NCBI GenBank assembly: GCA_963575745.1
Contig: CAUYUJ010000002.1
Location: forward strand, 310,001 to 374,000
DNA: 64,000 nucleotides
Direction: 5' to 3'
DNA from: Prorocentrum cordatum
Taxonomy: Eukaryota
The notes beneath the pieces were generated by a model. That model was not told the origin of the DNA. It ran no database searches and saw nothing but the letters and a program-made list of their open reading frames with translations. This document shows, one piece after another, positions 1 to 64,000 of this stretch; position 1 is the first letter of the stretch, and each line of letters begins with the position of its first letter. The translations under genes and the position numbers were made by a program.

Positions 1-2
1 AC

Positions 3-1019
3 AACTTCGCCGAGAGGGCGTGCTGTCGCAAGGGGTGCCAAGCTGCGGGGTGGCCAGCGCCGCGGCAGCTGGGCGCCTTTCCTCCGCTGCGGGGGTGGCC
101 TGCAGGCGGCGGCGGTGGTGGTGCTCCTGGCGGCGCTGGCGGCGGGCGCGGCGGGCGTGGGGCAGGCGGCGGCAAGCCTCCCACACGTGCCCCGTGGTGG
201 CGAGGCGGAGAAGGTGGCGGCCGTGACGCTGGTGGCGCCGTGGAGCTCAGCGAGGAGCAGCGCAGTGGCTTCGTGTGCATGGCAGAGGCCGACTTCGCCC
301 TCACCGCCGCGCTCCTGGCCCCGAAGGTCCGCGAGCAGCTTCTGCAGGCACGGAGGCTGCGTGAGGGCGGACTGGGGGCCGAGCTGTCCAAGGACAAGAC
401 GGTCAAGGCGGCCCAGGTGCAGGCGGACGCCAAGGTCTTGCAGGTCAAGAAGTTGGAGGGCCAGCTGGAGCAGGCAAAGGCCAAGGCGGTGGCGGCCATC
501 AACGAGTCGGCCAGCCTCGCGGACAAGTTGGTGCTGCTGCGGAAGGAGTGCGACGAGGCGGCGGCCAAGGCACGCGAGGCGCTGGCGGCTCAGCGCACCA
601 GGGTGGCGGCCGAGGAGGCTGAGGCGGCGGCAGCAGCCGCCGAGCCGAGAGCAGCACCAGCAGCCTCCCTGGAGTCGATACAGGAGGCGATCGGCGGCTT
701 GTCGAGGGACGAGATCGCGAAGCCCGGGAAGGTGCTTGCGGAGCTCAGCGGCATACCAGGCGCCGCCGCCGCAGCGTGGGCGCCTCCCCGTGCGCCTGTG
801 GCAGCGGCGGTCCCTGTGCCCTCGGCGGTGCCAGCAGCAGCGCAGCAGGTGGACGCTCCCAAGGAGGAGGGGCCTGGCGTGTCGCAGGCGGCGCAGCAAG
901 CGTGGCAGGACATCACGTGCGGGATTGAGGACCCCGCCAAGAGGGAAGCAGCGGAGCAGTTGCTGGGCGACGCCAAGAAGATGCGGACGGAGGTCAAGCA
1001 GATGGAGGAGGAGTCCTAG
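3..1019 (+). CDS. Element A ORF1 (5'-partial): C-terminal half of a RanBP2-like zinc finger, Gly/RGG-rich segment, coiled coil
   Basis: Frame 3 is open from base 3: NFAERACCRKGC...GGGRGGRGAGGG...ELSEEQR...KKLEGQLEQAKAKAVAAINESASLADKL. Codons are GC3-rich and the ORF ends in TCC TAG at 1014-1019. Confidence 0.85.
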   Translation, partial: NFAERACCRKGCQAAGWPAPRQLGAFPPLRGWPAGGGGGGAPGGAGGGRGGRGAGGGKPPTRAPWWRGGEGGGRDAGGAVELSEEQRSGFVCMAEADFALTAALLAPKVREQLLQARRLREGGLGAELSKDKTVKAAQVQADAKVLQVKKLEGQLEQAKAKAVAAINESASLADKLVLLRKECDEAAAKAREALAAQRTRVAAEEAEAAAAAAEPRAAPAASLESIQEAIGGLSRDEIAKPGKVLAELSGIPGAAAAAWAPPRAPVAAAVPVPSAVPAAAQQVDAPKEEGPGVSQAAQQAWQDITCGIEDPAKREAAEQLLGDAKKMRTEVKQMEEES

Positions 1020-4000
1020 CAAGAAGTGTGGGGTCTGGAGGATCTGCACGGTCAACGTCAATGCGTTCAGCAACCTGGGAAAGTGCATGGCGGTGAGTGA
1101 GGTGCAGGACTGCGACGCCATACTAGTCCAGGAGACGAGGCTCCTGGAGGGAAGGAGCAGTGATGCGGAGGCGCAGCTCCGCAGCCAAGGGTGGCGGGCG
1201 AGAGGCACGCCTGCAGTGCCGTCAGCGGCAGGAGGCCTCAGCACAGGAGGCCTCCTCACCATGGTGAGGAGGAGCCATGGCATGGCGGAGGTGCAGGACC
1301 AGCAGGCAGCGGTGCTGGTGGCAGGGCGAGTGCACCTGTGTTGGGTGTCAGGCGTGCTGAGCAGCGGCTTCTTGCTCGCCAACCTCTACCTGGAGGCGGG
1401 GGTCGGCCTCAACGATGGCAACGTGGCCAGCCTCAGGAGGCTGGCAAGGAGGTTGAGGCAGTGCCGCAGGGACTTCGTGGTGGGCGGCGATTGGAACCTC
1501 ACGGAGGAAGAGTTGCAGGCAGGCGGGGTGCCCGACATGTTCGACGGCAAGGTGGTCAGGCCCGCCTCGCCCACGTGTGCAGCGTCGGGGAGGACCATCG
1601 ACTTCTTCCTGGTGTCCAGGGGGCTGGCTGCGCTGGGTGTGCGGGTGGTGGAGGCCTCGCCAGTGTACCCGCACTCGGCGGTGATCCTCGAGATCCGCAG
1701 GCAGCAAGAGGAGGAGCGCTTCAGGCTGGTCCAGAAGCCGCGGACCTTTCCTGAGGTTCGGCCGCAAGGGTGTTGTGAGAGAGACCACGGCAGCAGCTGG
1801 AGGCAAGCCAGGATGAGGGTGCAGGAGCAGCTCGCGTCGGTGCTGAGGTTCGAGGGTGAGGCCGCAGCGAGGAGCACCCCACGTGCTGAGGAGGAGGCCC
1901 CTCAGCCCAGCAGCAGTGGTGGCGCAGCAGGTCAGCGCACAGCTAGAGCTGGCCAGGAGATTCCCAGGCCAGTGAGGGGCAAGGGAGCTGAAGGGGTGTC
2001 TGCGGCGGAGAGATGGGGACCACTAAGCAGCGTGCTCCCGATCGCACCTGCGCCGCCGTCCTGCGTGACGGACGTGAATCTGATGAGGTGCTGCGTCCAG
2101 CATGGCGAGGAGTGGCAGAGCATCCTCGACAGCTGCGGGCTACGGCGAGAAGTTGGCGCGGAAGGGCTCGGCGCTGCACCGGGCGTTGAGGACCAGCCAG
2201 CGCACCTCGGGGCCCTGGCGCCAGGAGCGCAGGGCACCGACGCAGCGGAGAGAGGGGGCAGCAGCGCCGCGGGCAGCGCTGTGCAGGAGGCGCAGGCGGA
2301 CATCCCTCCCCATGCTGGGACTGGCAGTGCACCCCCGAGCCAGGCACCGTACGGAATCGCGGGTTGTCCCTTTCAGGTTGATGCGGCTGAAGGAGTGCAC
2401 GTGAGGCCCCCCAGCCTCTGGGTCGAGAAGAGGCAGGCAGCCTCTGCCGCTGAAGAGGAGGCCCCTCGGCCCAGCAGCAGCGGTGGCGCAGCAGGTCAGC
2501 GCGCAGCTGGAGCAGGCCAGGAGCTTCCCAGCCCAGTGAGGGGCAAGGAAGCTGAGGAGGTGCCTACGGCGGAGAGATGGGGACCCCTAGGCAGAGTGCT
2601 CCCGATCGCACCTGCGCCGCCATCCTGCGTGACGGACGAGAAGCTGATGAGGTGCCGCGCCCAGCATGGCGTGGAGTGGCAGAGCATCCTCGACAGCTGC
2701 GGGCTACGGCAGGAAGCTGGCGATGAAGGGTACGGCGCAGCGCCACGCGGCGAGGTCCAGCCAGCGCGCCTCGGAGCTCAGGCGCCAGGAGCGCATGACG
2801 CCGACGCAGCGGAGAGAGGGGGCAGCAGCGCCGCGGGCAGCGCTGCGCAGGAGGAGCAGGCGGACAGTCCTCCCCATGCTGGGACTGGCAGTGCACATCC
2901 GAGCCAGGCACCGTACGGAATCGCGGGTAGTCCCTTTCAGGTTGATGCGGCTGAAGGAGCGCACGTGAGGCCCCCCAGCCCCTGGGTCGAGAAGAGGCAG
3001 GCAGCCTCTTCGGCGGGGCAAGCCCAGCGCCTGCAGCAGGACGGGCAGGCCCAGGGCGCGGCGGCGGAGGGGGCTAAGGGGGCCTTCACAGCCGCCTTCG
3101 CCACCTTCCTGGAGTGCGCGGAGGACGAGTGGGTCGACGTATACCAGCTGGAGGAGCAGAGGGCCAGGTACGTTGGCAGAGCGGACGGCTTCTCCACCAA
3201 GCTGGTCAAGCGCAGCGGGGTGCAGGACCCCAGGTCGCCGAGGCTCACGCCAGAGGCAGCGTGGATGGCCAGGGTGGCCAACGCGCTGGGAGCCATGGCG
3301 CAGCTGAAAGCGCCCAGGGCCAGGGTCGACGCGATCTGCTACTTGCCCCAGCTGGTGGCGGCGGTCCCGAAGAGAGTCAGGAAGCTGCAGCAGGACGAGG
3401 AGGCCCGCCCAGGAGAGGGAGGCGGCACCTCCTGCAGCACGGAGGCTGGGCGCTGGCTGAGGATGTTGCAGCATGGAGGCCTGGCGTGCTGGCGCCCCCT
3501 CCTACTCGAGAGGCTGGCCGACCGCGCGAAGCAGCACGCCAGTCACCTCGCCAAGCGCGACGTCGACGAGAGGGGCAGGCAGTTCGACGAGTGGGTTGGC
3601 AAGCAGCTCACAGGAGGAGCGGCAGGGCTCCACGCGGTCACGCGAGTGGCGGTGGGCTGGCAGGGCAGCGACTGCAGCATCGGTGCTGGACCCAGCAGCC
3701 TGAGCAAGGAGCTGGACGACCTCGAGAAGGAGTGGAGCAATATCTGGAAGGTGCAGTGCAGCCACGCCGAGCTGGAGTGGCCGTCCGATCTCGGTGAGCG
3801 CCCCCCCGGGCCCAGCTGCGAGGTGATGCGGGCAGTCCTGAGGTCCTTCAGGAAGGGCACGGCCACGGGATTCGAGGCGATCAAGCCGAGACAGCTGCTG
3901 GAGCTCAGCGACGAGGGGATAGAGACTCTCATCGACATCGTGGTGGCGGTCGAGCAGGCTGCGGAGTGGCCGCAGATCCAGAGCAAGATCGTGTTCTTGG

Positions 4001-7000
4001 CCAAGAGGCTGGGCGGCGTGCGCCCCGTGGCCATTGTGCACGTCCTCGCTTGGGTGCAGACGAGGCTACGCAAGCCCCTGGCTGAGGAGTGGGAGCGCAA
4101 GAATGATCGGCCCTTCTTCTGGGCGGCGCGCGGCAGAGGCTGCGAGAGGGCGGTCTGGCAGCAGGCCGTGGAGTGCGAGTGGGCGACAGCGAAGGGGCGC
4201 GAAGCTGGCGATGCATCCAGCTGGGTCGCGGCCCTCATCCTCCTGGACCTACTCAAGGCGTACGAGCAGGTGCAGCATGGGCGCCTCATCCAGGCCGCCC
4301 AGCGGACGGGCTTCCCGCTCTGGCAGCTCAGGCTGCAGGTGAGCTTGTACCGTGCGCCCAGGTGGCTGGCGCGGGACGAAGCCGTCAGCAACGCCATCAG
4401 CACCGAGCAGGCGGTGCTGCCTGGAGACGGGCTGGCGACACTCATGCTCAAGATGCTGCTGCTTGAGCCGCTGGACAAGCTTCAGGAGCTGGTTCCCACG
4501 CTGGCGATTTCGGTGGTCGTGGATGACATCATCCTGAAGAGGGTGGGCGGCTTCCAGCGGACAGTCAACGACCTCACGCTGGCGGCCAGGCACCTCAAGG
4601 AACTGCTCGGCGAGGCCGACCTCGAGGTCGCGGTGAAGAAATCCAGGGCGCTGGCGAATGTGCCAGCAGCGAGGCAGGAGTTCGAGAAGCGCCTGCTGAA
4701 GCCGCTGGGGGTGCGCGCCACAGGACAGGAGAGGAACCTGGGGGTCGACTTCAGCGGTGGCAAGAGGATAGGACGAGCAGTTCGTCGCGACAGGATGGTG
4801 CAGGCGAGCGGCAGGCTGCGCAGGATCAAAGTGCTGCAGGTGGTCAAGGCCAAGCGGAGGGCCACCAAGAGGATTGTGAAGACGGGGCTGCACCCGTGCA
4901 TCGGATACGGCACGGCCATCACGGGCTGCACGGAGGGGGAGCTGGACCGCGCCAGGACCCTCGTTTTCGTCGCGGTCTCCAACACCACGGCGAGCAAGTC
5001 CAGGTCGCTCGGGCTCATGCTCCAGGCAGGCCTTGACCCGATCTACGACGCGACCTGCAAGCCGGTGCTGATGTTGCTGCGTGCGGTCTGGGAGCGGTGG
5101 GTGCCGCTGCACATGGTGTGGCGGGGCCTCGAGGACAAGCGGCCTGTGTCCTGGGTGCACGTGCAGGGCCCGTGCGCGGCGACGGTGCTGTCCCTCAGGA
5201 GGATCGGCTGGGACGTCGTCGCCGCCAACTGCTGGGTCATGGACGACGGCGTGGCCATCGCGCCCTTCGACTGCGCGCCGTGGGTCGTGGTCAAGCTGGT
5301 GAAGAGAGCAGTGCAGCGCTGGCAGTGGAGGCAGGTCAGCAAAGCCCCAGGGTGCGCGCACTTGGCGGGTGGCGGCGAGCTGGAGCCCCTGGTCAGGCTC
5401 ACCTCCTCTGGCTGCGCTAGGAAAGCCGACGAGCCACGCCGAGAGGAGGGAGCACCTCGCACCAGGGTTCGGTTGACGGCGCGAGAGCAGGCCTACCTGA
5501 GGTCCCTCATCATCGATGGGCAGTGGACTCAGGCGCGCAAGGAGGAGAAGGGGCTGGCGCCCAGTGCAGGGTGCTTGAGGTGTGGAGCCAGGGGCACGCT
5601 GATGCACAGGCACTTCGACTGCCCGTGCTGGCGTGAGGTGCTGACGCTCCCAGAGGACCTGGCAGGCCTCCGAAGGCAGAGCGGAAGGCCTGAGGTGCAG
5701 CTGCTGCTTGAGAGGTGCCTGTGGCCGACACCACGGGGCATCTGCCGCCCGCCAGTGTGCAGCGACGTGTGCTGGAAGGGCGACCACGATGGAGGCACCC
5801 TTCCTGGAGGTGAGCTGTTTCTCGATGGCTCGGCGTTCGAAGCGGGCTACGAGGAGGTGGCGGCAGTTGGCTGGAGCGTGGTGGCGCTGCAGGCGCACAG
5901 TGACGGGTACAGAGCCTCCATCGCTGGCCAGATGGAGGGCCACTGCGTGGACATCAACGGCGGGGAGCTCACAGCGGTGATCATGGCGCTCAGGTTTGGC
6001 CAAGGGGTCACGGTGCTGGTGGTCGACTCCAAGTACGTGTACGACGGCTTCTACAAGGTCGGCAGGGTGGGCACCACGGGCTACGCGTACACGTGGGCTC
6101 ACCTGTGGCGGCGAGCCTGGGACCTGCTGGACGAGCGAGGAGGCCTTGGGCATGAGGTCAGCCTGAGGTGGATGCCCAGCCACAGCACGCGGCGGCAGGT
6201 GGCGGCGGGCGAGGTGCTGTACAGAGATTGGTACGGCAACCGACTGGCGGACAGGGCGGCAAAGGCTGCGGCGGCCAGCGGGCGCCTCCCCGTGCGGGAC
6301 AGAGAGTGCCTGGAGAGGAGTCGAGACGTGGTCGAACGAGCAGCCATGTGGTGCGCGGCAGTCGGCAGCTGGGTCGACGGCAGCGACACCACGCACGGCA
6401 AGACGAAGGTGCAGCGCGCGCTGCCAGTGCGCAAGGAGCCAGCGGCGAGAATGGCCTGCGTCTGGAGGAGGCCGCCTGGCCTACGTCCCTGGTGCGAGGT
6501 TTGCAGATGGTCAGGCAGATCAGGAGAGTGCCCTGGCAGCATCGTCGCCGAGGCGATCAGGGCCAACAACAGGCTGAAGGCGCAGCAGAAGGCGTCGCAC
6601 GACCTGGTGCTCCTCGCGCCTGTTGATGGGAGGCTGCTGGTGCGCAGGATGCCGCTGGTGGCTTGCAGGGCGTGCGGGTTCACAGGCGCGGCCAGAGCGA
6701 GCTCCTTCCACCTCGAGTGCAAGAGTGTCCCTTCGGCTGCAGGCGCCGCCGCGGTCGCGAGGCTGAGGAAGGGGCTGGCTCCGAAGGTGGTCAGCGAGGT
6801 GGCAGTCAACATCACGATGCTGGCGGACGACGTGCAGGAGGGGAGAGGCCAGCCGCCGCAGGACATCGCGGGGGAGGAGGACGGCCACTCCTTGCGCCCG
6901 CCAGGAGGAGCTCCAGGTGGCGGGGAGGGGGAGGACGAGGACTCCCTGCGTCCCCTGACCCCTGAGGGCTCCAGCGCGGCGGCTGGCCCGAGAGGGCGAG

Positions 7001-8139
7001 CTGGCGGCAGGCGTGCAGCCGCGGCGCGCCAGGCCGCGGCAGGAGGCGAGGCAGGGCCTGCGGGCGGCGGCGACGGGCCAGGCCCGCGGCGCCGCGCGCG
7101 CGTGCGCAGCAGCTCACCGAGGCAAGACGCTCTGACGCCGCCCTCGCTGTCGCCGAAGCGGGCGGCCAAGGTGGCCAAGCAGCAGCAGGGGGAGAGCCAG
7201 CGGCCTGAGGCGGGCCCCGCCGAGGGGGAAGACGGGGTGGCTGCAGGTGGCAGCGGCGGCGGACCGCCCCCGCCGATGCTGGCGGGCGACGTGCAGGAGG
7301 GGAGAGGCCAGCCGCCGCGGCACATCGCGGGGGAGGAGGACGGCCACTCCTTGCGCCCGCCAGGAGGAGCTCCAGGTGGCGGGGAGGGGGGGGGCGAGGA
7401 CTCCCTGCGCCCCCTGACCCCTGAGGGCTCCAGCGCGGCGGCTGGCCCGAGAGGGCGAGCTGGCGGCAGGCGTGCAGCCGCGGCGCGCCAGGCCGCGGCA
7501 GGAGGCGAGGCAGGGCCTGCGGGCGGCGGCGGCGGGCCAGGCCCGCGGCGCCGCACGCGTGTGCGCAGCAGCTCGCCGAGGCGCCAGGCCGCGGCAGGAG
7601 GCGAGGCGGGGCCTGCGGGCGGCGGCGGAGGGCCAGGCCCGAGGCGCCGCGCGCGTGTGCGCAGCAGCTCGCCGAGGCAGGCCGCGCTGACGCCGCCCTC
7701 GCAGTCGCCGAGGCGGGCGGCCAAGGTGGCCAAGCAGCAGGAGGAGAGCCAGCGGCCTGAGGCGGGCCCTGCCGAGAGAGGAGGCGAGGTGGCTGCAGGT
7801 GGCAGCGGCGGCGGACCGCCCCCGCCACGCGAGGCCAGAGGGGCCAGGTCGCAGGAGGAGGTCCAGCCGCCTGCAGGTGAACCTGCTGCTCGATGCGAAG
7901 CAGGGGCTGCGGGCGGCGACAGCGTGGACTTGGAGGACAGGTCGCAGGAGGAGAGCATGCCGCCTGCAGGTGGCTCTGCTGCTCGATGCGAAGCAGGGGC
8001 TGCGGGCGGCGGAGGCGGCTGGCCGAGGCCGCGGCGCTGCGCGCGGGAGCGCAGCAGCTCGCCAGGCTTGGCCGCCAAGGTGGCGAGGCTGCTGCGGGCC
8101 GCGCGGGGTGAGGCCTGGCCGACAGCCTCGGGCGCGTAG
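1018..8139 (+). CDS. pol: Element A ORF2 polyprotein: APE endonuclease, reverse transcriptase, zinc finger, RNase H, C-terminal Cys/His motif, repetitive tail
   Basis: APE: ICTVNVN, LVQETR, VGGDWN, TIDFFLVS, YPH. RT: GGVRPVAI, LDLLKAYEQV, VLPGDGLAT, VVDD (4516-4527), NLGVDF. Zinc finger: CLRCGARGTLMHRHFDC. RNase H: FLDGSA, GELTA, VDSKYV, WMPSH, GNRLADRAAK. No internal stops. Confidence 0.95.
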   Translation, partial: SKKCGVWRICTVNVNAFSNLGKCMAVSEVQDCDAILVQETRLLEGRSSDAEAQLRSQGWRARGTPAVPSAAGGLSTGGLLTMVRRSHGMAEVQDQQAAVLVAGRVHLCWVSGVLSSGFLLANLYLEAGVGLNDGNVASLRRLARRLRQCRRDFVVGGDWNLTEEELQAGGVPDMFDGKVVRPASPTCAASGRTIDFFLVSRGLAALGVRVVEASPVYPHSAVILEIRRQQEEERFRLVQKPRTFPEVRPQGCCERDHGSSWRQARMRVQEQLASVLRFEGEAAARSTPRAEEEAPQPSSSGGAAGQRTARAGQEIPRPVRGKGAEGVSAAERWGPLSSVLPIAPAPPSCVTDVNLMRCCVQHGEEWQSILDSCGLRREVGAEGLGAAPGVEDQPAHLGALAPGAQGTDAAERGGSSAAGSAVQEAQADIPPHAGTGSAPPSQAPYGIAGCPFQVDAAEGVHVRPPSLWVEKRQAASAAEEEAPRPSSSGGAAGQRAAGAGQELPSPVRGKEAEEVPTAERWGPLGRVLPIAPAPPSCVTDEKLMRCRAQHGVEWQSILDSCGLRQEAGDEGYGAAPRGEVQPARLGAQAPGAHDADAAERGGSSAAGSAAQEEQADSPPHAGTGSAHPSQAPYGIAGSPFQVDAAEGAHVRPPSPWVEKRQAASSAGQAQRLQQDGQAQGAAAEGAKGAFTAAFATFLECAEDEWVDVYQLEEQRARYVGRADGFSTKLVKRSGVQDPRSPRLTPEAAWMARVANALGAMAQLKAPRARVDAICYLPQLVAAVPKRVRKLQQDEEARPGEGGGTSCSTEAGRWLRMLQHGGLACWRPLLLERLADRAKQHASHLAKRDVDERGRQFDEWVGKQLTGGAAGLHAVTRVAVGWQGSDCSIGAGPSSLSKELDDLEKEWSNIWKVQCSHAELEWPSDLGERPPGPSCEVMRAVLRSFRKGTATGFEAIKPRQLLELSDEGIETLIDIVVAVEQAAEWPQIQSKIVFLAKRLGGVRPVAIVHVLAWVQTRLRKPLAEEWERKNDRPFFWAARGRGCERAVWQQAVECEWATAKGREAGDASSWVAALILLDLLKAYEQVQHGRLIQAAQRTGFPLWQLRLQVSLYRAPRWLARDEAVSNAISTEQAVLPGDGLATLMLKMLLLEPLDKLQELVPTLAISVVVDDIILKRVGGFQRTVNDLTLAARHLKELLGEADLEVAVKKSRALANVPAARQEFEKRLLKPLGVRATGQERNLGVDFSGGKRIGRAVRRDRMVQASGRLRRIKVLQVVKAKRRATKRIVKTGLHPCIGYGTAITGCTEGELDRARTLVFVAVSNTTASKSRSLGLMLQAGLDPIYDATCKPVLMLLRAVWERWVPLHMVWRGLEDKRPVSWVHVQGPCAATVLSLRRIGWDVVAANCWVMDDGVAIAPFDCAPWVVVKLVKRAVQRWQWRQVSKAPGCAHLAGGGELEPLVRLTSSGCARKADEPRREEGAPRTRVRLTAREQAYLRSLIIDGQWTQARKEEKGLAPSAGCLRCGARGTLMHRHFDCPCWREVLTLPEDLAGLRRQSGRPEVQLLLERCLWPTPRGICRPPVCSDVCWKGDHDGGTLPGGELFLDGSAFEAGYEEVAAVGWSVVALQAHSDGYRASIAGQMEGHCVDINGGELTAVIMALRFGQGVTVLVVDSKYVYDGFYKVGRVGTTGYAYTWAHLWRRAWDLLDERGGLGHEVSLRWMPSHSTRRQVAAGEVLYRDWYGNRLADRAAKAAAASGRLPVRDRECLERSRDVVERAAMWCAAVGSWVDGSDTTHGKTKVQRALPVRKEPAARMACVWRRPPGLRPWCEVCRWSGRSGECPGSIVAEAIRANNRLKAQQKASHDLVLLAPVDGRLLVRRMPLVACRACGFTGAARASSFHLECKSVPSAAGAAAVARLRKGLAPKVVSEVAVNITMLADDVQEGRGQPPQDIAGEEDGHSLRPPGGAPGGGEGEDEDSLRPLTPEGSSAAAGPRGRAGGRRAAAARQAAAGGEAGPAGGGDGPGPRRRARVRSSSPRQDALTPPSLSPKRAAKVAKQQQGESQRPEAGPAEGEDGVAAGGSGGGPPPPMLAGDVQEGRGQPPRHIAGEEDGHSLRPPGGAPGGGEGGGEDSLRPLTPEGSSAAAGPRGRAGGRRAAAARQAAAGGEAGPAGGGGGPGPRRRTRVRSSSPRRQAAAGGEAGPAGGGGGPGPRRRARVRSSSPRQAALTPPSQSPRRAAKVAKQQEESQRPEAGPAERGGEVAAGGSGGGPPPPREARGARSQEEVQPPAGEPAARCEAGAAGGDSVDLEDRSQEESMPPAGGSAARCEAGAAGGGGGWPRPRRCARERSSSPGLAAKVARLLRAARGEAWPTASGA
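1885..3009 (+). repeat. In-frame tandem duplication, 2 x 564 bp (188 aa), between APE and RT of element A
   Basis: Copies start GCTGAGGAGGAGGCCCCTC (1885) and GCTGAAGAGGAGGCCCCTC (2449). Both end GAGAAGAGGCAGGCAGCCTCT (2445 and 3009). Confidence 0.95.
6815..7826 (+). repeat. In-frame tandem duplication (~459-bp period, with nested sub-duplications) in the C-terminal tail of element A ORF2
   Basis: MLADDVQEGRGQPP starts at 6817 and MLAGDVQEGRGQPP at 7276. The block RQAAAGGEAGPAGGG...RSSSPR occurs three times. Confidence 0.9.
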
Positions 8140-8228
8140 CTGCGCCGAGGCGCGGGCGCGCGTGGGGCGCGCGCCTCGCAGGGGTGGCCGTGGCTCGACG
8201 CGGTCCGCCTCACCCCGCGGGCATCAAG

Positions 8229-8835
8229 TCTCCTCCTCCTCCTCCTTCTCGTCCTCCTCCTCGTCCTCTTCCTCCTTCCCCCCTCCAACTTATGGTGGTG
8301 GTGGTGGAAAGCGGTCCCATCACCGTTCTCTCGGATCGGAGGGGCGGGGGACAGACCATCGCTGACCACCACTCTCGGGGTGTCTTTAGGTCGGGCATGT
8401 CCTCCTACAGGCTGATTTTGGATGACAAATCAATACCCCAACAATACACTTTAAACATAAAAACGCACACATAGAGAGACAGAGAGAGAGAGAGAAGTCG
8501 TCCCCAGACTTTGTTTTGCTCTTTTTGAATTCTCCTCATGTAGAGGGACACGCCCGACTTACGGGGGGCTTGAAAAAACGCGGGGGTGCAGAAACGGCTG
8601 CGTGCAGCTGGTCTCCGCGCCCCACCGCCGGGCATTTTCTCCTCGATGCGTGGCGCCAGCTGTCCGCGGCCGGCTCGCTGACGTCCTCCTCCTCCTCTCT
8701 GCCCTCTTCCTCTTCTTCCTCCTCTTCCTCGTCCTTCTCCCTCCTTCCCCTCCTCTCTGCCCCCTTCCTCCTCTTCCTCCTCGTCCTCCTCCTCTTCCTC
8801 CTCCTCCTCCGTCCTCCTCCCCCTCACCTCCTCCA
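8229..8835 (+). repeat. (TCC)n tracts at 8229-8283 and 8683-8835
   Basis: Imperfect TCC repeats, the first directly abutting the 3' end of element A. Confidence 0.85.
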
Positions 8836-8865
8836 CAATTATTCAATATGAATATACTCTCCCTC

Positions 8866-9210
8866 TTCCCCTGATGGCGTCCGGGTGATGGCCGCGCACC
8901 CTCCGATGCCCGGGAAATCCTTGGAAACGACTCGCTGAGGCGCCGGCGTCCTTTTTTCTCAAAATGCTGCTCTCGCGCCGGTGACATTTTTTCCCAAAAT
9001 GCTGCTCTCGTTGAGGCGCCGGCCTCATTTCTGCTCCCGAATCCTTCCCCTGATGGCGTCCGGGTGATGGCCGCGCACCCTCCGCGTATTGTTTTTTAAC
9101 ACACAGGATGCCCAGGAAATCCCGGGAAACGACTCTCGCCGAGGCGCCGGCGTCATTTTTTCCCAAAATGCTGCTCTCGTTGAGGCGCCGGCCTCATTTC
9201 TGCTCCCGAA
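8866..9210. repeat. Two ~180-bp tandem units with internal sub-repeats
   Basis: TTCCCCTGATGGCGTCCGGGTGATGGCCGCGCACCCTCCG occurs at ~8866 and ~9045. CAAAATGCTGCTCTCG recurs three times. Confidence 0.8.
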
Positions 9211-9350
9211 TCGTTCCGAATCGTGCTCCCGCTGCAGCGTGGGCCTCATTTTCGGATCGGTGTTTGGCCTCCGTCGTTCAGGATGGCGTTCTCGCCCCAG
9301 CGCGGGCCTTTTTCTCGCGCGCCCATCCGCCCGCCACCACCGCGCCGCAC

Positions 9351-9465
9351 CGCCACCACCACCACCACCACCACCACCACCACCACCACCACCACCACCA
9401 CAACCACCACCAGCACCAGCACCAGTACCAACACCACCACCACCAGCACCACCACCACCACCAGC

Positions 9466-9496
<31 letters not shown>

Positions 9497-9680
9497 CCAC
9501 CACCACCACAACCACCACCACCAGCACCAGTACCAACACCACCACACCACCACCACACCACCACCACCACCACCACCCACCATCACCACCACCACCACCA
9601 CCACCACGCTACCACCACCACCACCACCACCACCACCACCACCACCACACCCACCCACCACCACCACCACCACGACAACC
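9351..9680. repeat. (CAC)n microsatellite
   Basis: Long imperfect CAC run. Confidence 0.95.
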
Positions 9681-10139
9681 ACGCACACACGCACGCACGC
9701 ACGCACGTGCACCACCACCCACTACGCACGCGCGCGCGGAGCCACAGGTCCGCTACGACACGCGTCCGCGGATAGAGAAAATCAGCGCCATGGTAAGGGA
9801 TGGGAGGGAGGGGTAGGACGTCAGATATGACGCGAGCGCACCTAGCTTGTCCCACTTCCCCTCCTCCACCTCCTCCTCCTCCTCCTCGCGTCGCCTACGG
9901 CCCGGGGGGAAACCGTACATCTCTGCCCCCTTCTTGCGGGGGTTCGTAGAGGGAGGGTTATCCCAAGGTGTGACTGAGGAACGGGCCCAGCTGGATGCTT
10001 CCGTTTGATGCGTTTCTTTTTTCCACGGGCCGTTTGGAGCGATTTCTTTTTCAACCCCACCTTTGTCCCAGCCCCCCTTTCTCCTCCCTTCTTGCTGCTA
10101 TCCCCCAACGTTGGTCCGCTCCAGAGGGTGGGAGCAGGG

Positions 10140-11180
10140 CGCGGAGGTGAGGGAGGCGAGAGGGAGGCAGAGAGGAAGGGAGGAGGCGGAAGGGGAGGAG
10201 GAGGAGGAGGAGGAGGAGGAGGAGGAGGAGGAGGAGGAGGAGGAGGAGGGAGGAGGGAGAAGAAGGATTAGGAGGGGCATGGAGGAAGGAAGGGGGAGCA
10301 GAGGAGGAGGAGGAGGAGGAGGAGGAGGAGGAGGAGGAAGGAGGAGGAGGAGGAGGACGAGGAGGACGAGGAGGACGAGGAGGCAGAGGCAGAGGCAGAG
10401 GCAGAGACGGAGGAGATGGTGAGAAGGGAATCTGCAAACAGGAGGTGGAGGAGGACGAATTGGAGGAGCAGGGTAATAATGAGGAAGGAATCAGGGCAGG
10501 AAGGATGCAGGGGTGTGCGAGGGATGTCATTCCCCCTCCCACGTTGTCAGCAGCCTGCCCGCGAGGGCCTCTTCGTCAAATCAGACGTGGGAGGCGTGGG
10601 GCAGGAGACGACATCGTCCACCTCTTCCTCCACTTCACACCTCCTCCTCCTCCGCCTCCTCCTCGTCCTCCGCCTCCTCCTCCTTCTCCTCCTCATCCCC
10701 TCCTTCTCCTCCTCCTCCTCCCCCCCTTCCCCCGCTTCCACGACCTCATCGTGCTCCCTGATCCGCTCTCATCTCTCCCTTCTCCAACCCTCCCTCCCTG
10801 CCTCCCTGTCTTCTTCCTCATCTTCCTCGTCCCTCCTTGCCACTTGTCCATCTCTTCCCGCATCCCCCCCTCTCGCCTCCTTCCTCTCTTCCTCCGCTCT
10901 TCTCCTCCCCCTCGTCCTCGTCGTCGTCGTGCTCCTCCCCGTCGTCCTGCGGACGCCGCTGCCGCCTCTACCGCTGTCGCCGCCGTCACTGCCGTCGCCG
11001 CCGTCGCCCTCGTCGCCGCCGCCGTTGCTCTCGCTGCCGCTGCCGCTCTCGCTGCCGCCGCCATCCTCGCTGCCGCCGCCACCTCCGACCCCAGCACCCT
11101 CGTCGCCGCCGTCCCCTCCTCGTCGCCCCGCCGCCGCAGCTGTCGCCCTCGCCTCCGCGGCGGCTGCTGCCGCCTCCCTG
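10140..11180. repeat. Low-complexity (GAG)n, then (TCC)n and (GCC)n fields
   Basis: GAG runs at 10195-10400, TCC runs at 10620-10940, GCC/GTC runs at 10955-11170. Confidence 0.85.
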
Positions 11181-11496
11181 CGCGGGTCCCGGGTCCCGCC
11201 CGGCGCGGCCCGGGGCCCAATGGGGCGTTGGCTAAGTAGGGCGTGTCCTTATACAGGAGGAATTTCCCCAAATAGTTTAAAGATAGTATGGGGACCATAT
11301 GTGTGACTATTTTTGATTATTCGTTGAGTTTTGTTTCAAAATTTGTCCTTGAACATCTGTCTGTAGGGGGACATGCCCGACCTAAGCGTTGTCATTGTTT
11401 GCTGCCCGCAGGACGTGGACGCCTGGAACCGCCTGCTGGACGAGGCGCCGCCTTCGCCGCCGCGCGCGCGGAGCGCCGGGGCCCCTGCGCGGCTCA

Positions 11497-11661
11497 GCGC
11501 TGCGCGGCACAGCCCTGCGCGGCACAGCCCTGCGCGGCCCGGCGCTGTGCGGCACGGCGCTGCGCGGCACAGCACTGTGCGGCCCTGCGCTGCGCGGCAC
11601 AGCCCTGTGCGGCACGGCGCTGCGTGGCACAGACCTGTGCGGCCCTGCGCTGCGCGGCACA
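11497..11661. repeat. 15-bp minisatellite, ~11 units, consensus GC(G/C)CTG(C/T)GCGGCACA
   Basis: Direct tandem repetition is visible in the sequence. Confidence 0.9.
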
Positions 11662-13340
11662 CGGGAGGATGGCAAGATTGAGGGAGGGAACGCAGCCCCA
11701 GGAGCAACGTGCGAGTCGGACGGAGCCCAAGGAGGGCCCCATGAGGGGGGCGAGGCGCGCCACGGGCAGTCGGAAAGGGTGGCCGCGGAGCCACGGAGCA
11801 CCTCGGCTCACTGGCGGCCCTTCGCTGCGGCTCTCGCCCTGCCAGGGCCTCGTCACAGAACCACCACAGTCTAACAGGATCCTAAGGACAATCAGATGTC
11901 CAAGGGTGTGGCCCGCATGGGGGGGAGCTCTTGGCACGGGCGCAGGAACTGGCGTCCCGCAGGTGCCTCGATGAGGTCGTGGGCGCCGCACTTGCGCATA
12001 CAGTACAGCGCCCTACCGCCTGCACAAGGTGACCCTCGTGCCCGAAAGTGCTAGGCGCTGCGGAGGGCTCCGTCGAGGCTCTCGGAGCCCAGGGCCTCCC
12101 GCGCGGCTCGCACGGCCGAGCACCGCGTGCCCAGGGAGGGCGTGTCCGCTCCGCTCGGCACCGGCCGCCGACAGGTTGGACTGGAGTGTTGTCGGCTGGC
12201 AGTTCGCGCCAGGCTGCCCCAGCTTGGACCGGCTCTGCGCGATCCGCGCGGAGCAGTGACACCATGCTCATCTCGACCCCCCCTACCAGATCTTGCGAGA
12301 GCAGGTCGAGTTCCCGATTCCGAGGCAGCTGGACCCGCGACGAGACTCCGAGAAGTGCGCATCCGCCGTCTCGGCGAGCCTGCGGGCACAGCGAGAACCA
12401 GCTGCCTCCTTCCGCCACCGCAAGAGAGGATTTGTGGGATGAGGAGGAGGAGGAGGAGGAGGGGGAGGAGGAGGAAAGGGAGGAGGAGGAAGAGGAGGAG
12501 GAGGAGGAGGGGGAGGAGGAGGAGAGCGAGACGGATAATATGGAGAAGACGGCTCATGCTCTCCTGTCTCATCCCCGTCCGTTCTCTGCCTTGTCCCCTC
12601 TTGTGCATTCCTCCTTCCCGTCCCCCTCCTCTTCCTCGTTCGCCGCCCCCGAGGCGGTGGGCCTCCTCCGCGACGAGGCGAGGGCGGAGGCGACCGCGCT
12701 CCCCCCCTTCACGGAGGGCCTCGCCTCGAGGAGAGCGGCGGGGCGCCCCGCGCCAAGCAGAGGGTTCGATAGCAGCGCATGGGAGCCTGGTACAGTCCAC
12801 ACGGTGGGTAAGAGTGAGCGACGTTTTTTGCCTTCCGGCCCATTTTTGCCCTTTTTGTTCGGGATATTTTGACTTACCTGTACCTCCCGGCACATCCTTC
12901 TCTTTCGGCCCATCCTTGGCCACTTTCGTTTCCCGTGCCCCGCTCGAAACGTGTCGACACGGCCTTCCATTTGCATCCTTATCGCGCATCCTTTTGACAT
13001 GCGCAAGCCGTATGTCGTAAATCCGGCTTGAGGGTGCGCTAGCGTGCGCTAGCGTCTTGCAGTCAATGAGAAAACGCAGAATTAGTGACGATGTAGCGTC
13101 GATTAGCGTCGGTTAGGGTCGACTAGCGTCGGTCGGCGTCGATCTAGCGTCGCGATGCCTGTCGGGGCCCTCACCAGTCTTCGGGACAGTCTACAAACGA
13201 TGCAGGATGAGAAACCAGTCCCAGCGAGTGATTGCCATATTGTCCTGGGCGTTTGCCCAGGAGTCTTGTTCTGCTCGACTCCCTCCCTGCGGGTGCCTTC
13301 CCTAAAGGACTTCGCCGGTCTGTTGCGCTTCTTCCGGTGA

Positions 13341-13447
13341 AGGAGTCGGCGGAGGAGGCGGAGGAGGAGGCGGAGGAGGAAGGAGGAGGAGGAGGAGGAG
13401 GCTGAGGCGGAGGAGGAGGCGGCGGAGGAGGAGGCGGAGGAGGAGGA
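13341..13447. repeat. (GAG)n tract, 5' flank and target of element B
   Basis: Imperfect GAG/GCG run ending in the left TSD, AGGCGGAGGAGGAGGA (13432-13447). Confidence 0.9.
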
Positions 13448-13509
13448 ACCTGTAGCCATTTTGGCTGAAGTCCGTAGTGTTTCGGCACAGGACCTGGCTG
13501 TTTGGCAAG
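13448..13509 (+). other. Dinoflagellate spliced-leader copy plus 1-2 more degenerate SL relicts
   Basis: ACCTGTAGCCATTTTGGCTGAAG matches DinoSL DCCGTAGCCATTTTGGCTCAAG closely. It is followed by TCCGTAGTGTTTCGGCACAGG and ACCTGGCTGTTTGGCAAG. Confidence 0.85.
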
Positions 13510-13637
13510 GGGGAAGGACGGCCCCCACAGTTTCTCCTCTTTGCCTGCCAGACGAGGTTGTTTCCCTTTATTTTTTTGTGAGCTCCTGCTGGAGCAACGA
13601 CGTCCCAGTCAGGTCAGCCCATGGCTACGGCTCGCCG

Positions 13638-15047
13638 ATGGCTCCTCTGTTCTTTCGTGATCCTTGGGTACGCAAGCCAACAGGTGAGCCTCAGCAGTGG
13701 TACCGCGACGGCGAGGCGCTCAGCAAAGCACCCTGCCCCCAATGCGGTTGCAAGAAAAACAAGAAACACTACTGGTTCTGCAAGCATTGTCTGCAGCCAT
13801 TGTCCTTCGTGGCCCCGTCCGCTCCGCCCGAGGCCTCGGCCGCCTGGGCCAGCAGGCCTCCCGCGGGCTCCCACCGCGCCCAGGGCGACGGGGGTGCTGC
13901 GGGCGCAGGCGCCTCCCAGTTCACCAAGGGCGGCAAAGGAGGCAAGTCCGACAACGGCAAAGGCAAGGGTCAAGCCGATGGTCTGTCCTCAGCTCCGCAG
14001 CCACCTGGCCCAGGCAAGCCCGCGGGTGAGCCCAGAATGCCTGGACTTCAACTGGGTGAATCTGGATGGCTACGCTCGGCAGGTCATCACTCCTGGACCA
14101 TCTATACCAAGGAGGAAGTGCCAGTGCTGCTCAGTTTGGCCGCGAACTTCCAGCGCATTGGCGACACGCACAGTGCCGACTTGTACAACCGTTATGCCAG
14201 CCAGCTGCAGATGGCCGCGGTGCCCACGCCCCAGACGGTGGGGGCTGCTCAGCACGCCATGCGTGAGGCGAATAAGTTCCTGGACAAAAAAGTGCGCGCT
14301 GCTGAGGCTCTCAAGCAACAGCTCCACGACGCAGGGCAGGCCGCCATCAGCGCCCTCTCCGATTTCGAGGAGTGCCAAACCAACTACCACAGGGCAGTGC
14401 GTATCCTGGCCGAGCATGTGCCTCCCGAGGGTGCGGGCGCGACAGCGGCCCCCGCAGCCGCGCCCCGCACCCACGGCCTCAGCCTGGAACGCCTGCTGGA
14501 CGAGCACGCCCCTGTCGAGATCTTCGCCGACGACGACCTGTTCGGTTTGGAGGCCGAGGGCGTCGAGCTCTCCGAACACGAGCGCGAAGAGGTGGCTCGG
14601 CGCAAGGCGGAGGTCGAAGACACCATCAAGAGGGCAGTGGCGGAGTCCTTTAGCCAGGTCAAGCAGAGGGCCAAGGAGCTGGTCGACGAGCAGCGCGCCT
14701 TCCGTGCCCGCATGCAGCTCAAGCGTCGCAAGTTCGGCGTCGACGACGAGGGCGACTGCGACGCTGCTAGAGGTGGCGCGCCAGCCACCCCTGGCACGGC
14801 CGCGGCTGCTATCCCCGCGGCAGCCGAGGCCCCAGCGGCCTCTCCTGCCACCGCCCCAGGCCCGAGGGCACCCTCGGCCCCATCGGCTGCCGCAGTGGCC
14901 CAGGCCTGCGGCATCGCCCAGGATTCTACCGTTGAGAAGCGCCCTGTGGATGCGTCGGACTCTGCTGGGCACAGGTTGCGGTTCGACATGGCCCTTGGAG
15001 CTTCAAGAAATTCAGTCGAACCAGTTCTTTCTCAGCCAGGACTTTAG
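13638..15047 (+). CDS. Element B ORF1: RanBP2-like zinc finger, Gly/Lys-rich segment, coiled coil
   Basis: CPQCGCKKNKKHYWFCKHC (N-x6-C-x2-C), KGGKGGK, and the heptad-rich AMREANKFLDKKVRAAEALKQQLHD. First in-frame ATG is at 13638. Confidence 0.85.
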   Translation: MAPLFFRDPWVRKPTGEPQQWYRDGEALSKAPCPQCGCKKNKKHYWFCKHCLQPLSFVAPSAPPEASAAWASRPPAGSHRAQGDGGAAGAGASQFTKGGKGGKSDNGKGKGQADGLSSAPQPPGPGKPAGEPRMPGLQLGESGWLRSAGHHSWTIYTKEEVPVLLSLAANFQRIGDTHSADLYNRYASQLQMAAVPTPQTVGAAQHAMREANKFLDKKVRAAEALKQQLHDAGQAAISALSDFEECQTNYHRAVRILAEHVPPEGAGATAAPAAAPRTHGLSLERLLDEHAPVEIFADDDLFGLEAEGVELSEHEREEVARRKAEVEDTIKRAVAESFSQVKQRAKELVDEQRAFRARMQLKRRKFGVDDEGDCDAARGGAPATPGTAAAAIPAAAEAPAASPATAPGPRAPSAPSAAAVAQACGIAQDSTVEKRPVDASDSAGHRLRFDMALGASRNSVEPVLSQPGL

Positions 15048-15053
15048 CATATC

Positions 15054-15520
15054 ATGGCAGTGGGCAACTACGTTCGGGACTTCGATTTCGACGTCTCCGA
15101 CATGGTCGCCACACTCACCTGCCATGAGACCGAAGAGACCCCCCCCCCAGACAAAACCCTAGGTATGCCAGCGTCCGCGAGGCGCTGTCACCGCCTAGAG
15201 GGACCCTGGGGCAGGGAATCGGCGCGAGCATGGCAGGCAGAGGGCGCCACATGTTCGCGGCACGGCTTGCCTCGCGATACCTCTTCCACGGGCACTGCCA
15301 CACTAGGTTGGGGGCAGCCGGAAATTGCCCCGAGTTTCTCAAGCTGCGCACGCATGATGTCAGCATCATCATGGTTTCAGTTTCGCCTTCCTGCTCAGCT
15401 ACCCTGTCATCCTGTCCAGTCGCCGTCGGCAGGGGCGGCGCAGCCATCATCTACTACGACAGCCGTTTCAGCATCGGCGTCGCGAACTCCCGCTTGCACA
15501 GGCCCCCGACCGTGCAGTGA
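15054..15520 (+). pseudogene. Probable extra ~155-aa ORF in element B between ORF1 and ORF2, frameshifted at a C-run near 15140-15147
   Basis: GC3-rich codons read MAVGNYVRDFDFDVSDMVATL in one frame, then ...RYASVREAL...AIIYYDSRFSIGVANSRLHRPPTVQ* in the other. No recognisable domain. Confidence 0.45.
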
Positions 15521-18500
15521 GTCTGGTGGCGCGAGTGAGCAGGATGCCAGCACGCCTGGCGCTCGCACCAAACCCACTCCTCCTTCCTCGTCAGAGTTGA
15601 AGCGCGTGGTGTTCGACACGGCCAATACTACGTCCTGGGGATCTCTCAAAACATACTTGCAGGACGAGGCCCAGGGGGCCATCGTGTTCCTCCAGGACTT
15701 CAGCTTCGGGGAGCCGCCGTGCGAGGGGGTCAACCAGCTGAAGAGCATAGGGTGGAAATCTATCGTCAACCCCAGTGTCCCCACCCTGGCAGGGGGACTC
15801 AGCAGCGGTGCAGGAATTGCGGTTCGTCCGCACATCCCCATTGGAGCTTTGCCACTCGCTCGCCCTTATTTTCCTCAGCCTGAGAGGGTATGCTCCGCGT
15901 GGGTCAACACGTTCGTCCCTGGAGGCCTGGCTGTCTCCTCGCTTTATTTAGATTGCAACGATCCGCTGGGCATCGACTCGTTCAGGATTTTGAATCGCAT
16001 TGGTGAAGAGATCCACCAGCTGCAGATCCCGTTCAACATTGGAGGGGATTGGACTACTCACCCATCACAGCTGCTCAACACTGGGTGGGTTGACCGTCTA
16101 GGCGGCGCAAATTTGCATTCTAGCAGACCCACTTGCCGCAAGTCGGACAAGCAGTGGAGGACCATCGATTTCTTGGTTGTCTCGCGGGGCCTCGAGTCCG
16201 CCATGAGAACGATTGATCGCAACGAGGCCAGCACCACATCGCCCCATTACGCGGTGTCGTTGGAGCTCGAAGGGGATCCATTGGAGGCCAAGGTCAGATT
16301 CTGCAAGGGCCCAAGCCGTTCCCGAAGGAGCGCCCCATGGGCCCCTACCCGACTCCCCCGTCGTGGGCTGCCTGCAGCGACATCCTCGACAGCCCCAGTG
16401 TGGCCCCTCACGATCTGGACCAGGCTTATGTTCAGTTCTGCAAGCTTTTCGAGGCGGAACTCAAGAGTGCCCACAACGTCGATTGCCTGGACCGCACCTA
16501 TTCTGGCAGGGCCAACGGGCTCAAGCTTACAGAGGTTTCAGCTGTGAGGACTTCTGAGGGTGATTATCTTGTTTCTTGTCCTGAAGGCCGTGCTTGGAGG
16601 AAGGTGGCTATTTGGTTTCTGGAGTTGGCGTGCCTGCTTAGGAAAGACTACCCCAGGGACCATCCACAGATCCTCTCGCTGGGCTCCAAGTTGGCCTCGG
16701 GCCCGAATAAGCTCCTCGAGAACCCTGAGTGGAAGCACTTGCGCGCGCATTTCCAGCTCGGCTCGATTGAGATTATCCAGTTCCTGCAGTTTGCCGCTGC
16801 GCCCATGCGCCAGGCAGAGCTGTTCGAACGGCGCTTCCGCACCAAGAGGGCCAAGCAGTGGCGGACTTGGGTTGCTAAATCTCTCGAGGGAGGAGGAGGC
16901 CTGGCGCGCCGGTTCACCAAGAAGCCTCGTGGGTTCATCCCCGACAGCCCCAAAGGGGGCCCCCCTCCCAGCCTTGAGGAGCAGATGAGGTGTCTGGAGG
17001 AGGAGTGGAAGAAGATCTGGACCCCTGCCCATCACGTTGCCAACCAGCCCGACTCCATCCAATACCTCAGCCAAGTCATTTCTCGGTCTGGAGAACAGCC
17101 TCTCGCTCAGGCGTCTCCTGAGGACATCCGTGCTGTGGCCAAGACCTTCAAGGCGCACGCGGCCGCGGGGGCAGACCGCACCAGACCGCAGGACTTTTTG
17201 CTGTTATCCGACGCAGGCTTGAAGTGCCTGGCGAGCATGTGGTTTCACAGGGAGCGCCTTGGCCATATGCCAGAGCCCCTCCATCACATCCTGCTCGCAA
17301 TGATTCCTCGCGGGGACGGTGGTCGCCGACCTATCGGAGTTCTACCAGGAAACATTCGTATATTCGGTAGGTTTTCTCGGATCGAAGCCAAGAGGTGGGA
17401 GGGGGCCCATCCTCGCGCGCGCGTATCAGTTCGGCAGCAAGGGCAAGTCATGCGAGAGGGCTATGTGGGAGCAGTCGGTTCGTCTCGAGCATGCGCACAT
17501 ATGCAAACATCAATCTGCACACGCCCTGGTTAACATGACCAAATGCTACGAAAAGGTGCCCCATTACCTCCTCGCGCGCGCGGCGAGTAAGCACGGCTTC
17601 CCAGCGCATCGGCCTAGGTTCCTGCTTGCGCTGTATCGGGGCAAGCGCTCGCTGCAGTTTGACATGCGAGTATCAGCAGATCTTTATGTCGAGCAATGGA
17701 TCCTGGCAGGCTGTTCGTTTGCCACCACTCTGGACGTGTTGGGCGGCGCTGTCCGCCTCTACCCCTGCATATCTGTCTACAATGTCGTGGGTGACGTTGC
17801 TGTAGGATCTGTGGGTAAGCGCAAGCATGTTACCCACATGGTCTTGGGAGCCACCAAGTTCATCTGTGTCCAGCTCGAGGCCTTGGGGTTCACCATCTCG
17901 CCCACCAAAGGTATCGTCGCGGGCTCGTCGGCCCAGGTCGTCCAGGTCATCCGCGTGGGGCTCTTGTTCTGGGAGTTCAAGGGCATGGGGGCCACGAAGA
18001 ACCTAGGGGTGGACGTCGCAGGGGCTCCCAGGCGCTCTACCAAGGTCCAGCAGCGACGTTGGCAATCCCTTATCCCGCGCATCAGGAGGTCCCGTGGTCT
18101 CAGGTCGACCCTCTCGAGCATGCACAGGGCCATCGAGACGGGTGGGGCCCCGGCGGCCCTTTGCGGCGCCAGGGTCACTGGCATGGCCCCGACCCAGCTG
18201 GCCTCTTTGAGAGCCATCATCGGAGATGCGGCAGTCGGCCCTGCCAGGGGCCATAGCAGAACGATCCAGTTCCTCCTCAACCAGGACCACAAGTTGGACC
18301 CAACCTACCAGGCTAATCTGCTCCCTCTAGGAATGTGGCACCAGGCGATCCAACACCGGTGGCTTCCCAGGTCCATGCTTAGTTGTTGCTGGAAGCATTA
18401 CCAGTCCTCCAACTCTGCTGGCAAACGGTCCAAGGTCCTCGGCCCAACAGGCGTCGTGCTGGCCACTCTGCCGCGTCTCGGTTGGGCGGGAGTGGGGTTC

Positions 18501-20004
18501 GACAAGTGGGACATCGGGGGCGGGATCTCTATCGACCTCGGTTCCTTTGGTAGGCACACGGTGGCCACCTTGATCGAGCAGGCCACCTACCGCCAGTTGC
18601 TGCGTCATGTATCCATCCCGAACGCGGCTGGCCAGTTATGCCCGCCTCTCATATCAGCGGTCCAAGAGGAGCTGCAGGCCTGTCGTAGTAAAGATGACGT
18701 CGGCGCCACCATCTTCCTGAGCGGAGTGGTTGCAGGAGGGTACCCGTGCCAGTTGCAGTTGTTCACTGGCCTCCGTGCGTTGAACCCCCACTGCCTCCGC
18801 TGTGGCCAGGCCCACGGGACCCCCAAGCACAGGCTCTACGAGTGCCCAGGCTTCCACCTCTTCCGTCGAGATCTCGATTTGGCCGATGTCGTTCGAGAAG
18901 GAGTCGGTTGACCCGAGCAAGATTTGTTGTGCACTAGGGCCCTTGGACCCGACCCTGGGGCCGAATGCCCCCCCTGTCCATGGCCGATTCCAGGCTCTGG
19001 CACCTCCGCCCTTCCTCGGGCCCCCTTGGCCCTCGGCTCTGCATTGACGGGTCGGGTCTGGACCAAGGGAACCCGTTTTCGGCCAGAGCTGGTTGGGTTG
19101 TTGTTGGTATGCAAGAAGTAGGGGGCTCTGACGGCAGCGTCTTCGGGCCCCTCCCCCACCCCCTTCAACGAAGCGGAGGGGGGAGATTTACGCCCTCATC
19201 ATGGCCATCCGTCTTGCTGCCCCTGGCCTCCTTATCATTTACTCGGACTATCAAGCTGTCATTGCCATTTGGACAGCTGGCCCCAACGCGGACCGCTCCC
19301 ATGTCGCTTTCGCTGAGTTGTGGGATGAGTTTTTTTTTTCTGGCCACCGACTTCGGACTCGAGAACATCGAGCTCCGTAAAATCGAGGCCCACCTTTCCT
19401 GGCAGGCGTGCTCCCGAACCTCCAAGGCGCTGTTCTGGGCTTGGTCTGGCCACACGCTCGCTGACAAGCTTGCTCAGCAATGTGCCAAGGCGCATGTTTC
19501 GAATCCTGAGCTTGTGCGCAGGCGCAAAGATAGCAGCGATTCGGTCCGTTCCGTTTGCAAACTCATTGGCGCCTTTGGTAATCATTTGTCTCATTTCAAG
19601 TTACCCGACGTCCAGCGGGTAAGGAAGGCCCGCCGCCCGACGTACAACGCCCTCCAGCTCGTCCCAGACCGTCAAGGCCACGTTCTGCAGCGAGTGGGCA
19701 AATCTTCTCGAGCGTAGGTCGTGGTCTGTCTGAGCGTGCTGTGTGTGCTATGCCATGCACGGGCCTCCCACGATTGGCCCGCCTGGCCGACAAGTCTCAT
19801 CGGCTCTGGGTCATGGGCTCCTCCCTAGTGTGGTGCTCTACGTGTGCAGCCTTCGGGAGTTCCAGGCTCCGCTTGCTCGGAGGTCCCTGCCGTGGGAACC
19901 CCCGCAACAAGGAAGGAGAGAAGACCCTGAGGCTGCTCAAGGAGGGGAAGGATCCTTCCACCAACGGAGTGGTGGGCAGGAGCTTTCGCCTCACCATCTC
20001 TTAA
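15519..20004 (+). pseudogene. pol: Element B ORF2 (APE-RT-ZnF-RNase H), several frameshifts and stops
   Basis: APE: FDTANTTSW, VFLQD, IGGDW, TIDFLVVS, SPH. RT: GGRRPIG, NMTKCYEKV, ILAGCSFAT, VVGD, NLGVDV. Zinc finger: CLRCGQAHGTPKHRLYEC. RNase H: CIDGSG, KIEAH, GHTLADKLA. C-terminus: HRLW...CSTC...C. Confidence 0.92.
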
Positions 20005-20079
20005 TTCACCCCCCCTTTTTAACCCTGGGCGTCGTGTTCCATCTGGAGGCAGACGTTCCGCAGCTTGAAGGAGCTTGAA

Positions 20080-20315
20080 AGGTGGAGGAGGAGGAGTCAG
20101 GAGGCGGAGGAGGAGGAGGAGGAGGAGGAGGAGGAGGAGGAGGAGGAGGAGGAGGAGAAGGAGGAGGAGGGAGGAGGAGGAGGCGGAGGAGACGGAGGCG
20201 GAGGAGGAGGAGGAGGAGGAGGAGGACTAGGAGGAGGAGGAGGATCCCTAGAGGATGAGGAGGAGGAGGAGGAGGAGGGAGGAGGAGGAGGAGGAGGAGG
20301 AGGAGGAGGAGGAGG
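20080..20315. repeat. (GAG)n tract, 3' flank of element B
   Basis: Long GAG run beginning with the right TSD. Confidence 0.9.
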
Positions 20316-20689
20316 CCCTCTGCCCCCGCCTGCCTTCCGCCCCGAGGATGGGCGAGCTCGTGGAGAAGGGCCTCGGGCAGCACCTCGCCGAATTCCGCGC
20401 GGAGCTGGGCGAGCTGAGGGCCGCGTGCGCCGACGTCGCCGGCGGCCTCGCGGCCGTGCGGGGCGACTTGGGCGGCCTGCGGGGGACGTCCGTGGGGGTG
20501 TACAGCGGGCGCTCGGGGACTTCGCAAGGGCCGAGAAGGGACGACCTCTGATTTGGAACCCCCGCGCGCTGCGGAAAGATCGCGACGAGAGGTTTTTCCC
20601 AACCGCCTGTGGTGTTGGGTCCTCGTTTTGAAGAGACGGTTCCCGCGTTCCTCTTCTCCTCCTCGTCCCCCTCCTCCTCTCCTCGCCCG

Positions 20690-22200
20690 CGTGCGTCCCC
20701 CACGCCCATTTCGGCACATCCCTCACACGCTGCGTGGCCCCATAGGGAGCTCCACCGAAACCCCCAGTGGGACCGCCCGCGCGCGTCCACCACACCCAAT
20801 TGGGTATTTTCCCGCCCGCATGCGTCCCCCACATCCAATTTGGCATTTTCACCCAGCAAGTACAGCCTTTCGTGCCCCAACAGGGAACACCACCGAAGCC
20901 CCCAGTGGGACCGCCCGCATGCGCCCCCCACACCCAAGTTGGCATTGTCACCCACCCAACACAGCGTTTCGTGGCCCTATAGGATCTCCACCGAAGGCCC
21001 AAGTGGGACCGCCCGCATGCGCCCCCCACATCCAATGTGGAATTTTCATCCAGCCGGAACAGCGTTTCGTGGCCCAGTAGGGAACCCCACCGAAGTTCCC
21101 AGTGGGAGCGCCCGTATACGTTTCCCACACCCAATTTGGCATTTTCACTCACCCAGTACAGCGCTTCGTGGCCCAATAGGGAGCTCCACCGAGCCCCCAA
21201 TGGGACCGCCCGCGTGCGTCCCCCACACCCAATTTGGCACTTTCGCAGACCAAGTACAGCGCTTCATGGCCCAATAGGGAGCCCCACCGAAGCCCCCAGT
21301 GGGACCGCCCGCATGCGTCCCCCACGCCGAATTTGCCATTTTCACCCACCCAGCACAGCGCTTCGTGGCCCAATAGGAAGCCCCCAGTGGGACCGCCCAC
21401 GTGCGTCTCCCATATCCAATTTGGCATTTTCACTCGCCCAGTAAAGCGCTTCGTGGCCCAATAGGGAGCCCCACCGAAACCCCCAGTGGGACCGCCCGCA
21501 TGCGTCCCCCACACACAACTTGGCTTTGTCACCCACCCAGTACACCGTTTCGTGGCCCCATAGGAAGCTCCACCGAATCCCCCAGTGGTACCGCCCACAT
21601 GCGTCCCCCACACCCAATGTGGCATTGTCACCCACCCAGTGCAGCGCTCCGTGGCTCCATAGGGAGCTCCACCGAAGCCCCCAATGGGACCGCCCGCATG
21701 CGCCCACCATGTCCTGTGTGGCATTTTCACCCGCCCAGTACAGCGCTTCGTGGCCCCATTGGAAACTCCACCGAAGCCCCCAGTGGGACCGCCCGTATGC
21801 GTCCCCCACAGGGAGCTCCACCGAAGCCTCCAGTGGGACCGCCCGCATGCGCTCCCCATACCCAATTTGGCACTGTCACCGTCCCAGTACAGTGCTTCCG
21901 AGGGTCTTAGGGAGCCCCACCGAAGCCCCCAGTGGGGCCGCCCGCATGCGCCCCCCACACCCAATGTGGCATTGTCACCCACCATTTCCAACGCTTCGCG
22001 GCCCCATGGGGATCTCCACCGAAGCCCCCAATGGGACCGCCCGCATGCGTCCCACACGCCTAATTTTGCATTTTCACCCACCCACTGCAACGCTTCGTGG
22101 CCTCATAGGTAGCTTCACCGATGGCCCCAGTGCTACCGCCCGCATGCGTTCCCCCCCCGCCCAGCGCAGCGCTTCGTGGCACCATAGGAAGCTTCACCGA
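20690..22200. repeat. 99-bp satellite, ~15 diverged units
   Basis: The GTGGCCC anchor recurs at 21168, 21266, 21365, 21453, 21552 and 21651, a period of 98-99 bp with one 88-bp unit. Confidence 0.95.
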
Positions 22201-23396
22201 AGAAGATATTCACAATTGCGGTACCCACAACTTCATATGGTTGGGTCCTTCGCTTGGATAATTTGTTGCTCTCGACCTGGGCGGCCTGCGGGGGACGTCC
22301 GCGGGGGTGCACAGCGGGCGCTCGGGACCTCGCAATAGTCAGGGCATCGCGAACATGGATCAAGGGGCAACTTTAGGGGTGATGCGTCGATGCGGGGGAT
22401 GGGCGGTCTCGTCGGCTCCTCGGCGGTCTTCCAGCCTCGCCTCGCCGGCAGCGTTCCCCAGGGGTGCCCGGAGCGTCCCGAGCGGCCGCCGGAGAGCCGA
22501 GCTGTGGCCCGAAGGCCACGGGGGAATCTCTCGGGGAGGGGGACAGGCTCATCAGGCGATCGCAAACACGGGTCACGGGGGCGTGGATTAGCAACGGGTC
22601 CCGTTTCCATGGGGCATCGCGGATTTCCGCCGCCGAAAGGGGCGTCAGCGGCCGCATTTGGGGGGGGGGGGGGGCACTTCCCCCGATCCATGTATTTGGC
22701 GACCGCGCGCCAAATCCATGGATCGCTAATCCATGTTTGCGCGCCCTCGAGCAAGAGCCGAGGAGGGAAGGCCTCCGACCTGCCCCCCTCGCGCTGCGGC
22801 AAGATCGCGACGAAAGGATTTTCGCTATTCTCGGCCTCCGGGGGCCCTTACCTGGCCTCTGGACCGTCAACAAAACTACTCAGGATGAAAACCGGTTTCG
22901 GGGAAGGGGTCCAGACCGCTGGGGGTCGACGTCGCGAAAAGTCACGACGTCGGAAGTCTGGGGAGGAGGGCCAGTAGAGACAGCGGTAGTTGGCCGTCGG
23001 GGAGGGGGCGCTTCGTCGCCGCGGCCGTGCTATGACGGCACATCGGCTGCAGTTCTTCATAGTTCTCATGAAGGGGGGACCGAAGGGGGGGGCAACGGTA
23101 AGCAGACAAGCCCTTGTGAAAGAGAACGGCAGTGCTGCCGGACAATGGCCTTCCAGTTCTAGAATGAGCCGCTACAATTCGGCAGCGCTGTTGCTAGCCG
23201 GTCCTCATCCTGCTGCGCGGCGCTCAGTGCTGGCTTCCTGACTCTGGCCCCACGGCACCCTCGGGCGCCCTCGTGTTCGAACTCCCTTTGGCCGTGCCAA
23301 CATTGTGGATGAAGGTTTGAAAATTGAACGTCGCACGATGCATGAATCGGGCATCATGGCCACCCGTCCAGACAAACACATCTGTTTTCCGACTAA

Positions 23397-23606
23397 GTGA
23401 GATGTTTTTATTCGTTGTTTTGCCGATCGGTGCGGGCCCTCGCACCCCCCGCCCCCCCCCCCTATGGAGTAGATCTTGGTTGTTTTTTGGCACCTGTTTC
23501 GAGCGGGTGGAGTCTCGCCCAGAGGCAGCACTCTTGCAAACAGTCGCATTAAGCAGAGGTCTGGAGCCGCCCACTGTCGAAACGCCGATTAAAAAAGAAC
23601 GCTCAC
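23397..23606. mobile_element. 210-bp MITE-like insertion with TAA target duplication (PIF/Harbinger-like)
   Basis: TAA|GTGAGATGTTTTTATTCG ... CGATTAAAAAAGAACGCTCAC|TAA, with imperfect terminal inverted repeats. It interrupts element D between ADQLV and GKQMCLSGRVA. Confidence 0.7.
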
Positions 23607-24451
23607 TAACTAACTGGTCTGCCAGCGGGCTCGACGACGCTGCCTTCCGAACCTCCTGATTGGACACGGGATATCATCAGATGCGGGATGCCCCATATTT
23701 TTCGCAAGCAACGCACGTGAAACGAATTGATGCGAGAAAACTCGGCCTTGTTCAATCGCTCCGTCTCCAAGCTGTAGAACACTTTGGCTACGACACATGC
23801 TTCGTATTTGCGTTGTTTCCTTGCCCGGCTCAACGACGAATGGCTCCAGACATTCTTAAGGAGCGTGAAGGAGTTGCGCGCCTCGCCCAGCCTGCGTGCC
23901 ACGGCGCACTTGGCATTGCCGCCAGTGGTGAGCAGACCGCCGAGATAGATTCGTTAATCTACCTTCGGGATGGGATGGCCGCTCGGATCGTATGTGGGCG
24001 AGTCTTTTCAGCCAGCAGAACTACAGTCCTGTCCCAGTTCGGCAGCAATACATACGGAGCGGCAAGCGATAGCAGGCTGTCGAGGGCGCCCTGCAAACAG
24101 TCGGACGACCTTCAGATCAATGCTGTATCGTCCGCGTACTCGACGCCGATTGTCTGGTTGCCCGCGCGCCCCCAGTTCACGTCCTCCGTGATGACTGAAA
24201 AAAGTATCATTAACAGGTATGGTGAGAGTGGGACAGCCCTCGGCTATCGACGCAGACTGTTCTCGGACACCAGATTCCTTTCCCGAGTCGCGCACAGTGA
24301 ATGTTCTGCGCTGGTAGATGGGATGCGACCATGTCGACGTTCTCTTCGGGTAATCCAAACCTGCGCAGCGCCACTTGCATGGCTCCGCGGTCGATGCGAT
24401 TGAAGGCCTTGGATCAACCGAGTAGCAACATTGTCAGTTCGCCATGCTTGA

Positions 24452-24538
24452 ATCCTATGGATTTCCAGAGAAATCCTATGGATTTCCAAAGAAGTCCTCT
24501 GGATTTTCTGAAAATCATGTGGATTTCCTAAGGATCCT
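24452..24538. repeat. Four units of a 21-bp quasi-palindromic minisatellite inserted in the RT of element D
   Basis: AATCCTATGGATTTCC... repeats flanked by ATCCT at 24452-24456 and 24534-24538. Confidence 0.8.
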
Positions 24539-26493
24539 GGGCGGCATCCAACATCCGCTGCACGGCGAGTATAGCCAGGCCTGTGCCCCGGCCACGTCGA
24601 AAGCCAAGCTGGCTGTCGCGGAGGAGGCCTTCCACCCCTCCGGATCGCAGCCGCTGCAGTATGAGGCTCGCGAGCACCTTGAATCCAGCTGCAGGTAGAG
24701 ATATTGGACGAGAGTTTGAAGGCAACGCAGGGCCACCTTTCTTGAAAAGCGTTGTGACAGAGAATCGGCACCAGTCCTGCGGAATCGATTCCGAATGCCA
24801 GCACTGGTTGCACAAGCGCAGCAATATGTCGAGGGCGTCCGCACTCCAGCCCAACGCGGCCCAGAAATCGGGCGGCACGTTGTCTGGCCCACTCGCTCTG
24901 CCTCTCCGCAACCTCGCGAGAACTGATTGAGAACTGATTTGACAACTCTCCGCAGGGCATGTCAAGCGTTGCCCCCAGCTTCGGCTCCTCTGGCACGCCG
25001 ACTCCAGCGCCTGGGCTACATGCCGCCATTGATCTGCGAGTGTGTCGTCAAGGTTTCTGCCCTCTCGCCAGGACCCACCAAGTCGCCAGCCGTGCTGCGA
25101 AGTCTACCTTGGTGCTGGCGGGAAGACCCCTACCGCAGGCGCTCAACTGTGGGCCAGCCGCCGTCCGCCAAGTCTGCTTCCCGCCGTGCTGCCCGGTCCT
25201 TGTTGGCCGCTGACTTGATCTGCTTGTTTTGCGAGGCCTCGAGCTCGATCTGACCCATCGCCCGCGCGTTGTTCCGCAGCTCGATAAAAGGTCTAGCGTG
25301 GCCGTTCGAATCCAAGACCGTTTTGCCCTGACAAGGCGAACGCGCAAGGCAGCATCTGCAGCAGCCTCGATGTTGGAGCGCACCCGTAACGCAGCCATCT
25401 CTAGCGCCGCGTAACATGTCTTGTCCAAGCTCGACAAAACAGTCGCAGAATTCATTCGCCACTGTATCTTGCTCGATACTCCTGATGTCCCGTGCTTCCT
25501 GGGACTCCTTGGCGAGTTTCTTCGGGATGTGCACGCCCAGATCTGCAATGACAACGAAGTGATGTGATTGTAAGGCAATGTCCCGCCTGCTTTTGACTGC
25601 GCGAATAACTCCTCGCCACCGTTCTTGCACAAAAAAATGATCAATCTCTGCCAACTTGCTCGCCGCAATTTCGTCAAATGGGCGGGCAGAAATGTCGAAG
25701 TACGTGACTTGTTGGTGCACTGGGCGCTCGTGGAAGGTGTTCGCCACGACCATGTTCACAGACCTGCATACTTCCACCAGGATATCCCGACTGCTCGCGG
25801 CATCGATCTGTGCTTCGGGGTTGCCGTGGGCGGATGGTCCCAATACATCGTGCTCCCCAGCGCCTCGTCGATGTATCCGGCTGTTGAGATTGAGATCACC
25901 ACAGACAACAATAGGGTCGTGCATTTTTCGTCGTTTGCACAACATCCTTCAGATCATAGAAGAACTCCTCTCGCTCTTCAGCCGGGCGCCCGTTGTGAGG
26001 GGCATGCCTGGTAACGATGCAGATTTGCCTTCCTTCGTTTCGGAGCCACCAGCTCGCCAACCTTGAGCAAAATGTTACGTAAAGCCCAAGATGGCATTGC
26101 CGCATTGCGAACGCGAGGAGATACCAGGAAGCCTACTCCAGCATGGTCTCTCACATCCAGGCCCCCACCAGATAGAACGACCAAGAAACCACTGTGCAGG
26201 AAATATGCTGGACCAGCCAAGTGCGTTTCCTGGAGTCCCAACACGTCGATGCTCCCAGCCTTCATGACCAGCTCGAGCTGCTCCAGCTTTGTGTCGTCCA
26301 TGTGCTTCTCCTCTTACAGGCCCTCCACGCTCCAAGAGGCGAGCCGTCCCATGTACGCACATCGGCCTTTGGGGTCGTTCTGTTCCGGAATTGCCTTGGG
26401 CAGTCCCCTCGTTCCTGGAAACGGTCAGTGACCGCATGTGTTGGCAAGGGTAAGGTCGGTGACATTTCCAGGGCGGTCGCATGGGTACTTGAT

Positions 26494-27513
26494 TTACATT
26501 ATTGGGCGACAGTGGTGCGCAAAACTCCCCAAAGTGTGAAACGCCGATGCGCCGTCCGGGACCCTAGTGATGGGAGGGTTGTGACTTGCCCTTCCAGCGC
26601 CTTTATTCCCAGCGCCTCGCACGAGCTTCTCCTGGCCGTCCTCGAGGATCTTGTCACAATCCTCGCTCTTCAAGTAGCCCTCCCAGCCGGCCTCGTACTC
26701 CACCTTGAGGGCCCCCTCCTCCACGACAGCCGCGAGGACTTTGTCGTCCCCCATGCACAGGGTGCCGGCGTCCTCGTCCACCCACATCGACGACTTCATG
26801 AAACCCCTTTGGAAGAGCATCTATTTCGCTCCGAAAAGAACCTGGCGTGCAACGCGCGTGCCCAAAGGTCGCTCTTCTTCGGCCCAGGCCCGCTTCCCGT
26901 CGGATGTCACGTGTTTAAGGCTCCTGATCGTAGCTACCGTTGTGTCGCGATCTTCCTGCTTCTGGAACTTTGCGAACACCACCTCCTTGAAGTCCCCCTT
27001 CACGTAGGGTTCGGAAGCTGGGGTAGCGTATCCCTCCCACAATCGATGTTTGATCCACTTGGATGCTGACCACTCGTCCCCCATACCCTCCAGACCTCCA
27101 AAGATTGCAATCAACTTGGTGTCATCGGTCCCAGTTCTCATGAGGGCGCGCACCTGGGCTTCCAGCTGCACGATTTGCTTCTGCAAGTCCTGCTGGAGTT
27201 GGTTATCCTGCCATTTCCCGCCCTTTTCCCCCTGGGCCCACGGTCGTTTTTAGCTCTCAAGATCATCGCTCACAGCCTGGATCTTGTTCATGAGGCCTTT
27301 GTTTTTCTCCTCTATTCCCTCCCACGTGTTGTCCATGTTCGCCTCCACTCTCGTCACGTCGTCCTGGAGTTCCTGGACTGTGTCCAGAACTGGCCAAAGT
27401 CGTTCATGAAATGTATTGCCCAAGAGCTCTGCGATCGCACTGAGGGTGACTGCTTGTTGGTGTGCATCTGGGGGCGTAGCAGGTGCCTCCTGCTCCCCCT
27501 AGTCCCCGCCCAT
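26494..27513 (-). pseudogene. Element D ORF1 (coiled coil + RRM-like + C-terminal domain), disrupted
   Basis: QKQIVQLEAQV...IAIFGGL...VVFAKFQKQEDRD...AWAEEERP, continuing in frame past an internal stop at ~26821. It lies upstream of the APE. Confidence 0.6.
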
Positions 27514-28708
27514 GGTGTGCAGCGGGCTGAGCAGCCGCTGTCGAACGTCTCGCTCGGTCCCGAGAGGAGTGCCTGGCTGCCGCGCGTGCGGCCTGCTGCT
27601 GGCACCAGCACGGTCTGCCATTGCGCGCGGCCCGGGGCGATAGCCTCCGATGCAAGATGGCCGGCTGCTACGAACTCGCGGCCCTGGCGCAGCTCGGAAA
27701 GCTTTTGGACCTCGGTAGGGGTCGGGGGATAGACTGTGAGCTGCCGTTGTGTCAGCTCGCCCCGTCGGAGAATCGCGCGGATGTCCTGCGTCGGCGCTGG
27801 ACCCTCCGTGGTGGCGCTGGAGCGCCGGGGGCGCCGCCCCTGGCGCGCTCCGTGCGCGCCAGGGAGGGTGTCCCGTCCCCGCTCCGAGGAATCTGCGCGG
27901 ACCTCCAGATGTCCATGCCGTGTGTCTCTCAATGCAGACATGCTCGCGTCCTGGGGGCCCTGGGCATGCTCGGGAACCGTCAAACGATGAAAAACCGGCC
28001 CCGGGGAAAGGGTCAGAACTTCCATGGACCCCGCAACCAAAACATCAAAGCATCGCATGTCTGGAAAGGCGACCCCACCTGTTGGATGTCCGTTCGTGGG
28101 AGCCTAAAGAATTAAACGGCGACGCTGAAATAAGTGTGTTCTGCATTTTGACAGCATTTGGCCACTTGGCTCTTCCTCCTGCCACTCCTCGCCTTTCCTG
28201 TCCTCGCCTTTTTGGTTCGTCCTCCCCTTCCTCGTTCTTCTCCTGCCCCTTGTGAAGGGGCGAATCCGATCCATACCTGGTCCCAAGTGTGTTCCAAATC
28301 CGGTCAAGACCAGGTCCAGATCGGACAGCGCCAGGGGCCACGTAGGCTCCCACGTGACGGACACGAAGCATCGCTTGTGTGGGAAGTCGGCGGCGAAATC
28401 TGAACCCTACCCTCGCCGATGCAACGATTCAGACAACTTGATGGGCGGCAGCGGCTTCAATCCGCCTTCAATCCGTGAAACTCGTGCACATGTTTAATGA
28501 CCTATGGGCGCGGCGCTGAGGCGAGAGCTAGATTCTGAAAACAAGCCGCCTTCCATCGATGAAACTCGTGCGCATGTTAAAAATTACTCCGACGGCAGGA
28601 CCCCACACGAGAATCCTCTGGGCGAATCTGGGAAAAGCCCTCACCGTCGTCATCGTGGTTGGTGAGGCGTCCTGGCTTGTCTCTTCTGCGTATATTTCGA
28701 AACGAACT

Positions 28709-30763
28709 AACATGATCTGCGGGCCCCATAGGGAGGGGGCTCCCGCCTAAGACTTCCTCGCCATTCACTCACAAACGAGGCTCCCGTCTGATACCTCTCC
28801 CATATTCAGGCCTCAGGAGCCCAAAAGTGACGACAGTTATAAGTTTCCGATGACCCGCTCGGATTAGTAACATGATCTGCGGGCCCCATAGGGACGGGGC
28901 TCCCGCCTGAGACTTCCTCGCAATTCATTCACAGACGAGGCTCCCGCTCGAGACTTCCTCCATATTCAGGCCTCAAGAGCCCAAACGTGACGACAGTTGC
29001 ACGTTGCGGATGACCCGCTCGGATTCGAACATGAAGTGCTGGCCCCATAGGGAGGGGGCTCCCGCCTGAGACTTCCTCACAATTCACTCACAGACGAGGC
29101 TCCCGCTCGAGACTTCCTCCATATTCAGGCCTCCAGAGCCCAAAGGTGACGACAGTTACACGTTGCGGATGACCCGCTCGGATTCGAACATGAAGTGCGG
29201 GCTCCATAGGGAAGGGGCTCCCGCCTGAGACTTCCTCGCATTCACTCACAGACGAGGCTCCCGCTCGAGACCTCCTCCATATTCAGGTCTCAAGAGCCCA
29301 AACGTGACGACAGTTGCACGTTGCGGATGACCCGCTCGGATTCAAACATGAAGTGCGGGCCCCATATGGAGGGGGTTCCCGCTTGAGATTTCCTCACAAT
29401 CCACTCACAGACGAGGCTCCCGCTCGAGACTTCCTCCGTATTCAGGTTTCAAGAGCCCAAAAGTGACGACAGTTGCACGTTGCGGATGACCCGCTCGGAT
29501 TCGAACATGAAGTGCGGGCCCCATAGGGAGGGACCTCCCGCCTGAGACTTCCTCGCAATTCACTCACAGACGAAGCTCCCGCTCGAGACTTCCTCCATAT
29601 TCAGGTCTCAAGAGCCCAAACGTGACGACAGTTGCACGTTGCGGATGACCCGCTCGGATTCGAACATGAATTGCGTGCCCCATAGGGAGGGGTTCCCGCT
29701 TCAGATTTCCTCACAATTCACTCACAGACGAGGCTCCCGCCTGATACTTCTTCCATATTCAGGCCTCAAGAGCCCAAAAATGACGACAGTTACACGTTGC
29801 GGACGACCCGCTTGGATTCGAACGTGAAGTGCGGGCCCCATAGGGAGGGGGCTCCCGCCTGAGACTTCCTCGCATTCGCTCACAGACGAGGCTCCCGCTC
29901 GAGACCTCCTTCATATTCAGGTCTCAAGAGCCCAAAAGTGACGACAGTTGCACGTTGCGGATGACCCGCTCGGATTCGAACATGAAGTGCGGGCCCCATA
30001 GGGAGGGGGCTCCCGCCTGAGACTTCATCGCAACCCACTCACAGACGAGGCTCCCGTTCGAGACTTCCTCCATATTCAGGTCTCAAGAGCCCAAAAGTGA
30101 CGACAGTTGCACGTTGCGGATGACCCGCTCGGATTCGAACATGAAGTGCGGGCCCCATAGGGAGGGGCTCCCGCCTGAGACTTCCTCGCAATTCACTCAC
30201 AGACGAGGCTCCCGCTCGATACTTCCTCCATATTCAGGTCCCAAGAGCCCAAAAGTGACGACAGTTGCACGTTGCGGATGACCCGCTCGGATTCGAACAT
30301 GAAGTGCGGGCCCCATAGGGAGGGGGCTCCCGCCTGAGACTTCCTCACAATTCACTCACAGACGACGATCGTCCAGCTCAATTCCAATACCCACAAGTCA
30401 CAGACGAGGCTCCCGCCTGATACTTCCTCCATATTCAGGCCTCAAGAGCCCAAAAGTGACGACAGTTACACGTTGCGGATGACCCGCTCGGATTCGAACA
30501 TGAACGCGGGCCCCATAGGGAGGGGGCTCCCGCCTGAGACTTCCTCGCAATTTCACTCACAGACGAAGCTCCCGCTCGAGACTTCCTCCATATTCAGGTC
30601 TCAAGAGCCCAAACGTGACGACAGTTGCACGTTGCGGATGACCCGCTCGGATTCGAACATGAAGTGCGGGCCCCATAGGGAGGGGGCTCCCGCCTGAGAC
30701 TTCCTCACAATTCACTCACAGACGAGGCTCCCGCCTGATACTTCCTCCGTATTCAGGCCTCAA
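28709..30763. repeat. 159-bp satellite, ~13 well-conserved units
   Basis: The CATG anchor of AACATGA recurs at 28711, 28871, 29030, 29189 and onward, a period of 159-160 bp. Confidence 0.97.
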
Positions 30764-33499
30764 GTCGGCGAGTAGTGATGATGATGGTGCTGATCGTTCG
30801 ATGCCGATGACGGTGAATGATCGTGCGATGGTTATGGTGATGCTGATTGTGATGAGGATGATGAGTGGGGAGTGATGGTGATGGTGATGGTGATGCGGAG
30901 GAGGAAGCAAAGAGGAGCAGAGGAGAGGGAGGAGGAGGAGGAGAGATCCTGCGCGGAGGGCGTGCAGAGAAAACAAGAACCCCACTTAGGATGTGGGGAA
31001 CAAAAACACAACGTGCGCAGCGCTGGGGCGAGAGTTGCGCTTTGAAACCAAGCCGCCCTCACTCTGTGAAACTCGTGCAAACTTTGAAGCAAATGCGCGC
31101 GGCGCCAAAGCCAGAGCTAGATAAAAAAAAGCGGCCGCCTTCAATCCGTGAAACTCGTGCACATGTTAAACAAAAAACGAAGGCGCGCGGCGCTAAGGCG
31201 AGATCATTCTTTTGAAACCGAACTGCTCGCAATCCGTAGATCCCGTGCGTTTTTACAGCGAATGTGCGCGGCGCCCCGGCGAAAACTAGATTTTGAAAAC
31301 GAGTCTGGGGTGGGCGGACGTTCCCCCGCAATGCACTGAAGGGGTCCTAGCGGAAGTTGACAGATTTGGCGGAAGTTTCCCGCCGATTTTGTTAGCAGGT
31401 TGGGTTCCCGGGTTCCCGGGTTCCCGGTTCCGGGTTCCTGGGTTCCCGGTTATTGTTTCCGGGCCGATTTCGGTGGGTCCGGCCCCCCGGGTTCCCAGTC
31501 GATCTCTTCAGCGAAAACCATCCACTGATTAGGTTTTCTCTCTGGTTTTTTTTTTTTTGCGAAGGCCTTGCGGCCGGTGCCGCCGACCCGGAAGACGACG
31601 AAGATGAAAACGAGGGGGAGGAGGAGCAGGAGGAGGAGGCAGAGGAGGTGTCGATCTCGTGGGCAGGGAATCCCCCGAAGGGAGCCGCCCGACCCCCCCC
31701 CCCCCTCCCCCGGGTATCGGGGTGGGACCTCCCCCCCCCGGGGGGGGAAGGGATAAAAGGGAATGGGCTTCCCCTCCGCGACGCGGCCGTTCCCCCCGAA
31801 GGGAGCCGCCCGGGCTCCCCCCCCCCGAGTATCCGGGTGGTGGGAACCCCTCCACACCCCTCCTCCTCCCCCCCGGGGGAGGGGATAAAAGGGAAGGGGC
31901 TTCCCTTCGCGTAAACACCAAACACCAACGTTGCTCAGATGAGCTTCCCGTCCGCGTCGCGGCCGCTCCCCTCCCCCGAAGGGAGCCGCCCGGGTTCCCC
32001 CCCCCCCGGGCATCCGGGTGGGACCCCCCTAATCGGAAGGGGCTTCGATCGAGTAAGCTACGACGTTGCTCAGATTGGCTTCCCCCCGCGTCGCGGCGGC
32101 TCCTCTTCCCCGAAGGGAGCCGCCCGGGGAGGAAGCGTATCCGGAAAGGACCCCCCTCCCCCCAACCCCCCTCCCGGGCATCCTGGTGGGACCCCCCCCC
32201 CCTCCCCCCCCCCCTGGGGGGAAGGGATAAAAGGGAAGGGGCTTCCTTTCGAGTAAGCTACGACGTTGCTCAGATTGGCTTCCCCCCCGTGTCGCGGCCG
32301 CTCCCCTCGCCCGGGGGGAGCAGATTGGCTTCCCCCCGGGTCGCGGCCGCTCCCCTCGCCCGGGGGGAGCCGACCCTTCCCCCTCTTGGAGCCGACGTAG
32401 CGGTGTCGTGGGCAGCTCCCCTCCCCCGAGGGGAGCCGACCACCCCTCTTGGAGCCGACGTGACGATCTCGTGGGCAGTGTGGGCGACGACGACGACGAC
32501 CCACGCAAGATGACGAGACAAGGACACAGCTTCCACACGCCGACAGGGGGGTCGGCAGATTTGCTGTTTGGCACGGTGCTACAGTTATCCTTCCGTAGAT
32601 AACGGGGGGGGGCTCTTGAATACTTCGTAAGGTTAACGGACACCAAGCATCGCATGTGTGGGAAGCCGGCGGCGAAATCTGAACCCTGCCCTCGCCGATC
32701 AACGATCCAGGCAACTCGACGGGCGGCAGCAGTAGGGTTCGGAATTCGTCGAACGCGTGGCGAAATCCGAGCCGTACCCTTGCCTACCGTGGAATCCGAG
32801 CCTACCCTTGCCCTACCCTTGCCTCCCATCGATTCAGGAGAATCGATTCGGATGCCGCCGCCTGGGAAGACGACCCCACCCGTCGGCGACCGCCGTGCCG
32901 CCCCGGCCCGCCTCGACGGGCTTGTTCCTCAGGTTGGGGGTCCGTAGAGGGGGGTTTATCCCAGGGTGGGGCTGGGCGACGAACCCAGCTGGATGCTCAC
33001 GTTTCCTTCTTCCAGGGGCCGTTTGGAGCGATGTTCCTCCGACCCCGCCTGTGACCCTGCCCCATTTCTTTCTGTCCCTCCGACCAGGGCGGGTCTGGGG
33101 GTGCTGCTTGGAGAGCATGGGCCTCTGCCGTGCCCCCACGGTCTGGTGTTCACCCGTTCTGCTCGGCCCTCCGGGGTCCATCTCGATCTGGTCGGTCCGA
33201 TTCGACATCAGTTTCGGGCGACCCGATCCCATTCGGCTCCCACGTTTGAGCGATCCGATGCGGCCCGATGCTCGAATGGCGCTGTTATGCATCCTGGCGC
33301 GGCCGATCTGATTCGATTCCGACTGCGTGCCGATGTGGCCCGATCCGATGCACATTCCGATTCGACCAGATGTTCGGACTCGATTTGATTGATCCTGCCC
33401 CGCTGGCCATCCGTCTGCATCTTGGTGGAGGAGGGTGTCGTCGAGGAGTGGGGGTCGTCACCTAAGGGGGGCGGTCTCGCAGCGCCCGAGGCTTTCGGC

Positions 33500-33955
33500 G
33501 GTGCAGAGCGAGCTGGTGGGCCTGAGGAGCGCGATGGCCGGCGGCTGGGCCCAGACCGACGTGCATGGCATCAGAGAGGCGGCCAGCGCCTGCGCCCAGG
33601 CCGGGGCCGAGGTCCGGGGCCTGGCCGACGGGATGCGCGCCACGATGGCCGACGCCAGCGAGAAGCTGCTGCAGATGCAGAAGGCGGCAGACGGCTCGAG
33701 TGTGCTGCCGGAGGTCTGCGAGCTCAGGGCCGCAGTGGAGGCGCTGGCATCGCGGAGGCCCGAGACGCCCGTGGACCTCCAGGAGGTCGCGCAGGCCGTG
33801 GCTGGCGTCCTGAGGCCGGAGCTGGAGAAGCTCCAGCGGCTGCAGGAGGAGGCCATCGTGGTCGCGGACGTCCCGGACATCGCGAGCATGGTCCAGGACC
33901 TGTCTCGAGACGTCGGCGGCATGGGGCGCTTGCTGGAGGGCCTGCGGCGACCTGA
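33500..33955 (+). other. Coding-like fragment of a helical repeat protein (duplicated at 36498-36866)
   Basis: GC3-rich frame: ...PVDLQEVAQAVAGVLRPELEKLQRLQ...DVPDIASMVQDLSRDVGGMGRLLEGLRR. Confidence 0.5.
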
Positions 33956-36900
33956 GCCCGAGGACGGCGACGGTGACGGCGACCACGACGATGACGAGAA
34001 CCCCAGATCCCCTCGCGTCGTCAAAAAAAACACGTCGAAGGGCTTTCGCTATTCTAGACGCTTCGCGGAACCCCACCAGTTTCCTCGCATTTTGCCAGTC
34101 TGCACGTTGCCCGAGCTTCCCTGGTGCACTCAGCCTGTCAGCTTCACTGTGCGGCACAGCAGCTGCTTTGTGAGCTGGCCCGGCCGGCCTGCGGCGCGCC
34201 CAGTAGCTAATTAGGCCTGTTTCCGCGCCCCGGACAGCTTCTGACTCCGCCTGCGCCTTCGCTCGCGGACGCGACCGAAAAAAATAACCCCACCAGCCTT
34301 CCAGTGTGCTGACTACGGGCTCGTGACCCTCTTCAGGGCTCTTGGTGTGCGACTATCCTGGCGCCACTTCATGCACGTGTTCGTGGTGACCCGCGCCATT
34401 TTGGCCGCGCGGCAGCTTGGCTGCTTCTCGTACTCGTGCGTTCTGCTGCCGTGGGACTTTGCGGCTTCGGCCACCCTGGTCTTTCGCAGCCTGCCAGCGC
34501 TCACGCCCACCTGTGTATCATTCCGACCTCCGACTGTCGGTCCTCTTGGCTGCGGTCACCCTGGTACTCTCGCAGTTGTCCGGGGTCACGCGCCCTTGCA
34601 TTAATTACTCTGTTTCTGTCCCTGGTCGCCGTTTTTCCCGACGACCTGACGCTTCCGACGCCTTGCATACCTGCGCGATGGCAGTACGACTCAGATTCAG
34701 CCTGTCCCTTCCACTCGCCGGTCCGCCGCTGAGGTGCTGCGCGAGGCTCCGCCCAGCCGCTTTAGGTGAGGCTGCGCCCCGCTGCTTTAGGTGAATTTGT
34801 CGGCGCGTGCCACGCTTTGACTGGACTCGCCGCTGGCGCGCTCGCCAGCGGCCGCTGATTAAAAAGTAACCCCACCAGCCCATCCAGAAACGATGCTCAG
34901 AGGAATTGCCTCGATCAGCGAAGTGGGCAGCACACAGTGGAAGGGTCCCCCTGTGGAGGCCTCTTGGAGCGTCTTGGGGGCCCTTCGGCGGTCCCGGACG
35001 CCTCTTAGAGCGTCTTGGGTGCCTCGAAGGGTTGCTTGGGGCCTCGTGGGGATATCTTGGAAACCTCTTGTAGTCCTCTTGGGTGCCTGTTGGGGCCTCC
35101 TGGGCCTCCTGGGCGCCTCTTGGGGCCCTGTTGAAGCGCTCTTGGGAGCCATGAGAGAGCTCTTGGAACCCTTTTGGGCCATCGTGGAGCCATCTTGAGG
35201 CCTCGGATGGCCATCGGAAGCGAAAGGGCGAGACAACCAAAAACACTGAGTTTCCGAAGGTGTTGGAAGGATTATGGCATCTTCGGGGCCTCCTGGGGGA
35301 GCTCTTTGGCCACTTGGAGCCGTATTGGAGCGGTCTTGGGGTCTTTTTGAGCATCGTGGGAGCCATCTTGAGGCATCTTGGGCTATCTTGAACCATCCTG
35401 GAGGTCATCTTGGGCTCGCACAGGCGCTCTTTCTTGGAGTCATCGTAAGCAGCGCCCTCCCCCCAGGAGGCCAACATGTGGCCAACACCTGAGTCAAATC
35501 CATGATTTTGGCATTCTCGCCGAGGCCTCTTGGAGCGTTTTGTGCGCCTGTGGGGGGGCATCTTGAGGCCTCTCGGGGGTCTCTTGGGAGCCTCTTGAGG
35601 GCATCGTGGGGGCATCTTGGGGCCTCCTGGCCCGCTCTTGGGGCCATCTCGGAGGAGATCGATCAAACAAGGGGGGAGCTTGAATTAGCTTCCCCCGCCC
35701 AAGAGGCCAAACTGAGGCCAAAACCTTCTAGTAAAACTAATGATTTTGGCTTCCTCGCCGAGGCCGTTTTAGACGCTCCGACCGCTCGCGGAACGCCCCG
35801 TCCAGGTCCAGGGGAGGGAGTAGAGGGAGGGGTAAACCCCTCCCCGAAGGGGAAGACGGAGGGGTGGAAGAGGAAACGTTTTAAACCAACTACGCCCAGA
35901 GGTCTGGTGGGATTTTCGGCCTCCGGGGGCCACTGTTGGGCCTCGGGGCCGCCAATGAGCGACGCAGGATGAAGGGCCAGTCCAGGAGAAGGGGTCCGGA
36001 CCTCTGGAGGTCCCAGTTGTGAAACAAACACGAAGTCGGGGGTCTGGGACGAGGACGACGGCGGCGGCGGTGACAGCGGCGGCGACGACGATCGCGACGA
36101 CGGCCACGACGATCGCTGGCATGCGGCTCCTGTTGAGGAGAATCGGGTGGACCTGTCGCCGGTTCTGGACTCCGTCCAGGGCGTGGCGAGGGAGGTCAGC
36201 GGCGTGAGGCCCGTGCTGGACAGGCTTCAGGCGCTGGAACTTGCGGTGGACCTCTCTCCTGTGATGGATGCCGTCTCGGAGATCTCGCGCGAGGTCGGTC
36301 TTCTGAAGCTTCAGTCGGCGAAGCTGCGGCAGAATGATGCCGAGGCTCGAGGAAGCAACACTGCGGACACGTGCACGGTTGGAGGTCAGCGCGGATTTTT
36401 TGGATATGCGCTGTAAGCCCTTAACGGCGCCCTCTGCGCTGCCCCTGGCGCGCTCCGCGCGCCAGGAAGGGGGGTGCAGCGCAGGTCGAAAGAACTCCGC
36501 CTGCGCCCAGGCCGGGGCCGAGGTCCGGGGCCTGGCCGACGGGATGCGCGCCACGATGGCCGACGCCAGCGAGAAGCTGCTGCAGATGCAGAAGGCGGCA
36601 GACGGCTCGAGTGTGCTGCCGGAGGTCTGCGAGCTCAGGGCCGCAGTGGAGGCGCTGGCATCGCGGAGGCCCGAGACGCCCGTGGACCTCCAGGAGGTCG
36701 CGCAGGCCGTGGCTGGCGTCCTGAGGCCGGAGCTGGAGAAGCTCCAGCGGCTGCAGGAGGAGGCCATCGTGGTCGCGGACGTCCCGGACATCGCGAGCAT
36801 GGTCCAGGACCTGTCTCGAGACGTCGGCGGCATGGGGCGCTTGCTGGAGGGCCTGCGGCGACCTGAGCCCGAGGACGGCGACGGTGACGGCGACCACGAC

Positions 36901-39259
36901 GATGACGAGAACCCCAGATCCCCTCGCGTCGTCAAAAAAAACACGTCGGAAGGGCTGTCGCTACTCTAGACGCTTCGCGGAACCCCACCAGTTTCCTCGC
37001 ATTTTGCCAGTCTGCACGTTGCCCGAGCTTCCCTGGGTGCACTCAGCCTGTCAGCTTCACTGCGCGGCACAGCAGCTGCTTTGTGAGCTGGCCCGGCCGG
37101 CCTGCGGCGCGCCCAGTAGCTAATTAGGCCTGTTTCCGCGCCCCGGACAGTTTCTGACTCCGCCTGCGCCTTCGCTCGCGGACGCGACCGAAAAAAGTAA
37201 CCCCACCAGCCTTCCAGTGTGCTGACCACGACGATGACGAGAACCCCAGACCCCCTCGCGTCGTGAAAAAAACACGTCGGAAGGGCTTTCGCTATTCTAG
37301 ACGCTTCGCGTAACCCCACCAGTCGGGCCCATGCATAAAGTCCTCGGCTTCGGCCCGGGTCGTCGTTTGTCCCGACCTCTTGGTGCTGCATACTTGCACG
37401 CTGGCAGTTCGACTCAGTCTCTGTTGCCCTTGCCACCCGCTGGTCCGCCGCTGGGTCGCCGCTCGAGGCCTCGGTTAGCCGCGTTAGGCGTGGCCTGTTC
37501 CCGCTGCCTTCGCTTAATTCGTCGCTGCGTAGCCCGCTTTGACCTGACTCGCCGCCGGCGCGCTCGCCCGCGGCCGCTGGCTAAAGAGTAACCCCACCAG
37601 CCCATGCAGAAACGATGCTCAGAGGAATCACCTCGATCAGCGAAGTGGGCGAAACACAGAGGAAGGGTCCCCCAGTGGAGGCGTCTTGGAGCGTCTTGGG
37701 GCCTCTTGGCGGTCCCGGGCGCCTCTTAGAGCGTTTTGGGTGCCACGGAGAGCTGCTTGGGGCCTCTTGGGGATCTTTTGGGAGCCTCTTGTAGGCCTCT
37801 TGGGCGCCTGTTGGGGCCTCCTGGGCCTCCTGGGCGCCTCTTGGGGCCCTCTTGAAGCGCTCTTGGGAGCCTTGAGAGCGCTCTTGGAGCCCTTTTGGGC
37901 CATCTTGGAGCCATCTTGAGGCCTCGGATGGCCATCGGAAGCGAAAAGGCGAGAAAGCCAAAAACATGGAGTTTCCGAAGGTGTTGGAAGGATTTTGACC
38001 TCTTCGGGGCCTCCTGGGGGAGCTTTTTGTCCACTTGGAGCCGTCTTGGAGCGGTCTTGGGGCCTCTTTGAGCATCGTGGGAGCCATCTTGAGGCATCTT
38101 GGGTTATCTTGAACCATCCTGGAGGTCATCTTGGGCTCTCACAGGCGCTCTTGGAGTCATCTTAAGCAGTGCCCTCCCCCAAGGAGGCCAACATGTGGCA
38201 AAAACCTAGGTAACATCCATGATTTTGGCATTATCGCCGAGGTCTCTTGGAGCGTCTTGTGCGCCTCTGGGGGGCATCTTGGGGCCTCTTGGGGGTCTCT
38301 TGGGAGCCTCTTGAGGGTATCCTGGGGGCCTCTTTGGTGCCTCTTGGGGCCTCCTGGCCACCTCTTGGGGCCTTCTTGGGGCACCCTTGGGCGCCTTAGG
38401 AGCGCTCTTGGGGCCATCTCGGAGGAGATCGATCAAACAAGAGGGGAGCTTGAATTAGCCTCCCCCGCCCAAGAGGCCACAATGAGGCCAAAACCTTTTT
38501 AGTAGAACCAATAATTTTGGCTTCCTCGCCGAGGCAGTTTTAGACGCTCCGACCGCTCGCGGAACGCCCCGTCCAGGTCCAGGGGAGGGAGTACGGGGAG
38601 GGGTAAACCCCTCCCCGAAGGGGAAGAGGGAGGGGTGGAAGAGGAAACGTTTTAAACCAACTACGCCCAGAGGTCTGGTGGGATTTTCGGCCTCCGGGGG
38701 CCACTGTTGGGCCTCGGGGCCGTCAATGAGCGACGCAGGATGAAGGGCCAGTCCAGGAGAAGGGGTCCGGACCTCTGGAGGTCCCAGTTGTGAAACAAAC
38801 ACGAAGTCGGGGGTCTGGGACGAGGACGACGGCAGCGGCGGTGACAGCGGCGGCGACGACGGCCACGACGATCGCTGGCATGCGGCTCCTGTTGAGGAGA
38901 ATCGGGTGGACCTGTCGCCGGTTCTGGACTCCGTCCAGGGCGTGGCGAGGGAGGTCAGCGGCGTGAGGCCCGTGCTGGACAGGCTTCAGGCGCTGGAACT
39001 TGCGGTGGACCTCTCTCCTGTGATGGATGCCGTCTCGGAGATCTCGCGCGAGGTCGGTCTTCTGAAGCTTCAGTCGGCGAAGCTGCGGCAGAATGATGCC
39101 GAGGCTCGAGGAAGCAACGCTGCGGACACGTGCACTGTTGGAGGTCAGCGCGGATTTTTTGGATATGCGCTGTAAGCCCTTAACGGCGCCCTCTGCGCTG
39201 CCCCTGGCGCGCTCCGCGCGCCAGGAAGGGGGGTGCAGCGCAGGTCGAAAGAACTCCGC
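33587..39259 (+). repeat. Tandem segmental duplication: 33587-36497 (2911 bp) and 36498-39256
   Basis: Both copies start CGCCTGCGCCCAGGCCGGGG and end GTCGAAAGAACTC. There is CGC microhomology at the junction. Confidence 0.92.
34950..35650. repeat. Dispersed repeat built from ~11-bp CTTGGGGCCT-like units (also 37680-38415; inverted at 53530-54040)
   Basis: Recurrent (C/T)CTTGG(G/A)GCC units. The reverse-complement CCCCAAGA units occur at 53530-54040. Confidence 0.8.
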
Positions 39260-39853
39260 GTGGACCTCCAGAAGCTTATGTGTACAGGAAGCAGTGTTCT
39301 CTCCCTAGAGGCGGCGGTGAATCTCTCTCAGGTGTTGGCGTCTGTACAGGATATCGCGTGTGAGGTCAGTGGCGTAAGGCCTGTGTTGATCCAGCTGCAG
39401 AACTTGGATGTTCAGGTGGATCTTTCTCCAGTATTGGATTCCGCCCAGGAGATGTCGCGTGATATCGGCGTCATCAAGCTTGGATTAGACAATCTCTTTG
39501 GCACAGGAATAGAGACGGCTCTCTGTCCATTGTTGGAGTCAGTCCAGGATATTGCGCGCGATATCAGCGTTCTGAGACCTGGGTTGGACACGCTGCAACG
39601 GTCGGCAACTGCAAACGACGCCGACCTCGCTTCTTTGCTGAATCCAGTCCGCGAGATCGCGCGCGAGGTTGCCAACCTGAGCCCTGCATTGCAGCGGCTG
39701 GAGCGACAGGAGCTAGGGGCTGTTGTAAAGGTGGGAGCGAAATCGAACGAGGTAACCAGGGAGGCAGTGAGGGTGCCCATCAAGTGCCTGGCCGCCTTCA
39801 CAAAAAAGAAACGCTTTAAGGGGGATCCTTGCTCGCGGCTGTTTCGTGCTTGA
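38906..39853 (+). other. Coding-like fragments with ~33-aa tandem repeats (VDLSPVLxSVQxIAREV...); first part duplicated at 36147-36416
   Basis: VDLSPVLDSVQGVAREVSGVRPVLDRLQALELA, VNLSQVLASVQDIACEVSGVRPVLIQLQNLDVQ, VDLSPVLDSAQEMSRDIG and ADLASLLNPVREIAREVANLSPALQRL. Confidence 0.55.
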
Positions 39854-40734
39854 GTGGCCGCCAACTTGGGGGCGCGAGGGAACGCTCACGGGGGGGGGAT
39901 GGAATACCTGAAGGGTCGATGATCCTCAGGGCGCGTGGTAGCCCCATGTGTGTTTCACCCCGCTGAGCTCCGCTGGTAGCATGCAGCCTGTGTCGGTCCC
40001 TCGCTACGCCGCCCACCACGTGCTGGAGGGCCTCGGCGGACCAGCGCACCTTGGCGCCAGCATTGGTACTGAGGACCACCGGACAGGAGCGTGGACTCCC
40101 TGGAGGTGCGGGCCCCCTGCCGGGGACCCGCGCCTCCGCCCGAGCAGTCTTCGGCCGTCCTGGGGCCTGGTGGAACGGCCACGCCTCTGGCGAGGCTCGG
40201 GGGCCCCCTAAACGGGGTGGTGACGACACCGTGCGGCGGGTCGGTGGGGATGCAGGGTCACCGCACGGTTCTGGAGCTCGGGTCGTCCTCCGAGGACGTC
40301 TCGCTCCGAGGTCCCAAACCCGTGCGTCGACGGGCCGTGCGGTGAGGTCTTTGGGGGGTTCGAGGTCACCGCACGGTCTGTCACCGCACCGCTCCAGGAC
40401 TCCACAGAGGCCAGGTGCAGGACATGTTCTACAGGAGCCCGAGTCGCCAGCACACTGGCTCAGTCGTGTCATGGCGCTCAGCCCCCGCGCCCAGGCCATC
40501 CACGCCGAGGCCGCGGCCTCCTGAGCCTCTCCCCGCCTCCCCTTTCCATGGGCACGGGGGCTGCGGTGCTCCAGGAGGCTGCTGATCGCGTTCGCGTTTT
40601 GCTTCTAGGTTGGTGGGATGTGTGTGTGTTGCACCGTGCGCGCTGGCTTCGTCCCTTCCCCGTGGGGTCCTGGGGGGCCCTGCTAGACGTCTGCGGTTGG
40701 GCTCCCGTGGTAACCCGCGGCCGCGCTATCCAAA

Positions 40735-40952
40735 GGATTCCTCAGGAGATCCACAGGAGTCCTTAGCAAATCTATAGGGATCCTGAGGACATCCATAGGA
40801 GTCTTTAGGTAATCAATCGGATTCCTTGGGAAATCCATCGGATCCCTTAGGAAACCCATGGGATGCCTTAGGACCTCTGCAGGGGTCCTCAGGAAATCCA
40901 TAGGTTTCCCTGGGAACTCTATAGGGTTCCTCCGGAAATTCATAGGACTCCT
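40735..40952. repeat. 21-bp minisatellite, ~10 units, consensus AGGAAATCCATAGGATTCCTT
   Basis: A 21-bp period is visible. It is the reverse complement of the insertion at 24452-24538. Confidence 0.85.
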
Positions 40953-42689
40953 ACAAGGGCCTGCTCCCGTCCACGGGCTTCGCCCTGGACTCATTTGCGT
41001 GCATCTTCTCTCGGGGTCGGTCTCCCGAGTTTGGTGTCGCTTCTTCCTGGGGCTCGTGGTGGCCGAGATGGCTCCCTCGAAGAAGAAAAAACAACGGCAT
41101 AAACATAAACTTTTGGCCCTCCGCGCGGGTTTCTTTGATCCGCGCTGGGCCCTCCTCCCTGGCGCGCGGAGCGCGCCAGGGGCGGCGCCGGAGGCGCAGC
41201 TGGGGGGCCCAGCGCGGATTCAAGACATTTGCGCGGAGCGCCAAAAGTTTCTGTTTATGCAGTTGTTTCTTCGTCTATTCCCGTGCGCCACCCACCAGGC
41301 CGATGACCCTGTTAGCGAGACGCTTTCTAGCCAGTGCCCACAAGTTCCCCCTCTTCTTCCCCTCCTTCACGAGCTGAGCCGTGCTGGTCGCGAGTGGCGC
41401 CGGCAGAGGTGTAGTCTCGGTGACTCGCCCGCGCGCCACGACTTGCAGCTCCTTGCGGTTGCGCAGCGCAGCTGGGTAACCCATTTGATCGCACAGTTCC
41501 CAAACGTTTCCTCCTCCTCATCCTCTTTAAACCCTCCTGCGATAGGTTCTCGTTTTGGATATAGCACTGCCCGCGCGTCTTCTTCCTCCGGCCTCCCTCC
41601 TCTGTTCCCTTCTGCCTGTAACCTCCTCCTTTCCTGTTTTGCCTGCCAGCCTGTCTCTCCTGTCCTGCCTGCTAGCCTGCCTCCTATTTCGCCTACCTCG
41701 GTGATCTCGCCATCCGTTGGGCGATCGAGACTGCGAAACTGTCCTCGCCACGTTCGAGTACTGCTGAGGGTCCAGCATAGTGACGTCCTACGCAGAGTCA
41801 GATTCGACCTCACCATCCCTGGAGGGGTGCGAACTGCGAAGCTGTCGCCACTTTTGAGGGCTGTTGGGAGGTCCCGTACAGTGACGTCCTACGCAGACCC
41901 CGATTAAACCTCATCACCCTTGTGCGGATGCGAAAGAAAAAAGTGGTTCTCCAGGAAACAGGTTGGTTCCCCGGGAAATGGTTGTCCAGGTAAACCCGGC
42001 AACCGCCCAATCGGTTTGCTCTTCAGAACAGGTGTCTTGATTCCTATACCTTCTCTTCTTCCTCCCTCTCCTTCCAAGAGCCTCATGCGCACTTGAAAAG
42101 TAGAGGCACAACCTTCACACGCAATTTACACTTGGAGACGCAATCTTGCCACACTAAAATCTGAGCGACACATTTCTAGACACACGCTGGAACCGTAGAG
42201 ACCAGATTGACACAGGCACAACGCGCATGTAAACCTGCGGGACAGGCACAACTGACAACTGAAACCTTAGAGACACAGTCACAACGCGCATGTAAACCTG
42301 CGAGACGCACGCACGATGCGCACTCAAACCTCAGAGACACAGGCACGACACGCACTTCAACTTTGAAGACTTTAGAGACACAGTACTCAAACTCAATGAA
42401 GTCTGAGAGTCACAATTCCGACACGCACTGAAGCCGTAGAGACACAATTTTGACACACACACACACACACACTTACGTAAATCTCACAGACACAATCCTG
42501 GGGGGCACTTCGGGATCGTATTCATAGTGTCGCATAAGGTCTGTGCACGCGTTGTGTATGTTTCTCACAGTTGATTCATATGTGTTATATGTGTGGTGTT
42601 CATTGTGTTTGTGCTTCTTCTGTGATGTGCTACTTCTGGTTGGTGCTACTGCTGGTGTTGCTATAATACTGTCAGTGGGACTACTATGA

Positions 42690-42848
42690 CAACTACGATT
42701 GCTATTGCTACAGTTACCAGGGATACTCCGAGTATTACAGTTATTACTGCTACCGCTACTACCATTGTCGCTTCTATCAGTATTATTGCTACGACTACAC
42801 TCACAACGACGGCTACTACTACTACTGCTACTACTACTACTACTACTG

Positions 42849-42886
<38 letters not shown>

Positions 42887-42978
42887 GCTAGTACTAGTAC
42901 TACTACTACTACTACTACTACTACTGCTACTACGACTACTACTACTACGACTACTACTACTACTCCTACTACTACTAT

Positions 42979-43038
<60 letters not shown>

Positions 43039-44024
43039 ACCTGTCACTACTACAATGGCGACTGTCACGACTACTATTATTAGCACTGCTACACCTGCAG
43101 CTGCTAGTGTTAATACTAGTTCTACTTTTACTACTACTCCAACTGCTACCGCTGCCTGTATTTCCACATCTACGACTACTACTGCAACTACTACTGCTAC
43201 CGCTTTCTATGACTGCTACTACTACAATTTGTTTCGAATTCCACGATGACCACTACTGCTGCTGCTGCAACTGCTACTGATGCTACTACAGCTGCGCCTA
43301 TGGCTACCACTACACTTCCTGTTTCTACGAAGCCTGCTGCTTCCACTACAACTAGTGCTTCTACGACCACAATGGCTACCAGTGGTGCCACGCCTACTGC
43401 TATTCCGAATTGTTCCACCACTTCCCCTAGTACGATTAGAGCTGCTATTACTATTGCTACTGCTGTTACTACTACTACTACTACTGCTACTACTACTGCG
43501 TCTACTGCTCTCAGTACTATTAGTATTACTACGAGATAGATGGCCCCTCCGACTATTCTGATTACTACTACGCCTGTTATAATTACATATACGGCTACAA
43601 ATGCGACGAGTGGTCCTACTACTTTCCTGTTAATACATGATTGCCACGAAGACGACGACGCCTACTATTATTGCTACTGGCACTGTTACCAGTAATGCTA
43701 CGACTATTATGCCTACTATCATTTTTAACACCACCACTTCTACGATTCTCCTGTCTTCTACGAGTACGGCTATTACTAGTACTCCGACTGTTGCTGCTGT
43801 GGATTATTACGAGCACCATGCATTCTTCATTTGTTTGCGATTTTGATTACTACATTTCATCGTACTGCGAGTAGTTCTTGTACTGCTGTTGCTGTCAAGT
43901 ACTACCAACACCATTACTACTCCGATTGCTACCACTGCTATTACTACTACTCCGACTGTTATTACTAATGTTACCATTGTTTTTTACTAGTACGACCATA
44001 TTGTTATTAATAGTATTCTTATTG

Positions 44025-44071
<47 letters not shown>

Positions 44072-44077
44072 GCTACC
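42690..44077. repeat. (TAC)n microsatellite field, 5' flank of element C
   Basis: Pure and degenerate TAC runs ending in the left TSD, TACTACTACTGCTACC (44062-44077). Confidence 0.95.
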
Positions 44078-44099
44078 TCCGTAGCCATTTTGGCTCAAG
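44078..44099 (+). other. Perfect dinoflagellate spliced leader (DinoSL) forming the 5' end of element C
   Basis: TCCGTAGCCATTTTGGCTCAAG equals DCCGTAGCCATTTTGGCTCAAG at 22/22. It is not followed by a GT donor. Confidence 0.98.
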
Positions 44100-44212
44100 C
44101 GGGCGCAAGTCACGGCGTGGCGCTGCGAGCACTCTGGGGGAGTGCTGGCGGGGCCAAAATCCACTTCAACGATTTAGAGCGATCAAGTCTGTTGCCCCAG
44201 TCCTCGCGCGCT

Positions 44213-45233
44213 ATGGCCAGCCATGGGCGCGGCGGACCCGAGGGAGCAGGGGTTGTGCTCCGCGGGCCCAAGTCACCGCTGTGGCTTTGCTCCTGCGGCT
44301 GCGCATCCAACTGGGCCAGCAGGCTCAGGTGCAGAGAGTGCGACAGGCCGTGCTCCACCAAGGTCGAGGACGCCGCCAGGACGGCTCACAAGGAGGCGAC
44401 CAAGGGCGGGCCCAGGCCGGGTAGCCACCAGCAGCCCCGTGGCGTCTGGGCGCGGCAGAAGCTGGCCCCGTGGGGGCACGACAAGCGTCAGCGCCAGGAC
44501 AGCGAGCTGGCCGCCCTTCGGCAGCAGGTCGGGGCGCTCAAGGCAGACAGCGCCAAGGCCAAGCTCACCGCCCTCAGTGACCTCAAGGAGGAGCTCCAGA
44601 AGCTGGGAGGAGGCGAGCAGGCCACGAGCTGCGTCAAGGCTGTGGAGGCCAAGTACTCCGAGCCGCCCAAGCCCAAGAGCCTCCCAGCCCTGGAGGGGCA
44701 GCGCAGGAAGCTCGAGGGCCAGCACCAGAAGGCACTCGCCAAGGTCGCAGAGCTCGAGGACCAGCGTGCCAAGCTCGACCTGCGGATCTGCGAGGCCAAA
44801 GACTCGGTCGCAGAGCTCAAGGGCAAGCTGCAGGCGGCCGACGCCGAGATCGAGTCCCGCCACGCCGCTGGCGTCCTCGGCGACGGGCTCAGGGGCTTGG
44901 CCAAGGTCCTCGAGCAGTTCAAGGCTACGGCAGTGGAGAACCAGGCAGTACTTCACGGACTCATCCAGTTGCAGGACGTCATCCAGAAGGAACAGGAGAC
45001 TCTGGAAGCAGCCGGCGACGCTGCACCTGCTGCTGGCGCTGCTGGCTGCGGCGGCGGGGACAGACACGAGGGTGTCCCTGGCAGTGCTGAGCCAGGAGGT
45101 GAGTCTGTCCCCGTCCCAGACGAGCTGGTCGACAGTCTCATGGAGGAAGCCCCAGGACGGCGAAAGCTATGAGCAGCGCCGCAAGCGCTTCAGCGACATC
45201 ATCGGGGCCCAGTTCAAGCGGCCTCGGGTTTGA
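44213..45233 (+). pseudogene. Element C ORF1: RanBP2-like zinc finger + coiled coil; probable 1-nt frameshift near 45150
   Basis: WLCSCGCASNWASRLRCREC and LEGQRRKLEGQHQKALAKVAELEDQRAKLD. The GC3-rich frame switches to QDGESYEQRRKRFSDIIGAQFKRPRV* ending at 45233. Confidence 0.8.
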
Positions 45234-48200
45234 TAGCCTGTCGCTCTACTCTGTCAATGCGAACACCGAGAAGGGCTATCGGGACTTCCTCGACTGGCTG
45301 GACGGCCTGCACAGTCTCGAAGTTGCAGGGCCGACGAGGCGGCCAGTAGCAGACATCACATTCGTGCAGGAGACGCGGGTGCGTGAATTCGGCAGAGAGA
45401 CAGTCCAGCGTTGGCATCGGAGGCGTGGTTTCGACTTCGGCCTTGCTGCGGGGCTCAGCACGGGTGACGCGCCTCAGTCCGTCTCAGGCGGGGTGGGCAT
45501 CGGTGTTCGGCAGCGGTTTGCGGTTGCCACGCTCGACGCCAAGTTCAAGCAGCCCCACCGCGTGCTCAGACGGGTGGTCAACGTAGGCGACGGGCTCGCC
45601 ATCGATCTCATGTCTGTCTACCTCCGCGACGGGGAGGGCATGAGTGAGGCCAACGCAGACATCCTATGGGACGCGGCGTCGCAGCTCAGGGTGGCGGCGC
45701 GGCCGTGGATTCTAGCTGGCGGCTTCAACATAGACCCCCTCCAGGTCGCGGCGCGGGCGGCGCCGGCTGGCGGACTCGCGCTACATACAGAAACAGCGAC
45801 CTGCAGGGCGGGGGCGCTCAACGAGGTCGGCTTCGCGATCATCTCCAACGAGCTCCAGCAGTTCGTGTTCAGCCACGGGCCCGTGGTCGAGGCCCCCATC
45901 GGGCCGCGCAGCCCCGTCCCGTTGGAAGTGCGAGGGCTGCATGCAGACGCCACGGTGCAGCAGCTACACCGCACGGCTCGGCTGCCGTTCGATCGGGCCA
46001 TCGGCTGCTTTCCATGGGCCCCGCTGCCTGCCTGGACCTGGGAGGAAGGCGCGGTCCCCCCTAGCCCGCGGGCGGCCATGCAGGAGTGGCTTCGGCACGC
46101 TGAGGGCCACCTTCTCCCGCTCTACGACCTGCGCGGCGACGAGGCTCAGAAGTTCGCTGGCAGGGCGGACGGAGTGCGCTTCGCCAACGTTTCGATTGCC
46201 GACGCCAGCCGCCGCCGTTGGGCCCAGCTCAGCTCGAATGAGACCCACGCCTGGGGTGGGCTGGTCAGCCTGTTGCAGCGCGCGGCCTTGCTGGTGGCGC
46301 GAGGGAAGGACCTACAGGGCTTGGCCAGCCTGCGCAGTCGTCTGGCTGCGACGCGCCTGGCCGACTACGACGGCAGCATGGCCCCTGTGCCCAGAGGTGG
46401 GCTGGGCGCTGCGGCTACCTCTAGCGACGCGGCCTTGAGGAGGAGGCCCATCGAGCACGCCAGGGTCCAGCGGCAGGCCAGCCAGCGCAGCGACGCCGCA
46501 GCCGCCAGGAAGCAGTGGCAGGCCTGGGCCAAAGGCGCGGCTACAGGCGGGGGGGGGGGGGGAGCTGGCCCATCGCTTCTCCAGGCCCGAGCCGCTGGCC
46601 AAGGCGACCCTCGTCACGGCGGACGAGGGCGAGGGCGACGTGCTGCCCGTCAACGGCGACGAGGCAGTGCAGCATTGCCTCAAGGAGTGGCTCCCGCTTT
46701 GGCTGGATCCTCGGCGCCGAGGAGGACTTGGGGAAGCGGCCAGCTGGGAGGTGACCGAGCCGCTGCCGAACCTCGAAGTGGGCAGCCTCAAGTACCTGCT
46801 CAAGCGGTACGGGAGGTGGGCTGGCCTGGGGTGGGACCAACTCCACCCGAGACAGCTGCTCCCTCCTGGACGAGTCCTTCCTGGCCAGGCTCCTCGAGGT
46901 GCTGGCCAGCTGGGAGGACTCGCCCGAGGCCTACTTGGACTGGCTCTCGGTCATCGTCTTCCGCGCCAAGGCTGACGGTGGCACGAGGCCTATTGCGCTC
47001 ACCTGCCTTCAGGTTCGTTTCTGGTCGGCCATGCGCGGGCCCATCGTCAGGCAATGGGAGGCGCAGCACCGCGAGGCCTGGTACATTGGCGGGGAGCTCA
47101 ACACGTGTGAGAGGGCTGGCTGGGTACACCAGACCCTCACGGCCCTGGACTATGAGACAGGCCTCAGCACGGGCGCGGCCCTGGGCGACCTGCGGAAGTT
47201 CTACGAGAACATCAGCCACCAGGAGCTCTTGGTGGAGGCGCAAGCCACGGGCTTCCCCATCAAGCTCCCCAGGGCTTGCTGCGTCACGCACTCAGGCTAC
47301 AGGGTCATCGCGGTTGACGGGGCCTGCAGCTCGCCCTTTCGAGCTACGGGCACGGTGCTTGCAGGCTGCTCCTGCGCGACGGGGATCGCCAAGCTTCTCC
47401 TTTTCAGATATTTAAAACAGGTTGCGGCCTTCTACCCCAGCGTGCGGCTGGGCAGCGTCGTCGACGACTTCGCGCTCCAGACCGTTGGCGCCACGGGCAT
47501 GGTGAAGGCAGTGCTAGGGCCCGCCACGCGCATGCTGTTGGGCTGCTTCGACGAGAAGCGGGTGCCCGTCTATTTCGGGAAGCTATGCTACCTCGCACCC
47601 GACGCGGAGGTTGCGAAGCAGCTGGAGTCGGAGTGGCCCGCCGAGGACGGCAGGGCGCAGCGTGGCAGGCTGCTAGGCAACGACGTGCACGACGGGCGCT
47701 GGAGGCGCACCGCCCTCGGGGCGCAGCGCGTCGAGGATGCGCTGGCAAGGTCTCGGCGGCTGCAGGTACTGAGGACGGCTGGCGCCAAGGTCGCCACGGT
47801 GCAGAGGGGCGGCCCCACGGCAGCCGCCACCTGGGGCTCGGCCACGACTGGCCTCGCCCCCTCGGTCCTACACGGGCTACGGGTTGCTGCAGCGCGTGGC
47901 GAGGGGCCATTTGCGCCGGGTGCATCCGTCGGCCTGCGGCTGAGGTGCTACCCTAAAGGCATCGAGAGGGACCCCGCGGTGGTGAACGCAGGCCAGGTCG
48001 TGCTGCAGTTCGGCATGGCGCCCTGGCTGGGCTACCCCACTCCGTTCGCCCTCAACGCGCTGCTGGAGATGGCCAAGCAGCGGTTCGCGACGGCGAAGCG
48101 GCCGCGGGCAACCTGCAGGGACCCCGTGGCAGCCTTTTTCCTCACCATCAGCAGGCTCGGCTGGTCCATCGAGGGCGGCAGGTACGTCACCACTGACCAG

Positions 48201-49975
48201 GGGTTGGAGGTCGACCTCTCCCCTTTGTCTCGCCGTCCTTCAGCATGGAGCTGGCAGAGGGAGCGGCCAAGAGGTGGTCCGACCGCGACGCCACCTTCAG
48301 GCTCTACTCCCATCAGAGCTCGGAGTTGTACTGGGGTTCGCTGCAGCGGCTGGGCAGGACCAAGGAGTCGCTCGGCTGGCAGCAACACCAGCGAGCGGCC
48401 CTCCACTCGGTCATCTCAGGCACGGTGCTCTCCCAGACGCGGCTCTACAAGAGAGGCATGGCCTCCGAGTGGGACTGCCTCATGTGCAGGGGCGCTCCTT
48501 GCACGCTCTGGCACAGGCTGTGCGGCTGCGACGGTCATGCGGCCTTTCGTAAGGACGAGGCCTCGCCCGAGCTCCTTCGGCACGCGGAGGTGGCACGGGC
48601 AGCAGGAGGCAACTGCGGCGAGATGTTTGGCAGGTGCCTCTTCCCGTCGCTCGACCATGTGATCCCGAGGCGCGACCCAGATGGGGATCCAGTTCGCTGG
48701 TATCGGCGCCCAGCCTCGGGGTACCTCACCGGCCTCATCTTCACCGACGGCAGCGCGGTCGGCACGCGGTGGCCAGAACTGCAGCGCGCGGGCTGGTCGC
48801 TCGTGCAGTGCGACAGACATGGGCGCCTGGTTGCTGCAGCATGGGGATGGGTGCCCCTCTCCATGGCGCCGCGGCAGGAAGCGCGGGACGGCGAGGACTA
48901 CGCATGCCACATGGCGGCCTTCCTCTGCGAGGGCCACGTCGACTTCCAGACGGACTGCACAGGGGCGGTGGACTGCGCCCTGAGGGGAGCAGCATGGGCA
49001 TGCCGCCCTGGGTCGCCGAGGGCCCACATGTGGAACGCGTTCTACGCCTCCTTCGACGGCTCACGCAGCTACACGGTCACCAAGGTACTGGCCCACGCTA
49101 CCGCTGCCGACGTTGAGGCAGACCGCACGACCTGGTGGCAGCGTGCAGGCAACAGGCTCGCTGACGAGGCTGCGAAGGAGGGTTCGAAGCTGGCGCTGAC
49201 AGACGACCAGCTGGACGTTGCCTACGGCCTCGACCTCATCGCAAGGCAGGCGATGATCTTCACGGGTAAGCTCCACGCGCGCATGGCGGATCGGAAGCAG
49301 ATCGATCACGCCAGCGACGTCATCCTGGAGTTCTCGGAGCCCGAGGCGGGCGACGAGGAGCCTGAGGCCAGCGGGGGCCACGCTGCCGAGCCCTCCTGGG
49401 TGGCGGCTGGCGCGGCGGTGGTGGCCCTAGCAGCTGCGCGGGCCTCGGCGGAGGGCGACGAGCCACCTGCAGCCCGACGACCTCGGCAGCCTTGGTCGAT
49501 CGGAGGCCACGCCATCGTCGAGCGGGCCGTCACGGGGCCTGGCACGGACGGCACCACCATGGTCCACTGCGTGAAGTGCTACGCCTATGCCCACCAGCGC
49601 ACGCAGGGCATCCTGAGGCCGCGCGGCACGGGGGCAGGACGTGAGCCACAGACTGATCGGATTCGCAGAGGGCTGTTCCCTAGCGCGAAGGGCGGCCGAG
49701 GAGCATGGCGCCTCGGGGAACAGCTTTTTCTCTCTGAGGCCTGGCAAAGGAAATTCAGCCAGAGGCTTTCGCCCCCCGCCGCCCCCGAGGCCAGCAGGGC
49801 CACGGGTAGCGGGCAGCAGGGCCCAGCTCAACGCTTGCCCCGCTCGCGAGCGCTGTTGCGTTTTGGGGTCGGGCCAGAGCAGGAGGCCGACTTCCTTTCC
49901 TGGTCGGCCAGGCAGCGTGCTGCCCGGAGGTGCGAGGGAGACCCCGACGAGCTCGAAGGGGATGCCTCCGACTAA
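45232..49975 (+). pseudogene. pol: Element C ORF2 (APE-RT-ZnF-RNase H), frameshifts near 46550, 46860 and 48235
   Basis: APE: YSVNAN, FVQETR, LAGGFN. RT: GGTRPIAL, GDLRKFYENI, VLAGCSCAT, VVDD. Zinc finger: CLMCRGAPCTLWHRLCGC. RNase H: FTDGSA, DGEDYA, TDC, KVLAH, GNRLADEAAK. C-terminus: CVKC. Confidence 0.93.
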
Positions 49976-50233
49976 GAGGGTTGGTTGGAGGCGCCCCTCT
50001 TCTTTTTCTTGCAGGTGCAGAGGCTCGTACTTTGTGTAGGCTTCTGCAGGCTTGGGGAGGCCCCAACTTAGTGGGTTGGGGCCCTTTGGCTTCTGCGGGG
50101 CTCCGACAAGGGTTCGGGGCCCGCGAGGCTCTGCTCTAGAGTGCCCCTGGCGCCCTGAGCTGGACTGGACTGTCCTTCAGGTAGGGGGTTGGGTCGGCTC
50201 GGCCAACCCCCCGCCTGCCGTGTAGCGAGGCGG

Positions 50234-51070
<837 letters not shown>

Positions 51071-51364
51071 TTTTGCTGGCCTCGCACTTTTAAACTTAAC
51101 TCCGCAAAGAGATGGTTCCCAGGACAAGCGAGGCTAGAGCGATGCGGAAGCCAATGAGCCGCCTTGATGGAAGCGCATTTCTGTTTGCGAAGCTGGAGGC
51201 CGGCAGCAGTCGGAGGATCTTTGATAGGCTCTCATCGGGGGAAGCAGCCTTTCGTTTATAATCTTCAGAACCCCACGCGGATCCAGAAGTCCTTCCGGAG
51301 AACCATCACTCTTCCTGGGAAGCCAACCCTTTTCGCGGAGAGCAAACCGTTCGCGGATGCGGAA

Positions 51365-52345
51365 TGCGAAGCTGTCGTTCCAGCATAGTGGTGGCCTGCG
51401 CAGGTTCATATTCGACCTCACCATCCCTCGGGAGGCTGCGATATGCGAAACCGTCGCCACTTTCGTGGGCCGCTTGGGGGTCTGGCGCAGTGACGGCCTA
51501 CGCAGATTCAGACTCGCCCTCACCATCCCGGGGGGGGGCTGCGATTTGGATGATTGTCGCCAGTTTTAAGGTCTGCTGGGGGGTCCAGCATAGTGACGAT
51601 CTATGCAGATTCACATTCGAGCTCACCATCTCTGGGGGCCCTGCGAACTGCAACACTTTTCGCCACTTTCGAGCGCTGCTGGGGGTTCAGCACAGTCCAG
51701 CAAAGTGACGGCCTATGCAGGTTCAGATTAGAACTCGTCATCCTTGGGGGGCGGCGATTTGCGAAATCGTCGCCACTTTCGAGGGCTGCTTGGGGGTCTG
51801 GCGTGGTGACGGCCTGCGCTGATTCAAGTTCGCCCTCACCCATCACTGGAGTTAGTACCTGTGAAGTTGAGGGTCCAGTGTAGCGACGTCTTGCGCAAGT
51901 TTAGACCTCACATCCGGGGGGATGCTGCGAACCGCGAAACGCTCCCTACCTTCGAAGGCTGCTGAGGGGCCCTGCATATATATATATATATACACACACA
52001 TATATATACATATATATATATATATATAGTCCAACATACTGACGTCCTACGCAAATTCAGTCTAGACCTCGCAATTCCTTGAGAGCTGCGATGTACGAAC
52101 CTGTCGCCACTTTCGATGGGGCGTGCGTGGGTTCATTGAAATGACGCCAGGGTCCAATGGAGCGACGGCCCGCGCGGACCGGACGTAAATTACACTTCGC
52201 CGTCCCTCCAGATTTGTTCTCCACTGGACTGTCGCCACTTTTCAGGGCTGGTGGGGAGTCCAGCGGATCGTTTTGCCGTTTGAACCTAGGTTCGACCTCG
52301 CCATTCCTGCAGGGTTGCTCTTTGCGAAGCTGTCGCCGCTTTCGA
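51365..52345. repeat. Degenerate ~100-bp tandem repeat (CGAAACTGTCGCCACTTTCGAGGG...); related units at 41730-41920; contains a (TA)n at 51976-52028
   Basis: The anchors TGTCGCCACTTT, AGTGACG and GACCTCACCATCC recur roughly every 100 bp. Confidence 0.75.
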
Positions 52346-54679
52346 GGCCGGCTGTGGGCTCCAGCGGAGCGGCGCGCGCCTGCGGAGCAGGCCCCGGAGA
52401 CCTGGCGGCGCGCCTGCGGCCATATAGATCCCGTTCTGCACGGTGCGGGAAGGAAACAGGGAACCTGGTGGGCGAGCTCGGCCTGGCTCGCCTTTTGCAT
52501 TACTTGTAGACAACTGATCGTTTGGATCGCCGGAGCGAACATGACGAGGGCCGCGCTGCTTGTCCAGCGCGCCCGTGGGTATTGATCGCCACCCTCTGTT
52601 TTATTCTTCCTCCTATATTGGAGAGGCCTGACGGCCGGTGCCGCCGACCCTGATCGAAAGGGCTAGGAGCGGGGGGAGGAAGCGGAGGATGAGGAGGAGG
52701 AGGAGGAGGAGGAGGAGGAGGAGGAGGAGAGGAAGGAGGAGGAGGAGGAGGAGGAGGAGAGAAGAGGAAGTGCATCCTTTGTGTGCCCGCTCGAAGAAAG
52801 TGCGCCCGGGATGTGATATTCTGACTTGGGACGTGCTCCCGGAAGAGGAAGAAGTGCATCTCGGGCGTGCCCGCTCGAGGAAAATGCGCCCCAGAGGGGG
52901 TGGTATTTTGACTCGGGGCCCGCTCCCCGGACGCCTCTGCGGGAGGAGGAGGAGGAGGAGGAGGAGGCGGAGGAGGAGGAGGAGAAGGAGGAGAGGAGCA
53001 GGAGGAGGAGGAGGAGGAGGAGGAGGAGGAGGAGGAGGAAAAGGAAAACGAGAAGGAGGAGGACCAGAAGGAGGAGGAGGAGGAGGAAGTGCATCCCGTG
53101 CGTGCCCGCTCGAAGAAAGTGCGCCCCGGCGGGCGTCGTATCTGCCCCGCCCCCCCCCCTTCCTTCCCCCCCCCTCCCCCCCCCCTCCCTGCGGGGAAGG
53201 GATCAAAGGGAAGGGGCTTCCCTTCGACTCCACTACGACGTTGTTTAATTTCGCTGTGGATAGCGCGCTTGGAGGAGAGCCCTGGAAGGGGGGAACAGAG
53301 ACGACGGAGACGACGACTCGAACGGAAAAGCCCCGCACACACGCCGACAGGGCCGGCGGATTTTTATAAGTCCGGGCGGGGGGACCCCCCCCAAACAAAA
53401 ACCGGACTCCTGGGATTTGGGGCTTTGGGGCCCTCCAGCCGGGCCTCGAATCGAAGCGGCCCCCCGGGCCTCGCAGGGTGTAGGGGGGTTCGTCGGAAAC
53501 GTCCCAGAGACCCCCACGACAGCACAAGAGCGCCCCAAGAGTGACGGACGTGACCTTAAGATGGCCTAACAGGCCTCCAGGACGGCCCCAAAGAGGCCTC
53601 CAAGAGTACTACCAAGAAGGCCCCAAGAAGCACAAATCATTGATTTTCTGTTGGTTTTTGGTGAATTTTGGGGTTCTCCTCTTTTCGGCTTCCCGACGCT
53701 CCAAGACGGCGGTCTTCTGGGCGTCCGAAGCCGCTTGGGAAGCTCCCAAATCGCCCCATAACCACCCGAAGGAGCTTCCAGGCAGCCCAAGAGAGCCCCA
53801 GAACGGGACAACATGGGTCCAAGATGGCCCTCAGAGAGCCCCATGGCGGCCCAAGATGGCCCCAAGACACCCTCCGAAGCATTCCAAATCGTGACCCGGT
53901 CGTTCAGGGAGACCGCGGTTGGAGGCAGGGTGGCCCGAGGAAGCCCCCACAGGTCCTCAGAATACGCCCAGGAGGCCTCCAGAAGGCCTAAGAAAGCCTG
54001 AAACAACTTTTGCGAGGCCCCCAGAGGCTCTCCAAGGAGGAGCCTCCGCAAAACAGAACTGAGGAGGATGGGGAGAATGCGCGGGGTATGGCGAAAATGG
54101 GGAAAAAGAAGCATGAAGGAAGGATGAATCATAGCATTATCATAGCGGCAATGCCGAAAAAGGCAACAAGGAGTTATCGCTAAATTGTCGGCTTGACCTT
54201 TCTGCTATTCCGCCTGCATACCAAACTTCAAGGACCAAGGTGCATGGCGCAAAGCGCCACTGTAGTCTTGTTATGTATATATATATATATATATACAATA
54301 ATAATGTATTTTTTTCATATTTCACCGTCTCACCGCTGCTGTCGCGTTGACGTTTCGGCCCCCCTTTTGTTTTTTGTTGCCCTTCGTCCCCCCACCCATT
54401 TCATCTCCGATTTTGGGGCCTCGCACCTGGTCCCTTCAGCTATGCGGTGAGTCGCGCAATGCGCGCGCTTCCCGTATAGCTTGCGCAACCGCCAGCAGAT
54501 CCTGTGTTGCCATCTGCCAAAGTGTTACGGGCCAATTCTTGGTCGTTTCGTGGGTATGAGCTGGGTACGTTGCAGGGCAATTTAATCTTCCTCGCCCCCC
54601 CTCCTTTCTTTCATCTTCCTCGTCCTCCTCCTCCTCCATCTTCCTTCATCCTCCTCATCCTCCCCGTGAGGAGGGCCGG

Positions 54680-54790
54680 GTGGACGTCTCTGCTGTCGTG
54701 GACTCCGTCCGGGAGCTGGTGCGGGAGATCGGCGCTGTGCGGCCCGCGTTGGAGAGCCTCCAACTGCCGCTGGAGAGCCTGCAAACACTC
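54680..54790 (+). other. Isolated coding-like unit of the same ~33-aa repeat protein
   Basis: VDVSAVVDSVRELVREIGAVRPALESLQLP aligns with VDLSPVLDSVQGVAREVSGVRPVLDRLQAL. Confidence 0.5.
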
Positions 54791-54944
54791 TGCCCCGTGT
54801 ACCATTTCCTGCAGGAGCGCGATCCTCTTACCACCTTTCCATGGGCCAAGGGACACATTCAGCAGGCCATGCCCAGACGCCCACGTAGTTCTCGCTCCCC
54901 TCCTGGATTTATGCATCCGCCTACTCCTCGTCTTCCTCCTCCTC

Positions 54945-55229
54945 TGTCGTAGAAATCGGATTCCCAAGGGAGAGTTTCATAAGATTTCGGGAGCCTCCGA
55001 TCCGGTACCGCTTCAACGTTTCAAGGGAACCTCCGATCCGATTCCGTAACTATATTCAGTGCTTGAGTTTTCTGTGCGCGTTTCATATCAGATTTTGATT
55101 TGGCTCGTGAGCGAACCCACCCTTGTCCTGAGGAAAAGAGTTGCCTGTCCTATTCCATTATGCAGTTCAGTTGATCTCGACATCGACTATATTTACGAAC
55201 TCTCGCGAGTTACCCCGATTAGATTGACA
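54945..55229 (+). repeat. 5' LTR
   Basis: TGTCGTAGAA...GATTGACA, colinear with 62826-63111. Confidence 0.9.
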
Positions 55230-55235
55230 AGATAC

Positions 55236-55255
55236 TGGTAGTGCGGAGCTTGGTT
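55236..55255 (+). promoter_or_regulatory. Primer-binding site, resembling the complement of the initiator tRNA-Met 3' end
   Basis: TGGTAGTGCGGAGCTTGGTT lies just after the LTR and resembles TGGTAGCAGAGC-type PBSs. Confidence 0.6.
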
Positions 55256-55275
55256 GAAGTGGATTATGACTATTC

Positions 55276-58200
55276 ATGGCGTCGTCGAGCACGGGCCAGC
55301 AAGCAGACATTCAGAGGATTCTGGTGTGGGACGGCCGCACGGGGACACTAGACGAGTATCAGGCCGAAGTGGAGCTGCTCACCTTGGCTACGAAGGAGGA
55401 TGACCGGAAGTTGCCTGGCCCACGTCTACTGCAAGCGCTGCCCAAAAACTCCCGCGCAGGAAGCTGGCCCTCCGATTTCCGCGAGTCGAAGGAGATTCCG
55501 ACACGATCGTTGGAGAAAAGAGCCTTGATAATCGGATCAGAGTGTTCCAGAATCTAGGCAAGCGGACCTCGATGATGTGGTATATAAGGCGTTCTCGTAC
55601 TATTCTGACCGGAGAACATCGGGACCGAGAGTGAGGAAGCTGGGACAGACGATCGGACTCCTATGCGGAACAGGAGGAGGACGCCGATCAGGGGATGGAA
55701 AAAAGTGTGCGGGCAATATGCCCGGACATGGGCGTGATGGACTTGTTTCCGGACGAAATGCGTGGAATCATATTTCTGGTGGGTGCGAACCTGGACCCGA
55801 GTGAGCGAGACACCGTGGTGGCAGGATTACACGAGTGGATGCTCGAGACGGTCATTGATAAGTCGAACTACGTGTGGTCCGACAAAAGATGTGACGGCCA
55901 GGGACAATATGAACTTCAGAAGGAAAGAGACGCGGTTCCAAAACAACCGGGACATCAGGTGGGCAAAGGTGATATACCAGGATGACGACGACGAGGATGA
56001 CCAAATGGTTTATTACGAAATGGATGAGTTTGAGCAGGCAAAGGAGGCCGAGGCTCACTATGAGGAAGAGACTGCGAACGAGGAGATCGAGACGCTCGAG
56101 GCATACACAGAGGACGCTGAGATCTACGCACTGGATGCCAACAGGGCGTTCGCAGAGGCGAAGAAGATTCTGGCCGAAGCGGCAAAGAACAGGAGCGGCT
56201 ACTTCTCAGTGGCGGGCATCGGTCAGATCCCGGAGAAGAGCAGCAATGATCAGAGGGCGACAGCAGTAGCGAAGTCGGCACTTCGCCCTCTCAGACCTCC
56301 TGGACCACAAAGTGGAGAACGCCCTCCAATGCAGCAGTCGACGGCGGGACGCCCGCAGAAGGGCAAGGGCAAGGACAAGTCGGTAGAGTGCCTGATCTGC
56401 CAAGGGCCCCACCGAGCTGTCGACTGTCCGATGCGCGGTGACACAGTACCGACGGTAACAATCTGCATATGGCCCCCAGTGTTGCGTGGACGCAGTCGAC
56501 GCTGAGGAGAATTACTATGTTAACGAAGAGGATATACCCCGGAAGCAGGGCAAGCAGGATGGGCACCTGAGGAGATGGTTGGATACGCTATCATCGACGC
56601 CGGGGCATCATAGAGCATGATCGGCATGCATCTGGCGCTAGCGATTCAGGAGACCATCATTGCAGAGACGGGCCTGGGCCCGGTCGAGATGGACGACGCC
56701 AAGGAGACCAACTTTACCTATGCCTGAGGCGAGAAGGGTCAGTCCATAGGGAGATTCGGCTTCGAGCATCCCATCGCGCTGGTCGAGGACAAGAGCAAGC
56801 TGTGTTTCGATCTGGTTGAGACGAAGTCGCCGATGCTGCTGTGTCTGGACTACCTGGAGAAGGCCGGAGCAGATCTCATCATGGAGAAGTCCGCGCTCGT
56901 CTTCCCGGACGGGCACGAGGGCCGGTGGCGCGCCTGTCCAGCTCCCATTGCGCCATCCCCGTATTGCGAGGGTGCCCAGCCGAAGGAGCAGACAGCGCCT
57001 TCGGAGTGGGAAGAGGAAGCAAGTTGCCATTGGGAACGTGGAAGGAGTCGCCCAGAGATCCTGGGAACAGCACCGAAACAAATAGAAGTCAGAAGAGCAC
57101 GGAGTTCAAGCGAGCTAATTCGAAACCCGCTGCAATTCCCCAAGAAACTTTAGGGGGACCAGGGCGGAACCACGCTCGAGCAAACATGGAAGCAATGCCA
57201 AACCCAAACACCCTCGTCTACCTGACCCTCATCGACTATCCGAACGAGATAGATCCTGTCGAGAACATCCACGACCCCCCGAACGAAAAAGACCACGTTG
57301 AGAGCATCGCCGACCCCCCCGAACAAGAAATATATTTACGAGAGAAGGTTCGGAAACGAGAACGAGGTATAGATTCGGAAACCTTGGGTGCGGACATGGA
57401 AGATGGCGGGGTGTTCGCATGCGCTCGATGTGACCTGTGAGATCACCGACGAGAATCCAACAACAACGCGCCGTCCGCCTTCAGAGCCATTTGCGTCAGG
57501 CAGTTGCTGCGGGGGGGGCTTTCATGATGAGCAGCCCCCTGGGGCCGGGGGATGCCACCGAGACAAGCGAGTCTCGGACGAGGAGGTTCAGCAATGGGAT
57601 CTGGTCCAGCCGTCCGCCGCGGTGGACTCTCGCTACGCAGCGCAGCAGTGGCAGGCTGCGCCTGCTGCAGCCAGTCAGGAGCCAGCGGACTACTGCGACG
57701 ACCTCAGGGCTCCGGCGACGGAGCTGCACGCAGCGACGGACCCGGACGCCATCGAGGAGCAAAGGGAGGCCGCGGCGCGGCAGGCGGCGCGAGGCGGTCT
57801 GCTGGCGGAGGCGGCGCGTCGAGCACTGGCAGGAACACTAGCCATGTCCAGGGACCACGGGAGGGGCCTCCAGTTGGGCGCGGAGACCAGGGAGATAGGT
57901 TACCGACAGTGGCGAGGACACGGATACGATCAACCAATCAATCAGGCACGAAGGAGAAGCTCGTGGACCCAACGGAACCACCAGCGGCCACAGGGCCAAG
58001 TTCAGCCTCCACCACGACACCGATGTCCATGAGCACAGCTGCCAACAAGAAGCTACCGACGCAGGAGACCATCCACGTGGAGGAGGAGACCATGATGACG
58101 ATGAAGATGTCGAAGACCACCTAGACGAAGAAACCCAAGAAGGATCCCAGGAAGGAGAAAAGGGACCACGGGGATGACCATATGGCAGCGGCTGGTACTT

Positions 58201-61200
58201 CGAATTCATTCTCGGCATCGGGGGCATGCCCACGGACAACTCATGAGGTACTCGAAGAACGGGCGCCCCAGCAAGTCCACGGCTGCCAGGGGATTCGGGG
58301 GCCATCTCGGCCACTGGGGCTGGCGGGAGATCGCCTACGAGTGGCAAAGGACCTACAGGCAGCCGGCGCCACAGACCAGGAGGAGATCCGTCAGCCGAAG
58401 ACGGTAGCCAGGACTCATCGAACCGATCTTCTGGAGGCCTGCGCGCCCCCGGCAGCGGCCCCAGCAAGGAAGTGGGGGGCATGGGGGGGCGTCATCTCGC
58501 GCATGGGACAATTCAGCACGTTCGTCTTCAATAAGAATACGACAGTCGTCAAGGCGAAGGAACAGATCATGAAGGGGAGATCAAGATGGATACATGCGTC
58601 GCCTCCGCGCGCCCCGCTCTCAGCACTCCAGAACGGACGACCCAGCGCAGTGGAGTCGCAAGATCGACTGGTGAAGTTGCGGAAGCGGGGTCGCTTAGTG
58701 ATAAGGAGTGCATTGGATGTGCTAGTGCACGTACGGAAGGAGTTGGATGCCGAGATCTCCCTCGAACGCCCACTCACTGTAAGTTCATGGAGGAGCACTC
58801 CAGAGATGTTCGACGCGCGGCAGCAGCTACACGAGCCCATCACCGACGGATGCGGCTGGGGCATGAGGAGTTAACATCGCTTGAGAACTCATCAGGAAGG
58901 GTTGGGGGATACTCACCACCAGTCAGAGACTTGCAGACAGACGACGTGAGAGGTGCACTCGAGATCATCAGCGCACCGTAATAATCGAGACGGGAACAGC
59001 AGATGTGGGTGATACGGCGAAGTATCCGAAGGCAATGTGCAGGAAATGGGCAGCTACCATCATGGAGGAGGACAGCGATGGCTGCTTCGAGCTGCAGAAA
59101 CACATCGCGATGGATCAAGGTGACAGCTTCGGGAATGACGAGGCGTCCGAGGAGGCATTGAAGAACGTTGAATCGAAGGCCATAGAGCTGGTCCAGAAAG
59201 GGCTGATGAGCATTCACGTCAACATGAACTACATGGGCGTCAATGCCATGAGAGCCTATCTCACTCGCAAAGGAGTTCAGCCGTGGGCCATCGCGCTCGC
59301 CGGGAAGCTCAAGTGCAGCATATGCGAGGCGACAATACGTCGTCATCCAATGCCATTTGCAGCAGGAGCACAAGCCGAACCACTCGATGTTTTGCAGATG
59401 GATGGCTTTGACTGGATCCTCCCAATCACCGAGACGCGGGCTAGAGGAACGCTTATGATCGACGAAGGGTCGGCCATGGCAGCCCCAGACATGCGCCCCG
59501 CGGCGCCGATGAAGGGCAACGCCCTGAAGACTCCATCCGGCGTAGTCTGGCAGACGTTCAGCAATGAGTAGGCAAGGTGCTGTGGGAGGCCCCTTCAGAT
59601 AAGGGCGGATCTTGCTAGGGCGTGCCGCGCGAAGATTCTCCGCAAGTCGGCATCAGATCATGGGATCTACTGGGAAGTCGGACCTGCGGAAGCTCACTGG
59701 GAGCATGGAAGAGTGGAGGTCACCACCAGCCTGCTGAAGGTAGCCGCCACCAGGACGGCCACGATGGATCCTGAGGGTCCGATTCAGGAGATCTTCAGCT
59801 GGCGCGCAGCCGCACGCGCCGCGATGTTTCGAGTCTCAGGCGCGTCTCCAGATCAAGTTCTTTTTGGACGTCCGTTGCGACCTGGACTCGCAGCTCACAG
59901 GATCAGTGGCGCAACTACAAGCAGATGCCGAAATAGGATCCAGCGCCGAGCGAGTGGTCAAGAGAAGGATGCCAGCAAGAAAGGCATGCGCTGAAGCACT
60001 GGCCGATCGACAAGCACGTCTAGCAGCGATTTCAAAGACTCGGAGATTCATTGCGCGGGGGACCGGCGAATTGATGTTCTTTAGAACCCGGGGGCAGGAA
60101 CGACCATATAATGATGTCGAAGGGCGAGTTCATGGGACCTGCATTGGTCATCAACCAGTTCTACAGGCACGAGGAGGGCGAGGCCCCCCCCTCGCAACTT
60201 GGTGCTGATTTACTTCAACAATCAGTTGGTCCTGAGCACCCCTCAACAGATTCGAGCATAATCAGAAAACGAAAGAGCACTCTACTCAGTCATGCAGAAG
60301 CCCAAGCCACTGGAACGACGGCCAGTGATGGATGCACTGGACATCGGAGCTAGATACTGGGACCTTAGTCATCAGCCAGCACCAGCAGGAGCAGACCACG
60401 TTCGAGACGAACGAGGAGCACCAGCAGAGGAGCCGGAGGGTCACCCAGAACCCGAAGGAGGAGGGGAAGAGGACGTGCCAATGGAGGAACCCCGCGATGA
60501 TGCAGATGATGCTGAACGAGAAGCCGAGGGAGAAAAAGTGCTCAGTCCAGAGGACTTTCTCAGGAGATTGGCCGAGTATCCAGGACCGGGAGAAGGTGGA
60601 GGATCTGAACCAGACATGGAAGAAAGGCCAGTGACGAGGACAGCCTCGGGCGCTCCGATGCCTGAGACACCGATGCCACCAGGGGCCCCTCAAACAGAAG
60701 AACAACACAGAGAAGCCAGGCCCAGCACAGACTACACTATGAACGCGAACTCGCTTCTGGACGACGCGCCGATCGAGGCGATCTTGGAGAGCCGCCAGAC
60801 CGGCCGCCAGAGAAGATGGCCAGGACCACTGCGGAGCTGTGAGTGTTAGCGATCTTCGCCACATTGAAGGAGGACACAAAGATCTATCTAACGGAGATGG
60901 TTCTGGAAGGCGACGTCCTGGCCGCATTCAAGGAAAAGCCGAAGCAGGTTCTCAAGTGGAAATCACCGTGCGGAAAGCTACTCCAGAGGTGAAGGCGAAG
61001 ATTGCCGAGGCGCGAATGGTGGAGGTCAACAGCTGGACGCGGAACGCAGTTTGTCAAGCGGCACTCAGGCAATCATGAGTCAAGCCTATGAATATGATAT
61101 GGCATCGCATCATGAAGAACGATGGCAAGGCCCGGCCAGGCTGATCCTGCTCGGGTTTCAAGACCCCAGGCTGGTCACGCTCGACCAGTCGAAGTTAACA

Positions 61201-62600
61201 ATTTCGGTCCGAGGAAGGGACCTGGCACTCCATATGGTCGCCAACAAGCACCTGCGCATCTGCAAAGGGGACGTAAAGGCAGCATTCCTACAAGGGGATC
61301 CGACTCAAGCGAAGCATGATCTTCTAGAAGAAACCGCCCCAGAATTACGTGAAGCATTTCAGTTATCGGACGAGGAGTGCGTGAAGATGCTGAAGGCTGC
61401 TTACGGCCTTGTGAATGCGCCCAAGGAGTGGTATGAGAAGGTGGCCAGCGACCTCCCGGAAGTTGGGATGCGTGGCCATGGCGCTCGAACCGTGCCTGTG
61501 GATCAAGTAAAATAAGCACCGGGAGATCGCGACGGTGATCTTCGTGCACGTGCGCGACTTCGTGATCGGGATTCCCGGCAGCGAGATTGGCCAGAAGAAC
61601 CTGATGGAGATTCAGAAGTTGTACAAATGGGGATCCTGGGAAACTGGCTTCATCACCCTGTGCTGCTCAGAGTGCGTGCAGCTGGCCGACTACACTATCA
61701 TTCAGGGTCTGGCCAAGGCAGTGCAGAAGGTGGAATACATTGAGAGCTGAGCAAGGAAGAGCACGCGCTAAATGATGACGTGCCACTGTCCGAGAGCCTG
61801 AAGGTACGGTGCTCGGGGAAGTGCCATGTTCTTGGTGCCAGCAGGAATGGCATGGCTGGAGAAACGAGCACCCTCGGAGGCGAAGTTCCGGCCGAGACCA
61901 TGGCAACCGTCAAACGTGTCAGCCAGCTCGTCCATGCCGCTCATGAGACCTCTTGGATCAACATCACTTGCACACCCATGAAGAATCCCGTCTTTGTTGC
62001 GCGGCGTGATGCAGGTTGAATGGACATAAAGTCTGGAGGCTCACAGGGTGGGATGATCATGGCCATGGCGGAGAAGACGATTTTGGACGGACATCGCACG
62101 GCCGTGTCAGTAATACAAGGAGCTTCAAGGGGACTACCACGTGCGACGAGGAGTTCACTTATTGCTGACATTCAGATGAGGACGATTACAGGCAAGGCGC
62201 AGGAGCACGCCAGACTGGCTTGGTTCGAGGTGCTCGCCGGGAGACCCATCAAGTATCAGGAGATCAGCGAGTGCATTCAGAAGGTTCCCGGGGCGTTGGT
62301 TACCGATTGCAAGGCCATGTGCGACAGCGCGGTGCGAGCATGCGCGTCTGGGCATGGCTGCAACGACCAGCGATCTGCGATCGAAGCCCTCGCGCTGAAG
62401 CAGAGCACGAGGCAGCACTTGCCTCGCTACGGTGGGTGCGCTCGGAGGCAATGGTTGCCGACGGCCTCGCCGAGCTGGAGACCCCAGCGTTGCAGATGAC
62501 CCCAGCGTTGCGTTACAAGCAGGCATGGGCCCTAGTTCAGGATTCCAGTTTTACGCCAGCAGAGAAGAGGAATCTCATGCGCAAGGAAGTTCTGCACAGC
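55276..62600 (+). pseudogene. Copia gag-pol pseudogene with many stops and frameshifts
   Basis: gag: VWDG and zinc knuckle CLICQGPHRAVDCP. PR: AIIDAGAS (~56587). INT: IHVN...CSIC, LQMD, IRAD, AHWEHGRVE. RT: ARLILLGFQDP, GDVKAAFLQG, KAAYGLVNAPKEWY, VHVRDF. RNase H: SQGG, RSSLIAD, VTDCK, MVADGL. Confidence 0.92.
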
Positions 62601-62825
62601 ATGGGCAAGGAGGACAGCAGGCCCCCCGTCATCCCGAGTTTCAGCGACTCGGACCTCGAGGGTGACTTCGAGGATGCGCAGCAGGACAGCCAGCAAATGA
62701 TGAGCCACAGTCTCAGGGCTCACACCTCTTCTTTTGCAGCTCTGTCTCACCTCATTTACTCTCGCACTCTCGTTTCAGGGCTGGCGACTTACAGCTTGAA
62801 TAATAGGGGAACGCTGAACCCCCCG

Positions 62826-63111
62826 TGTCGTAGAACTCGGATTCCCCAGGGAGACATTCATAGGATTTCGGGAACTTCCGACCCGGTACCGTTTCAACGT
62901 TTCAAGGAGATGTCCAGTCCGATTTCGTAATTATTTTCAATGCTCGAGCGTTTTGTGCGCGGTTTCGGATTACATGCTGATTTGGCTCGTGAACGAGCCC
63001 GCCTTTGTCCTGAGGAAAATATCTACCTTACCTATTTCATTGTACAGTTCGGTTGGTATCGACATCGGCCATATCTGCGAACTCTCGCGAGTTACCCCGA
63101 CGAGATCGACA
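62826..63111 (+). repeat. 3' LTR
   Basis: TGTCGTAGAA...GATCGACA, with terminal inverted repeat TGTCG/CGACA. Confidence 0.9.
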
Positions 63112-63788
63112 AGAGATCCATATTGTCCTCCTCCTTGTCCTCCTCCTCGTCCTCTTCCTCCTCCTCCTCTTCCTGCTTCTTCTATTCTCTGTGAGCAAGC
63201 TCCTGCTGTCTCCGCAGCTTCTCTGCCCAAGTGCCCCCCCGTCGGCCGCGCGTGCGGACGCCTTATGCAGGCGGTCGCACAAGCGGCTCTCGGGGGCGCT
63301 GGGGAGATCTTCTTCAGGGGGCTGCGGGCCGCGCTCTACGAGCGGCTCGTGTCTGCCCCCCTCTCTGTGCTTCAGGACCAAGGGCCTCCTGCGCCTGCCT
63401 GGTCCATCCAGCAGGCGGACTCGTCCGAGGGTGAGGGGGCTTACTGCCCCCTCCCTTCGGCGGGTTCCGCCTGCCCCACCGTCTGCCTCGGGCTGGCGGT
63501 GGATCTGAGCGGCGGGGTCTCTCCCTGGCTGCTCAGCACGGTCGTCGCCCTCCTTTGGGTGACGGCCGCGTGCAGCGCCTGCGCAGGCTGCTGCTTCGGG
63601 CTGCTGGGCCCGTACGTGTGGCGGAGGCTCAGGGCCTCCGCCTGGCCGCGCGGTGCGGTTCCTGCTTCCCCTGAGCAGGACCGCCGTGCGGCGCGAGCGC
63701 TGGCTTACGGGGTTCCGCCTCGGCCTCGAGCGCTCGAGCGGGCAGGCGCCCAGCATTCGGGCGGCAGTTCCCACGACAGCGCCCATTG

Positions 63789-64000
63789 ATGGCTGAGCTG
63801 CCACCAGTTGGCGGAGGGCCTCTATGGCCCGAGCTCTACCCATTCGCGGCTCCCACGGCTCGCGATTACGCACGATGGCGCCTAGACGACGGCGACACCA
63901 GCTGGGCAGCTATCCCCCTCGCGTCTCGAGAAGGGGGCATCCTTCTGGCCCTGCCTGGCGCCTTTCGCTCTACGGCGGAGCTCGTGGCTGCCGAGGCGGA
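63789..64000 (+). CDS. Start of an unidentified ORF (3'-partial), possibly a gag-like ORF of another retroelement
   Basis: The ATG overlaps the TGA of an upstream hydrophobic ORF (TGATG, 63787-63791). It reads MAELPPVG...WAAIPLASREGGILLALPG and is open to the window end. Confidence 0.35.
   Translation, partial: MAELPPVGGGPLWPELYPFAAPTARDYARWRLDDGDTSWAAIPLASREGGILLALPGAFRSTAELVAAEA

What the first reader, a model, noticed from the sequence alone, without database searches (positions are those of the whole stretch)
13432..50249. Microsatellite targeting with subfamily-specific triplets and 16-bp TSDs
Seen: B has (GAG)n on both sides, with TSD AGG(C/T)GGAGGAGGAGGA at 13432-13447 and 20080-20095. 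C has (TAC)n on both sides with a 16-bp TSD. A's 3' end abuts (TCC)n. The three ORF2s are clearly related but strongly diverged. Inference: an APE-type family has diversified its target specificity across trinucleotide repeats while keeping a ~16-nt stagger. It might also help seed or expand the very large microsatellite fields seen here. B's TSD is low-complexity, so it is weaker evidence than C's.
Basis: partly seen in the sequence, partly recalled or inferred. Interest (0 to 1): 0.78.

Follow-up and report, generated by a model that had tools for sequence, protein, structure and literature searches.

The report
Dinoflagellate LINEs inserted in trinucleotide microsatellites
Three distantly related jumping genes of the LINE type in a dinoflagellate genome each sit inside a simple three-letter repeat, a known habit of some LINEs, but one copy per lineage cannot show that each lineage has a repeat of its own.

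Summary
Three APE-RT-RNase H LINEs lie at 1-8229 (A), 13448-20079 (B) and 44078-50233 (C). B lies between (GGA)n arrays and C between (TAC)n arrays. A's inferred 3' end abuts (CTC)n.

C's 16-bp duplication is exact and beyond chance. B's 15/16 match is not: 90 of 776 positions in the window's GGA arrays match as well.

B and C begin exactly with the dinoflagellate spliced leader, worn in B and perfect in C, so both were copied from leader-capped RNA.

The three are not subfamilies. They fall in three deep branches of a very large LINE radiation (7749 cluster representatives) and share 24-33% protein identity.

Three of three insertions in about 4% of the window argues for targeting. So does a 15-fold excess of microsatellites just upstream of leader relics in environmental contigs.

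Lineage-specific triplets and a conserved 16-nt stagger rest on one copy per lineage. No further copy with flanks could be fetched, so neither is tested.

Microsatellite-specific LINEs are known in animals (Waldo, Mino, Kibi, Koshi, Dong). This scan had already noted leader-headed LINEs in (TCC)n on other DNA of this genome.

Verdict: real, moderately interesting, and a new member of a known kind.

The parts
1..8229 (+). LINE A. The 5' end is off the window and the reading frames look intact. ORF1 tail 3-1019 (frame 3, coiled coil). ORF2 frame open 1-8139. APE about 1039-1830, RT about 3787-5334, RNase H about 5815-6273. 3' UTR 8140-8229 (end inferred).
   Evidence: open frames. Pfam RNase_H E 9.8e-8, above the cut-off; RVT_1 and Exo_endo_phos weak, below the cut-offs. 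(APE fold).
8230..8276 (+). (CTC)n array abutting A's inferred 3' end
13351..13447 (+). (GGA)n array upstream of B. Its last 16 bases (13432-13447) are the proposed 5' copy of the duplication.
13448..20079 (+). LINE B, a full-length but decayed copy. Worn spliced leader at 13448-13470 (one extra T, one C to G). ORF1 in frame 3 to 15047 (zinc finger plus coiled coil). ORF2 in pieces 15048-16547, 16217-17533, 17304-18911 and 18938-19717, with at least three frame changes. No poly(A).
20080..20315 (+). (AGG)n array downstream of B. Its first 16 bases (20080-20095) are the proposed 3' copy of the duplication (15/16, CpG to TpG).
44025..44077 (+). (CTA)17 array upstream of C. Its last 16 bases (44062-44077) are the 5' copy of the duplication.
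44078..50233 (+). LINE C, a full-length but decayed copy. Perfect 22-nt spliced leader at 44078-44099. ORF1 (RanBP2-like zinc finger plus coiled coil) within 43991-45172. ORF2 in pieces 45103-47415, 46755-48662 and 48197-49975, with at least two frame changes. No poly(A).
   Evidence: One search shows a multi-copy family in run X1; about 80% protein identity to P0008.
50234..51070 (+). (TAC)n array downstream of C. Its first 16 bases (50234-50249) are the 3' copy of the duplication (16/16).

Best explanation
A, B and C are copies of three anciently separated lineages of the dinoflagellate LINE radiation. ORF1 carries a zinc finger and a coiled coil. ORF2 carries APE, RT, a CCHC-like knuckle and RNase H. 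There is no poly(A).

Proposed steps:
1. Each element was transcribed and trans-spliced, so the RNA begins with the 22-nt spliced leader.
2. It was then inserted by target-primed reverse transcription.
3. The element's endonuclease nicked the bottom strand inside a trinucleotide array. For C the nick lay in (GTA)n, for B in (TCC)n and for A in (GAG)n, all read on the bottom strand.
4. Reverse transcription started at the unique 3' UTR end and ran to the capped 5' end.
5. The top strand was cut up to 16 bp downstream, which gave the duplication.

The choice of a microsatellite is made by the element's own proteins, and the preferred repeat or strand differs between lineages.

Shown here: the domains, the leader at the exact 5' end inside the duplication (C), the same repeat on both sides (B and C), and the deep divergence.

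Inferred: the nick positions, that the endonuclease is what reads the repeat, and that the repeat is lineage-specific.
For: - Domains and fold.
- Only two leader cores occur in the window, and both stand at the first base of B and C. The leader sequence is as printed in PMC6050394 (passage read).
- C's exact 16-bp duplication includes two variant positions.
- Three of three insertion sites lie in arrays that cover 3.3-4.25% of the window.
- In environmental contigs, 9 of 87 leader relics in non-AT-rich contigs have a microsatellite in the 30 nt upstream, against 227 of 34082 background windows (p about 8e-9).
- Unchecked notes of this scan report further leader-headed or truncated LINEs in sense-strand (TCC)n, one in (CT)n, and other site-specific LINE lineages in the same genome.
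- C belongs to a multi-copy family: 708 contigs of run X1 lay on it at 80% identity or more.
Against: - There is one copy per lineage, so specificity for a given triplet is untested.
- B's duplication is not above chance.
- A's ends are not defined. Its 5' end is off the window and its 3' end is inferred.
- The window is unusually rich in microsatellites and was chosen after the fact.
- The junction flanks of other C copies were not resolved by the laid contigs.
- None of the 127 environmental leader loci contained an RT or APE of this radiation. The environmental enrichment therefore says nothing about lineages, and the cargos are unidentified (0 of 11 with a Pfam family).
Confidence: 0.55

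Rival explanations
1. Homing guided by the RNA tail. Transcripts of a copy that sits in an array read through into the downstream repeat. That repeat tail then anneals to the nicked strand of any array of the same kind and primes reverse transcription. Specificity would be inherited from the flank of the source copy and not written in the endonuclease. It could switch whenever a copy lands in another repeat.
For: - There is no poly(A) and no internal 3' repeat, so each 3' end runs straight into the repeat.
- The 3' array is the longer one in 2 of 2 full-length copies.
- The first nine bases of C's 3' duplication copy are pure (TAC)3 and could come from such a tail, which would leave a true duplication of 7-16 bp.
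- Use of read-through target sequence is known for R1 and R2 elements (recalled, not checked here).
Against: - C's variant bases TGCTACC are duplicated, so at least 7 bp of true duplication exist without any tail.
- No transcript data were obtained.
- If the leader relics beside microsatellites in environmental DNA are ordinary mRNAs moved in trans, they would have no such tail. Their cargo is unidentified.
Confidence: 0.2
2. No motif specificity. The LINE machinery of dinoflagellates prefers, or is tolerated in, simple repeats or unusual DNA in general, or copies persist there because insertions are harmless. Which triplet each of the three copies hit would then be an accident of a repeat-rich region.
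For: - Repeat types next to environmental leader relics are very diverse: GT, CT, AT, CAT, GGGT, CCGA and others.
- The window has many arrays of GGA/TCC and TAC.
- Passive accumulation near CA repeats is the accepted reading for Drosophila Waldo-A and Waldo-B (PMC3812793, passage read).
Against: - Both breakpoints of B and C lie inside the arrays, not merely near them.
- Unchecked notes report repeated TCC insertions in one fixed orientation elsewhere in the genome.
- Diversity of repeats across unrelated organisms is also what many specific lineages would give.
Confidence: 0.2
3. The repeats are made by the elements, as 3' tails added or expanded by the RT, and are not targets.
For: The longer arrays lie on the 3' side. 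Some LINEs do carry simple-repeat tails (established knowledge, recalled).
Against: B and C have the same repeat upstream of the spliced leader as well, at 97 and 52 bp. C's duplication carries array variants that must predate the insertion.
Confidence: 0.05

Closest known systems
Microsatellite-specific LINEs of animals: Waldo (ACAY)n, Mino (AC)n, Kibi (TC)n, Koshi (TTC)n and Dong (TAA)n (Kojima and Fujiwara 2003 and 2004, as summarised in PMC3812793, passage read; Togen (TG)n and some HERO families in PMC4640811, passages read)
   Same: LINEs found inside a simple repeat with the repeat on both sides. Related lineages use different repeats. The endonuclease is thought to choose the site.
   Different: The host is a dinoflagellate. 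The targets are (TAC)n and the two strands of (GGA/TCC)n, which are not in the lists I read. The elements begin with a trans-spliced leader. Specificity is not shown here by multiple copies. Clade relationship to R1, Tx1 or R4 was not tested.
SymbioLINE-type LINEs of Symbiodiniaceae (de Mendoza et al. 2018, PMC5890265, passages read)
   Same: Dinoflagellate LINEs whose ORF2 has Exo_endo_phos, RVT_1 and RNase_H. They have target-site duplications, conserved UTRs and no poly(A) tail.
   Different: No DNMT is present in ORF1 here (no Pfam hit). That paper has no occurrence of 'microsatellite', 'target site' or 'spliced leader'.
DinoSL-tagged retrogenes, the 'recycled' cDNAs (Slamovits and Keeling 2008 and Song et al. 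2017, as described in PMC6050394, passages read)
   Same: A DNA copy of the 22-nt leader stands at the 5' end of a retroposed sequence.
   Different: Here the retroposed RNA is the LINE itself, the likely source of the reverse transcriptase. The copy is bounded by a duplication inside a microsatellite.
Tx1L and other site-specific APE LINEs (recalled). Unchecked notes of this scan describe LINEs of this genome that target a Helitron hairpin.
   Same: Target-specific APE-type LINEs, with several specificities in one genome.
   Different: Those have a unique sequence or structure as target, whereas here it is a simple repeat. Nothing was tested here.

Membership tests
APE-type non-LTR retrotransposon (LINE) | Endonuclease of the exonuclease-endonuclease-phosphatase (APE) fold, N-terminal to the RT | tested here: met
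   Pfam Exo_endo_phos is weak only (E 0.005, 17 bits against a cut-off of 24.5). The AlphaFold model of A residues from nt 1039-1830 has pLDDT 88.8. The best Foldseek matches are AP endonucleases, human L1 EN and TRAS1 EN at E about 1e-10 to 4e-9.
APE-type non-LTR retrotransposon (LINE) | Reverse transcriptase domain | tested here: met
   Pfam RVT_1 is below its cut-off (A E 9.6e-4; C E 2.1e-3). The region is conserved among A, B and C with an invariant VVDD-type motif. Its profile finds 7749 representatives at E <= 1e-3.
APE-type non-LTR retrotransposon (LINE) | Target-site duplication around a copy that has no terminal repeats | tested here: met
   C: 16/16, unique among 1109 array positions. 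B: inconclusive (90 of 776 positions match as well). No long terminal direct or inverted repeats appear in the self-comparison (the top 80 of the filtered rows were seen).
Microsatellite-specific LINE (Waldo, Mino, Kibi, Koshi or Dong type of behaviour) | The same simple repeat on both sides of a full-length copy | tested here: met
   B lies between GGA arrays. C lies between TAC arrays. For A only the 3' side is in the window.
Microsatellite-specific LINE (Waldo, Mino, Kibi, Koshi or Dong type of behaviour) | Many independent copies of one family in the same repeat, in the same orientation and at the same position | not testable with these tools
   No whole genome is held. No further fragments lie in the window. 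Scans gave no relatives with flanks. The laid contigs did not resolve the junctions.
Microsatellite-specific LINE (Waldo, Mino, Kibi, Koshi or Dong type of behaviour) | Phylogenetic place in the R1, Tx1 or R4 clades that hold the known examples | not tested
   No reference sequences of those clades were at hand. A sequence search of solved structures gave 0 matches.
DinoSL-tagged retrocopy | The 22-nt leader DCCGTAGCCATTTTGGCTCAAG at the exact 5' end, inside the duplication | tested here: met
   C: 22 of 22 at 44078-44099, directly after the duplication copy. B: the leader with one inserted T and one substitution at 13448-13470. The leader sequence is taken from PMC6050394.
SymbioLINE-Dnmt (de Mendoza 2018) | Cytosine methyltransferase in ORF1 | tested here: not met
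   No DNMT family appears in any ORF1 translation. ORF1 is instead a zinc finger plus a coiled coil.

The most novel reading that the evidence does not exclude
The very large dinoflagellate LINE radiation has divided the genome's simple repeats among its lineages, by repeat type and by strand. It does so through a heritable 'flank memory': read-through repeat tails on leader-capped RNAs guide each lineage back to arrays like the one its source copy sits in. The same machinery drops leader-tagged mRNA copies at microsatellites and lengthens the arrays on the 3' side. Retrogene birth, LINE spread and the growth of microsatellite fields in these giant genomes would then be linked.
Probability: 0.15. 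Interest if true: 0.7.

Novelty: new member of a known kind. Interest (0 to 1): 0.42.

Why it matters
Dinoflagellate genomes are huge, rich in repeats and full of retroposed, leader-tagged genes, yet where their LINEs insert has hardly been described. I found no paper on it in four searches (listings only). The P. cordatum genome paper has no occurrence of 'microsatellite' or 'retrotranspos'.

If distinct LINE lineages home to distinct simple repeats, three things would follow. It would explain how such genomes tolerate massive LINE activity. It would show where new retrogenes land. It would also offer endonucleases with new repeat specificities.

As it stands, the window adds two new candidate targets, (TAC)n and the GGA strand of (GGA/TCC)n, to a pattern this scan had already seen for (TCC)n.

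Tried and rejected
- Whole genome: none is held.
- Other fragments of A, B or C in the window: none.
- The search for related loci with the A/B/C RT alignment: metagenome contigs gave 545 pattern hits with 0 confirmed. Viral contigs gave 57 pattern hits with 0 confirmed. Prokaryote genome contigs gave 1 weak hit (28% over 85 residues, in a bacterial bin), which I did not study.
The second metagenome scan was then spent on the leader pattern.
- None of its 127 loci has a protein hit to any of the 161 stored LINE proteins.
- A search for duplications around environmental leader relics gave nothing usable, because the contigs are too short.
- Sequencing runs: no RNA holder is listed. Laying four runs on C showed a multi-copy family, but the junctions were not resolved. 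The 5' flank was skipped as a repeat, and the listed loose ends at 50234 are plain microsatellite contigs.
- Word-index protein searches gave few relatives: 3 for A's RT and 4 for C's ORF1. All four ORF1 hits start at their own methionine, so they carry no flank.
- A check of the 150 representatives for leader-encoded peptides or repeat-encoded runs at their ends was uninformative.
- Sequence search of solved structures: 0 matches.
- Look-ups of earlier findings by sequence: nothing.
- Pfam on 19 other ORFs of the window: nothing relevant.
- Two translations of mine were out of frame and are to be ignored: window 44214-45172 (protein 3) and 'C_orf1'.
- Weak blastp hints that some environmental cargos (L066, L069, L004) are LINE ORF1s (E 7e-5 to 0.004 against a seven-sequence database) are too weak to use.
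Full report
**What the window is.** It is GC-rich DNA (57-74% in most 2-kb bins) with many satellites and microsatellites. No whole genome is held for it. The nearest named proteins are 'unnamed protein product, partial [Prorocentrum cordatum]' (P0004; P0008). P0008 is about 80% identical to element C over 557 aligned residues. Notes of this scan on the same genome also call it a dinoflagellate.

**The three elements.** A tblastn search with the long open frame of A (1-8139) finds only two other related regions, B and C, at 24-33% identity. The reverse searches agree and find no further fragments.

- A has a Pfam RNase_H match above the cut-off, and weak RVT_1 and Exo_endo_phos matches below theirs.
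- An AlphaFold model of A's N-terminal ORF2 domain, built on a 28-row alignment, has mean pLDDT 88.8. Its best structural matches are AP endonucleases, the human L1 endonuclease and the TRAS1 endonuclease (E about 1e-10 to 4e-9). These are therefore APE-type LINEs.
- ORF1 of C and its four database relatives carries a RanBP2-like zinc finger followed by a coiled coil. B's ORF1 has a similar finger.
- A's frames are open. Its 5' end lies off the window.
- B and C are decayed, with at least three and at least two frame changes in ORF2 respectively.
- None of the three has a poly(A) tail.

B and C begin exactly with the dinoflagellate spliced leader. C starts TCCGTAGCCATTTTGGCTCAAG at 44078-44099, a perfect 22-mer as printed in PMC6050394 (passage read). 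B starts with the same leader bearing one extra T and one substitution, at 13448-13470. The leader core occurs only twice in the window, against 0.08 expected. Full-length copies were therefore made from trans-spliced RNA. This scan had already reported such LINEs on other DNA of the same genome.

**The flanks.**
- B lies between (GGA)n 13351-13447 and (AGG)n 20080-20315.
- C lies between (CTA)17 44025-44076 and (TAC)n 50234-51070.
- A's ORF2 stops at 8139, and a (CTC)n array starts at 8230.

A and B therefore use the same double-stranded repeat in opposite orientation.

**The duplications.** C's 16-base duplication is exact and contains two departures from the pure repeat. The 16-mer is found at 2 of 1109 positions of the window's TAC arrays, namely its own two copies, and 16 is the only length from 4 to 30 with no mismatch. 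The first nine bases of the 3' copy are pure (TAC)3 and could in principle come from a repeat tail on the RNA. The true duplication is thus between 7 and 16 bp.

B's 15/16 match is not informative. Ninety of 776 positions in GGA arrays match its 16-mer within one mismatch, and lengths 4, 7 and 10 fit as well. In its favour, the single mismatch is a CpG to TpG change at a shared variant position.

**Is the association more than chance?** Trinucleotide arrays make up 3.3% to 4.25% (my sum of the period-3 rows) of the window. Three of three insertion sites in them has a chance of roughly 4e-5 to 8e-5, with the caveat that the case was picked after the fact.

- Of 130 unique sites with at least 31 nt upstream, I dropped 4 that follow another leader relic.
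- I set apart 39 sites in AT-rich contigs.
- Of the remaining 87, 9 have a microsatellite in the 30 nt upstream, against 227 of 34082 background windows in the same contigs (0.67%; binomial p about 8e-9).
- None of the 39 AT-rich sites has one.
- The repeat types are diverse (GT, CT, AT, CAT, GGGT, CCGA and others).

It says nothing about lineages, because no locus holds an RT or APE of this radiation. The cargos are also unidentified: 0 of the 11 I scanned has a Pfam family.

**Are these 'subfamilies'?** No. A profile of the three RT regions finds 7749 cluster representatives at E <= 1e-3 and 796 at E <= 1e-30. I built a tree from the 137 of the 152 domain-bearing proteins whose match covers at least 380 profile positions, dropping the other 15, and added A, B and C. 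In that tree the three fall in three separate deep clades. Their nearest representatives come from environmental assemblies. C's family is multi-copy in one sequencing run. 708 contigs lay on it: 72 at 99% or more, 178 at 95-99%, 248 at 90-95% and 210 below 90%.

**What could not be done.** I obtained no additional copy of any of the three lineages with its flanks. 'One triplet per lineage' and 'a conserved 16-nt stagger' therefore remain hypotheses resting on one copy each. Unchecked notes of this scan report:
- several LINE copies in sense-strand (TCC)n (e1-7625186, e1-7625585, e1-7629228);
- one lineage in (CT)n (e1-7694526);
- lineages that target a transposon hairpin (e1-7628293, e1-7630060, e1-7693943);
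- a 14-bp duplication for another leader-headed LINE (e1-7626471).

These fit a radiation with many target specificities. They argue against a fixed 16-bp stagger.

**Mechanism.** The most likely reading (0.55) is ordinary target-primed reverse transcription in which the element's own proteins choose a simple repeat, with different lineages preferring different repeats or strands. The rivals are:
- guidance by read-through repeat tails on the RNA (0.2);
- a general preference for, or survival in, simple repeats without motif specificity (0.2);
- repeats made by the elements (0.05), which is largely excluded because B and C also have the repeat upstream of the leader.

**Comparison with the known.** Microsatellite-specific LINEs are established in animals: Waldo, Mino, Kibi, Koshi and Dong (PMC3812793, passage read), and Togen and some HERO families (PMC4640811, passages read). 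Dinoflagellate LINEs with duplications and without poly(A) are described for Symbiodiniaceae (PMC5890265, passages read). I found nothing in print on microsatellite targeting by dinoflagellate LINEs:
- searches (listings only);
- no occurrence of the terms in PMC5890265 or PMC10666404;
- only two reference-list mentions of microsatellites in the review PMC11453091.

Supplementary files were not consulted.

**Verdict.** The finding is a real but ordinary-in-kind case: a new member of a known kind, with new candidate targets.

Noticed in passing
L014, L029, L038, L049 and others; IMG/VR loci L129 onward: The perfect dinoflagellate spliced leader is encoded in DNA at many sites of very AT-rich contigs. 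In IMG/VR it occurs in 119 stretches, and 67 of the 80 listed rows are contigs labelled as giant-virus bins (GVMAG). The 60 nt upstream average 12% GC. The base before CCG is A at 132 of 138 sites. A TGAWAWWT box lies 30-55 nt upstream at 76 of 138 sites. L014 carries an intronless RNA polymerase Rpb2 gene. This looks like giant viruses of dinoflagellates that write the host leader at the head of their own genes. A leader in an RNA virus of Symbiodinium is cited in PMC9651163. I found no paper on the giant-virus case (listings only).
   Followed up: partly
window 54945-55232 and 62826-63114: A dispersed repeat of about 290 bp (81.7% identity). One copy is preceded by a TCC-like run, and the other is followed by (TCC)n at 63126-63174. 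It may be a short non-autonomous element that uses the same targets.
   Followed up: no
window 15045-15050: In B, ORF1 and the first ORF2 piece are in the same frame, separated by a single stop codon (ORFs 13341-15047 and 15048-16547). In A, ORF1 (frame 3) ends at 1019, while the ORF2 frame is open far upstream and has no nearby ATG. How ORF2 is translated is unclear.
   Followed up: no
window about 2900-4000 and 7485-7678: A's ORF2 contains internal tandem duplications. Two units of about 190 residues lie between APE and RT, and 96-bp repeats lie in the C-terminal tail.
   Followed up: no
window 20812-22155, 28709-30764, 33587-34317 and 36498-37230: A 99-bp satellite, a 159-bp satellite, and a 733-bp direct repeat at 98.9% identity.
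   Followed up: no
window 44078-44099: The leader ends in AG. A relic leader at the head of a LINE could therefore itself serve as the trans-splice acceptor, so that each round of transcription replaces it with a fresh, perfect leader. This is an idea only.
   Followed up: no

What the first reader, a model, noticed from the sequence alone, without database searches (positions are those of the whole stretch)
44062..50249. Non-LTR retrotransposon whose 5' end is exactly the host spliced leader
Seen: element C lies between exact 16-bp TSDs (TACTACTACTGCTACC, which include the non-repeat interruption TGCTACC), and its first 22 nt are a perfect DinoSL. The divergent relative B also starts with an SL immediately inside its TSD. 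Established: DinoSL is trans-spliced onto dinoflagellate mRNAs; relict SLs mark retroposed genes; SLACS/CRE and NeSL elements insert into SL genes. Here the SL is part of the element and the target is a microsatellite. Inference: the transposition intermediate is an SL trans-spliced RNA copied to full length. The SL's own terminal AG could act as the acceptor that regenerates the same 5' end each cycle. The element could then use host read-through transcription without an internal promoter or 5' ribozyme.
Basis: partly seen in the sequence, partly recalled or inferred. Interest (0 to 1): 0.93.

Follow-up and report, generated by a model that had tools for sequence, protein, structure and literature searches.

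The report
Dinoflagellate LINE that starts with spliced leader
A jumping gene in a dinoflagellate genome carries the host's 22-base mRNA leader as its very first bases, which shows it was copied back into DNA from a fully processed host-style messenger RNA; this is an expected but apparently undescribed consequence of known dinoflagellate biology.

Summary
Window 44078-50233 (+) is a 6,156-bp non-LTR retrotransposon, copy C, with ORF1 and an APE-RT-RNase H ORF2. An exact 16-bp target-site duplication (TSD) inside a (TAC)n array bounds it. Its first 22 nt are a perfect dinoflagellate spliced leader (DinoSL), directly inside the 5' TSD. It has no poly(A) and no terminal repeats. ORF2 changes frame at least twice, so this copy is defective.

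The anatomy is not a one-off. I could see the 5' end of six related elements: C, B and four metagenome contigs. Five begin with an SL or SL remnant; L123 has a perfect SL plus a relic.

This supports the reading that the transposition intermediate is an SL-trans-spliced mRNA copied to its 5' end. The finer idea, that the SL's own terminal AG restores the same 5' end each cycle, is not shown. B and L123 carry a second SL remnant behind the first.

No RNA run and no whole genome were available.

I found no paper stating that dinoflagellate LINEs start with DinoSL, although it follows from known retrogene recycling. Verdict: new variant of a known kind, moderate interest.

The parts
44062..44077 (+). 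5' copy of the 16-bp target-site duplication TACTACTACTGCTACC, in a (TAC)n array
44078..44099 (+). perfect 22-nt DinoSL; these are the first bases of element C
44100..44212 (+). 113-nt 5' UTR of C. The bases just after the SL (CGGGCGCAAG) are not significantly SL-like (score 6).
44213..45172 (+). ORF1, 319 aa. It has an N-terminal Cys-rich zinc-finger-like motif (WLCSCGCASNWASRLRCRECDRPC) followed by a coiled-coil-like region. Its stop overlaps the ORF2 start in ATGA at 45169-45172.
45169..46590 (+). ORF2, first frame: apurinic/apyrimidinic-type endonuclease (APE) domain
   Evidence: hhalign against the family profile A2: probability 99.4%, E 3.6e-21
46725..48260 (+). ORF2, second frame (frameshift somewhere in about 46580-46755): reverse transcriptase
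   Evidence: tblastn with A, E 2.6e-28; RVT_1, E 0.0083, below Pfam's cut-off
48386..49975 (+). ORF2, third frame: RNase H region and C-terminal Cys/His-rich part. The frame change is a 2-nt surplus in C at 48218-48220 that the two run-X1 contigs at that place lack.
   Evidence: table 4
49976..50233 (+). 3' UTR. It ends ...GCGAGGCGG with no poly(A) or A-rich tail.
50234..50249 (+). 3' copy of the 16-bp target-site duplication, at the start of an 837-bp (TAC)n array
13448..20083 (+). Element B, a distant relative (25-33% aa identity to A) broken into several frames. It lies in (GGA)n, with a possible 12-bp TSD at 13436-13447 and 20084-20095.
13448..13470 (+). B's SL copy: ACCtGTAGCCATTTTGGCTgAAG, with one inserted T and one C>G change
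13471..13491 (+). B's second, more decayed SL-like stretch, directly behind the first: TCCGTAGTGTTTCGGCACAGG
   Evidence: score 9; a score of 9 or more occurs in about 0.014 of 50-nt background windows
1..8228 (+). Element A. It has an open 2,712-codon frame with APE, RT and RNase H, and ORF1 lies in another frame (3-1019). The 3' end is followed by a (TCC/CTC)n array. The 5' end lies an estimated 230-360 nt upstream of the window.

Best explanation
Copy C is a now-defective member of a multicopy family of APE-type non-LTR retrotransposons in a dinoflagellate nuclear genome.

Shown:
- The copy was inserted into a (TAC)n microsatellite with a 16-bp target-site duplication.
- The inserted cDNA runs from the element's 3' UTR to the first base of a DinoSL.

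Inferred from established knowledge (DinoSL is added to nuclear mRNAs by trans-splicing, and cDNAs of such mRNAs re-enter dinoflagellate genomes):
- The template was the element's own mRNA after SL trans-splicing.
- The element's reverse transcriptase copied it to its 5' end by target-primed reverse transcription.

The same SL-first anatomy appears in four other, very divergent relatives (25-30% aa identity). SL-capped RNA is therefore probably the normal transposition intermediate of this whole dinoflagellate LINE group.

Inferred, not shown:
- A resident copy is transcribed from outside, by read-through or a neighbouring promoter.
- It is released and capped by a new SL joined at an AG at or near its 5' edge. 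It is then translated and copied again.
- The second SL remnants in B and L123 show that at least some SL-bearing copies went through another round.
- SL remnants do not pile up. That implies either splicing at the resident SL's last AG, or loss of 5' bases by incomplete reverse transcription (L133 and L129 start inside the SL), or both.
- Preference for microsatellite targets is likely, but its cause is unknown.
For: Anatomy of C:
- TSD, SL and 3' end.
- LINE domains.
- No terminal direct or inverted repeats of 25 nt or more.

Multicopy family:
- run X1 covers all 29 element bins with short contigs that carry many differing letters.
- Runs X3 and X2 have depth in 28 and 15 of all 30 bins.

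Recurrence of the SL:
- The only two SL matches in 64 kb both lie at LINE 5' ends.
- One search returned 21 related metagenome loci. Four of them show a 5' end.
- L123 has a perfect 22-nt SL at 76-97, followed by AACCACTTTTGCTCAAG at 98-114. ORF1 starts at 281, and APE and RT are present.
- L133 reads (CA)n followed by AGCGATTTGGCTCGAG at 16-31.
- L129 has an AT-rich flank followed by GTTTGGGCTCAAG at 279-291.

Background test (337 kb searched):
- An SL alignment score of 10 or more occurs in 0.0034 of 50-nt windows, 11 or more in 0.0009, and 9 or more in 0.014.
- Observed scores: L133 10, L129 10, the L123 relic 11, B's second SL 9.

These are true 5' ends:
- ORF1 of C, L133 and L129 starts 113-236 nt behind the SL with the same Cys-rich motif.

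Microsatellite targets:
- Period-3 arrays cover about 2.7 kb of the roughly 43 kb of window DNA outside the elements.
- All three elements abut such arrays. A rough chance estimate is 0.063 cubed, about 2.5e-4.
Against: - Only C has a provable TSD. B's is ambiguous because both flanks are a repeat. For L123, L133 and L129 the 3' junction is missing or no matching TSD was found.
- L131 shows no SL where its 5' end is inferred, after (GT)n near 5652 (score 6).
- The count of 5 of 6 leaves out 17 of the 21 loci. Their contigs seem to stop inside the element. For L126 and L139 that judgement is uncertain. None of the 17 has an SL-like 21-mer with up to 5 mismatches.
- C is frameshifted. It may have been mobilised in trans or have decayed later.
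- There is no transcript evidence of any kind.
- There is no family-wide census, because no genome is held.
- The L133 and L129 remnants are significant only because of where they lie.
Confidence: 0.82

Rival explanations
1. Self-renewing 5' end. The resident SL's terminal AG (bases 21-22) is the trans-splice acceptor, so each cycle replaces the old SL with a new one and restores the identical 5' end.
For: C has exactly one SL, and nothing SL-like follows it (score 6). There is no AG in the (TAC)n flank upstream. Argument: a LINE lineage passes through many cycles, yet none of the five SL-bearing elements has more than one extra remnant. Net growth per cycle must therefore be near zero.
Against: B (a full second SL-like stretch) and L123 (a 17-nt relic) show new SLs joined upstream of or inside the old one. 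Passages in PMC12014239, PMC7245778 and PMC5585692 describe host-gene relics as typically CCATTTTGGCTCAAG, which points to use of the internal AG. Near-zero net growth can also come from 5' truncation, since L133 and L129 begin inside the SL. No RNA data exist.
Confidence: 0.25
2. Dead-end by-product (strict master-copy model). A few SL-less master copies with their own upstream promoter and acceptor produce all copies. SL-bearing daughters such as C never transpose again, so the SL has no role in the life cycle.
For: C is defective. One SL without a relic is what a first-generation daughter would show.
Against: The double SL remnants in B and L123 require at least one SL-bearing copy to have been re-expressed, re-spliced and re-copied.
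Confidence: 0.15
3. The SL acts as a portable promoter. The TTT(T/G) motif inside the retained SL serves as a core promoter, so each copy carries its own promoter. This is the hypothesis Song et al. 2017 made for host retrogenes.
For: Passages of PMC5585692 report TTT(T/G) retained in relics and the best-kept relics lying 50-100 bp upstream of start codons. In C the SL lies 114-135 nt upstream of the ORF1 ATG.
Against: My argument: transcription starting downstream of the TTTT, followed by splicing at a later AG, would shorten the 5' UTR every cycle. That cannot keep a LINE's 5' end stable. Promoter activity of the SL has not been tested in the passages I read.
Confidence: 0.12
4. Template switch. 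The reverse transcriptase reached the 5' end of an SL-less element RNA and jumped onto an SL RNA or another SL-bearing mRNA, making a chimera.
For: None specific. LINE reverse transcriptases are known to switch templates (recalled, not from a call).
Against: The junction holds exactly the 22-nt SL exon. There is no SL-RNA intron sequence and no foreign mRNA sequence. The same arrangement recurs in different families.
Confidence: 0.03
5. Coincidence or SL-gene targeting. The element landed beside an existing SL relic or inside an SL RNA gene, as SLACS, CRE and NeSL elements do.
For: None.
Against: The SL lies inside the TSD. The flanks are (TAC)n, not an SL gene. The endonuclease is APE-type.
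Confidence: 0.01

Closest known systems
Dinoflagellate retrogenes with relic DinoSL ('recycling of processed cDNAs'). Slamovits and Keeling 2008 as described in passages of PMC7245778 and PMC6050394; Song et al. 2017, PMC5585692.
   Same: An SL-trans-spliced mRNA is reverse transcribed and inserted, so the SL becomes genomic. Repeated rounds leave tandem SL remnants, as in B and L123.
   Different: Here the recycled mRNA is that of the retrotransposon itself, with its own APE and RT, a clean 16-bp TSD and no poly(A). The passages I read treat the reverse-transcribing machine as unknown. PMC6050394 favours LTR Ty1/copia elements. PMC5585692 notes only that the GO term 'RNA-dependent DNA replication' is enriched among SL-tagged genes.
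SL-bearing transposable elements in Schistosoma mansoni (PMC5832876, passages)
   Same: Genomic SL exons were found merged to six transposable or retrotransposable elements. The authors suggest these are trans-spliced, retro-transcribed elements.
   Different: Different phylum and different SL. No TSD-level anatomy is given, and the authors allow for assembly chimeras.
SLACS/CZAR/CRE (trypanosomatids) and NeSL-1 (nematodes). Recalled; not read here.
   Same: Non-LTR retrotransposons tied to the spliced leader.
   Different: Those insert site-specifically into SL RNA genes and use a restriction-like endonuclease. C carries the SL as its own 5' end, targets a microsatellite and has an APE endonuclease.
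L1Tc/ingi with the Pr77 internal promoter (PMC1874656 and PMC8190864; abstracts in search listings)
   Same: LINEs living in a genome whose mRNAs are all SL-trans-spliced.
   Different: These elements take the opposite route. An internal 77-nt promoter gives abundant unspliced but translatable transcripts, and there is no SL at the 5' end.
Microsatellite-specific LINEs of animals. Recalled; no call.
   Same: Insertion into simple repeats. Here that is TAC, GGA/TCC and CA/GT arrays next to 5 of the 7 elements seen.
   Different: Family relationship untested. The cause of the specificity here is unknown.
Dinoflagellate +ssRNA virus (dinoRNAV) transcripts and endogenous copies with a 5' dinoSL (PMC10235124, passages; locus L067)
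   Same: A selfish genetic element whose RNA carries the host SL, with nearby LINEs proposed as the integrating machine.
   Different: An RNA virus with an RdRp, not a retrotransposon.

Membership tests
Non-LTR (LINE) retrotransposon, APE type | Reverse transcriptase domain | tested here: met
   C: tblastn with A gives E 2.6e-28; Pfam RVT_1 E 0.0083, below the cut-off. A: RVT_1 E 9.6e-4, below the cut-off. L123: RVT_1 40.9 bits, above the cut-off.
Non-LTR (LINE) retrotransposon, APE type | N-terminal apurinic/apyrimidinic-type endonuclease in ORF2 | tested here: met
   C against the family profile: hhalign probability 99.4%, E 3.6e-21. Exo_endo_phos scores reach Pfam's 24.5-bit cut-off only in L133 (24.5 bits); A scores 17.0 and L123 22.6 bits, both below it.
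Non-LTR (LINE) retrotransposon, APE type | No long terminal or inverted repeats; flanked by a target-site duplication | tested here: met
   No terminal direct or inverted repeats of 25 nt or more in 44078-50233. Exact 16-bp TSD.
Non-LTR (LINE) retrotransposon, APE type | 3' poly(A) or simple-repeat tail (typical of many LINEs, not defining for all) | tested here: not met
   A, B and C end without an A-run. L129 and L133 have short A-runs near their presumed 3' ends.
A named LINE clade (L1, I, Tad1, R1, ingi and others) | Placement in an RT phylogeny with reference elements | not testable with these tools
   No reference LINE sequences were at hand. A profile of 13 family members found only RNase H domains among solved structures and no LINE reverse transcriptase. 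A single-sequence search found nothing.
SL-gene-specific retrotransposons (SLACS/CRE/NeSL) | Site-specific insertion inside an SL RNA gene | tested here: not met
   Both flanks are (TAC)n, and the SL is inside the TSD.
SL-gene-specific retrotransposons (SLACS/CRE/NeSL) | Restriction-enzyme-like endonuclease C-terminal to the RT (recalled feature) | tested here: not met
   The endonuclease is APE-type and N-terminal.
Dinoflagellate retrogene (retroposed host mRNA) | Genomic DinoSL at the 5' end of an mRNA-derived copy | tested here: met
Dinoflagellate retrogene (retroposed host mRNA) | The copied gene does not itself encode the endonuclease and RT (definition in PMC5585692, passage) | tested here: not met
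   C encodes both.

The most novel reading that the evidence does not exclude
A whole, very divergent group of dinoflagellate LINEs may be promoter-less and SL-dependent. They would rely on host read-through transcription, and SL trans-splicing at their own 5' edge would cut out, cap and make translatable a full-length RNA. The retained SL would supply the next acceptor, so the 5' end renews itself. These same elements, which demonstrably copy SL-capped RNA to the last base, would be the long-sought engine of the massive retrogene formation in dinoflagellates. Homing to microsatellites could come from pairing of read-through 3' repeat RNA with the nicked target.
Probability: 0.3. Interest if true: 0.75.

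Novelty: new variant of a known kind. Interest (0 to 1): 0.55.

Why it matters
More than 20% of genes in sequenced Symbiodiniaceae carry SL relics (PMC5585692). The passages I read say the machine that reverse transcribes and inserts those mRNAs is unknown. One review leans towards LTR elements (PMC6050394).

A LINE that carries a complete SL directly inside a clean TSD is direct anatomical evidence. It shows that an APE-type LINE machinery in a dinoflagellate copies SL-capped mRNA to its first base and integrates it by target-primed reverse transcription.

It also raises a testable idea: in a genome with SL trans-splicing, a retrotransposon may need no promoter of its own.

In practice, SL-tagged 'retrogene' counts will include such LINE copies. 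SL-primed cDNA libraries will capture their transcripts.

Tried and rejected
- RNA evidence: no RNA holder was listed by the look-up of sequencing runs, so expression and transcript 5' ends could not be examined.
- Read laying: contigs are short. The aligner skipped the repeat at 43999-44082, so nothing can be said about what lies upstream of the SL in other copies.
- One X1 contig joins 43948 to 50252 with 16 other letters between. It lacks 113 nt of unique flank and 4 nt at the 3' side. I take it as a paralogous or collapsed TAC-rich path, not an empty site.
- Metagenome scan with C's ORF1: 417 pattern matches, none a relative.
- Viral-contig scans with A's RT and with profile A2: no relatives.
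- tblastn of A, B and C proteins against 119 SL-bearing IMG/VR loci: no hit at E 1e-5. The best E at a cut-off of 1 was 0.38.
A closer one (A4) found a single 3.5-kb contig that does not reach a 5' end.
- Earlier notes of this scan: none for this genome or these words.
- Host genes around the elements, to judge orientation relative to transcription: 27 long frames gave no convincing Pfam family.
- The idea that pyrimidine-rich target repeats supply a splice-site tract: rejected. B has purine-rich (GGA)n upstream on its sense strand, and A has (TCC)n downstream.
- The stretch CGGGCGCAAG after C's SL as a decayed relic: not significant (score 6).
- TSD search for L129 and L133: no convincing match.
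- Supplementary tables of PMC5585692 and PMC8045281 may list RT-encoding genes with upstream DinoSL. I did not open them.

Full report
**Observation**

TACTACTACTGCTACC lies at 44062-44077 and again at 50234-50249. The neighbouring bases differ, so the repeat is exactly 16 bp.

Between the two copies, GC content jumps from about 0.43 to 0.65-0.70. The first 22 bases of the GC-rich block, 44078-44099, are TCCGTAGCCATTTTGGCTCAAG. That is a perfect dinoflagellate spliced leader (DinoSL, DCCGTAGCCATTTTGGCTCAAG as quoted in PMC7245778 and PMC5585692).

With up to 3 mismatches the SL 21-mer matches only twice in the 64 kb window, and 0 of 100 shuffles gave a match. The 15-nt relic form also matches only at these two places.

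The exact 16-mer occurs only at the two borders. Nine one-mismatch variants lie in the TAC-rich surroundings. The repeat therefore counts as a target-site duplication mainly because it sits exactly at both edges of the element.

**What the block is**

- ORF1 (44213-45172, 319 aa) has an N-terminal Cys-rich motif and a coiled-coil-like stretch. The motif's likeness to RanBP2-type zinc fingers is my recollection. Pfam reported no such family.
- ORF1's stop overlaps the next start in ATGA at 45169-45172.
- The following region matches a profile of 13 relatives over the apurinic/apyrimidinic-type endonuclease (APE) domain. The hhalign probability is 99.4% and E is 3.6e-21.
- Reverse transcriptase follows in a second frame: tblastn with element A gives E 2.6e-28, and RVT_1 is weak.
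- RNase H follows in a third frame, at E 4e-8.
- There are no terminal direct or inverted repeats and no A-rich tail.

So this is an APE-type non-LTR retrotransposon with at least two frame changes.

The second frame change is a 2-nt surplus in this copy at 48218-48220. Both contigs of run X1 that make up the depth there lack those two bases (table 4). That suggests other copies of the family read through at this site.

X1 contigs cover all 29 element bins and carry many differing letters. The family is therefore multicopy and of mixed age. The figure of 1,204 laid contigs also includes contigs on the TAC flank, so it is no copy number.

**Relatives in the window**

Element A (1 to about 8228) has an open 2,712-codon frame with Exo_endo_phos, RVT_1 and RNase_H matches. 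Only RNase_H exceeds Pfam's cut-off. ORF1 lies in another frame, and a (CTC/TCC)n array follows the element.

A's ORF1 fragment at window base 3 aligns with residues about 40-50 of C's ORF1. A's 5' end should therefore lie roughly 230-360 nt beyond the window. That is an estimate and is untested.

Element B (13448-20083) is broken into several frames and sits in (GGA)n. It starts with ACCtGTAGCCATTTTGGCTgAAG. Directly behind that comes TCCGTAGTGTTTCGGCACAGG, a more decayed full-length SL-like stretch.

A, B and C share only 25-33% amino-acid identity.

**Is SL-first general?**

No genome is held, so I looked in public collections.

- A metagenome scan with C's ORF1 found nothing.
- A scan with an alignment of A's RT and five database relatives returned 21 loci, at 25-48% identity. 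They are about equally distant from A, B and C.
- In 17 of the 21 the contig seems to end inside the element. For L126 and L139 that judgement is uncertain. None of the 17 holds an SL-like 21-mer with up to 5 mismatches.
- Four loci show a 5' end.

The four with a visible 5' end:

| Locus | 5' end | Source |
|---|---|---|
| L123 | Perfect 22-nt SL at 76-97, then AACCACTTTTGCTCAAG (a relic, 98-114), a 183-nt leader, ORF1 from 281 and a long open frame with APE and RT | |
| L133 | (CA)n, then AGCGATTTGGCTCGAG at 16-31 | |
| L129 | AT-rich flank, then GTTTGGGCTCAAG at 279-291 | |
| L131 | Nothing SL-like where its 5' end is inferred, after (GT)n | |

I tested these against 337 kb of background from the window and loci, both strands:

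| SL alignment score | Share of 50-nt background windows |
|---|---|
| 9 or more | 0.014 |
| 10 or more | 0.0034 |
| 11 or more | 0.0009 |

Observed scores were 10 for L133, 10 for L129, 11 for the L123 relic and 9 for B's second SL.

ORF1 of C, L133 and L129 begins with the same Cys-rich motif 113-236 nt behind the SL. These are therefore true 5' ends.

Count: 5 of 6 elements with a visible 5' end start with an SL or an SL remnant.

**Mechanism**

Shown: the SL lies inside the TSD and is exactly the 22-nt exon joined to the element body.

Established, from passages of PMC7245778, PMC5585692 and PMC12014239:
- DinoSL is added to nuclear mRNAs by trans-splicing.
- cDNAs of such mRNAs re-enter the genome.
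- Re-expressed copies get a new SL, which leaves relics.

Inference: the intermediate was the element's own trans-spliced mRNA, copied to its first base by target-primed reverse transcription.

The double remnants in B and L123 mean that SL-bearing copies were themselves expressed, re-spliced and copied again. This argues against a strict master-copy model in which daughters are dead ends.

In B the new SL was joined just upstream of a full old SL, and a (GGA)n flank offers AGs there. In L123 it was joined inside or near the start of the old one.

Even so, none of the five elements has more than one extra remnant, although LINE lineages pass through many cycles. Net growth per cycle must therefore be near zero. 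Two things could achieve that:
- loss of 5' bases by incomplete reverse transcription, since L133 and L129 begin inside the SL.

I cannot separate these two.

The published idea that the SL's TTT(T/G) acts as a portable promoter (PMC5585692) would, by my argument, erode the 5' UTR every cycle. It is therefore an unlikely steady-state mechanism for a LINE.

**Targets**

Period-3 arrays cover about 2.7 kb of the roughly 43 kb of non-element window DNA. A, B and C all abut such arrays. The rough chance estimate is 0.063 cubed, about 2.5e-4.

L133 and L131 abut (CA)n and (GT)n. A preference for microsatellites is therefore likely. Its cause could be endonuclease specificity or pairing of read-through repeat RNA with the target. 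This is open.

**Literature**

I ran five searches. I read passages of PMC3229502, PMC12014239, PMC8045281, PMC7245778, PMC5890265, PMC3942190, PMC7789003, PMC11453091, PMC5585692, PMC10235124, PMC5832876, PMC10666404 and PMC6050394. None states that dinoflagellate LINEs begin with DinoSL.

The nearest statements are:
[quoted passage not shown] Subscription papers, including Slamovits and Keeling 2008, and supplementary tables were not seen. The point may be in print there.

**Verdict**

The core interpretation, an SL-trans-spliced full-length RNA intermediate, is well supported and extends to a divergent LINE group. The self-renewing terminal-AG mechanism and promoter independence remain hypotheses.

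The anatomy is a logical corollary of known cDNA recycling, so it is a new variant of a known kind rather than a new kind. It still gives concrete evidence that APE-type LINEs copy SL-capped RNA completely. That bears on the open question of what drives dinoflagellate retroposition.

A protein clustered at 90% identity with a database relative of A (P0002, itself 41% identical to A) is named as from Prorocentrum cordatum. The source organism of the window is not established.

Noticed in passing
IMG/VR loci L001-L119 (e.g. L012: 4001-4021 and 5899-5919): The exact DinoSL 21-mer occurs in 134 distinct contexts in 119 'viral' loci. Most are AT-rich giant-virus MAG contigs up to 267 kb long. In 118 of the 132 contexts with enough flank, the 30 nt upstream are at least 75% A+T and often form a conserved motif. 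The base before CCGTAG is A in 127 of 134. In 118 of 134 an ATG opening at least 100 codons follows within 200 nt (median 52.5 nt). L012 also encodes an NAD-dependent DNA ligase. This looks like giant viruses that write the host spliced leader into the start of their own genes, behind a viral promoter. One literature search listed no paper whose title or abstract is on this; I did not open the listed papers.
   Followed up: partly
L067 (contig end; SL on the minus strand at 4001-4021): A 5.3-kb contig ends exactly at a DinoSL. A 788-codon frame with a viral RdRP_1 match follows it. This resembles the dinoRNAV transcripts with a 5' dinoSL described in PMC10235124.
   Followed up: partly
window 8230-8276, 13351-13447, 20080-20315, 44025-44076, 50234-51070; L133 1-15; L131 about 5628-5652: Five of the seven LINE copies seen abut microsatellites (TCC/GGA, TAC, CA/GT). 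This suggests repeat-directed insertion.
   Followed up: partly
window 45169-45172: ORF1's stop and ORF2's start overlap as ATGA in element C. This layout fits translational coupling.
   Followed up: no
window 44285-44356; L133 298-360; L129 about 590-650: ORF1 of these LINEs begins with a conserved Cys-rich motif (P.W.CS.CG...NWA.R..C..C). It resembles a RanBP2-type zinc finger from memory, but Pfam gave no such hit.
   Followed up: partly
window about 1900-3500 and 6900-8100 (element A): A's long frame holds large internal duplications. A block of about 230 aa between the endonuclease and RT occurs twice. A Gly/Arg/Ala-rich C-terminal block occurs two to three times, including a 96-bp x2 repeat at 7485-7678.
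   Followed up: no
window 20812-22155 and 28709-30764: Two satellite-like tandem arrays, with units of 99 bp (about 10 or more copies) and 159 bp (about 10 or more copies). No recognisable host gene lies anywhere between the elements.
   Followed up: no
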